A stretch of DNA of 64,000 nucleotides. Source: Cyanophora paradoxa CCMP329. Lineage: Eukaryota > Plantae > Glaucophyta. Under the pieces are notes generated by a model. That model was not told where the DNA came from. It ran no database searches and was given only the letters and a program-made list of their open reading frames with translations. Where the stretch lies: contig QPMI01000044.1 of NCBI GenBank assembly GCA_004431415.1, forward strand, positions 124,001 to 188,000, given 5' to 3'. Positions 1 through 64,000 of this stretch are shown here, piece by piece (the first letter of the stretch is position 1; every line of letters starts with the position of its first letter). A program made the translations under genes and the position numbers.

Positions 1-120
1 TCCGTCTGTCTCGGTCCGTGCCACCCCTCGCCCCGCCCATCCCAACCCTTCTCCGCCGCTCGACTCTGCCTGCCCTGATCGAAGGCCTCTGATGACCTTG
101 CAATTGCATTATTCGCGAAG

Positions 121-1104
121 GTGCCCTCTGAGACTGCCGAAGATGACCTGGCCGTGCTGGGGTCCCTTCCGGCGCTCACAAGCGTGGGGCCACTTGAGAT
201 CCGCACGCGTGACAAAGATCCAGAGAGCCTCGTCGCCCGCTTGAACGGCCTCGCCGCCGTCCTCGAGCGCTCTTCCTCGTTGACCGATCTCCGGCTCGAA
301 ATTTGTGCATCCGGATCCCCAATTAATTTCCTGCTAGCGCTTGTCCCGCTCTGACGGGGGTCCCTGCAATTTTCCTTGTTGTCAAGAGCTCACGACGCAA
401 CAGACTCTCTGCCTCTGGAGGCGTCCCCGGCGCTCGCTCGGCTCATCACGACTGGTGCCCTTCGACGGCGGCTCGCCATAGATCTTCGAATTCATGCAAG
501 GGAACCGCGGCCGGAGGTCGAGGAGGCCCTGGCTGCGCTGGGCTCCTGCCCGGGACTCACGAGCTTGGGGAGGCTAAGTTCTTGCGGTGAGGCTGTTCCA
601 ACGGTCTTGAACGGCCTCGCGGCGGCCTTCGAGCGCTCCTCCTCGCTTACCGACCTCGAGCTATTCATCGAGCTCTGTGCGGCCCTTTTTTCCCCTCTTA
701 GCTCACATGTACATGCCTCGTTAGAGCTAACGAGGCATGTACATGTGCAACAGACGATTTGCTACCGGAGGCACTGGCGGCGCTCGCGCGGCTGGCCAGC
801 GCGGCCCGCGGGCGCTTTTCCCTCGCGGTCCGGCTCGTGGTGGGGCGATTGCAAGACCGCGCGCGGGCCAAATTCATTTGAGGGGGTAGCCGCGGCGCTG
901 GCGGCCTCCCCGCCCCGCAGCCTTGCCCTCGGCCTCTGCGTATACGGAGACGAAGCAGACGTCGTGATCAGCCGCCTGAAGGGCCTCGCCGCCTTCGCCT
1001 TCGCCGGCTGTTTGAATTCCACGGGGGACATCGAGGTCTGCGAGCTCTGCAGCTGGCCTCTGGGCGGGGCCGCCTTGATTAGCTTCCTGGCGGCTTGCAA
1101 TTAA
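121..1104 (+). CDS. Internal/3' exons of a spliced leucine-rich-repeat (RNI-like) protein; boundaries uncertain
   Basis: Two exons repeat the same Leu-rich unit (LAVLGSLPALTSVG...LNGLAAVLERSSSLTDLRLEI and LAALGSCPGLTSLG...LNGLAAAFERSSSLTDLELFIEL). Each is followed by a GTGC donor (~305, ~677) and a short intron with CTGAC/CTAAC and AG. Confidence 0.45.
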
Positions 1105-1964
1105 TATTGCGGTTATATATAATTATTAATTGAAGACGCCCGCAGGTACGCTTGAAGAGTACCGCGGCCGAGAGCGCGCGCGTGCGGTGCGCCGCACGTG
1201 AATCTGCGGCCAAAGCCCTCCCCACTGCCCGTATCCTGATGCGCGACGACGATGATGAATGGTAGCCCTAGTAGCCGTAGCTTTCAAGTTTATTTGAACG
1301 TTTAACCACAAATTAAACCAACTTTTGCCGGCAAATTCGCACTCGCGCTAATTACTAACACGAAACGCGAAAATTTTGACTCGGAGAGCTCTAAATTTGA
1401 TATTCGAGATGACGTTGAGCCCCTAGGCCTGGGCAAGCAACGATCACGATCATAACTTGGGACGATACTTCATATATTACGAATACTAGGATCATGAGAC
1501 AAGACAATATTACGAACTCTAGTACAGGCTAATTACCAAGACTCTCGATCGCGAGGGGCGCGGGATCAGGAACGATCGAGCGAGAGCGTGCGCACAGTAA
1601 ACGGGCCTCTCTCAACGGATTCGAGCACCAGATGACTCGCTGCCAAGGCGAAGAAAAATCATTACCAACAATAAATCCCGTGAGGAGGAGGGTTCAGAGG
1701 CTCAGAAACATGAGTCACAATAATCCAAGAATGCAGTCAAAGCATATATCGGAAGAATTTCGCGCCGAGGCGGAGCATAAGTAAGACAGACTATCGGAAA
1801 GAGAAACGCGGTGCTCCAGACCGGAAAGAAGAGCAAGCATGAACGGCGTGGGTGACGATCGGTAGACTATCTGTAATAAAGCATTGGCGAAAGAGACCGA
1901 AAACGTAAAAAAGAGATCGAAATCTACGTGAAAGCCCGCAGCCGTAAGCGTCCCGGGGACGGGT

Positions 1965-3880
1965 GCTATCAGAAAGTATTGGGCTTCTATCAGAAAGAGA
2001 AGCAAGTGTGACTTGTACAATTACGATTGGGCTCTCAGGGTGAAAGAAATCGAAATCGAAAGCTACTTCCAAAAGCAAGCGCGCGCCTCGAGGCCCTGGA
2101 CCTGGCCCCTGGCCGCCCGGGGAAGGGTGGCGGTGCGGCAGACGGGCGCCGGCGCGGCTAGCTCCCCTGCCACTGGGCCTTCAGGGTGAGGGCCAAGAGC
2201 GTAAAAAGTCGCCTTGATGCTCTAGATTGGCCGGCCCGGGGAAGGCCTTGCACTTCAGCCTTGCCACTGGGCCTTCAGGGTGAGGGCCAAGAGCGTAAAA
2301 AGTCGCCTTGATGCTCTAGATTGGCCGGCCCGGGGAAGGCCTTGCACTTCAGCCTTGCCACTGGGCCTTCAGGGTGAGGGCCAAGAGCGTAAAAAGTCGC
2401 CTTGATGCTCTAGATTGGCCGGCCCGGGGAAGGCCTTGCACTTCAGCCTTGCCACTGGGCCTTCAGGGTGAGGGCCAAGAGCGTAAAAAGTCGCCTTGAT
2501 GCTCTAGATTGGCCGGCCCGGGGAAGGCCTTGCACTTCAGCCTTGCCACTGGGCCTTCAGGGTGAGGGCCAAGAGCGTAAAAAGTCGCCTTGATGCTCTA
2601 GATTGGCCGGCCCGGGGAAGGCCTTGCACTTCAGCCTTGCCACTGGGCCTTCAGGGTGAGGGCCAAGAGCGTAAAAAGTCGCCTTGATGCTCTAGATTGG
2701 CCGGCCCGGGAAGGCCTTGCACTTCAGCCTTGCCACTGGGCCTTCAGGGTGAGGGCCAAGAGCGTAAAAAGTCGCCTTGATGCTCTAGATTGGCCGGCCC
2801 GGGGAAGGCCTTGCACTTCAGCCTTGCCACTGGGCCTTCAGGGTGAGGGCCAAGAGCGTAAAAAGTCGCCTTGATGCTCTAGATTGGCCGGCCCGGGGAA
2901 GGCCTTGCACTTCAGCCTTGCCACTGGGCCTTCAGGGTGAGGGCCAAGAGCGTAAAAAGTCGCCTTGATGCTCTAGATTGGCCGGCCCGGGGAAGGCCTT
3001 GCACTTCAGCCTTGCCACTGGGCCTTCAGGGTGAGGGCCAAGAGCGTAAAAAGTCGCCTTGATGCTCTAGATTGGCCGGCCCGGGGAAGGCCTTGCACTT
3101 CAGCCTTGCCACTGGGCCTTCAGGGTGAGGGCCAAGAGCGTAAAAAGTCGCCTTGATGCTCTAGATTGGCCGGCCCGGGGAAGGCCTTGCACTTCAGCCT
3201 TGCCACTGGGCCTTCAGGGTGAGGGCCAAGAGCGTAAAAAGTCGCCTTGATGCTCTAGATTGGCCGGCCCGGGGAAGGCCTTGCACTTCAGCCTTGCCAC
3301 TGGGCCTTCAGGGTGAGGGCCTTCAGTGTAAGGGGCTGAGGCCCTTCAGCCTTGGGATTGGGCCTTCAGTGTAAGGACTCGGATCGGATCGCTATCAGAA
3401 AGTATTGAAAGTATTGGGCTTCTATCAGAAAGAGAAGCGAAAAGTCTATCAGAAAGTCTATCGGAAAGAGAAGCAAGTGTGACTTGTACAATTACGAGTG
3501 GGCCTTCAGGGTGAGATGGTGCCGGTGCCGGTGATTCAGCCTTGCGATTGGGCTCTCAGAAAGTATTGGCCTTCTATCAGAAAGAGAAGCTTCTACCAGA
3601 AAGAGAAGCTTCTTCTATATTGGGACTTGTACAATTACGATTGGGCTCTCAGGGCGAGGGCCCGGATCGCTATCAGAAAGTATTGGGCTTCTATCAGAAA
3701 GAGAAGCAAGTGTGACCATGAGCCCGTGGCCGGCCCGAGGAAGGCCTTGCAATTCAGCCGTGCGATTGGGCTCTCAGGGTGAGCTCGAGGGCCCCCTAGC
3801 CGCCCGGGAAAGGGTCGCGGTGCGGCAGACGGGCGCCGGTGCGGCAGTACTAGTTCCCTTGCGATTGGGCCTTCAGTGCG
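1965..3880. repeat. Nested repeat field of ~50-75 bp modules surrounding the 94-bp array
   Basis: GCTATCAGAAAGTATTGGGCTTCTATCAGAAAGAGAAGCAAGTGTGAC-like module at ~1965, ~3391, ~3555 and ~3669. The segment ~2090-2180 is similar to ~3786-3877. Confidence 0.85.
2168..3321. repeat. Tandem array, 94-bp unit, 12 full copies plus a partial copy
   Basis: Unit TGCCACTGGGCCTTCAGGGTGAGGGCCAAGAGCGTAAAAAGTCGCCTTGATGCTCTAGATTGGCCGGCCCGGGGAAGGCCTTGCACTTCAGCCT starts at 2168, 2262, 2356, 2450 ... 3295. Copies are identical except for one missing G near 2710. Confidence 0.97.
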
Positions 3881-6800
3881 AGGGCCCGGATCGCGAGCAC
3901 GTGGCCGAGCAGCGCCCCCAGCTGCCCCCGCGCCCCTGTACCCCCCTCCGCCATGGCCAGCTCCTTCAGCCTCCCGGGGAGGAGGTCCTGTGGAGGGGGG
4001 GGGGGGGGGGGGGGGGGCGAAGGAGTCGGCGGGCACGCGATCGAGCGGCGGGGAGGGGTACGAGGAACTCGAACCTTCATGAGGTAGCCGTGAAGGCTCA
4101 CCCGGAAGGCCGTGGTCCCGGGGGGAAGGTCACGACCCAAGTCCTGGGGGGTGGGGGTACTCAGCGGCCGGGGAGGGGTCGACGTCGAAGGAGCAGCTCA
4201 TGGGGGTGCGCACGTGAAGGAGCCCCCAGACGCACAGGGGCGCGTCGGGGTGTCCCACGAGGGGAAGAAATGCCGCTTCCGGGTCCCGAACCAGGTTCTC
4301 CAGGACAGCGGGGGCGGTCGCTGCGCCCTCAGGTGAGACCGACCGGTTTTTTCTGCACGAAAAAGAACGGCGTACCCGTAGGGTTGAGCCCGCGGAGGAA
4401 CGCGACGCGTTCGACGAAGGGACGCTGGAGGGGGTACAGGTCGTTGGGGAGCGGCCGGACCACAAGCGGGGGCCGGTCGAGGAAGATCTCGGGGCGGGAC
4501 CTGCGCGGGCGTGGCGTCGGGGGGCGTACTCGCGCGCGCACTCCGACGAGGTCCCCGGGGGTACAGGTGCGCACGCGATCAGGCGCTCGATGTGGGCGGG
4601 GAACGGGCAACCGGGCTGCAGCACGCTGTCGGCCCAGAACTGGGCCTCTGCCTGGAACCACACGCCCAGGTCGCCGGCCGCCAGCTCCGGGGGCGGCTCG
4701 TGCCGGACCGGGGGTACCCCGAGCCCCATAACGGCCGGGCCCATGCTGGCCCACAGGGCGGCCGCGCGGAGCGCGGCCTCGGGGGGTAGGGGCGAGCCGG
4801 GCGGGATGGCCTGGCATTCTATAATTAGCCTCGCGTAGGCGTCGGCGGCCTGCTCGGGGGGCAGCTCCGTGTAGAGGGCGGAGAGGGTCTCCGGGGCGAG
4901 GTTCGAGGGGCTGGAACTCTGGGAAATCCGGTGCCGGTCCTGCGCGGCCGCGCGCATCGCCTCCTGCCACGCGCGCGGGTCGACGCGCGGCTGAGGCGGA
5001 GGCGGAGGCGCCGCCTCCGGAGGCCTAGGGGCCTCCCCCCTTTGCTGGGCCTGGGCCTGCGCCTGGGCGGGATGGGCCCAGGAGGGCGGGGGCCGGGGGT
5101 ACGCGTGCGACGGGGCTGCCGCTTCCGGCGCCCAGGCGGCCGGCGGCGTCGGCTGCGCCTGGTCGAGATGGCCCGGCGGAGGCGCCGCCGTGGGCGGCGG
5201 CAGCGCAGGCGGCGCCCAGCCGGCCGGCGTCGAAATCTCCAAGGGAAGTGGTGCCGACGGGTGCGCTGGCGCAGCGGGCGGGGAAGGGGAAGAAGGGCCG
5301 GCACCGGCGCCGGCCGGCCGCGGCGCGTCGCGGGGCGGACCTCCCACAGGCGGCGCCCAGGCGGCCGCCGATGACGGCGGCGGAAGCTGCGGCTGTTGCC
5401 GCGGCTGCGCCTGGTCGAGATGGACCAAGCCGAAGGGTGGCGGAGAAGCGTGTGCCGGGTCGAGGCGAGCAGCAGCAGCAGAAGCAGCTGCGGCCGGCGG
5501 ATCGGGGGGCTGGAGTCGGCCGACGGCTTCCAGGCCGAGGCCGCGGCTACTGGCCATGGCCGCGGTCGGCGCTGAGTTGGAGACCGGAGCGGGATGCTCG
5601 GACGGCGCCGCGCATCCCTCGCCCAGCGGTGCTGCTGCCGTGTACGAGCGGACGAGGATGCAGCCGTGGACGGGCGGTGCTTCCGGCGCCTCCACGTGCA
5701 ACTCGAAGTGCCGCCCCTCGTGCCAGGACTGACGCTCATGCGTGAGGCGCGAGCGGCAGGCCATGGCCGGCGCGGCGGGGCGGGGCGGCGGACCGAAGTG
5801 GCAACGATTGCGAAGCTCTCGCGGGAGAGGCCGGCGCGGTCGAGGGTCAGGCGCAAGGCGCAGCAGCGGCGGCCCTCGCCGGCCCCCTCGAAATGAAGGA
5901 GGGAAAATTCCGGGTCCTCTGCGCACAGCGTTGCGTACAGCACCGGCGCCCCGTCCACTGCGCCCCGTCCGGCGTCAGCCATGGATCAGATCAGCGCAGC
6001 GAGCGGTGGGGCGGGGCAGAAACGAGCCCGCATATCGAAGCGAGACGGTCAGGGTCCGGCCGGCCCAGAGGCCCGCGGCCCCGGAGGCGTCGCGCAGCTG
6101 CAGCTTCAAGCGGCACTTTGTAGTCACCGTGTAGAAAACGAAGCCCGCCCCCTCGTCATCCGCCGCCATGGGCGAGTAGACTGTCGCCCTGCGCCGCCCC
6201 CGTGATCAGCGCTCCGACCGGCCGGCCCGCCTCAGGCTGGGCCCCCACCGGTTTTGCCCGAGGGTCATGAGAACGAAGGTCGTTCCCGCCGCGCTGGGCG
6301 CCGGGCCGGCGCCCTCCTTCCCCTCCACGCGCGCCGCCGGCGCGGGCGTCGGCGCCCCTCCATCCTCCGAGCTCGCTTGCGGGGGCTGCCGACGGGCCGC
6401 ACGCGCATCTGACGGAAGTAAGCGAGCAGGGTCGAGAGAAGCGCACACGGGGGGCTCGGACCACGTGAAGTACCTAGTGGGACGGGTGCCGAGGCTGCGA
6501 CAGCAGGAGGGACCACCGACGCCGCTTGGAGGGCCCGCTCCGCGGCCGCCGCCGCCGCCGCTCGGGTCGCCTCGGCTCGCGATTGCGCGCCGTTCGCCCC
6601 CTCGAGCAGGCTCTGGATAGGAACGCGCAGGAGCGGCCCGGCGGGGCCGGCCGGCGGAGGCTGCGGCGGGGCTGAGGACGGCGGCCGCGCCTCGTCGGAA
6701 CGGCGGCGGCTCGACGCGGAGGGCTCCCCCGCCCCGCCCCCGCCCCCGCCTCCGCCTGCGGTGGCGCGGGGCCGCTGCCGCCGGAGTTCTGCATGGCGCG

Positions 6801-9385
6801 AAGGGCGGCGGCGGCGCCGGCAAACACGGCCGACCGGAGGGCCTCCTGCAGCGCCGAGGGCTCGAGGTCGGCCCGCCGAGCGAGGCGCGGAGACGGCTGG
6901 GGCGGCTGGGCGGCCTGGGCCTGGCCCTGGGGAGCACGGGGAGACGGGGCGCGATCGGCGGCGTGCGCGGGGCGCAGCTGCGCGGCCGCTAGGATGGCCG
7001 CCCCCCACCCGCTCCGCCATGCGGCGTCAGGGGGAGACGGCTGGGGCTGGGGCTGGGGCTGGGGCTGCGGCTGCGGCCGCGGCTCGGCGCGCTGGGCGGG
7101 GAGCTGAGGGTCCGCCTGCAGCCTCGCAGACGGCGGCGGCGGATACTGAGGCTCCAGCGGAGGCTGCGGCTGGGGGGAAGGAGCGGAGGAGGCGGGGGGA
7201 CGGAGAGAGGCGCGCTCGGGGGTACGCGGACGCTTGCGGGACGCCCTAGCCGAGGATGCGGCTGAGCGGGGCGGAGGCGGAGGCGGCGGCTGGGCCAGGG
7301 AAGCGTGCGGAGGCAGGGCCCCCACGGCGGCGCCCGCGTGGCGCAGCTGCGCGTCCGCGAGGAAGGCCCGCGCCCATCCGCCCCGGCAGGCGGCGTCAGG
7401 GGGAGACGGCTGCGGCTGCTGCTGCGCTTGCGGCTGCGGCTGCGCTGCCGTGAGCAGGGCCTCCCCCTCCCATCGCGGTCCAGCTCCTTCGTCCACGTCG
7501 GGGGACGGGGGCGTAGGAGGCCGAGCCTCCGCGGGGGAACGGGGAGGGGGCCGCGGGGGGTGCCCCGGCTCAGGTGAGCTTGCCGGCGGCTGAGAGCTTG
7601 CATGCCGGTGGGGGGTAGAGGAAAGGGACGGCGCGCAGGGGGGGCCGGCCGCCGGCTCGGGTACAGGCGGGAGCGGGGGGGGTACCGGCGGCCCCGAAGA
7701 AGAAGGGGCTTGACGGCGGCGATCGACGGCGGCCCGTCGCCCGCGGGCGCTCGGGCTCCCCCGCTCGCGCTCCGGCCGCCGGCCCCGGCGGCCCGGACCC
7801 CCGGCCGCCAAAAGCGGGAGCGACGGGGCCGGTCGCGGGTCGCCGCCGGCCTCCGTCGGGCCGGCGCCGCGCCCCGCGCCCTCGCCGCCCCCCTCGTCCT
7901 CCTCGTCCTTGACGACGACGCGGCGCCTGCGGCGGGGCGGCCGCGGCGAGAACAGCTCTTCGTCCTCGTCGCCCTCCTCCTCGCCGCCGCTCGCGCCGCT
8001 CCCGTCGCCAGAAGACCGTTCCTCCTCCTCCTCCACTGGAGACGCCGCACCGCTCCCGCCCGAGGCGGAGGCGGCGCGGCCGGAGGCCCGCCGCCCCCAC
8101 TCCCCCTTCCCCCCCTCCGCCGAGTCCTCTGGCCCCGCCAGCCGCCGCCGGAACGACGGCCGCGCCTTCCGCGGCGCTTTTCCTAATGCGCTGCCGTTGC
8201 CGCTGCTGCTGCCGCCGGCGCCGCCCTCCGAGCGACTCCTCTTCTCTTCGGTCCCTCCGGTCCGACCCGCCGCCGCCGCCGCCGTCGACTTGTGCGAGAT
8301 TCTTGCCATGGCGGCCACCGAGGCGCGCCGGGGTACGTAGACGAAGTCTCGCAGGTCCGCCGGTTCGGGGCGGAAGTCGAAGTGGGGTACCGGAGGATGG
8401 ATTTGCGGTCGGGGGGAGACCTGAGGGGAGGGTACGGGGGAGGCCCGCGGCTCGTCGGAGGGCCATGGCTGTAACGGCCTCTGCACCGGCGTCGGGCTGA
8501 AGGGATTCGGCAGCCTGCGGGAGTACCGGCGTCAAGGCTTCGAAGAGGGTATAAGGGGTGAGGGCAGCGTGGGAGAAGGGGGGGGGGGGGGGGTAGCGGA
8601 CTTTTCGAGCACTTCGTACTTCTTCAGGAACCTCTTTAAGCGCTTGAAGCCCTCCTCGCTCCGGGCCTCCGGACCGTTGGGATCCTTGAACCCCACCCGC
8701 TCGCTCGCATTCGGGCCGAACAGCGCGCCCCACCAGCGCTCCGACTCGTAGCCTGCCCCGGGGCGGCGTGAGCGGCGCGGGCTCGCTGGGAAGGGCTGAA
8801 GGCGGCGTGCGGCGAGGCGCACGGGCATTGGGGACGAGCCGGCGGGCGCCCGGCCCCAGGCAGATGAGGTTGAGCCGGTCGAGGTTCCGGGCTGCCTTCT
8901 CCTCCGAGTCCACCAGCGGCGTGCGAATCTTCTGAAGAGAGACACGGCGCATCGTCAGAGGCCGCGCGAAGGGCCGGTGCCGGGGCCGGGTACGGACGCA
9001 CAGACAACTTCAGCGCTAGCCTGCCGCTCCAGCGAAAGAAGGACCGCCAGCGCGGAGCAGCCTCGGCGGGGCGCCTCTCATCCACGTACAGGAGCACCCC
9101 GGGGTACCGGGACGTCGGTTCAGCTGCAGGCGCGCGCTGCGCGCCGCCGCCGCACGGCTCCCGAGACGGCCCCGCGCCCGGCTCCTCAGCTTCCTCCTCA
9201 TCTATTCCTACGATGTCTATCGGATCCTCCTCTTCTTCCAGCGCCGCATTCGAATTCCCGCCGGCGCCTGCAGCGGCGCGCGGCGAGTTGCGGGTCAGCC
9301 GCGGCGCGCCGCCATGGGCGCTTGGGCGCGAGCAGCGATCTCCTTGCATGTTAAGAACCGATCTAGGAGGGATAGGAGGTCGCAC
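3850..9385 (-). CDS. Family copy 1: spliced AP2-like + STAT-like/CudA-like + unknown C-terminal domain protein (5' end approximate)
   Basis: Exons encode SRYPGVLLYVDERR..PRWRSFFRWS|KIRTPLVDSEEKAARNLDRLNLICLGPGA (8820-9115) and GYESERWWGALFGP. The module LKLQLRDASG..TLTVSLRY..FAIVATS|SWHEGRHFELHV lies at 5645-6290, AALWASMGPAVMGLG at ~4740, and the gene ends VLAIRALALKAQSQGN* at 3850. Blocks are collinear with the other four copies. Confidence 0.7.
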
Positions 9386-10176
9386 TGGGCTTGGGGCCGG
9401 CGGGTTGCTTGGCGTCGGAGCGCGGCGAGAGGATCAAATTACGAACGGCGAGGGGCCGCGGCGCGGGGCGCTCCTCGGAGAGATCGACTGGCATGGAGAG
9501 AGCCCGAATTCGACGGACACAGGGCAACAGGCCCGCAGCTCGCTGAGAAGGGACGCCGCTACCGCTCCGCCGAGAGCGGACAATTCGTCATGGGGACGTC
9601 CGTCGGAAGCCGCCGCCCGATCTGACACCTCGGCAGCACTCGAGCATAGCGCAAGTGCGAACAGCGAGCGGCTGTCACCTGTGCGAAGAGCGAAAATCCG
9701 CATCATATGCATGATGCGCGGACAAAGCAGAGCCAGGGGAGCTCCGGAATCGAATCGCTTATCGCACACAGTTTGATCCCAACGCACCGCGCACAGCGCT
9801 GTCGGCGATCGGAATGGGGCGCTTGGTCAGCTGCAGCTGGAGCTGCCGGTCAACGATTCCAGCTGGAAGGCGCTGTCCCTCGCACGCTGCGAGTCCCGGA
9901 GTCCATCAACGCCCAGCGGCTGCCGCGGTGCCGGCCGATGCCCACTGCTGTTGAACAATGCTCGTGACACTTGGTCGGAAGGGAGCGTTGCGAACTGGCC
10001 GGCTAGCAGTACCGATGTTGGTGCGGTGCTCCCGCCCAGCTCCTTAGCTGCCGAGGGGGGCAGGCATCGACCAGCCCTATCCAACAGCGGCCAGTCGAAG
10101 CCGTTTCGCCCGGCCCCGCGGGCCGACGGAAGTAGCCTCACAATAGCTTGTCGGAAGCGCCAGCTGCAGCATATGC

Positions 10177-11967
10177 ATGGAGAGATCTCGGGTCCGCTCG
10201 ATGATCCGGACCCTTTCCATGCGCACCCAGCGCGTCGCGCCCGAGCCGGCGGCCTCGTCGAGCCCGAGGCCAGCGCCCCGGTCCTCCTCCTTCCCGGCCA
10301 CTAAGCGAGGTGACGATGCCGCGAAGAGAGTGGCACACGATCTGCATCTAACGCGCGCCAGGGAAAGGGGCGCACGCTGTGGTGACGCCGGCCGCGCGGG
10401 CGCGGCCGGCGCGGCCGGCCGCCTCTCTGCTGGACCTGCCGACCCCGCTGCTCCTTCTCATCCTCGAGAGGTTGCCGCAGGAGGTGCGGCTTGCTCCGAT
10501 CACCCTCCGCCGCGCCGCCCCGCCGCACGGCAGCGCTTGACCCGCGGGCGCGCGCGCGTATAGGACCTCTTCCTCGGCTGCGCGCAGGCGTGCTCGGCGC
10601 TGCGTTCGCTCGTGTACGACGAGATCGTGTGGAAGGACTTCTCGCCCCGCTTCCCCGAGGTCGAGCCGGCGCGCTCGGCGCGGCGCACGGGCGGCGCCCC
10701 GCGCCCGCGTCCGCGGCCCTCGGCGCGCACCCTCGTGGCGTTCCTGCGGCGCATGGCGAGAACGCGGGGTACACCTTTGCCCGTGGAGTCGATGTCCCTG
10801 CCCGACGGGATGTGGCTCGACGAGGCGGGGGCGCGCGACGTCACGCGCGCCTTCGCCGCCTGCTCGCGCCTGGTTCGGCTCCGCCTGGGGCCCTTCCAGG
10901 TCAGCGAGGGCACGAGCGTCCGGCTCACGATGTCCCCGCTGGCCCCCGCGCTCCGCATCCACACGCCCTCCGCCCACGCCGCCGTCGCCGCCGTCGCCGC
11001 CGCCAACTGCCCGCGCCTCTCAAACCTCGAAATCGGTACCGCCCCCCCCCCCCCCCCCCCCGACCTTCGCCCCCCCATCCTTACCGTCACTCACGTACCC
11101 CCGCCAGACCTCCGGCCGGAGCCGGGCGGGCGCGTGGTATCCCTGGACCCGCTGGGCTCGGCCCCGGCCCTCTCTGGGCTCGCCATCTCAGCCCGCTGCA
11201 TCCTGGCGGGCCTCCCCGAGCTCCTCTTCCGCCTCAAATCCCTCTCCTGCCTCGAGCTCCGCCTACCCCCCGCCTCGGTAGGCCTCCTGGCCGCCGCGCA
11301 GCCCGACTGGCTCGCCCGCTCCGCCCCCTCCCTCGCCCGCCTGTCCCTTGAGGTCCTGGACGAGGGGGGTACGGGTGCCGGCGCGGGCGGGGGTACGGGT
11401 ACGGGTACGGCCTCCGGCGCCGGCCCCGACGCGCCCGGATCGCCCTCGGCCCCGCGCCCCGTACCCCCGAGGACGGCCCCCGGCTGCGCCCGGCCCCGCA
11501 CGCGATCGGGCTCGATGCCGTCCGCTCCCCCCGCGGCCGCGCCGCCCCCGCCGCCGCCGGACCCCGGCCCGCCCCTCGAGATCCCCGCCGGCCCGCCGGC
11601 GCTGGCCTGCGGCCGCTCCCTCGCCTCGATAAGGCTCGCCGGCCTTCCGCTCGCCCCGGGGGCCGGCCCCTCCGGCTTCGGGCACCTCCTCCTGGCCTCC
11701 CTCGCCCCCTCCGCCCGATCCCTCGAGCTCGAATCGTGCCCCGCGCCCGGCTGCCTCCTCGCCCTCGCCCGGTGGCCCGCCCTCGAGTCCCTCGCCGTCT
11801 CCCGCTGCCCGGGCCTCCGGGGCGTCCGCGTCGCCGCCTGCCCCGCCCTGCGCCGGCTCCACGCCGCCCCGTGCCCCGGCGAGGAGTCGGGCTGGAGCAC
11901 GAGGCTAGAGCCCTGCCCTGAGCCCGTCGAGCCCCCCCACTTGGGTTTCTCTGGAATCTGGTCGTGA
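10177..11967 (+). CDS. F-box / leucine-rich-repeat protein (spliced)
   Basis: Removing the GT-AG introns at ~10310-10360 and ~10484-10563 gives SLLDLPTPLLLLILERLPQE|DLFLGCAQACSALRSLVYDEIVWK, a typical F-box. LRR-like units follow (CSRLVRLRL, CPRLSNLEI, WPALESLAVSRCPGLRGVRVAACPALRRL). Confidence 0.8.
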
Positions 11968-12415
11968 AATGAGACGTGTTTTTCTAAAAACCGAGATCAA
12001 TTCTCCGATGCGATTGCCAGCGCTAGCTAGCCTAGTAGGGCGCGGGGCACTGGGCCGGGCAATGCATGAGGCAGCCTGGCAGTGAACGGCGCAATAAACT
12101 CGTATGTATACTAATAAACAGACACTGAGAATTACATCGCAGTCGTCATCGCGACTGCATGGGGCTCTTCTTAAAAAAGGGGGCCAGGCTCCGCCGCGCA
12201 CGCGGCAGATGCGTACGCTGCAGCTAAAGCGAATGGGACGCAAGCAAAGGGACCCGGGGGGAGTGGATCGGAGGGGACGCGGGAGGGGAGGGAGGAAAGA
12301 AGGGATACGGGGCGGAGTCGCCCAAGAGGGGCGAAAGAACAGAGAGGGAAGGCAGCGGCCGGTTTGGCCGTCAGATAAGAAGGAAGAAGAAGAAGAAGGA
12401 AGAAGAATGAATAAG

Positions 12416-14310
12416 TTACATGCGGGACTTGAAGTGCTTAAGGGCGTCCTCCATGGCGCCGAGGATCGCCATGACGTTGTCGGGCCGGCTGTTGTACCCC
12501 ATGAGGCCGAAGCGCCAGCCCTTGCCGGCGAGGTCGCCGAGGCCGTTGCCGATCTCGATGTTGTACTTCTTGAGGATGTACGTCGTGACGGCCTTGCCGT
12601 CGACGCCCGGCGGGATGATTGCGGTGGTGAGCGACGGGAGCCGGTGCTCCTTCTTGACGAGGAGCTGGATGCCGAGCTTCTCGAGGCCGGCCCAGAGCAG
12701 CTCGGCGTTGTCGAGGTGGCGCTTCCAGCGCGCCTCGAGGCCCTCCTCGGTCACGATGCGCAGCGCCTCGCGGAGGCCGTAGTTCATGTTGATCGGCGCG
12801 GTGTGGTGGTACGTGCGCGTCGGCGACGCGGAGACGAGGTACTGCGCGATCATGGACATGTCGAGGTACCTGGATCAAATCGCGGATCAAATCAGCGTGC
12901 GCGGGCGGCAGCAGCGAGGTTGCGGGGAGGCCGCGACCGCGCACCAGTTCGGGACCTTAGTCTTCCGCTTCATGAGCTTGTCCAGCGCGCGCTGGTTCAT
13001 GGTGAACGGCGACACGCCTGCACGTGACCGGCGCGTGAGCGGGCGCGAAGCGGCGCGCGGCGGCAAAAGGAAAGCGGCGCACCGGGCGGGCAGGAGAGGC
13101 ACTTCTGGGTGCCAGCGTACGCGACATCGACCTCCCACTTGTCAATGAAGAGGGGCACGCCGGAGATGGAGGTGACGCAGTCGAGCATGAGCATCGAGCC
13201 GTACTTGTGGCAGAGCGCGCCGACGCCTGCGTACGCGTGCATTAGCTAGCGGAAAGAAAGAAAGAGAAGAGCTGACGGGCGCGCGCGGACCCTCCATGGG
13301 CTGGCACACGCCGGTCGAGGTCTCGGCGTGGACGATGCAGGTCAGCATGGGCCGGTGCTTGCGGAGGCCCTCCTCGATCTCCTCGAGCGAGAACGCAGTG
13401 CCCCAAGCGCGCTCGATGCGGCGGACGTCGGCTGCGCGAAGCCGATCATCAGCGCCGGGACGTCGATGCCGAGCGCAGGCCTGGCTGATCGGCCGCGAGA
13501 GCCCAGAGCACGCGAGCGACGTGTCACTCACCGCCATAGCGGGATGCCATGTCGCAGAGGCGGTTGCCGAAGTAGCCCTGCGGGGAGAGCGACGGTTCAG
13601 CCCGCGCACGGACAGAGAGTGGCGGGGGCCGCAGGGGGTCGTGCGCACATTGCAGCCGATGAGGACGACATCACCAGGCTCGACAAGGTTGGCGAGGCTG
13701 CACGCGCGCGTGTCGGTGGGCCGGCTGGGCCGGCACGCAGCCAATGATTACGGGCGCGCGTGCGCACCCGGCCTCCATGGCGGCGGAGCCGGTGCCAGAG
13801 ACGGGAAGAGTGAAGGCGTTCGCCGTCTGCCACACGTACTTCATCCTGCGCACGTTCGCGGACGCGCACTAGTCAGCGGGACGCGCGTCGAGCCTCGCGG
13901 CGGGAAGGCTCTGCGGAGAGACGCACATCTCCTTGATCTCCTCCATCATGTGAAGGAAGAACGGGTCCAAGTGGCCGACCTGGTGGACCGCGAGCGCCGA
14001 GAGGACACGCGGGTGGGCATTGCAGGGGCCTGCGCGGAAACAGGGCGCGCGCGCCCGTACGTCAGACTAGTTCGAAAGAGCCTATAATGAACAAAGGCTA
14101 GAGAAACGCGGCCGTCGGGCCGGGAGGCTCCGAGGGGGAGCCAGCGGGGCTGAGGCGCGCGCAGAGCGTTGCGGGATTGGGCTCGCCTGGGCCGAGGAGG
14201 AGGCGGGGAGGCGGGTCCAGCTGAGGAGCAATGAGGCGGTGCGCGTTGTTCACGCTGTGCTTCGCGATGGCGCTGCGGTCGTTGTCGTGGCTGTGGCCGT
14301 AGCGCGACAT
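12416..14310 (-). CDS. AGXT: Alanine/serine-glyoxylate aminotransferase (class V PLP enzyme), 9 exons, C-terminal PTS1
   Basis: The spliced product contains [48 protein letters not shown] (PLP lysine), YHHTAPIN and RFGLMGYNS, and ends KHFKSRM*. Eight short introns keep the frame; the first is GC-AG. Confidence 0.95.
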
Positions 14311-14968
14311 GTTTGCGGGCGGGCTGAAGCTCTGGCACGCGGTCGACAAGGTCAGAGCTTGTGGGCGACGAACGAGAAATGACCGGGTGCTGCGGACCTC
14401 GGTTTAATAACCTCGCGGTAATGCGAGGCGTATGATGGAGACCGGCGAACTTACTAGGGGGGTACGCGGGCGGTCACCGCAGCCGGCCGGCTCCGCACCG
14501 GCCTAGCGCGCGCCATCCCCGAGCGCTCCAGAGCGCGCACGGCATCGACCACGACAGAATTCGCGAGTCCTACCCACGTTCGCCCGGCGAAAGCACCATC
14601 CCGTGTCGCGCACCGGCGCTGGTGCCAGCGAGTCCCACATTCTAACTGCACCGCCTGCGCTCCGGCGCTGCTGCCTGATCCTCTGCAGCCAACCTGCAGT
14701 TCCGGCGCCGCTTATCCGATCGTTGCATCTCGTTCTTCAAAGCTGTGCCATGAGAGCGTCAGCTGCGCCATGAGAGCCTCCGCGAGAGCATCTGCGAATT
14801 CATAGCTCAGCGGCTCGGCGCGGCAAACCCGGAGCGCCCGGCGGACAGCATCAGTCTAGAGCTCTTCCGAAGTTCAGCAGTGAGCTGCTCGTTGGGTCTG
14901 GTCCGTTCTCTACGTCGTCAGAAAACGGCTCTCGGATCCTGCAGCAGCGTGGCCGAGCGCGCGGTCCG

Positions 14969-17900
14969 ATGGGGGCGCGGATGCCGTCGCGGCCGGCCAC
15001 GCTGCAGCTGCCACGGACAGGAAGCGGTGCGCTGCCGCGCCTCGCGCCGCCTCTCGCCCTCGTTTCCGATTCCTTTGCCACAGAAGAGTCCGAGTGCTCG
15101 CCCGAAGACCCCTCGACTGGAGGACAGCCGGGCAGCGCTGCCGGTGGCGAAGGCGGGGGCGACAGCAGCACCGGCGGGGGGCGCGGGTCCCCGGCGTCCC
15201 GGTCTCGGTACCCCGGTGTGAACCTTGAACATGACAGAAGGCGATCCGCCAGTGCTGCGCCGCGCTGGCGGTCCCACTTCTACTGGTGCAAATCTTGCTC
15301 GAGGGTGTGTGCATCGCTCTCCTCCCCCATACACCGCCTCTGCTGACGGGCCCTCTTCTCTTCACGCAGCTGAGCACGCCGCTGGCGGACTCGGAGGAGA
15401 AAGCGGCTCGGAACCTCGACCGGCTCAACCTCATCTGCTTGGGGCCGGGCGCCCGCCGGCTCGTCCCCGAAGCCTGTGCGCCGGCCCCTCCCTTCCCAGC
15501 GAGCCCGCGCCGCTCACGCCGCCCCGGGGCAGGCTACGAGTCGGAGCGCTGGTGGGGCGCTCTGTTCGGGCCGAGCGCGAGCGAGCGGGCGGGGTACACG
15601 GATCCCGACGGCCCCACGGCCCGGAGCGAGGAGGGCTTCAAGCGCTTAAAGAGGTTCCTGAAGAAGTACGAAGTGTACGAAACGTACGCCGCCGACCCCT
15701 CCCCTCCTCCGCGTACCCTCCTCGGAGCCCTAACGCCGGTACCCATGCAGGTCGCCGCCACGGGAAGCGCCGCTGGCTCTGGAGGAGGCAGCGGGGGCCT
15801 CCAGCAGCGACGGGGCGGCCCGGGCCTCCCCCCCTCCGCCGCCCCGGGCGGAAGGCTCCGTCCGAGAGGCGCCGCCGGCGCCGGCGGAAGGCGAGGGGAC
15901 GGCGACGGCTTCGGCGCCGCCGCCCACCGAGGAGCCGCGGGCCTCGCCTTCAACCAGAGGCAGAGCGAAGCGGCGGCGCGCGGCGGAGGCGCCGCCTCCC
16001 CCGGGCCCCAGCGGCGGCGGCGGCTCGGAAGGCGGCGGGGGCAGCAGCAGCGGCGGCGGCGGAGAAGAAGAGGCGCCGCCTGAGGCCGGGGGCGCCTCCG
16101 AAAGCGACGGCCGCGGGGCGGGTCCGGCCGCGGCTGCAGACTCGGACTCGACCGGATCTGAAGCGAAGCGGAGGCGCGTGGACGGCGGGGCGGAGGCCGG
16201 CGGCGGCGGCGGAGGAGAGGAGCGGCGCTCGGAGGTCGCGGCGGAGGGCGGCGGCGGAGAGGCGCTGCGGGAAACGCCGCCGGCGCCGGCGCCATCGTCT
16301 TCGAAGGCGGCGGCGGGCGCCGCGGGCGTCGAAGGGGCGGACGGCGCGGCGCCCCCGCTCCCGCCGGCGGATTTGGCGGACGGGGGCGGCCGCCCGGCCC
16401 CGCCGGTCCCTCCTCGGGCGAGGCCGAGGGCCCCTCGCCCGCCTCTTCGGCTTCTCCGGTCCCGGCGGGGCCAAGGGCGCCGTTCCTGCGCCGGACGCTC
16501 CGGAGAGCGGAAGATCCGGCGGCCCGCCGGCGCCGGCACGGGCGCCGGGCCCGCGCCGCTGGGAGCGGGGCCGCGTGCCGGACCAGCCCGACGTCACTGC
16601 GCCCGGCGCCTGCGCCGGCGGCGGCGGCCGCCTCGACCCCTCAACGCCAGTGGCTTCGAGGTGAACGGCTGCGGACGTCGCTGGGCCCGGGGGGCGTGGG
16701 GACGGCTGGGGCGCCGTCGGCACCGTCGCAGGCGGCCGGGGCAGCCTCGACCCCTCAGCGTCAGTGGCTTCGAGGCATACGGCTGCGGCGAAAGGGATCA
16801 TCGGGCCCCGCCCACGTGCACCTCGGCGCCGGTGTCTCGACGGGCTCGCGATCGGGCGCCGCTGGGGCGGCGCCGGCGGAGTCGCCGGCCGGCGCCTGGA
16901 GCCCTCAGACCCGGAGACTCCGGCGGCTCCGGCGCCTAGAGGCCGACCAGGAGGAGGAGGAAGAGGAGGAGGAGGAGCAGGAAAGGGCGCCCGGAGGAGG
17001 AGCCGAGTGGGGGAGCGGGGGCGAAGATCATCGGCGGGGGGCTCCATCGCCCTCGCCGCCCCCGCCGCCCCCCCGCCGGCGTCGCCGCCGCATCGCAGGA
17101 GACAGTGGAGACGAGGAGGCCCCTTCCTCCTCCTCCTCCTCCTCCTCATCCGGTACCCCCATCGGCGCCCCTCTCGAGCGCGCGGCCGCCGCCGCTCGCT
17201 CGCGCCTGATCGCTCCGCTCCTTTCTTCCTTCCTGCCCGCCCGCTCGCACAGGCTCGCGGTCGCCCCGCGTCGTGGTGGTGGCGACGGATGACGACAGTG
17301 CGGACGCGGCGCCTTCATCTTCGTCTGGTACCCCGGGATCCCGTCCCCTTTCGCCTATGTGCCTGCAATCGTGTCCGACCTTCGCGGTTGCGTGCAGGCC
17401 GTTCGTTTAAGTCCGACTCGGCCGCTCGGAGTGGAAGGGAGAGGGGGGCGTTCCCGTCGGCCCCGCCCGCGGCCGCGGCGCCGGCGTCCGTTCCGCCCCC
17501 ATGTTGGATCGCGGCCGCGCCGCCGCCGGCGGCAGCGGCAGCGTCTTCGGGTACCCCGGCTTTCCCGCCCCGTGCTTTCCCGCCCCTTTCTCTGACCTGC
17601 TTTCGGTCACGCCTGCCCCGCGCAGGCCGTTCGTCCAAGTCCGACGCGGCCGTTCAGAGCTTGAGGGCGGGGGCCCCGTCCTCGTCCGCCGCGGCCGGCG
17701 TGCCCGCGCCCGCGGCGCCGGCGCTGGCGCCGGCGCCGGCGTCCGTTCCGCCTTCGTGTTGGGTCGCGGCAGTCCAGCCAGCCGAGCGGCCGGCGCCAAA
17801 GGCGGCCGCCCCGCCGCCGCCGGCAGCGGCCAAGGCGCCGCCAGCCGCCGCATCCGCGCCCAGCTTCGCGGCGGGTGAGCGTTCGCCCTTCGCCCTTCGA

Positions 17901-20900
17901 CTCGCCCCTTCTGACGTCGACTGCGCCCCCGCCAGCCGCCAGGGCGACCCCTCCGCCGCCCCCAGCTTGCTGGACCCGCCCCCCGCGAACTTCATCGACG
18001 CCCGAGCCTGCAGGAGGCGGCGCGAAGGCAGCGGCGGCGACGCCTGCGGCTGCGGCCCGCGGTCCCGCGGCGGGGCCTCCCCATCCGAGTCAGCCGCCGC
18101 CCGGCGTCGCCCTTGGCATAAAGCCAGAATCTGCAGCGGCAGCGCCCGGCAATGCTCCCCGGCGGGCCCCGGCCGCTGGCCTCGTGCCGTCCTCCGCTCT
18201 CAGCGCCGGCGCCGGCCCCGCCCCGCGCGCTCCGGCGGCGCCCTTTTCGACGGCCGGCGGCGCCGGCGCCAGCGCCCGCCTCGACCCGGCGGCCGCCACT
18301 CTCAGTCCGGCCGCCCCCGCCCCCGCCCCCGCCCCCGCCCCCTCTTTCTCGTCGTCCCTTCCCTTCGGACTCGCCGCCGGGCAGGCCCGCTCTTTTCCCT
18401 CGGCCGCCCCATCCGTGCCCGCCATTCTCAGTCCGGCCGCCACTCTCAGTCCGGCCGCCCCCGCCCCCGCCCCCGCCCCCGCCTCCTCCTTCTCGTCGTC
18501 CCCTCCCTCCGGACTCGCCGCGGGGCAGGCCCGCTCTTTTCCCTCGGCCGCCCCATCCGCGCCCGCTCCGGACCCGGTGGGCGCTTTGCTGGGTGGGTGC
18601 CGCCCTCCCGCCCGTCCGCCCGCCCGCCCGCCCGCTCGACCCATCCGGAATCTTTCAGCTCCTGACCTCGCTTCTCTCAGCGCCAGATGCACGGACCGTC
18701 CTTCAACCACCTTTTCGAGCCCCTCCGGCCTCGAGCTCCTCTCACGCTCCCACGGCGCCGCTGCAGCCGCCACTTCAGTCGGCGCCCCTCGCGGCGCGGA
18801 GGCCCTCAGTCGTCGGCGCCGCCGGCGACGTCAGTGCGCCGGCGCCCGCCGGCGCCGCCGGCAGCGGCCAGACCCGCCGCCCAAGCTCGTCGTGGCTTCA
18901 CGTGCCGGCTTCTTGCCCCGGCGCGCTGGGTTCAGCGCCGCATCCCCCTCCCACCGACCCCCACTGGACCGTCTTGACTGGACCTTCACTCCAGCAAGTT
19001 CAACCCGGTCAGTCTGCAGCTGGTCACGCAGCGGCCCTAGCCCCGGCTGCGGCGGCGGCGGCCGCGGCGGCTGTGCCTGCACAGCCTAAGGCGAAGGAGG
19101 CGGGGTCGGCCCCTGAAAGCTACATCCAGCCGGAGCCGCAGCAGGCGGGCGGCCCGACGCTGCTGTCCTTGGACGTGCTGCGCGAGCTCGTCACTCGGAA
19201 CGGCTTCGGCGACAACCCTCCGCGCCCGCAGCAGGCCGCGGGCTCATCGCCCCAGCCGCAGCCGGCCCCGCAGCCGCAGCCGGCGCCGCAGCCGCAGCCG
19301 CTGCAGCCCCAGCGGCCTTCCGCCGCCCAGCAGCAGCTGCTGGCCCACGGCGGAGCGCCGGAGCCATTGCCGAATCACGTTCTGGCTGCGCTCCAGCGGA
19401 AGCTGCAGGCAGAGTTTGAGGGCCAGCTGCAGGGGGCCGCGGCCGCGGCGCCGCTTCCGGTCCAGCCGGCTCCGGTGCCGCCCGCTCATCTTGAGACGCA
19501 GCTGCAGGGCCAAGAAGCTGCAGCGGCGGCGGCGCCGGCGCCGGCCCAGCCTGGGGTGCAGCATCAGGGTCAGGCGGCGGCAGCAGCAGCAGTGGCGGCG
19601 GCGGCGGCGGCGGCGGCGAGGGAGGCGCCCCGGCAGCCTGTGCGGCTTCCTGTGCAGCCGTCGGCGGCGGTGGAGGCGACGCTGGCGCCGGCCCAGCTTC
19701 AGAGCCAGGCGGCTGCAGCGGCGGCAGTGGCGGCGGCGGTGGCGGTGGCGGCGCCCCTGCAGCCGGTGCGGCCTTCGGTCCAGCCGTCGGCGGCGGCGGT
19801 GGAGGCGACGCTGGCGCCGGCCCAGCTTCAGAGCCAGGCGGCTGCAGCGGCGGCAGCGGCGGCGGCGGTGGCGGTGGCGGCGCCCCTGCAGCCGGTGCGG
19901 CCTTCGGTCCAGCCGTCGGCGGCGGCGGTGGAGGCGACGCTGGCGCCGGCCCAGCTTCAGAGCCAGGCTGCTGCAGCGGCGGCAGCGGCGGCGGCGGTGG
20001 CGGTGGCGGCGCCCCTGCAGCCGGTGCGGCCTTCGGTCCAGCCACCGGCGGCGGCGGTGGAGGTGGCGCCAGGCCCGCCGGCCCAGCTTCAGACCCAGGC
20101 GGCTGCAGCGGCGGCAGCGGCGGCGGCGGCGGCGGCGGCTGCGGCGCCCCTGCAGCCGGTGCGGCCTTCGGTCCAGCCGCCGGCGGCGGCGGTGGAGGTG
20201 GCGCCAGGTCCGCCGGCCCAGCTTCAGACCCAGGCGGCTGCAGCGGCGGCAGCGGCGGCGGCGGCGGCGGCGGCTGCGGCGCCACAGCGGCCATTGCGGC
20301 CTCAAGGACAGGCGGCCGCGGCCGCGTTCCAGCACAGGCTGCGCGAACTCGTGCTTCTGCGAGAGAGTGCCGGAGTCCCGACTCATGCGGATACGAGGTT
20401 GGCGCTCGAACTTGCACCCAAGGAAGCTGCGAGCACGTTTTCCATGCTGGTCAGGGATCAGCAGCAGCAACCGAAAGACGCGCAGCAGCAGATTGCAGAC
20501 GGGATCCCGCAGCTCATCGCGGCCCTGTGGGCCAGCATGGGCCCCGCGGTGCTGGGCATCGGCCAGCCTCGCGAACGGCCGCCCCGCGCCCCGCAGGACG
20601 TCGGGGCATGGGCCGACGACATGCTACGGCCGGGGTGCCCCTTCGACCCGGAGGTCGAGGCCCTGATCACGTGCTCCTCCGATCATTAAATCGCAATATT
20701 AATGCTTTCGTGGCTGACTCGGGATCGCGGTTGCCCCCAGCACGGACGGTCACTTGTTCTTCACTTGCATCCCTAGCCCGCGCCCGCTCCCGCCCCTCTC
20801 CCCCGCGCTGGAGTGGGCCGTGGTGCGTCGGTCCTCAGAACTTCTTATCGAACGCGATCGCGACCGGCGCGGATCCGCCGGTGCGCTGCGCCTTCTTCGC

Positions 20901-21483
20901 AATTATTCGGCGCTCAGTTATTCGCATCGAATTCCGCGGCCGGCGCAGTGTCAGCGCGCGACGTGCTGCAGGAGCTGCTGAAGAAACCGATCTTGGCTCA
21001 CCTGAACGACCTCCCCAACGCCGAGCACTCCATCGACAAGCTGCTCTGGGTGCGCTTGTTTTCTAGTGGATGGGTGTGGGGGGGGGGGGGGGGGGGGGGG
21101 GCAGATGGGGAGGGGGGCGGCCCGGGCGGGGGGGTCCTCGCCCCCAACGCTCCGTCATTACGTAATGCATTGTAAGTGGTTTGATTTGCTGGGGCAGGAC
21201 CTACGAGGAAAATTGCTCCCCGGCACGACCCACAACGGGGAGGAGCGCAAGCAGCAGCTCGTGGGGCTGGTGCGCTGGCGCCCCGCTCGACCCCGCCCTT
21301 CTATATCCGAATCGTTCTAGCAAGGCCTCTTATAGTTTGCCCTTCCCTGAATTAATCGAGCCGGCGCGACAGGGCGGGCCCGCCGGCGTCCTGGCTCTTG
21401 GGCGCGCGGCGCCGGAGCAGCTTAGGGACCTCCTCGGCTCCGTGGTCGCCGTCCGGGCCCTCCTCTTCAGCGTACGGGCCTAG
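14969..21483 (+). CDS. Family copy 2: AP2-like + Ala/Pro/Gln repeats + unknown C-terminal domain; no STAT-like/CudA-like module (5' end approximate)
   Basis: SRYPGVNLEHDRRR..PRWRSHFYW|LSTPLADSEEKAARNLDRLNLICLGPGA (15195-15475), GYESERWWGALFGP, AALWASMGPAVLGIG..WADDMLRPGCPFDP (~20520-20680), VSARDVLQELL, and an end at LLGSVVAVRALLFSVRA*. Confidence 0.7.
19560..20300 (+). repeat. Coding minisatellite, 129-135 bp units (43-45 aa), about 5 copies
   Basis: GCCCAGCTTCAGA recurs at 19691, 19820, 19949, 20081 and 20216; the unit encodes QLQSQAAAAAA..APLQPVRPSVQPSAAAVEATLAPA. Confidence 0.92.
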
Positions 21484-22098
21484 CTACGGCTGTATATATG
21501 ACTCCTCGGGTGTAATGTATGGCATGCAATCAAAGTTTAGAGGAGATAGTTACATGTGTATGGCATGTACATGTAATCATAGTTTAGAGGAGATAGAGAT
21601 AGTTAGGATCTGCGTACGGCGTGCTAGTCACTGAGTATACGTAGCTCGTATACGTAGCTACTAATCGGATTATAATTTATACATGTAGCACGTGCGCTGC
21701 GCATGCGCATGCGCATTGCGCATCATATGCATCGCAGCGCATGCCGCGCCGGGCCGCCGGCGCCGCGACCGTCGGACGCCGCCGTCACGCCGGTACTTTG
21801 CCGGTACCGTAGTATTTTCGGCGCCGGTCCGTAAGCTTTCAAGTTTGCCGGCGCCGGCCGGTGCTTTGTCACAGACTCACAGTGTGTGGCGACGGTTCGC
21901 GCCGCTTCGGCGCCGCACATGCACGACGTCACGGCGTGACGCACTTTTCCGAAGCGTCGCCAACCGCCGCGCGCACAAAACCGCGGCCGCGCCGGTCTGC
22001 CTCGCACTCGTTCTCTGCGCGCGCTCAGCTGCAGCGGCTCTCTATCTTCGCCTCCGAAGTTCGCTGCGGTCGCAGCCTCAGTCCAGCGCCCCGCCGCC

Positions 22099-23759
22099 AT
22101 GTCGATCGCCCGCCTCGGCCTCGCGGCATCCACAAGCGCCGCCCTCGCGGCCCGCCCCTGCGCCGCCCAGCTGCTCGCAGCCGCGCGGCCGTGCGCGCCG
22201 GCGTGCGCCTCGGCGCTGGCCGTCGGCGTCGCCGCGCTCGGCCTCCGGCGCGCCAGCGCACTCTTCAGGCAGCCGGCGCGCGCCTTCAGCACCAGCCGCC
22301 CCGCCGCCTTCCCTCTCCCCGCGCACAAGGTGCGGCGCGCGCGGCGCCGGCATGCGCGCACGTGCATGTGCACGTGCACCGTGGCACATGCGCGCGCGCT
22401 TCGGCCTTCGCATGCGCTGACGCGCGCCGGGGCGCAGGCGGCGGAGATTCGGGAGAAGGAGATCCACGACGGCGGGCACCTGCACGTGAGCCCCTACCTG
22501 CCCCCCAACATGGACTGGAACCAGGTCCGCCCGCCCCAATCCCGGCTCGCGCCCGCGCGCGCGCGCGCCCGGCTCGTGCTCACGTGCGGGCGGGCGCGGG
22601 CAGGTGGACCTGGTGACGCGGGTGGCGCCGGAGGGGGCGTCGGACTGGGTGGCCAAGGGCGTCGTCAAGTTCCTCCGCTTCTGGGCCGACCTCCTCTTCT
22701 CCAAGGTACACCCCGCCCCACCCCGCACCGCCCCGGCCCTTGAGAGATTGGGCGCTGACACGCGCCCACGCGCCGGCGCAGCGGTACGGGCACCGCGCCA
22801 TCGTCCTCGAGACCGTCGCCGGCGTCCCCGGCTTCGTCTCCGGTGCGCCCGAGGCGGCGAGGCGGCCGGCGCCGGCGCGCCAGACGCGCGCAGCTGACTC
22901 AGTCGCCCGGCCCGCAGCTATGTTCAGCCACCTCCGCTCACTCCGGAACATTCAGCACGACAACAACCACATCCAGGTGCTTCGCTTTCAATTGAACCTC
23001 GAAGTTCTGCCCAAGCTCAGTCTGACCCGTCGCTGCGCGCGCAGACGATGCTGGACGAGGCGGAGAACGAGCGGATGCACCTGATGGTCTTCATGGAGAT
23101 CGCCAGGCCCAACCTCTTCGAGCGCGGCCTCGTCATGGCCGTCCAGGTGCCCCAAACCCGACCTCAAATATTATTGATTATCTTGCATTCCTTACTTAAA
23201 CTCTCGTTTTCCCAGGCCGTCTTCACCTCCATATACACGGTCCTCTACGCCTTCTTCCCAAAGACGTGCCACCGCTTCGTGGGGTACCTCGAGGAGGAGG
23301 CCGTCGTCTCCTACACGCAGTACCTCAAAGAGATCGACGCCGGCCGCATCAAGAACATCCCCGCCCCGAAGGCCCGCCCCCCCGCCCCCCAGCCCGCTCC
23401 TTAAGTTTCACCGGCCCCGCCCAAATCTGACGCCGAGTACACAGATCGCGATCGACTACTGGAGCCTGCCGGCCGACGCGACGCTGCGGGAGGTCGTCGT
23501 CGCGACGCGCGCCGACGAGGTCAACCACCGCGACGTCAACCACTACATCGCCGGTGCGCCCCGCGATCGCGCTCGCGCCTCCCAAGACTTCGCCTAGGCC
23601 TCCGCCGCTCGCATTTATTTAATTTGGGCGTTCTTCCTGTCTGCAGATGAGATCCTCGAGCGGCGCGCGGCGGCCTCGGGACCCGGCTCGAAGGGCGACC
23701 GCGACGCCTTCCCCCCGAGCGGCGCCGCCGGCCACGGGCACGGGCACGCCCACGCTTGA
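22099..23759 (+). CDS. AOX: Alternative oxidase, paralog 1 (9 exons, N-terminal mitochondrial-type leader)
   Basis: The spliced product has the diiron motifs [27 protein letters not shown] and [12 protein letters not shown]. The N-terminus is Ala/Arg/Ser-rich with no acidic residues, and the protein ends GHGHGHAHA*. Confidence 0.96.
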
Positions 23760-25025
23760 AAGAAGGTCTAGATCTAGATGAAAGATGCCGCTATATATGT
23801 ACCAGCATAAATTCCTCTCAACCTTTCCATTTCAGACCGCGTTTGCAGCTTATTTTATCCACTTTAATTCAATTTCAATCTCTACCTAGCCTAGTAGCCT
23901 CCCGTTCAGACCCCGCGCTTTTGACATTAAGCAGATGAGATGATCAGATCACTCAGGCAGCAGTTTCACTGAGTCAGATCTACAGTGTTGTTTATCAGTC
24001 GCAGCAGTCTTTCTATGCATCATGCTCGCAGTTGTAGTGTATACGTACAGTAACCGTTTCAGAAGCAGTCTCAGTACTAGCTGTAGTGCACTTGTGCTCG
24101 AGCTCGATGTTGATGTAGGGCATTCGATCAATCACATAATAATTTATATATGCATATGATCATGATCCTGATCAGATCGACCCTGAAATGGCCTGCAGCC
24201 GCATGCTGATCATGAGCTTACAATTATAGTTACCCGGCCCACGACTTCGAAGTCCTATAGCTAGCTATAGGCCCTGAGGTCCTACGCCCCCGCCAGCTAC
24301 CGGTACCATATATAGCCAGGGCTGCAACTGCTACACTGTAGCTATAGCTACGTATACGCATACGTATACTCCCCTCCCTCCATGCATTTGGCCAGGGGCT
24401 CCCCCTTCGATCCCGAGTCGAAGTCCCCCTCACCCGTCAGCTTCGGATCCGCCCCCCCCCACCTCCTCTCCACCCCCCCCCCCCCCCCCCGGGCCCCCTT
24501 ACCCCCGCATGCGCATATATATGGCCATGGCCAGCCCTCCCCCCCTGTTCCCCCCAACGCCCCCCACCCCTCCTCCCCTAGTCCCCGCGCGCGCCCGGTT
24601 CTGACCAAGTCTCAATTAAATATTGACACTTCAGAATTGATCATGATCATGACTTCATGCATTGTGAAAAACATTCATCGCAATTCACTGACAGCTGGCA
24701 AGCTGTCTTACTTAGAATCAAAATGTAATCAATACGTATACGAAAAGACACTAACGAAAAAGATAATTCACGTCCTGCTTCTTATTATAATATGTAACTG
24801 CTGGGCGGATAATGGGCCACATTGCCAGTATTTAATGTACAGAGAATCTCGCTGGCAATGCAAGCCATAGCAAATTTAAAATAAAAGAAGGTAGTCTGTC
24901 AGCAGAGAATAATGGTAGAATAGTCTGGAGAGAAAGAAGGCGAAAGAGAAGAATCGGGGCGCGCGCGGCCCCGGGCTCCGGCCCACGGAAACGTTAACGT
25001 GCACTCACATTCGAATCCCAACTAA

Positions 25026-28000
25026 TCACCAAAACGGCGCCATTGCATGAAAAGAAGTAGCAGTAGCTGTAGTAGCAACAGCTGCAGCTGTAGTAGCAGT
25101 AGTAGAAGGAGTGTTGAAGAGGAGGGCGCGGACGGCAACCACGGAGCCGAGGAGGAGCCGCAGCCGCCCCGGCGCCGCGCGCCCGAGCTCCAGCACGCCG
25201 GCGGGCCCGCCCTGTTGCGTGCGCACTCGTTTAGGGAAGCGCAAACTATCAAAGGCCTTGCTAAATGAATATCGACGCGGATATATATATAGATCTAGAA
25301 GGGCGGGGTCGAGCGGGGTCGATCTAGATCTATTAGAGAAGGGCGAATCGAAGGCCCGCGGCCCCCCCCTAGATGTTATAATTATCTAGATGCAGCCGGA
25401 CGGCGACACCGCAGACCGCGGCCGCGGGGCGGAGCGCACCAGGCCGGTGAGGTACTGCCTGACATAGAGGAACTCGCGCGTCGTCCCCGGGGGGAGTCGC
25501 CCCTTCAGATCCTGCGCGCGCAAGCAGGAAAAGATAAGATCAGTATGCGAAACCGTCCAGTCGTCTCAAGGAAGGTTGTCGGCCGAGAGTTAACGGTGTC
25601 AGAAAAATATAACAGCGAATAAAACGCTATGTTTGATGCGCATTAAATACTCTATGATGAGCGGGCGCCGCCATTAGCGTTATAATTACGTAGTTGATCG
25701 CACGACCCACCCACTTCGAAAGAAGCGCACCCAGAGCAGCGCGTCGACGGATTTCTCGGGATTCGCGAGGTCGCTCAGGTGAGCAAAGATCGGGTTGCTC
25801 AGCAGCTCATCCAGCACGTCGCGCGCCGACACTGCGCCGGTCGCGATCATATGAGCGATGCCGAGCGGAGTGGATCGACATCGATCGCGAGAGCCTCAGC
25901 TCACGGCGGCGCACTGGCGGGGCTGCGCTGGAGGATGCCCAAGACCCGAAGAATGACGGCCCGCTCCAGCGGGGCGGAGAGGGGGGCGAGCGGGCGCAGG
26001 CACAGGACGTGAGCGGAGAACAGCGAAGCGTCGCCTCTAAAGACAGCGCCCAGCCGCGAGTGAGTCACGAGGGCGGCAGAGGACCCGCGGCTCGATCAGA
26101 GGCGCACGTGATCAGGGGCTCGAGCTCCGGATCGAAGCAGCTGCGCGGACGCAGCATTTCATGGGCCCACACGTTCGCCCCAACGTCCTGAGGGGCGCGG
26201 GGCGGCGGCTGGCCGATGCCCAGCACCGCGGGGCCCATGCTGGCCCACAGCGCCGCGACGTAGAGACGGACTCCGCGCGCGTCCTGCTGCTGCGCGTCCT
26301 CCGGCTGCTGATGCTGCCCCCTGACCAGCGCGGCGAACGCGCTCGCCGCCTCTGCAGGCGAGAGCTGCAGCGCCAGGAATGTCTCCGGCGGAGCCGTGGC
26401 TCCAGCCCTCAGGCGAGCAAGCACGAGCTCGCGCAGCTGGCTCTGCCAAGCCGAGGGACTCGGCACTTGCTGCAAGTTCGGCGCTACCGCAGCCGCTGGT
26501 CCCGTAGGCTGCGCCAGCGGATGTGCCGCGCCATGCGCCCAAGCCGCGGCGTGCGTGGGCGGCTGTGGCTGCGGCTGTTGCTGCATATGCCAACCAGCCG
26601 GCAAGACCTGAACGTATTGCAGAGGCTGCTGCGGTGACCAGCCCCACTGCCCTGCCGACGTCGAAGGGAGCTGCTGCTGCGGCTGCAGCTGAGGCCCCGG
26701 CGCCGGAGCCGTCGGCTGAACCGCGGGCTGAGGCTGAGGCCCCGGCGCCGGAGCCGTCGGCTGAACCGCGGGCTGAGGCTGAGGCCCCGGCGCCGGAGCC
26801 ATCGGCTGAACCACGAGCTGAGGCTGAAGCCCCGGCACCGGAGCCGTCGGCTGAACCGCGGGCTGAGGCTGAAGCCCCGGCGCCGGAGCCATCGGCTGAA
26901 CCACGGGCTGAGGCTGAAGCCCCGGCGCCGGAGCCGTCGGCTGAACCACGGGCTGAGGCTGCAGCCCCGGCACCGGAGGGATCGGCTGATCCGTGGGCCA
27001 TGGCGCTGGCGCCCGAGCCGTCGGCGGCGCCGCGGGCTGTGGCGCCGGCCCCGGCGCCGGAGCTGTCGACTGAACTACGGGCTGTTGCGCCGGCTTCTGA
27101 GGCGGCGCCAGCGGCCGCGGCCCGTGAGCAGGCTGCGCTGGGCGGCCAGTGGGCGCCGCCGCGTGGGGAGGCTGCTCCTGGCACTTCGCGATCAGACCCG
27201 CAGTCCCGAGTTGGGTTCGAGGCGCCGGGTTCAGCTGAGAGGCCGCGGCCGGAAGGTCACTGGAGCTGGAGCTTGCGACACGCCCGCGCGGCACGGGCAG
27301 CGGCGCCGGCGGCGGCAGCAGCGGTGGTGGAGACAGAACTGACGCGCCGCCGCCGGACGGTCGAGCACCCGGCTGCTGCGGCCCCACTGGATCCGAGGGC
27401 GCCCCTGGCGGCAGGCTCGGAGACGCGCTGGCGCCGACGCTGGGCTGCGGAAGCGCCGATCGAAGAGGCGCCACAACGTCGCTGCGTTGAGGGGCGTAGA
27501 TGGACGCCGGCGCCTCTACCGCCAGCGTTTTGCCCAGCGGCTCCGGCCACAGCGCACTCTCCCCTGATCACGAGGGCCGAGTCAGCAAAGCCATCGTGTC
27601 CAAGGTGGGCGGGCGCGGGGGACCTACCGGCATCGGGGATGGGATGAGACCTCGAGAGGCCGACAGCGCCCGCGGGTGGCGTCGCGGCCGTGCCAGCGCC
27701 TTGCGACTTCGACCGCGAACGCCGCTGGCTCGGCAGCGCTGTGGTCGGATTCAGAGGCCGGCCAGGCAGCCGCGAGCGCCGCGGGCCAAGAGGCGCGCAC
27801 ATTTTTCGCGTGCGTGAACGAGGATGCGGCCGTGGACGGGGGGCCACCCCCGAGCCTCCACGTGCAACTCGAAGCGGCGCCCCTCGTGCCGGTGCTGCCG
27901 TACGCGTTGGCGCCTCCACGTGAGGCGCGACCCCGCCCGCAGGCTATGGGCGGCGCGGCGGGGCTGCGGACCGAGGTGGTCGTGATTGAGAAGCTCTCGT

Positions 28001-30393
28001 AGGAACAGCCGGCTTCGTCTAGGGTGAGATGGCAGGTGCGGCAGGGGCGGCCCCCGCCGGCGCCCTTGAAGAAGACCGGCGGCAGGTCCGCCGCCGCGTC
28101 GCCCGTCCCCGCCAGCCCCGACGCGTCCACTGCGCCCCGCCCCGCATCAGTCCGAGCGGCGCAGCACGGGGTGAAACGGGGCAGGGACAAGCCCTCGTAG
28201 CGGAGGGAGATGCGGAGGGTCCGGCCGGCCCAGACGCCCGCGGCCCCGGATGCGTCGCGCAGCTGCAGCTTCAAGCAGCGCGTAGTGATCGCTGTGTAGG
28301 CGGCGAAGCCCGCGCCTTCCTCGTCATCCGCTGCCATGGGCGAGTAGACGGGCGGCCCGCGCCGTCCTCGTAATCAGCGCTCCGACCGGCCGGCCCGCTC
28401 CCCGCAGGGTGCACGTGCCCACCTGCTCGTTCCGCGGCTCATGAGAACGAAGGTCGTTCCCGCCGCGCCGGGCGCCGGGCCGGCGCCGCCCTTGTCCTCC
28501 ACGCGCGCCGCCGGCGCGGGCGCCGGCGCCCCGCCATTCTCCGAGCTCGCTTGTGGGGGCGGCCGAGGGGCCGCACTTGCGTCTGGCGGAAGAGGGGTAA
28601 GGAAAAGGGCCGAGGAGGCGGAGCGCGGGTCTCACAGAGCCAGGCATCAGTTGAAGAAGGCGCTGGGGTGGCGGCAGAAAGGACAGAGCGTCCCCGCTCG
28701 GCTCCCGCTGCTGTGCTTTGCCCGCGGTCGTCGCCGCTGAAGAGCCCGTCGCGATCGGCCGCCCTGGAGGGACGGGGGCGAGAGGAGGCGGAGAGGGACG
28801 CCGTCTGCGCGCCGGCGTCTGGCGGGGACACACTCAGACGCGGCGAACGGCGACGTGGCGAAAAGTGCATACAATTCTCACCCGTCGAAACGTTCGACGC
28901 GGAGGGCTCAGCAGAGCCGGCGGGTGTGAGCTGGGGAACGTTAACGTTCAACCAGGTCCAGGCGGGAGACGTGGGCCGCGGCTCCGCCGCTGCCGCCTGA
29001 GGGGCGGCCGCTGCCGTCCCGCCCGGCGGGACGGGCGGAGCGGGCTGGCCTCCCGTCCCTCCACTATGAGCGGCCGCGTCGGACTTTGGAGGGACGCCTG
29101 CACGGGGCCGCAGCGGCCAGGCGTCAGCGGCAGTCAACGTCCGTGAAGGGTTCAAAGGGGGGGCGGCCGCGGGGAGCACCGGGGGGCGGCGGCTCGGCCT
29201 TCACAGCCGGCGGCGGAGCGGCGGCTGGCGGCGCGGGAGCCTCGGATGGACCTGCACAGACCGCGGCGCCGGCGGTCAGGCGCGGCGTGGCCGGCGGACC
29301 GTGAAAGAGGGGCGGCCGCGGGGAGCACCGAATGGGACGGGAGGGACGAATTTGATCTCCTCCGCCGCCGGCGCCGCCCCCGAACCGATTCCTGCGCGAA
29401 ACCGCACCGATCAGAGCGAGCAGAGGGGCGCCAAGAAAGGCGGCGGGGGGCACCAGAGAGCGGCAGCGACGGATCCGCCCCCGGCGCGCCGCCCTTCTCG
29501 GCCCTTCGCTCCTCCTTCACGGCTCGAGGCAGAGGGGACTGGAGGGGCCCTCCCTTCTCCTCCTCCTCCTCGCGCCGGCTCGCGGCGGCCGGCTCCTCCT
29601 CATCCGCCTCCGCCTCCGCCGCTGCCTCGACCGGTGAGGCCGCCTGGCCTGCTGCTGCTGCTGCTGCTGCTGTCGCCGGCGCCGCCGCCGCCGCCGCCGC
29701 CACCGTAGAGGCCCGCGCCGGAACTGAAGAGTACGGCGAACTGGGGGGTACAGGCCGTCAAGGCTCCGAGGAGGGTACGGGGAAGGGAGAGGGAGAGGAG
29801 GAGGCGGACCTTTCGAGGACGTCGTACTTCTCCAGGAAGCTCTTGAAGCGCTTGTACCCTTCCGCGCTCCGGGCCTCGGGGCCGTCGGGATCCGCGTACC
29901 CCACCCGCTCGCCCGCGCTCGGCCCGAACAGCGCAACCCACCAGCGCTCCGACTCGTAGCCTGTCCCAATTGCAAGGCTGCGTGAGCGGCGACTCGGTGG
30001 GAAGGGCGGGAGGCGGCGCGCGGCGCGGCGCACGGGCTTCGGGGACGAGCAAGGAGGCGTCCGGCCCCAAGCAGATGAGATTGAGCCGATCGAGGTTCCG
30101 AGCCGCCTTTTCCTCCGAGTCCGCTAGTGGTGTGTACAGCTGCGGGGAAAGAAGAGGGCGCGTCAGGGCGCGAGGGAGGAGAGGGGAGAAGAGCGGGAGG
30201 GGGGTGGGGGGGGGAGGAGGGGGGGAAGGAGGGGGGGAGGGGGGAGGGGGGAGGGGGGGGGAGCTCTCTTCATCGTCAAGTTGGAGCTCCAGATCCAGCT
30301 CGATCGCCATCGCTGCGGGGCGCCTAATTGCCGCTTGTCGTACCGGGTCACCCCAGGGTACTGGACCGGCGGCACGCCGCGGGCTCGCGCCCC

Positions 30394-30433
<40 letters not shown>

Positions 30434-30830
30434 TGCCGCCGCTGCCATTGCTGGAAGGGCCTCCAGTCGCGAGTTTCGCCACGGCGCTGCCGCTGAAGCT
30501 GAAGCTGCTGCTGCTAGCGGGCGGCTCGAATCCGCCGCTCGCCCCCTCATCCGGCTCCTCGTCGTCCTCGAGAATGTCTACGTCCTCCCCTTCTGACCAC
30601 AAGTCCTCCGGGCGCTCAGGGTCGGGGGCCCCGGTGTCCGGGATGGAGGCGCCAGCGATCGGCCCGATCTGCTGCTCCCGCGCCGTTTCCGCCACATCCC
30701 CCGATCCTGCGCTGGCAATGATGAGACGAGCGTGCGGCGGGAGCTCGAGGCGAGGCGAGTGGCGCGCTGCCGCCGCACCGCTTTCGGTCCGTGGAATCTT
30801 GGATGGCCGCATCGGCGTCCGCGAGGACTC
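25026..30830 (-). CDS. Family copy 3: AP2-like + STAT-like/CudA-like + unknown C-terminal domain; apparent 1-bp frameshift near 30362
   Basis: EQQIGPIAGAS..LWSEGEDVDIL, then YPGVTRYDKR..RWRSSWIWS|LYTPLADSEEKAARNLDRLNLICLGP (30035-30370). The module is at 27810-28460, followed by YVAALWASMGPAVLGIG and an end at LLGSVVAVRALLFN..FW*. Confidence 0.65.
26690..26980 (-). repeat. Coding minisatellite, 45-bp unit (PTAPAPGPQPQPAVQ), about 6 copies
   Basis: GGCTGAACC(G/A)CGGGCTGAGGCTGA(G/A)GCCCCGGCGCCGGAGCC repeats with a 45-bp period. Confidence 0.92.
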
Positions 30831-31779
30831 GAGCTCGCCGTGTTACGAGGCGGCAGAGAACGCGCCAGCTGCAGTTCGAACGCGCCGCTCACTGCTGGTG
30901 AGACTTTTGCGGGAGCTGCATCTGCCTGCAGTCCGCCGAGCGCCAAAGCATTGCTGCGCTGCGCTGCTGATACGGCTGGCGGGAAACGCGCTCGCCGGCC
31001 TCACCGCTGGAGGGCGGTGCGCTGGGAGCTTACTAGGGGGGGTACTATGCTCCGCACCGCAAACTCCGCAGCTGGCCGGCTCGGCACGATGGCACCTTCC
31101 CCCCGCGCGCGCCTCCGCCGAGCGACACACACGTCCCACCGCAGCTGATCGGATCGGCACCTGCATCATGCATCATGCATCATGCGCGCTACGTGTCCGG
31201 CCACGGCTGTGCGCGCTACATGTCCGCTTCTGCGTCGACGCCCTAGGCCTTACTCATATGCATGCGCCAGGCTGCTGCCCGGACGCCTCGCACGCCGCGC
31301 CCTCGCAAAACCGGTACCATAGGCCTCGCCGCGCGCCGCGCGCCCCTTCCGAACGCCAACGCCAACGACTCCAAGGCTCCAACCTTGCCCCGCACCGCGC
31401 TGGTCATGACGCACACTCCGCGACACAGGCTGCGACGCGTACGGCTGCGGAACGAACCCGCTCAGCTCATGATCATGATCAGCTGCAGGCTGCGGAGTGG
31501 CGCACCCGTTCCTAGGCCTCCGCGTGCCGCACCCCATCGCCATCACGATCGCGCAGATCTAGATCTAGAACTCCGATCGTCGCCTCCTCTGAGCGCGCTG
31601 CGGGCGTCCCCGCAGTCCCGCTCCCCTCCGGCGCCGGCCTCTTTGCGAAGCCCGTACCCCTCGTCGACGTCGCCGCCGGGCCTTCGACACCATCCGGGGT
31701 ACGCGCGCGCTCTCCGCTCCGCCGGGCCGCTGCCGGCCGACCGACGTACCCCCAGACGCGACCGCTCGAACTGCGCTCC

Positions 31780-32629
31780 GGCAGCGCGCGCGCTACATGA
31801 ACGTGGAGCACCTGCTCCTCGACCGGCGACGCCTTCGCTGACTCGCTCGAATTCCAAAGGTGCCTATAAATTTCCCTCGAGCCCCCCCGTACCCCCTCAC
31901 CCCTCCGGCAGGGGGGTACCTGGTCGAGGAAGAGCAGCTGGACGTCTCCACGCTGAGCGCGAGGAACCTTTTACCCCCGGCGCGTATCGTCGAGGCGCGT
32001 ATATGTACCCCCCCCGGGCGCGCCCCCTCACTCGCGTCCCCTCACCTTCGAGCAGATCGAGCTCCCGTCTCGGCCCGGCGCCTCGAGCTCCCGTCGGCCC
32101 TCTGCCCCAAGCGAGACCGCCCCATCTTCTATCTTTTTCCATCGAAATGTGCGCATGCGCATAAGGTCGACGGCGAGGGCGGCGCGATCCCCGCCCTCGC
32201 ACCCCTCTCGGAGCCGCGGGCCGAGCTGCCAGGCTGCCCGCCCAGCGCTAGCGCCCCGGCCGCCGGGCCCGCGTCGAGCTCCAGTGATTCTTGCGCCTCT
32301 AGATCTCCCCCCCTAGATCTCCCTCTGCTGCTCCTCACGCCCGGCAGGCGGCCGGTGGCGCTGGACGGCGACGGAGCGGGTACGTCCTCTTCGCCTTCCT
32401 TCAGCACGAGCCTGTTCAGCTCTGACCGTCGGACGCGCCCCGGGCCCCGCAGAGCGACAATCGCAAGGCCGCCAGCGCTGGCGCGATGGTGCCCAGTGCC
32501 TGGCCTGCTGCCTTCTTCCTCCCCCCGTTCCTGGGCTGATGGTGTACCCCCTCAGACTCCTTGCATGGGCTGAGGACGCGGGCTGAGTTCGCCCTCGTCG
32601 GGTATCCCCCCCTGCCCCCGTCCCCCCCC

Positions 32630-32663
<34 letters not shown>

Positions 32664-33006
32664 CTGCCCGGACGAGCCTCTCGGGGGGGCAGGCTCGAAA
32701 TGGACGAAGATTGAGCAGGCTTTCATGACCCCGGACGCCGTGACGAGCCTCTCGGGGAGGGGAGGGGGGGGGAGGGGGGGAGGGGGTAAACGTGGCGAAG
32801 CTGCTACCTGCCCCTCGGCGCCCGCTCCACGTTCCACGTGCGCGAACCCCTCTTTCTCCCTCTCTTTTATCTCACTTTCAGTCGCCAGCCTGCCGTGTAC
32901 GACGGTCGGGCGCCGGCGTGAGGGTCGACTGCAGCTGAGCATGCGCATGAGGCCCCGGCCCGCGGCGGCCGGCGTCACCGTCACGTCGCCCCTCTTCCCC
33001 TCGTGA
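31780..33006 (+). other. Possible spliced gene or gene remnant of unknown function
   Basis: Short coding-like segments (YMNVEHLL, TGDAFADSLEFQ, GYLVEEEQLDVSTLSARNLLPPARIVE) are separated by intron-like stretches (GTGCCT..CTCAC..CAG, ~31860-31911). The frame needs a correction and no domain is recognised. Confidence 0.25.
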
Positions 33007-33225
33007 CACGTGCTGACGTCGACGGCCCCCCGGGCCCGGGGGCCCCAGGGCCCGGGGGCCCCAGGGGCCTGCATATCCTGCAATTTCGTATTCAATACGT
33101 ATTCAATTAAGCAATGAGAGGAAAGCGTACTGCTGCTTAGAATACGTATATATAACTTCAAGCTTATTACATTACAATGAAAATAATTCTGCGTTGTCAT
33201 AAATTAAAGTTGCTGGTGTAACCAA

Positions 33226-36200
33226 TCATGATCGCTGAGGCGGGGCCATCGCATGAACTCGAAGAGAAGCAGACGAGGAAGAGTTGAAGAGGAGGGCGCG
33301 GACGGCAACCACGGAGCTGAGGAGGTCCCTAAGATGCCCCGGCGCCGCGCGCCCGAGTGCCAGCACGCCGGTGGGCCCGCCCTGTCGCGCGCGCGCGCGC
33401 ACGCTTGTTTAGGGGAGGGGAAGGAGGCGGGGCGCGCGCGCGCCGGCCGCATAGACGTTCTAGATTTAATCATCTGCCTCCGTTACTGTTTAGGAGGACA
33501 CCGCCCCAGTGAAGTTGTTATAATCATCTAGATGCAGCCGGACGGCGCGCTAGAGCGGAAAGGGGCGCGCGCCGGCGCCGACCATAGAGACCGCGGGTCA
33601 CGATCGCGTTTTTTCGGAGCGCACCAGGCCGGTGAGGAACTGTCTCAGAATATGGACCGCGCGGCTCATTCCGGGAGGACGCTTGTCTCTCAGATCCTGC
33701 GCATGCGCCAGCAGACGATAGTTACGCAGGCAGCGTCTTGATCGATGAAGCGCAGGCGATCGATATCGTCTTGGAGCGCACCCAGAGCAGCGCGTCGACG
33801 GACTGCTCGACATTCGGGAGGTGTCCGAGGTGAGCGAAGATCGGGTTACTCAGGAGCTCCCGCAGCACGTCGCGCGCCGACACTGCGCAGGGCGACGATG
33901 AGCAGAGCAGAGCGAACGGGCGGAAACTATGAAATGAAATCGTGAAAAGCACCTGCCCCATTGCGCTCAAGGATGCCTGCGATTTGGACCACTACGGCGC
34001 GCTCCAGTGTTGGGGAGAGGAAGGGCAGCGGGCGCAGGCTCGGGACGGTAAGGAAGAACAGCTCCGCGTCGCCTCTGCGGGAGGCGAATTCGAAGACGAG
34101 CCGCGAGCTCGAGTCAGCTGTGAAGGCGCAAGGACCGCGGCTCGCGATCGATCAAAGGCGCACGTGATCAGGAGCTCGAGCTCGGGGTCGAAGGGGCATC
34201 CCGGCCGCAGCATGTCGTCTGCCCACGCTCCAGCGTCCTGAGGGGCGCGGGGCGGCCTCGGCCGGCCGATGCCCAGCACCGCGGGGCCCATGCTGGCCCA
34301 CAGAGCCGCGACGTAGAGACGGACCCCGCGCGCGCCCTGCTGCTGCGCGTCCTGCGGCCGCTGCTGCTGCTGGCCCCTGACCAGCGCGGCGAACGCGCTC
34401 GCCGCCTCCGCGGGCGCGAGCTGCAGCGCCAGCGATGTCTCCGGCGGAGCCGTGGCTCCGGCCCTCAAATACACGAGCACGAGCTCGCGCAGCCAGTTCT
34501 GCCACGCCGAGGGGCCCAGCGGCTGCAGCGCTAGCTGCGGGCCCAGGGGCAGAAAAGGTGTCGCACCATGCATACAAGGCGATGGCTGTAGCTGATGCTG
34601 CAGCGCTAGCTGCGGGCCCGGGGGCAGAGAAGATGCCGCGTCATACATACAAGGCAATGGCTGTAGCTGATGCTGCAGCGCTGGCGCTGGCGTCATCGCG
34701 TGGCAGCCCGCCGGCAGCGCCAGCAGGACCGGTAGCGCCGGTGCTGGCGGCACTGCGTGCCAGCCCGCCGGCAGGACCGGTACATGTGCATGCTGCAGAG
34801 GCGGCTGCGGCGCCGGCTGCGGCGCAGTACAGTCCAGCCCCGGGACCCGCTGCCCTGTGGCCGCTGACTGCAGCGGAGGCCAAGGTGCCGGCCATATGGC
34901 CGGCTGCGGCTCTAGATATTGGGGCGGCACTGCCGCTGCGTGCGGAGGCTGCACGGGGCCGCCGCCACTGGCGCTGGAACCGGCTCGCATGGCAAGCTCG
35001 TCCAGAGTTGGAGACGTGCTGGCGCCGGCGCCGGCGCCGGGCTGTGGGAGAGGCGTTCGATGCAGGTCTCTGCTGCTCCTTCGAGGGGCCATGCCGGATA
35101 CAGGCGGCTCTCCCGCCCCAGAAAACGACTGAGACGAGGCCGAGTGTACTTGCCGGTGCCCTTTTCTCGCCATCGATTCCGGATCTGGCGCCGTTTCTTC
35201 TGATCACGATCGCGAGGACCGAGTCAGCAAAGAAATCGCGGCGAGGGACGGTTCGAGAGACCGACCGCGCCGGGGAGAAGTGCGGGAGGGCTCGCATTCG
35301 GCTGCCTCCGGCCGAGATCCGGGAAACGCAGGCCTAGGGGGGTCGAAGGGAGCCGGGGAAGGGGCCGCTGGCCCGACGGCGCTGCTGATCGCGATGGCCG
35401 CGATGGCCGCGGGCGGCGCCGCGCACGCCTCCCTGCCGCGGACCGCCGCGGGCAGGGCCGGTTGCGCCGGCGGTGCGGGGGCGAGGCTCAAGGAAAGCGC
35501 GGAAGGGGAGGCGGCGGGCGAGGCGGAGGAGGCGGGATCGGCGCGGGCCGCCGACGGGTCGGGGAGAACAGCTGCAGTTGGCAGGTCGCAGGTATGAAGG
35601 CGTCCGACGGGGCCCAGCCCAGAGACGGGAGGCGTCACGGCCGCCGCGCCCAGCGACTCCGACTGCGAGCGCCGCTGGCTTGGCAATGCTGCGTGACGGC
35701 TTGGGGCCCGCCAGGCGGCGCGTCCGGTTCCGGGGGCCACGGACCGTGCGCGCGCGTGTGGACGAGGATGCGGCCGTGGACGCGGGGCGACCCCCGAGCC
35801 TTAACGTGCAATTCGAAGCGCCGCCCTTCGTGCCGGCGCTGCCGCCCCCGCGTGAGGCCCCGGCCCGGCAGCCATGGTCGGCGCGGCGGGGCGGCGGACC
35901 GAGGAGGCACGAATGGCGAAGCTCTCGCGGGAGAGGCCGGTTTCGTCGAGGGTGAGGTGGCAGGCGCGGCAGCGGCGGCCCTCGCCGGGCCCCTCGAAGA
36001 AGGCCAGCGGCAGGTCCACCGCGTCACCCGTCCCCGCCGGCCCCGACGCATGCTGCACCGGCCACCCGTCCACTGCGCCCGGCCCCGCGTTAGTCATGGA
36101 TCAGAACAGCGCAGCGCGCGGCGAGGCGGGGCAGGAACGAGCCCGCATATCGAAGAGAGACGGTCAGGGTCCGGCCGGCCCAGAGGCCCGCGGCCCCGGA

Positions 36201-39200
36201 GGCGTCGCGAAGCCGCAGCTTCAGGCGGCGCGTCGTGACCACCGTGTAGGCCGCGAAGCCCGCCCCCTCCTCATCCGCGGCCATGGGCGAGTAGGCCTCC
36301 GGCCTGCGCCACCCTCGCGATCAGCGTCCCGAGCGGCCCGTTCCCCGCAAGAAACTCACCGGCTCCTTCCGCGGTTCATGAGAACGAAGGTCGTTCCCGC
36401 CGCGTCGGGCGCCGGGCCGCCGCCGCCCTTCTCCTCCGCATGCGCCGCCGGCGCGGGTGCCGGTGCCCCGCCATTCTCCAAGCTCGCTCGTGGCGGCTGG
36501 GGGCGGCCGACGGCTTCGAATCCAAGGCCGTGACCAGTGGCCACTGACGGCGCCGGCTGGGCGGCCGGAGCCGGCGACTCGGACGGCGCCGCCGATCCCT
36601 CGCACTGCGGCGCTGCTGCGGTGCACGAGCGGACGAGGATGCGGCCGTGGACGCGGGGCGACCCCCGCGCCTTCACTCGCAATTCGAAGAGCCGCCCTTC
36701 GTGCAGGTGCTGTCGGCGGCCCCTCCGCGTGAGGCGCGCGCCGCAGGCCATGGTCGGCGCGGCGGGGCGCGCGGCGGACCGAGGAGGCACGAATGGCGAA
36801 GCTCTCGCGGGAGAGGCCGGTTTCGTCGAGGGTGAGGTGGCAGGCGCGGCAGCGGCTGCCCTCGCGATCGCCAGCCCCCTCGAAGAAGACTAGCGGCAGA
36901 TCCGCCGGGTCGCCCGTCCCCGCCGGCCCCGACGCGTGCTGCACCGGCGCCCCGCCCACTGCGCCCGGCCCCGCGTCAGCCCGCGCAGCGCAGCGCGGAG
37001 TGGGGCGGGGTAGGGACGAGCCCTCGTATCGGAGCGAAACGGTGAGGATCCGGCCGGCCCAGAGGCCCGCGGCTTCTGAGGCGTCGCGCAGCTGCAGCTT
37101 GAAGCGGCGCGTAGTGATCGCGGTGTATGCGGCGAATCCCGGCCCCTCCTCGTCCGCCGCCAGAGGAGAGTACGCCGCTTTGAAGTGCGGCATCAGTATT
37201 CTTCTCATGAGAATAAAGGTCGTTTCCGCCGCGCCAGACCGTGGGCCCGCGTCCCCCTCCTTCGAAGGGGGCGGCAGAGGGGCCGCACGCGCGTCTGCTG
37301 GAAGAGGGGGTGAAAAATGCGCCGAGGGGCTTATGCGGGCACGGGATGGCTCTCACCGGACAAAGCAGCGGCTGAAGCGGGCGCCAGGGTGGCGGCAGAA
37401 GGAACAGGACGCGTCTGCTGAGCGGACGCTGCTGGAACGGTCGGGGCGGGGCCGGCATCGGCACTGACCGGCCGGCTGCGCATGCAACAGGAAGGCGATA
37501 ATGGGGACGCGGTGAGGGCGGAGAGGGACGGCGCTGGACGGTCGGGGCACGAAGCCGAAGGAGGGAGCCAGGACGGGGATGGGCGACGGCTCCGGTCGAC
37601 GCTGGCCAACTCCGGCCACGGGCCCTCGGGCAGCCCCGCATCGAGGCTCCAAGAAAGTGCGGGAGGGGAGGCGGCGGGCGAGGCGGAGGAGGCCGCAGCT
37701 TCGTACGAGGAGGAGGCGGGGGCGGGCAGACGGAGCGTGGCGCCGCCGGTCGATCGCAAGGAGGGCGCCGCCGGTCGATTGCGAGGAGCGCGCGGGGCGG
37801 GGCCGGCGCCGGCGCTGAGAGTGAGAGGCGGGCCGAGGCTAGCGGCCGGGGCCTGCGTGGGACTGGAGGGCGCTGCAGCTTCTTGCCCCGTGAGAGGAGC
37901 GACGCTGAGTGGTACGCGGGGTGGCTGGCTCGGGGAAGGGGGCTCCGCCGCGGAGCCGCCGCGGTCGACGGCACGGGCCGCGGCCTCCGTTCCTCCGGAG
38001 GGCTCGCGGCCCGCTGGTGGGCCGGGGCCCGGGCTCCGCGGCGACTGAACGATCGGGGGCGGCGGAGAGGTCGATCGCGCGCCTTTCGGGGGTTCCGTCA
38101 GGAGCGGCAAAGTCAAAGGACGAGCAAACGCTCACCCGCCGCGAAGTCGGGCGCGGACGTCGACGTCGGGTGGGCGGTGGCGGCGGGCGGCGCCTTGGCC
38201 GCTGCCGGCGGCAGGGCGGCTGCCCCCGCTCCCGGCGGCCCGGCTGCCTTGACTGACGAGCGCCTAGGCCTGCGGCGGGGCGGCCGCGTGGATGAGAGCT
38301 CTTCGTCCATCTCCTCTTCCGCTACCGGCGGCGGCGCCGCCGCCGCCGCGGGCCGCTGGTGTACCCGTCTGGGCGCTGATAGTTTCAATCCCCCGAGCCT
38401 CCCGATCGCAAATCGTCGGGGATCCGGGGGCGCCGGCGCCCCCCGCGGCGCCTCTCCTCCTCCTCCTCCTCCGCCGCCCCGGTCGCCCTCCGACTCCCCG
38501 CCGCTCCCGCCCGGAGGCGGCGCCTCCGCCGCGCGCCTCCGCTTCGTTCCCAGTCCGGCCCGGCCCGCCGGCGGTGCCCCCAGAGCCGCCGCCACCACCG
38601 AGATATACGCCCTCGCGGCCGCAGAGGTGCGCCGACGCTCCCGCACGAACGGCTGGCTGCTGGCGGCTGGCGACGCCTCGGCGGCTTCGGGGGGCAAGGC
38701 TCGGAGGGGCCGTCGGGGGGCGGCGCGGGGAAGGGGTACGGGCGAGGCCCGCAACTCTCCCGCGCGCCGCGGCGCCCTGTGCGACTGCACAGGAGCGGAG
38801 GCGTCAGACCGGCTCGGCGACCTGTGAGGGAACCGGGGTCAGAGATCGGAGGGCGCGCGTAAACGTGTTTGGGAGGGGTATCGGACTTCTCGTAAACGTC
38901 GTACTCCTTCAGGAAGAACTCGATGCGCCTGTAGCCCTCCTCGCTCCGGGCCTCGGGGCCGTCGCGATCCGTGTACCCCACCCGCTCGCCCGCGCTCGGC
39001 CCGAACAGCGCGCCCCACCAGCGCTCCGACTCGTAGCCTGCCCCGCGGCGGCGTGAGGGGCGCGAGGGAAGGGCGGGAGGCGACGTACGGGATCGAGCTT
39101 CAGGGACGATCAAGGGGGCTCCCGGCCCGCAGCATATGAGGTTGAGCCGATCGAGGTTCCGAGCCGCCTTCTCCTTGGAGTCCGCTAGCGGCGTGCTATA

Positions 39201-39392
39201 CTGCGGGATGGGAAGATAGCCAGTCAGAGGCGGTGGAGACGGATCCGGGGAGGGGATGTGTGAGAGAGAAGAGAGACCTTCTTGTTAGAGCTCCACAAAA
39301 AGTGCGATCGCCAGCGTGGCGCGGCGCTAAGTCGCCTCTTGTCTACGTACAAGAACACCCCGGGGTAACGGGAAGCCCGGGACTCGCGCCCC

Positions 39393-39433
<41 letters not shown>

Positions 39434-40171
39434 ACCACCACCACCGCCGCCGCCGCCGCCGCCGACGCCGCCGCCGCTGCTGCTGCTGCTTCCGCCATCG
39501 CCGCTGCCGCCACCGCCACTGCTAGTGTTGCCGCCACCGCCGCCGCAGTCCAGACCGCCGCTGCCAGAGGGGTCTCGAGTCGCGGGCCCCGCCGGTACGC
39601 ACTCGAACTCTGCCGCGCCGCCGCGGCCGTTTCCGCAGCTGCTACTGCTGCTGCCGCCGCCGCTGCTAACGCCGAATGGCCCTTCAGTTGCGGGCCCCGC
39701 CGGCGTGCGATCGAATCCAGCCGCGCCGCTACCGCCGCAGGTGCTGGAGGGCGGCTCGAGTCCGCCGATCGCGTCCTCATCCGCCCCCACGTAGTCTACT
39801 AGAATGTCGACGTCCTCCCCCTCTGACCACAAGGCCTCCGGGTGCTCAGGATCGGGGGCCCCGCTGTCCGGGATATCGATGGATGCAAAGCTCGAGGCGC
39901 CAGCTGCAGCGATCGGCCCGCTCCGCTGCCCCAGCGCCATTGGCGCCACATCTCCCGGTCCTGCGTCGACAAAGATGAGTCGGGGCGATGAAAACACACA
40001 CGAGCTCATGAGGCGTGCACGTGGCGAGCGAGGCGAGGGGCGCGACGAAAGCGGCAGCGCACCGCGTTCGGTTCGTCGAAGCTTGGATGACCGCATAGGC
40101 ACGCGAGGACTCGAGGACTCGGCGTGCGCTCGGTGTACGGCTCCTTGTTCCGAAGCGGGAAACGAACGCAC
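33226..40171 (-). CDS. Family copy 4: AP2-like + two tandem STAT-like/CudA-like modules + unknown C-terminal domain (5' end approximate)
   Basis: SRYPGVFLYVDKRR..PRWRSHFLWS|YSTPLADSKEKAARNLDRLNLICCGPGA (39095-39375). Modules lie at 36625-37230 and 35755-36400, followed by YVAALWASMGPAVLGIG..WADDMLRPGCPFDPELELLITCA and an end at VRALLFN..PQRS*. Confidence 0.7.
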
Positions 40172-40859
40172 CAGGCTGCATCTGCCGCCGAGCGCCCCAG
40201 CCGTGCCTCTTTGCGCCGCTGACGCCGCTGGAGTGCCCGCCGGCCTCTGTCGAACGGTGAACCTGCAAGAGGGGTACGCGAGCGGTTACCCGCAGCCGGC
40301 CGGCTTCGCACTAGCAGAGCGCGCGCCTCCCCCAGGCGCTTCGGAGCGCGCAAAGCACCTACCAGGACAGAACCCGCAAGTCAAACCCACGTTCGCTCGG
40401 CGCGAGCACGTGCCGCGTTGGGCACCGGCGTCGCTGTCAGCGGTCTCGCATCCCATCTGCGCCACCTTAAGGCGCTGGATGACTTCCATTGGCCCAACAG
40501 CGCCAGCACCGCTCATTCGATCCGCATTCATTGGATCTCTTTCTTCTCGAGCAGTCTCGTCGGCTGCGGCATGACAGACTCTGCAAGAGCAGCTGCGAAT
40601 CGTTAGCCAGGACATCATGCGTCAGCTGGCGGCGAGGCGAGCCCGCAGCGCTCTACGGACGCTGCAGTCTCGATTGGGCTGAAGTCCAGGGGTCGTTTCC
40701 CGTTTTGGAACGAGCGTCCGAGCGCACGCTTTGATGGAAGAGTCCTCGCCGACGCCGATGCGGCCGGCCAAGCTTCAACGAGCCGAACGCGGTGCGCTGC
40801 CGCCGCGCGCCTCGCCTCGCCTCCCACCGCATGCTCGTGCGCATTCCTCATCTCTGTCG

Positions 40860-42380
40860 GCGTAGGACCGGGAGGTTTGGCGGAAACGGCGCGGGAGCAG
40901 CAGATCGGGCCGATCGCTGGCGCTTCCATCTTGGACACCGGGGCCCCCGACCCTGAGCGCCCGGAGGCCTTGTGGTCAGAAGGAGAGGACGTAGACATTC
41001 TAGGGGACGACGAGGAGCCGGATGAGGAGGCGAGCGGCGGGTTCGAGCCACTCTCCAGCAGCAGCGGCGGCTGCAGCCGCAGCGCCGCGGCGGAGCCCGC
41101 GACTGGAGGCTCGTCCGGCGGCGGCAGCAGCGGCGGCGGCGGAGGCGGCGGCGGCGGCGGCGGCGGCGCGGGTTGCGAGCCCCCGGCGTGCCGTCGGTCC
41201 CGGTACCCCGGGGTGAGCCTTTACGTGGATGAGAGGCGACCGGGCGCCGAGCCGCGATGGCGGTCCAACTTCTGCTGGAGCCGAAAGTTCAAACCGCACT
41301 TGTCGGCGCGCCCGTTCCCGGCCCCGCCCCCGTCCCTTCGCGCGGCCTCTGACGGATCCACTTCTCTTCACGCAGCTGAGCACGCCGCTAGCGGACTCGG
41401 AGGATAAGGCGGCCCGGAACCTCGACCGGCTCAACCTCATCTGCTTGGGGCCGGGTGCCTGCCGGCTCGTCCCCGAAGCCTGTGCGCCGGCCCCTCCCTT
41501 CCCAGCTAGCCCGCGCCGCTCACGCCGCCCCGGGGCAGGCTACGAGTCGGAGCGCTGGTGGGGCGCGCTGTACGGGCCGAGCGCGAGCGAGCGGGTGGGG
41601 TACACGGATCCCGACGGCCCCACGGCCCGGAGCGCGGAAGGGTACAAGCGCTTCAAGAGCTTTTTGAAGAAGTATAGCGTCCTTCAGAGGTTCGTTAGCC
41701 TACCCCTGCTAACTCCTGCTACCCCCCCTTCCCCCCCCCGCTTCCCCCGCCGACTCCCCTCCCACTCCCCCCGCTACTCCCTCCCCCTCCCCCCCAACCC
41801 CTCCGCACCCCCCCCCACCCCCCCGCCCCCCCCACCCCACCCCAACCACTACCCAACCACTACCCCCCTCCCCCCCAGCCCCCGCTACCCCCCCCCCCCC
41901 CCCCACACACTACTCCCTCCCCCTCCCCACCCGGGCCCTTGCCAGTTCCCAGAGCCTTGACGACCTGTATCCCCGCAGGTTGCCCAACGCCTCCGTCCCG
42001 ACGGTGATCCGAAGGCCGCCGCAGCCGTGGCCGGCCGAGGAACCTGCGGCCCGAGTCCGACCGGAGGCGAAGCGAAGCGGCGGCGCGCGGCGGAGGCGGC
42101 GCCTCCGGCGGGAGCGGCGGCGGCGGCGGCGCAGCGGGCGGCGGTAGCGGCGCAGAGGCCCCGCGGGAGGCGCCGCCGGCGCCGTCGGTGGTGGTGGCAG
42201 CCGGAGGCTCGGCCGCGGCGGAGGCGCCACGGGCCTTGCCCGTACCCCTCCCCGCGCCGCCCCCGACCGCCCCTCCAAGCCTCGGCCCCCGCAGCCGCCA
42301 AGCCGCCGCCGGCCCACAGCCTCCAGACGTTCGTCTTCGTACCCCGGCGCGCCTCGACGGCCGCGAGGGTGCGCATCGCC

Positions 42381-42420
<40 letters not shown>

Positions 42421-45400
42421 ACCGGGCCGGAGGCGAAGCAAAGCGGAGACGCTCGGAGGGCGGCGGAGAGGCGCCCGGGCGCACACAGGAGCGGACGGGC
42501 GGCCAGGAGCCCTCGCCCGTCGAGGAGGAGGAGGCGGCGGCGGCCGGGAGCGGCGCGAGCGGCGAGGAGGATGACGACGAGGAAGAGATCCGCTCTCCGC
42601 GGCCGCCCCGCCGCAGGCGCCGCGTCGTCAAGGACGATGAGGACGAGGGGGGCGGCGAGGCGGCGGTGCGCGGCGCCTGCCCGACGGAGGCCGGCGACCC
42701 GCGACAGGCCCCGTCGCTTCCGCCCTCCGGTGCCCCTCCGCTGCGCTCTCTCGCGCGCGCTCGCCCCTCCTTTCGGTCGCATCTGACCGGCGTTTTTGTT
42801 CCCGCGCAGGGATCGAACCGGGGACGGCGCCGGCGGGGGCGGAGATTAAGGCGGAGCCGCGGCCCGCGTCTCCCGCCTGGACCTGGTTGAACGTTCCGCC
42901 GTTCGCACTCGCCGGCTCTGCTGATCCGTTCACATCCGAACTCGCGGCGGGTGAGGTTCCCGCGCGCCCTCTGCCTTGTCGCCCTTCGCCTCTGCTGACA
43001 GGGTCCCACCAGACGCGCGAACGGCCCCTCCGCCGCATCCGATCGCGAAGGCGCCGCGGAGCCCCAGCCCATCGGCGGGTCGCGAGCCCTCCGCAGTTGC
43101 GGCCGGCGACAGCGACCGCCGCAGCTACGCAGCAGAGCCTCTTCTTCTGAGTGGGCGGCCGCCCTGCATTGCCCTTACCATAAAGCGAGAATCTGCAGCG
43201 GCAGCGCCCGCCAATCCTTCCCAGCGGGACCCGGCCGCTAGCCTCTGCAGCTGCCCGCCTTCAACGTTTGGCCCGCCCTCGGCCTCTGAGCAAGCCGATC
43301 CCCAGCGGGGACCGGCTGCCAGCCTTGGAGAAGCTCCGCCCGGCGAGCGGCAGGAGAGTTCCGATCCCGGCTCTGCTCCGCCCGCTGCGGCAGAGCTCGG
43401 CCCGCTCCGTCTCGCCCCGGCGGGCGCCGTCCCCAAACCTGACCCCGCCCCCGCCCCCGCCTCCTTCTCCTCCTTGTCGTCCTCCAAGGCATCCGCCCCT
43501 CCCTCGCCTCCCTTCGGCCTCGCGGCAGCAGCAGTAGCCGCAGCAGCGGCGCCGGCGGCGCCGGCGGGGCACGCGCCATCGCTCTGCGCCACTCGGCTGT
43601 CCCCGCAGGCGTGCTCGGAGGACCACGGGGCGTCCGTGCCCGCCCTGAAGGCGGCGGCGGCGCCCGGACCTGTCGGCGGCAGCGCGTGCGCGGCGGCGCC
43701 GGCCGTGCAGGGCGACTTCTTCGCCCTGCACGCGCTGGGGGCAGCAGTGGTGGCGCCCGCTCCTGTCACGATCGGCGGCGGCGCGTGTGCGGCGGCGCCC
43801 GCCGTGCGAGGCGACTCCTCGCCCTCCGACGCCGCCACGGCCTCCCCTCCGTCCTGGCTCCCCCCTCTGCCGGCTTGGACCAGAACCGTCAGCAAAGGCC
43901 TAGGGCCCGCTGGCGGCGCGGCCGACGACGTGGGGCCGGCGGTCCCTCCCCCAGTCCCCTCCAACTCCACTGGCCTCCCAGGAGCCCGACCAGCAGCAGC
44001 CGATCGCGAGGCCCCCCGCACTTCTTCCCCCCCCGGTCGGCCTCCCGTACCCGCCCTCTCCGCGACTTTTTGCTAAGTTTTGCTGATTGGGGTTTTCGTC
44101 CACAGCGATGCCGGGCCAGCGGCGTTCGCGGTCGGAGTCGCCGGCGGCGGCGGCCGCGACGCCACCCGCGGCCGCTGGCACGGCCGGGCCCACACGTGGC
44201 GATCGCGAGGCATCCGCGGCGCCGGCGCCTGTCACCGTTCAAGGCGCCGTCAACCCCTCGAGGTCCCATCTCAGCCCCGATGCCGGTCGGTCTCCCGCGC
44301 CCGCCCCCCTTGGACGTGATTGCTTTGCTGATCAGGCCTTCGTCATCAGGAGAGAGGGCGACGTGCCTGGAGCCGCTGGCGGGCACGGGGGCGGGAGAAG
44401 CGCCAGCGTCCGGCGAGGCCTCTCTCAACAATGGCGGCGTGGCGCCTCTGCGATCGGCTCCCCCACCGCCCAGCGCCGGCACCGGCGTGTCTCCGAGCCT
44501 GCCGCCCGGCGCGCCCTCGCATCGAGCGGAGCCGCAGCAGCCGGGTCCTCGACCGTCCGGCGCCGGCGCTTCAGTTCCGACTCCGCCGCCGCGGCCGCCG
44601 CCGCTGTCGCTGCCCATGCAACGCGGGCTTGTCGCGAGCTCAAGCTCCAGCGGCAGTACGGGCGCGGCCTCGCAGCTGAACCCGGCGCCTCGAACCGTCC
44701 AAGCCGAGACTATGGGCCTGAAGCTCCCGAGGCAGCTTCCCCCCCACGCGGCGGTGCCCTCAGGCGATCCAGCGCAGCCTGCCCGCGGGCCGCTGGCTCC
44801 GCCTCAGGGTCCGGCAGTGCAGCCCGGGGCTCAGCCGGCGGCTCCGGTGTGGGGGCCTCAGCCGCAGCACGCAGCGCTGCCGACGGCTCCGGCCTGGAAG
44901 CCTCAACCACTCCCCGCGGCGCCGCCGACGGCTCCGGCGCGGGGGCCTCAGCCGCAGTCCGCATTTCAGCCGACGGCTCCGGCCTGGAAGATTCAGCTAT
45001 TACCCGCGGCGCCGCTGACAGCTCCGGCGCCGGGGCCTCAGCCCCAACCCGCAGCTCAGCCGGCGGCTCCGGTGTGGGGGCCTCAGCCGCAGCCCGCAGC
45101 GCCGCCGACGGCTCCGGCCTGGAAGCCTCAGCCACTCCCCGCGGCGCCGCCGACGGCTCCGGCGCGGGGGCCTCAGCCGCAGTCCGCGGTTCAGCCGACG
45201 GCTCCGGCGCCCGGGCCTCAGCCACAACCCGCGATTCTGACGACGGCTCCGGCGCCCGGGCCTCAGCCTCAGCCCGCGGTTGTGCTGACGGCTCCGGCGC
45301 CGGGGCCTCAGCCTCAACCCACGGTTCTGACGACGGCTCCGGCGCCCGGGCCTCAGCCTCAGCCCGCGGTTGTGCCGACGGCTCCGGCGCCGGGGCCTCA

Positions 45401-46750
45401 GCCTCAGCCCGCGGTTCGGCCGACAGCTCCGGCGCCGGGGCCTCAGCCGGTGCAGCCTAGCTCGAGCTTTAGCCTTGGGTCGCATGGCCCGCTGCAAGCC
45501 GCCGTGCTGGACCCTGCGGAATGGCAGAACCGGCTGCGCGAGCTTGTGCTTGCTCACCTGGGGGCTGGAGCCACGGCTCCGCCGGAGACGTTCCTGGCGC
45601 TGCAGCTCTCGCCCGCGGAGGCGGCGAGCGCGTTTGCTGCGCTGGTCAGGGGGCAGCAGCAGGACGCGCAGCAGCAGGACGCGCGCGGGGTCCGTCTCTA
45701 CGTCGCGGCCCTTTGGGCCAGCATGGGCCCCGAGGTGCTGGGCATCGGCCGGCCGAGGCCGCCCCGCTCCTCGCAAGACGCCGGGGCGTGGTCAGACGAT
45801 CGCGAGATGCTGCGGCCGGGATGCCCCCTCGATCCGGATCTCGAGCTCCTGATCACGTGCGCCTCACGTTTAGTCGAAGTTCGAGTTCTTGTGCCATCCG
45901 ATGATCGTAGCTGACTCGCGGCTTGGCCCTTTCTTTAGTGGTGACCGGGAATTCTTCTTTGCGACGGTCCAGAGCCTGCGCCCGCTCCCGGGCCTGTCCC
46001 CCGCACTGGAGCGGGCCGTCGTTCTTCAGGTCTCGAGTATCTACAAGCACAGCCCCGCCGGTGCGCCGTGCCCCCTTCACAGTTATTCCGCGCTTAGCTC
46101 TGCCCGCGGCCGGCGCAGCGTCGGCGCGCGACGTGCTTCGGGAGGTTCTGCGTAACCAGATCTTCGCTCACGTTGCTCGCCTCCCGAATGCCGAGCAGTT
46201 CATTGACGCGCTGCTGCGGGTGCGCTTTATATGTTTCAAGTGGTTTAACCTGCGCATGCTGGCGCCGGAGCCGGCTCTGGCTTCCGGTGCTCGATAATAA
46301 TTCAGATTCGATTAGTTCAATGCATACTTATGCGTTTTTCTAGAGTCTGTTGCATTCGTACATATTTTTGACAACAGCCACCCGCTCCGCGCCTACCGGA
46401 TACTGGGATGCTGACTGCAGGAGTCAATGCATATATACTTAAGAATTTGCAAATTTGCAGCGATCCGCATCATTATCCTCTGCTGATCATGCGCCTTCGA
46501 TGCAGGATCTGAGATCAGTCCTGCCCCCGGGTACAACCCGCGAACGACTTGAGCTGAGACTGCTCATCGAGGGCCTGGTGCGCTTCGAATCCCGGGCGCG
46601 CCCCTTTCCGCTCCAGGACTCGAGCTGGCGTGGCAGGGAGGTCCCGCGGGCGTCCTGGCGCTCCGGGACTCCGCGCCGGCGCTGCTGAAGCAAGTGCTCA
46701 GCTTCGTGTTCACCATCCGCGCCCTCCGCTTCAGCTCGCCTTCAGGATGA
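40860..46750 (+). CDS. Family copy 5: AP2-like + Pro/Gln repeats + unknown C-terminal domain; no STAT-like/CudA-like module (5' end approximate)
   Basis: SRYPGVSLYVDERR..PRWRSNFCWS|LSTPLADSEDKAARNLDRLNLICLGPGA (41195-41480), GYESERWWGALYGP, YVAALWASMGPEVLGIG, ARDVLREVLRNQIFAH, QDLRSVLPPGTTRE, and an end at FTIRALRFSSPSG*. Confidence 0.7.
44820..45450 (+). repeat. Coding minisatellite, 45-bp unit (PTAPAPGPQPQPAVx), about 14 copies
   Basis: CGGCTCCGG..GCCTCAGCC repeats with a 45-bp period; same unit family as 26690-26980. Confidence 0.92.
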
Positions 46751-47821
46751 CTGTGCTTGAGCGCTCGCGTTAATGATGATCAGTGCGCGTCGCTTAAATT
46801 GAAGTTATTCGCCTCCGAATTTTCCCGTTCTTGTTCTTCTTCTTTCTCTGTGGAGTATTTTCGCTGTAAATCTAGATTCGTGTTAGCCTTTCATCACGAT
46901 CTTTCTCTTATGTATGGGGCGATGGTCGTTTTTCTTCTGTTCTAGCTACAGCCCTATCGCGCTTACAGATATGGGCAGGACTGGGTGTGAGTTACATCCT
47001 TTACAGATCCTCTCTTCCAAGTGCATAAAATTAGTGTTGGCCACGAGGCCGTTTTAACGAAATTGTCTGATAGCCGTTTCATTCGAAAGCTTCACCTAGC
47101 TGCAGTGCATGATCATGATCATGAGTAATTATGTAATTAATCGTATCATGATCATTGGCTACAATCGGTTGCAATTGATAATGCGCGGCATCTGCATGCG
47201 CAGCCGGTGACTCTGTGATATCCATATCGATCATGATCATGAAGCCGAGTCGCCGAGTCCGGCCTCCTAGGGCCTCGCGAGTCGCGATCGATATCGGCCT
47301 CGAGCTCCGGCCTCGAGTCAGGATTGATCGCGATATATATAATATATCTCAGTTTACAAGTCAAGTCCCCCCCCCCCCCCCCCCCACTTCACGATTGGCC
47401 CTCAAGGCTTCAATTCTCGAGCTCAGGCTAAGGACTGCGATATTTTAATACGAAGGGAATGGTACGAATATTGACCGTGAATTCTTATAAAATGCAACGT
47501 GGCACTACAGTTACATTAACATCGAGCTCGATCGCGAGTACAATTGCAAGTGCTGCCAACCGGTTACTGTACACTACAATTATTACCGCGAGCATGGTGC
47601 ACAGAAAGCCTGCTGTGACTGCAAAATTAAACTACACTAGTACTGATGCGGGTGATCTGAGATTGCTGCCTGGATGTTATTATGTGCACGGGACAGGAGA
47701 TTGAGAATTTCTGAAGCTTAAACGAAGAAAGTTACCAAAAAAGCAGAGCATAACATAATAATGCCGCGACTTGGCGAAATGCTGGACATCGGTATACATC
47801 TCTGAATTCCGAAGAAATTCT

Positions 47822-49431
47822 TTAGGCATGAGTGTGGCCGTGGCCCTGATCGCCCTTAGCCGCCGCGCGCCGCTCGAGGATCTCATCTGCAGACAGCGAG
47901 AACGTTATAATTAGGAGGCGGAGGAGGCGGATGCGAAGACGTTTTGGAGGCGCGAGCGCGAGGCGCACCGGCGATGTAGTGGTTGACGTCGCGGTGGTTG
48001 ACCTCGTCGGCGCGCGTCGCGACGACGACCTCCCGCAGCGTCGCGTCGGCCGGCAGGCTCCAGTAGTCGATCGCGATCTGTGTACTCGGCGTCAGACAGG
48101 GCTGCAGCTGGCCATGGTAGAAAAAATAGGGGCGGGGGCGGGGGCGGGCCTTGGGGGCGGGGATGTTCTTGATGCGGCCGGCGTCGATCTCGTTGAGGTA
48201 TTGCGTGTACGAGACGACGGCCTCCTCCTCGAGGTACCCCACGAAGCGGTGGCACGTCTTCGGGAAGAAGGCGTACAGGAAGATGTAAAGAGAGGTGAAC
48301 ACAGCCTGGGATATTAAACGAGAGTTTAAGTAAGTAATGCAAGATAACCATTCAAAATGATTAATATTTGAGGTCGGGTTTGGGGCACCTGGACGGCCAT
48401 GACGAGGCCGCGCTCGAAGAGGTTGGGCCTGGCGATCTCCATGAAGACCATCAGGTGCATCCGCTCGTTCTCCGCCTCGTCCAGCATCGTCTGCGCGGGC
48501 AGCGAAGCTTAAGGGTCAGAATGAGCTCGAGCCTAATTATAATTATAAGGTTTACAAGTTGTATTAGAAGTGTAGCACCTGGATGTGGTTGTTGTCGTGC
48601 TGGATATAGCGGAGGGATCGGAGGTGGTTGATCATCGCTGCGGGCGACTGAGTCAGCTGCACGCGCGAGCGCGCGCGGCCGGGCGCGCCGGCGCCGGCGC
48701 CTCGCCGCCTCAGGCGCACCGGAGACGAAGCCGGGGACGCCGGCGACGGTCTCGAGGACGATGGCGCGGTGCCCGTACCGCTGCGCCGGCGCGTGGGCGC
48801 GGGTCAGCGCCCAACTTGGCAAGCTTTCAAGGGCCGGGGCGGGGCGGGGCGGGGTGTACCTTGGAGAAGAGGAGGTCGGCCCAGAAGCGGAGGAACTTGA
48901 CGACGCCCTTGGCCGCCCAGTCCGACGCCCCCTCCGGCGCCACTCGCGTCACCAGGTCCACCTGCCCGCGGCCGCCCGCACGTGAGCACGAGCCGGGCTC
49001 GCGCGAGCCGGGATTGGGGCGGGCGGACCTTGTTCCAGTCCATGTTGGGGGGCAGGTAGGGGCTCACGTGCAGGTGCCCGCCGTCGTGGATCTCCTTCTC
49101 CCGAATCTCCGCCGCCTGCGCCCCGGCGCGCGTCAGCGAAGCTGAGGTCGCGACCCTCGGTGCGCATGCACGTGTCGCACTGCGGCATGCGCGTGCGCAC
49201 CTTGTACGCGGGGAGAGGGAAGGCGGCGGGGCGGCTGGTGCTGAAGGCGCGCGCCGGCTGCCTGAAGAGTGCGCTGGCGCGCCGGAGGCCGAGCGCGGCG
49301 ACGCCGACGGCCAGCGCCGAGGCGCACGCCGGCGCGCACGGCCGCGCGGCCGCGAGCAGCTGGGCGGCGCAGGGGCGGGCCGCGAGGGCGGCGCTTGTGG
49401 AGGCCGCGAGGCCGAGGCGGGCGATCGACAT
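47822..49431 (-). CDS. AOX: Alternative oxidase, paralog 2 (9 exons), inverted relative to paralog 1
   Basis: Same intron positions and motifs as paralog 1 ([34 protein letters not shown]); ends [20 protein letters not shown]. Confidence 0.95.
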
Positions 49432-50849
49432 GGCGGCGGGGCGCTGGACTGGGGCTGCGACCGCAGCGAACTCCGGAGGCGAAGATAGAGAGCCGCTGCT
49501 GCTGCTGCTGAGCGCGCGCAGAGAACGAGTGCGAGGCAGACCGGCGCGGCCGCGGTTTTGTGCGCGCGGCGGTTGGCGACGCTTCGGAAAAGTGCGTCAC
49601 GTCTCCGTGACACGTCGGACTCGGGGGCTCCGAAGAGGGCGAACTTGGCACGAAGCGGCGCGTCGAGTCCGGATCCGTCGACGCCGGGGCGTAAATTAAA
49701 AAAAGGGTGATTAAAAAAACGGCTCCGAAGAGTCCGAAGTTCTCCGACTCGCGAGCTTCCCCGAATTTGAAGCCTCTTTTGAGTCCGAACTGACCCGAAG
49801 CGGCATGAATTCGAATGTTCGGCTCGAGCTCCGACTCGAAGCGGCGCACGTGCACCGTGACGGCTTCACCACCGTGACGCCGTGTGACAGTACACGACTG
49901 GACGTGGGCCGGTGGGCCGTCGCCGACTCGGCGAGTCGACGCCGAGACTGCCGAGTCGCCGAGTCGACGCCGACTCGCCGGCGAGAGTCGCGGGCCCGCG
50001 GCCCGCGGCCGCCCCGGCCGGGCCCGGCGTAGTACCGTAGGGTCCTGGGTCCGTAGTACTGGTACCGTAGTAGTCGCGGGCCTGCAGCTGATTCCGCCGC
50101 CCGACTCGGCGGACTCGCGGTCCGCCGCCGCGGCCGCGGCCCGCGGCCTGGCCAGTGGCCCGCGGGCCGCGGCCGCCGGCCGCCCGCGGCCCGCGCGGCC
50201 GTCGCGCGCCGGTCGCGATCGACGTCACGGCGTCGACGTCACCCACGCGCGCGTGCGCATGCGCCGTCGATCGCCGATCACGCGGTCACGCCGTGACGTC
50301 GACCCGGTGACCGTACGATCGCGGCCGCCCCGGCGGTCCGGCGGCGGACCGGCGGCGGCGGGCCGGCGGCGGGCCGCCGGCGGCGGTGCCCCGCGCGGCG
50401 CGCGGCCGCGAGGCCCGCGACCGTCGGACACCGCCGGGCGTCGATCGGCCGACGCCGTGACGGTCACCCGGGCTCGAGAGCTCACCCCGCGGCCGGGAGC
50501 CCGGCCCGGGCCGGCGCGGCGGCCGGCCGCCGGCGCCGGCCCGGCGGCCGCGGGCAGCCGGCGCGCGGTCGCGATCGCACCGGCCCTGTCGCAGGCCCGG
50601 CCTGGCACGCAGTTGGGCGCGGTTGCCAAGTTGCGCCGCAACTTGGGCGCAGTTGGGCGCAAATTCCCGCCGCGCAATATTACTAAGTTGATTGGGCAGT
50701 TGCCAAGTTGGGCGAAAATTGAACCAGTTGATCATGACTCAGTGAGGCAGTTTCTGCTCAACTGCTCAAACCGCCGCGGCCGGGCGGCAGGCGGTGTCAT
50801 GAATCAATGATCATGAATCATGATACGATTCAATGTCATGATAATATAA

Positions 50850-51266
50850 TTAAAATTTTATAACCCTCATAAAGGCCCCCCCCCCCCCTCCTCCCCCCCC
50901 CCCGGATCCGGATCCGGATTGACAGGGTACCCGCGCGACCATGCATGTGGCCGGGCCGGGGCCGATTGCGAGACGTACGTGTACGACGTGCAGCTGTGTC
51001 CTGGAAATTTGAGATGTACAACTGCCGGCGCCGGCAGCGCGCGCTGCAGTAGCATCGCTACCACAGCTAGCTATATAGCTAACGAGGCTGGAGGCGCCAC
51101 TGCATGACGGCGAGGTCGGCGCCGCCGGTCGTGACGAGGAAGCTGTCGTCGGCGAGGCGCACGCCGGCGCGCACGGCCGCGCGGCCGCGAGCAGCTGGGC
51201 GGCGCAGGGGCGGGCCGCGAGGGCGGCGCTTGTGGAGGCCGCGAGGCCGAGGCGGGCGATCGACAT
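50850..51266 (-). pseudogene. Chimeric ORF: first 38 AOX codons fused out of frame to the EML 3' end and 3' UTR
   Basis: [19 protein letters not shown] is identical to the AOX N-terminus, then switches at CGAGG 51153-51157 to EML-derived sequence. Confidence 0.75.
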
Positions 51267-52670
51267 GGCGGCGGGGCGCTGGACTGGGGCTGCGACCGCA
51301 GCGAACTCCGGAGGCGAAGATAGAGAGCCGCTGCTGCTGCTGCTGAGCGCGCGCAGAGAACGAGTGCGAGGCAGACCGGCGCGGCCGCGGTTTTGTGCGC
51401 GCGGCGGTTGGCGACGCTTCGGAAAAGTGCGTCACGTCTCCGTGACACGTCGGACTCGGGGGCTCCGAAGAGGGCGAACTTGGCACGAAGCGGCGCGTCG
51501 AGTCCGGATCCGTCGACGCCGGGGCGTAAATTAAAAAAAGGGTAATTAAAAAAACGGCTCCGAAGAGTCCGAAGTTCTCCGACTCGCGAGCTTCCCGAAT
51601 TTGAAGCCTCTTTTGAGTCCGAACTGACCCGAAGCGGCATGAATTCGAATGTTCGGCTCGAGCTCCGACTCGAAGCGGCGCACGTGCACCGTGACGGCTT
51701 CACCACCGTGACGCCGTGTGACAGTACACGACTGGACGTGGGCCCGGTGGGCCGTCGCCGACTCGGCGAGTCGACGCCGAGACTGCCGAGTCGCCGAGTC
51801 GACGCCGACTCGCCGGCGAGAGTCGCGGGCCCGCGGCCCGCGGCCGCCCGGCCGGGCCCGGCGTAGTACCGTAGGGTCCTGGGTCCGTAGTACTGGTACC
51901 GTAGTAGTCGCGGGCCTGCAGCTGATTCCGCCGCCCGACTCGGCGGACTCGCGGTCCGCCGCCGCGGCCGCGGCCCGCGGCCTGGCCAGTGGCCCGCGGG
52001 CCGCGGCCGCCGGCCGCCCGCGGCCCGCGCGGCCGTCGCGCGCCGGTCGCGATCGACGTCACGGCGTCGACGTCACCCACGCGCGCGTGCGCATGCGCCG
52101 TCGATCGCCGATCACGCGGTCACGCCGTGACGTCGACCCGGTGACCGTACGATCGCGGCCGCCCCCGGCGGTCCGGCGGCGGACCGGCGGCGGCGGGCCG
52201 GCGGCGGGCCGCCGGCGGCGGTGCCCGCGCGGCGCGCGGCCGCGAGGCCCGCGACCGTCGGACACCGCCGGGCGTCGATCGGCCGACGCCGTGACGGTCA
52301 CCCGGGCTCGAGAGCTCACCCCGCGGCCGGGAGCCCGGCCCGGGCCGGCGCGGCGGCCCGGCCGCCGGCGCCGGCCCGGCGGCCGCGGGCAGCCGGCGCG
52401 CGGTCGCGATCGCACCGGCCCTGTCGCAGGCCCGGCCTGGCACGCAGTTGGGCGCGGTTGCCAAGTTGCGCCGCAACTTGGGCGCAGTTGGGCGCAAATT
52501 CCCGCCGCGCAATATTACTAAGTTGATTGGGCAGTTGCCAAGTTGGGCGAAAATTGAACCAGTTGATCATGACTCAGTGAGGCAGTTTCTGCTCAACTGC
52601 TCAAACCGCCGCGGCCGGGCGGCAGGCGGTGTCATGAATCAATGATCATGAATCATGATACGATTCAATG

Positions 52671-53102
52671 TCATGATAATATAATTAAAATTTTATAACC
52701 CTCATAAAGGCCCCCCCCCCCCCTCCTCCCCCCCCCCCGGATCCGGATCCGGATTGACAGGGTACCCGCGCGACCATGCATGTGGCCGGGCCGGGGGCCG
52801 ATTGCGAGACGTACGTGTACGACGTGCAGCTGTGTCCTGGAAATTTGAGATGTACAACTGCCGGCGCCGGCAGCGCGCGCTGCAGTAGCATCGCTACCAC
52901 AGCTAGCTATATAGCTAACGAGGCTGGAGGCGCCACTGCATGACGGCGAGGTCGGCGCCGCCGGTCGTGACGAGGAAGCTGTCGTCGGCGAGGCGCACGC
53001 CGGCGCGCACGGCCGCGCGGCCGCGAGCAGCTGGGCGGCGCAGGGGCGGGCCGCGAGGGCGGCGCTTGTGGAGGCCGCGAGGCCGAGGCGGGCGATCGAC
53101 AT
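52671..53102 (-). pseudogene. Second chimeric AOX-leader/EML-3' ORF
   Basis: Same junction at 52989-52993. The C-terminus differs from the first chimera because of 1-bp indels. Confidence 0.75.
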
Positions 53103-54751
53103 GGCGGCGGGGCGCTGGACTGGGGCTGCGACCGCAGCGAACTCCGGAGGCGAAGATAGAGAGCCGCTGCTGCTGCTGCTGAGCGCGCGCAGAGAACGAG
53201 TGCGAGGCAGACCGGCGCGGCCGCGGTTTTGTGCGCGCGGCGGTTGGCGACGCTTCGGAAAAGTGCGTCACGTCTCCGTGACACGTCGGACTCGGGGGCT
53301 CCGAAGAGGGCGAACTTGGCACGAAGCGGCGCGTCGAGTCCGGATCCGTCGACGCCGGGGCGTAAATTAAAAAAAGGGTAATTAAAAAAACGGCTCCGAA
53401 GAGTCCGAAGTTCTCCGACTCGCGAGCTTCCCCGAATTTGAAGCCTCTTTTGAGTCCGAACTGACCCGAAGCGGCATGAATTCGAATGTTCGGCTCGAGC
53501 TCCGACTCGAAGCGGCGCACGTGCACCGTGACGGCTTCACCACCGTGACGCCGTGTGACAGTACACGACTGGACGTGGGCCCGGTGGGCCGTCGCCGACT
53601 CGGCGAGTCGACGCCGAGACTGCCGAGTCGCCGAGTCGACGCCGACTCGCCGGCGAGAGTCGCGGGCCCGCGGCCCGCGGCCGCCCCGGCCGGGCCCGGC
53701 GTAGTACCGTAGGGTCCTGGGTCCGTAGTACTGGTACCGTAGTAGTCGCGGGCCTGCAGCTGATTCCGCCGCCCGACTCGGCGGACTCGCGGTCCGCCGC
53801 CGCGGCCGCGGCCCGCGGCCTGGCCAGTGGCCCGCGGGCCGCGGCCGCCGGCCGCCCGCGGCCGCGCGGCCGTCGCGCGCCGGTCGCGATCGACGTCACG
53901 GCGTCGACGTCACCCACGCGCGCGTGCGCATGCGCCGTCGATCGCCGATCACGCGGTCACGCCGTGACGTCGACCCGGTGACCGTACGATCGCGGCCGCC
54001 CCCGGCGGTCCGGCGGCGGACCGGCGGCGGCGGGCCGGCGGCGGGCCGCCGGCGGCGGTGCCCCGCGCGGCGCGCGGCCGCGAGGCCCGCGACCGTCGGA
54101 CACCGCCGGGCGTCGATCGGCCGACGCCGTGACGGTCACCCGGGCTCGAGAGCTCACCCGCGGCCGGGAGCCCGGCCCGGGCCGGCGCGGCGGCCCGGCC
54201 GCCGGCGCCGGCCCGGCGGCCGCGGGCAGCCGGCGCGCGGTCGCGATCGCACCGGCCCTGTCGCAGGCCCGGCCTGGCACGCAGTTGGGCGCGGTTGCCA
54301 AGTTGCGCCGCAACTTGGGCGCAGTTGGGCGCAAATTCCCGCCGCGCAATATTACTAAGTTGATTGGGCAGTTGCCAAGTTGGGCGAAAATTGAACCAGT
54401 TGATCATGACTCAGTGAGGCAGTTTCTGCTCAACTGCTCAAACCGCCGCGGCCGGGCGGCAGGCGGTGTCATGAATCAATGATCATGAATCATGATACGA
54501 TTCAATGTCATGATAATATAATTAAAATTTTATAACCCTCATAAAGGCCCCCCCCCCCCTCCTCCCCCCCCCCCCGGATCCGGATCCGGATTGACAGGGT
54601 ACCCGCGCGACCATGCATGTGGCCGGGCCGGGGGCCGATTGCGAGACGTACGTGTACGACGTGCAGCTGTGTCCTGGAAATTTGAGATGTACAACTGCCG
54701 GCGCCGGCAGCGCGCGCTGCAGTAGCATCGCTACCACAGCTAGCTATATAG

Positions 54752-64000
<9,249 letters not shown>

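Follow-up and report, generated by a model that had tools for sequence, protein, structure and literature searches.

The window (the whole 64-kb stretch of DNA that was analysed) contains a cluster of five paralogous genes with introns (c1 to c5) for large low-complexity proteins, whose module is probably a strongly diverged member of the AP2/ERF (integrase-type) superfamily. Three β-strands (YPGV.., RWRS.F.W and a short third strand) would be encoded on one exon, a helix of the RAYD type (SEEKAARNLDRLNLICLGPGA..LVP) on the next, and roughly two further helices, an extension peculiar to the family (YESERWWG..GY.DPDGP..FLKKY), on a third. By analogy with AP2 domains, the proteins are putative nuclear, sequence-reading DNA-binding regulators that would contact DNA via the sheet.

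The paralogs were located by a six-frame motif scan and self-BLAST of the window and are collinear, in the orientation -,+,-,-,+ (Table 1). All motifs quoted for such a family in the earlier note were found, the variable stretches and TRYDKRQLGAPQ of c3 included. The genes are ~5.3-6.9 kb long, all five contain introns, with positions and phases conserved across the copies, and the encoded proteins are large and mostly low-complexity, the DNA-binding-like module being the sole recognisable part of each; the host alga is very GC-rich. The predicted proteins would be acidic at the N-terminus and continue through a poly-Gly linker into one ~105-residue DNA-binding module and basic KRRR-type patches; a repetitive middle rich in Ala, Pro and Gln would follow, and the C-terminal domain would be helical and conserved. 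Against Pfam, the exon pieces, the N- and C-terminal exons and the long internal ORFs of genes c1, c2 and c4 gave two chance-level rows only, and the ORFs between and beside the five genes gave no Pfam match. The first C-terminal exon block of c5 was modelled by AF2 as helical with medium confidence (pLDDT 69.7). The model had no fold match in Foldseek, and no match to the C-terminal domain was obtained in a word search (candidates of 422-1342 aa) or an ESM Atlas look-alike search.

Table 1. Positions of the five genes and their parts in the window.
Feature	Position	Strand	Basis or remark
c1 whole gene, approximate span	3960..9262	-	collinear blocks; most diverged paralog
c1 acidic stretch	9244-9170	-	collinear block
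c1 domain block	9112..8604	-	six-frame motif scan, self-BLAST
c1 sheet exon part (SRYPGV..RWRSFFRW..LKLS)	9002..9112	-	GTGCGT donor at 9001, inferred
c1 helix exon (..TPLVDSEEKAARNLDRLNLICLGPGA..LVPNA)	8823..8928	-	2nd in window by AP2 HMM scan
c1 extension exon (YESERWWG..FLKKY)	8604..8752	-	motif scan
c1 C-terminal domain, diverged	4972-4568	-	collinear block; counterpart of c5 domain
c2 whole gene, approximate span	14557..21483	+	collinear blocks
c2 domain block	15203..15683	+	six-frame motif scan, self-BLAST
c2 sheet exon part	15203..15304	+	inferred intron 2 = 15305-15369
c2 helix exon	15370..15475	+	top AP2 HMM match in window
c2 intron 3, inferred	15476-15532	+	57 nt, 98% identical to c5 intron 3
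c2 extension exon	15533..15683	+	
c2 coding tandem repeat, 129-nt x 5.3	19589-20278	+	
c2 C-terminal domain	20309-21471	+	counterpart of c5 domain
c3 whole gene, approximate span	25104..30836	-	collinear blocks
c3 domain block	30363..29812	-	six-frame motif scan, self-BLAST
c3 sheet exon part (QYPGVTRYDKRQLGAPQRWRSSWIW..)	30265..30363	-	
c3 helix exon (30139-30034), intron 3, extension exon (29960-29812)	29812..30139	-	
c3 coding repeat, 45-nt x 9	26681-27084	-	
c3 C-terminal domain	26466-25104	-	counterpart of c5 domain
c4 whole gene, approximate span	33274..40123	-	
c4 domain block	39373..38887	-	six-frame motif scan, self-BLAST
c4 introns	39961-40062, 39201-39277, 39038-39088, 38822-38886, 38083-38135	-	RNA-supported
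c4 sheet exon part	39278..39373	-	RNA joint 39200/39278; exon end 39278 in phase 0
c4 helix exon	39089..39200	-	RNA joints, translation
c4 extension exon	38887..39037	-	RNA joints
c4 C-terminal domain	34522-33274	-	counterpart of c5 domain
c5 whole gene	40734..46750	+	ATG 40734, stop ~46750
c5 domain block	41198..41689	+	six-frame motif scan, self-BLAST
c5 introns	40792-40865, 41306-41375 (GC-AG), 41690-41978, 42730-42809, 42951-43012	+	RNA-supported
c5 sheet exon part (SRYPGVSLYVDERRPGAEPRWRSNFCWSRKFKPHLS)	41198..41305	+	RNA contigs
c5 helix exon	41376..41481	+	
c5 intron 3	41482-41538	+	inferred
c5 extension exon	41539..41689	+	
c5 coding repeat, 45-nt x 14	44819-45449	+	
c5 conserved C-terminal domain, three exon blocks	45504-45869, 45998-46243, 46604-46750	+	

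Transcription was checked against RNA contigs, and at least two copies (c4 and c5, those compared with RNA) are transcribed and spliced, with both in-domain introns included across the two. The introns have GT/GC-AG ends in the sense of each gene (intron 2 of c5 being GC-AG), and the same joints were absent from the DNA run. The proposed motifs were retained, but the exon ends proposed with them were not: the sheet exon extends further downstream (to ...WSRKFKPHLS at 41305 in c5 and ...WSSNKK at 39278 in c4), and the G of 'GYES' belongs to the intron, the junction codon being C or R ahead of YESERWWG. Since the RNA borders of c4 and c5 lie further 3', the third strand is encoded on the sheet exon. 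The helix exon is followed by a second short intron (intron 3; 51 nt in c4 as observed in RNA, and predicted by homology to be 57 nt long in both c2 and c5, 70 nt in c1 and 73 nt in c3) and then by the extension exon. Homopolymer indels disrupt reading frames in the window; c3 has a 1-nt deletion right before YPGV (near 30365) relative to c5, and the frame drifts in the c5 exon after the domain (41979-42300). Errors of the assembly probably account for at least part of these breaks, because the RNA contigs carry two additional C's in c5, at 42244 and 42259. A further c5 intron at 42053-42136 may be the cause of the frame problem; the RNA contig there is a chimera with c4.

Protein identity between the copies was 80-94% in the helix exon and 33-68% in the sheet exon, and the nearly invariant helix and variable sheet described before therefore hold as an observation. 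Most of the sheet differences fall in strand 1, the hairpin and strand 3, against a conserved RWRS.F.W core and a conserved helix exon. Gene conversion acting on the exon2-intron3-exon3 block, and not selection on the sheet, accounts best for this contrast, because intron 3 is conserved, synonymous divergence in the sheet is about twice that in the helix and extension, and the low divergence of the helix/extension block conflicts with the C-terminal gene tree. Synonymous divergence (pS) was 0.47 in the sheet, 0.26 in the helix and 0.21 in the extension. Intron 3, inside the conserved block, was 80-98% identical, as conserved as its flanking exons, versus 49-70% for intron 2. In the C-terminal domain, pS of c1 was saturated (0.53-0.60), whereas the helix/extension blocks of c1 and c2 were nearly identical (0.15-0.16). 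Conversion would keep exon2-intron3-exon3 uniform, and the sheet exon would diverge at the background rate of the family.

The same contrast could result if positive selection acted on the sheet exon as the part that contacts DNA, each paralog reading its own DNA motif, and purifying selection held the helix constant. The sheet exon does differ in every copy next to a conserved core and helix, and AP2 domains contact DNA through the sheet, their DNA-reading part (AtERF1-GCC box structure). This account is nonetheless unlikely. Pooled dN/dS was 0.50 for the sheet, 0.36 for the helix and 0.52 for the extension; the pairwise sheet values (0.27-0.76) were below 1 in every pair, although with five short sequences selection on a few sites is still compatible with them. 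The diversification of DNA specificity put forward in the earlier note is thus not supported: there is no sign of positive selection, and the sheet value does not exceed that of the extension. As synonymous and intron divergence are also about twice as high around the sheet exon, its variability tracks neutral divergence, and the low divergence of helix and extension extends to the intron. The domain exons are under purifying selection (dN/dS 0.36-0.52), and dN/dS was below 1 in all conserved blocks, the C-terminal domain included.

Like AP2/ERF domains (PF00847), whose ~60-residue core runs from three antiparallel strands into an amphipathic helix, the window copies have AARNLD for AARAYD, a GP.A turn and LVP as an (N)FP-like end, and their SRYPGV start may correspond to the YRG element. 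In hhalign, a profile of the helix exons was in register with 19 canonical AP2 domains, its columns 7-33 falling on AP2 positions 34-60 (prob 88%, P 2.8e-6); for the sheet exon alone, SRYPGV aligned to AP2 positions 1-8 below significance (8 columns, P 0.017). When the window was translated in six frames and its 1,650 fragments were scanned with an in-house AP2 HMM, the five helix exons ranked 1, 2, 3, joint 4th and joint 15th, with matches (2.1-9.7 bits, helix exons only) starting at HMM position 34 in four copies and 35 in c4. A whole-library HMMER profile search (1.8 billion proteins) gave 10 matches, six to Pfam-AP2 proteins over the RAYD-element part (green-algal proteins such as Chlamydomonas sp. 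UWO 241 KAG1661752.1) and three to Cyanophora paradoxa module proteins. Searched against PDB sequences, none of the profiles (sheet, helix or module) gave a relevant match. Pfam PF00847 had no match to any exon searched separately, even at E up to 10, so the domain is indeed invisible to ORF- and exon-level Pfam scans; the protein libraries contain no gene model for the five loci.

Several features set the window copies apart from canonical AP2 domains. Their strand1-strand2 hairpin is longer, two short introns split the domain, and the core is fused to the conserved ~50-residue helical extension (YESERWWG..FLKKY), with which it appears packed into one compact unit. The canonical base-contacting R-x-R-x-W is missing from strand 1, which reads GV(S/F/N/L/T)L(Y/E).. 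in the five copies; a conserved Arg and Trp sit in strand 2 instead (RWRS.F.W, invariant in 5/5 copies and parallel to RFQSKIVW of the homolog P0006), and contact geometry may differ from that of AP2.

A ~105-residue module of the same composition (sheet, helix and YESE-W-G extension) is present unsplit, in 3-7 or more tandem copies, in three Cyanophora paradoxa proteins of EukProt EP00741: P0003 (tig00001042_g6593, 1726 aa, whole-library E 5.8e-9), P0006 (tig00000391_g24868, 595 aa, whole-library E 7.1e-5) and P0011 (tig00021795_g23535, 887 aa). The window helix and extension are homologous to these modules (hhalign; 72 columns, prob 97.9%, E 4.5e-13), and share their pattern R.RDR..I...GP.A then Y..E.(F/W)(Y/W/F)..LF....P.VG..DP.....RL..FL. 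The sheet-exon profile gave no alignment to the sheet columns of the modules, and by eye R..S...W of strand 2 alone is shared. An AF2 model of P0006:46-156 (pLDDT 88.7, pTM 0.82) has the order E-E-E-H followed by further helices. The best three of 48,161 PDB representatives for this model were AP2 domains, 7wq5_B (Z 7.3, a value still inside the range reachable by unrelated small folds), 7et4_A (Z 6.1) and 2gcc_A (Z 4.8), the solved structures of WRINKLED1, TEM1 and the AtERF1 GCC-box binding domain (2GCC/1GCC), respectively; in Foldseek the best TM-score was to the TEM1 AP2 domain. The ESM Atlas neighbours of the module were AP2, HNH-AP2 and phage-integrase clusters. This fold evidence is that of the homolog P0006 and not of the window copies' own domain.

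Membership of the spliced domain in the AP2 superfamily, as the earlier note had it, is largely supported, because of the helix-exon profile match, the AP2 proteins in the library search and the AP2 fold of the unsplit homolog; the helix half and the homolog's fold bear it out, and the exon-wise Pfam scans and the sheet exon alone do not. It is improbable that the AP2 likeness is convergent or due to chance, the module being an unrelated lineage-specific domain (e.g. protein- or RNA-binding). Pfam is silent on the exons and on P0003 and P0006, the whole Cyanophora module profile matched AP2 only weakly, the strand-1 Arg/Trp contacts are absent and the structural Z-scores are moderate. However, separate lines converge on AP2 alone (the in-register helix, six of the 10 library matches, the top three PDB folds and the Atlas neighbours), and the YPGV start and LVP/LNYP end are at AP2-like spacing. 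A decaying or selfish repeat, with pseudogenes or element-borne ORFs transcribed without working proteins, would fit the frame breaks of c3 and c5, the lack of gene models and of other Pfam domains, and the long, low-complexity, repeat-rich bodies, but is very unlikely given dN/dS below 1, the conserved intron positions and phases, a c4 frame open through all five RNA-supported introns, two c5 frame shifts restored by RNA contigs (such breaks look like homopolymer assembly errors) and flanking ORFs in which neither a transposase nor terminal repeats nor any other sign of an element was seen.

Transcription-factor censuses of early-branching algae depend on Pfam-type profiles. An AP2-derived family missed by them, because its domain is diverged and intron-split and its loci carry assembly frame errors, would alter estimates of how many regulators glaucophytes have and the picture of the age of AP2-type regulators in Archaeplastida. 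The cluster does not represent a new kind of system. With its fixed helical extension, the module offers a defined target for structural and DNA-binding work, and the putative mosaic of conversion and divergence would be a small, clear example of concerted evolution confined to part of one domain. A broader reading is doubtful, in which AP2 core and YESE-W-G extension form an undescribed, glaucophyte-confined predicted DNA-binding module beyond the reach of Pfam. It would have two architectures, one module per giant protein in a gene cluster or tandem modules in multi-module proteins, and in the cluster conversion would fix helix and extension while the sheet drifts or adapts towards different DNA targets. 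If true, this would amount to modular, exon-by-exon evolution of transcription-factor specificity.

Lineage-specific AP2-type expansions within large low-complexity proteins are also seen in protists and algae, in algal multi-AP2 proteins (e.g. that of Chlamydomonas sp. UWO 241) and in ApiAP2; the algal domains, however, are of the canonical type (Pfam E 1e-17 to 1e-31), without the YESE-W-G extension and without close sequence kinship past the helix. The same fold class includes HNH-AP2 homing endonucleases and, in phage tyrosine integrases, the N-terminal DNA-binding domain, but the window genes have no HNH or recombinase domain; they are cellular genes that are spliced and encode acidic and low-complexity regions. 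Relatives of the family were found in Cyanophora paradoxa alone among the 1.8 billion proteins searched, and the family thus looks lineage-restricted, as proposed earlier; no description of the module was found in the literature on AP2 in Cyanophora. The Cyanophora multi-module proteins are likewise GC-rich, low-complexity and without Pfam matches, and have a composite module of the same build, with an R.RDR-type helix with GP.A and then Y..E.FY..LF..G..P.VGVHDP...RL..FL (~35-45% identity to the window copies in the helix/extension part). They differ in their tandem modules and C-terminal end, whereas each window gene encodes a single module, in which the sheet begins in a more AP2-like manner (YPGV), and a conserved C-terminal domain of the family's own.

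The five loci form an expressed gene family (RNA was seen for c4 and c5) that encodes a diverged, intron-split AP2-superfamily module with a new conserved extension. A six-frame motif scan of the window placed the domain motifs at loci c1 to c5 in the orientation -,+,-,-,+, and self-BLAST and composition-corrected tblastn showed the loci to be collinear, at about 5.3-6.9 kb each; the five paralogs and motifs described in the earlier note were thereby borne out, and the five-copy pattern is real and far above chance. The window as a whole is very GC-rich, with 70-78% GC in its coding parts. After a short conserved N-terminus (MEESS.TPMRP..), the copies share, in this order, an acidic stretch, a poly-Gly run, the AP2-like block (sheet exon, intron 2, helix exon, intron 3 and extension exon), a long Ala/Pro/Gln/Gly-rich body with tandem repeats specific to each copy and, spread over three exon blocks, a conserved C-terminal domain. 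The most diverged paralog is c1. In-frame repeats differ among paralogs, and the protein bodies grow and shrink by repeat slippage. Over 420 bp, the upstream or 5'-leader region of c2 shows about 70% identity to that of c5, and a leader or promoter was therefore part of the duplication unit.

Coordinates of the repeats, duplicated regions and introns in the window
Feature	Coordinates	Strand	Details
Tandem array upstream of the c1 3' end	2168-3321		94 bp, 12.3 copies, 99% matches
Diverged partial copies	1966-2043/3574-3657; 2106-2194/3793-3886
Upstream/5'-leader region of c2	14440-14860
Intron 3 of c2	15476-15532	+	57 nt; alignment
Coding repeat of c2	19589-20278	+	129 nt x 5.3
Inverted duplicate, 1.8 kb	21895-23674; 47859-49644		86.8% identity
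Coding repeat of c3	26681-27084	-	45 nt x 9
Introns of c4	39961-40062, 39201-39277, 39038-39088 (intron 3, 51 nt), 38822-38886, 38083-38135	-	RNA contigs
Upstream/5'-leader region of c5	40252-40673
Introns of c5	40792-40865, 41306-41375 (GC-AG), 41690-41978, 42730-42809, 42951-43012	+	RNA contigs
Intron 3 of c5	41482-41538	+	57 nt; alignment
Coding repeat of c5	44819-45449	+	45 nt x 14
Tandem triplication	49315-54830		unit ~1836 bp, 99.5% identity

Over positions 38000-43900 (the head-to-head pair c4/c5), RNA contigs were examined in three runs, drawn from three studies. Twelve joints with GT-AG or GC-AG ends were found, each in the sense of its own gene; none was present in a DNA run, and the three contig runs therefore behave as RNA. 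Intron borders were set to the canonical dinucleotides; for c1, c2 and c3 the exon borders were taken from alignment, and so was intron 3 in c5. The open reading frame of c4 continues through all five introns. Transcription was thus confirmed for c4 and c5, and the domain is spliced much as had been proposed, except that the sheet exon ends later (...WSRKFKPHLS in c5, ...WSSNKK in c4), so that a short third strand is encoded, and that the G of GYES belongs to the intron. Intron 2 is in phase 0 and intron 3 in phase 1. In c2, c5 and c4, intron 3 is a multiple of three and stop-free, and its retention would place 17-19 extra in-frame residues after the AP2 core, ahead of the extension. The c4 contigs reach 40245 and the c5 contigs begin at 40271 or 40300; this gap of about 25-55 bp implies that the two genes share a bidirectional promoter region of very small size. 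The 5' leader of c5 is at least 430 nt long.

In the RNA contigs of two studies an extra C is present after 42244 and after 42259, and the two restore the exact frame change required there in c5. Set against c4, the c5 sequence also seems to lack a G near 42106 and to shift once more between 41980 and 42064; c3, with c5 as reference, is one base short directly before YPGV (~30365). At least in part, the assembly seems to carry indel errors in GC-rich homopolymer runs that break reading frames. From the extra C's and the paralog comparison, the apparent frame breaks are therefore not to be taken as pseudogenisation on this assembly alone. No gene model of the five loci was found in the protein libraries searched, and the indel frame breaks may be the cause.

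Relationship to AP2 was assessed on single exons of the window or on database proteins in which the module is unsplit. Neither Pfam, scanned exon by exon, nor PDB sequence searches with exon profiles gave a match. When 1.84 billion representative proteins were searched with a profile built on the helix and extension exons (A3), only 10 matched at E <=1e-3, none of them <1e-10. Six were AP2 proteins, mostly of Chlamydomonas sp. UWO 241, matched over the helix region and carrying 2-4 Pfam-significant AP2 domains (sub-threshold in one case). Three were Cyanophora paradoxa proteins (P0003, P0006 and P0011; tig00001042_g6593, tig00000391_g24868 and tig00021795_g23535); they lack any Pfam match, and in them the same composite module recurs in tandem and unsplit, 3 to 7 times or more, made of a sheet, a helix (R.RDR..I...GP.A) and then Y..E.FY..LF....P.VGVHDP....RL..FL. 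In this search the module with its extension was common only to C. paradoxa proteins.

By profile-profile comparison with 19 canonical AP2 domains, columns 7-33 of the helix exon fell on AP2 positions 34-60 (prob 88%, P 2.8e-6), and module 1 of P0006 aligned with AP2 in the same register (P 5.8e-4). Helix plus extension aligned with the set of 14 modules from Cyanophora (prob 97.9%, E 4.5e-13). The full Cyanophora module profile matched AP2 weakly. In an AP2 HMM scan of the complete six-frame translation of the window (1,650 fragments), ranks 1-3 went to c2, c1 and c5, joint 4th to c3 and joint 15th to c4, in each case by the helix exon; scores were low (2-10 bits), with HMM start position 34 in four exons and 35 in c4. 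The AP2 likeness proposed in the earlier note is supported for the helix half; for the sheet exon, SRYPGV alone aligned, on AP2 positions 1-8 (P 0.017), and no alignment was obtained with the sheet part of the Cyanophora modules.

An AF2 model of P0006:46-156, computed with the 14-module alignment (pLDDT 88.7, pTM 0.82), has strands at 7-13, 16-23 and 26-33, a helix at 36-51, a short helix at 53-58 and helices at 72-78 and 96-110. When the structure of the model was compared exhaustively with those of 48,161 PDB representatives, the top three were the AP2 domains of WRINKLED1 (7wq5_B; Z 7.3, rmsd 2.7 over 80 residues), TEM1 (7et4_A; Z 6.1) and AtERF1 (2gcc_A; Z 4.8, rmsd 2.2 over 56/63 residues, 30% identity), with unrelated entries from Z 4.0 downward. 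Foldseek returned no significant E-value, and the TEM1 AP2 domain had by far the best TM-score (0.49/0.54). ESM Atlas structural neighbours of the module were AP2, HNH-AP2, 'AP2 EREBP' and phage-integrase clusters. The modelled Cyanophora homolog thus has a DNA-binding fold of the AP2/integrase type, to which the family adds a helical extension of its own. That the window's own domain would share this fold is suggested by its homology in helix and extension and by the conserved pattern YPGV / RWRS.F.W.

No other known family was matched by Pfam on the N- and C-terminal exons and the long internal ORFs of c1, c2 and c4. Of the C-terminal domain, the first block was modelled with medium confidence as a helical bundle, with no fold match, and the domain gave no ESM Atlas lead. 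From the acidic N-terminus, the single AP2-type module, the KRRR-type basic patches and the low-complexity body, we infer that the five proteins are nuclear DNA-binding regulators. The AP2 domain of AtERF1 reads DNA by its sheet, and by analogy the predicted proteins would do likewise; in the window's domains, strand 1 is without the canonical R-x-R-x-W contacts, and they may therefore bind in another way.

Nei-Gojobori estimates across all copy pairs gave pS 0.47, pN 0.30 and dN/dS 0.50 for the sheet exon (highest pair 0.76), 0.26, 0.11 and 0.36 for the helix exon, and 0.21, 0.12 and 0.52 for the extension exon. Variability of the sheet exon thus comes mainly from about twofold divergence there at all sites, silent ones too. 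Nucleotide identity among copies was 48-75% in the sheet exon, 49-70% in intron 2, 78-94% in the helix exon, 80-98% in intron 3 and 81-90% in the extension exon; since intron 3 is conserved as much as its flanking exons, protein-level selection is not the explanation. The C-terminal domain gave a clear gene tree, (c1,(c2,(c3,c4,c5))), and c1 is saturated at silent sites there (pS 0.53-0.60); in the helix/extension block just 15-16% of silent sites differ between c1 and c2. These patterns are most simply accounted for by gene conversion of a ~310-bp block among the clustered copies, the tract comprising exon2-intron3-exon3 and the sheet exon lying outside it. Partial gene conversion thus replaces the earlier reading of a sheet exon diversifying under selection, for which the per-exon dN/dS values give no support. 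Among these five short sequences, positive selection may have acted at a few sheet positions, but nothing in the comparison shows it.

Other repeats were found beside the genes. The 94-bp tandem array lies just upstream of the c1 3' end, and diverged partial copies were detected. The 1.8-kb inverted duplicate occurs between c2 and c3 and again just past c5, and its first 330 bp were found (92%) in every unit of the tandem triplication detected by self-BLAST.
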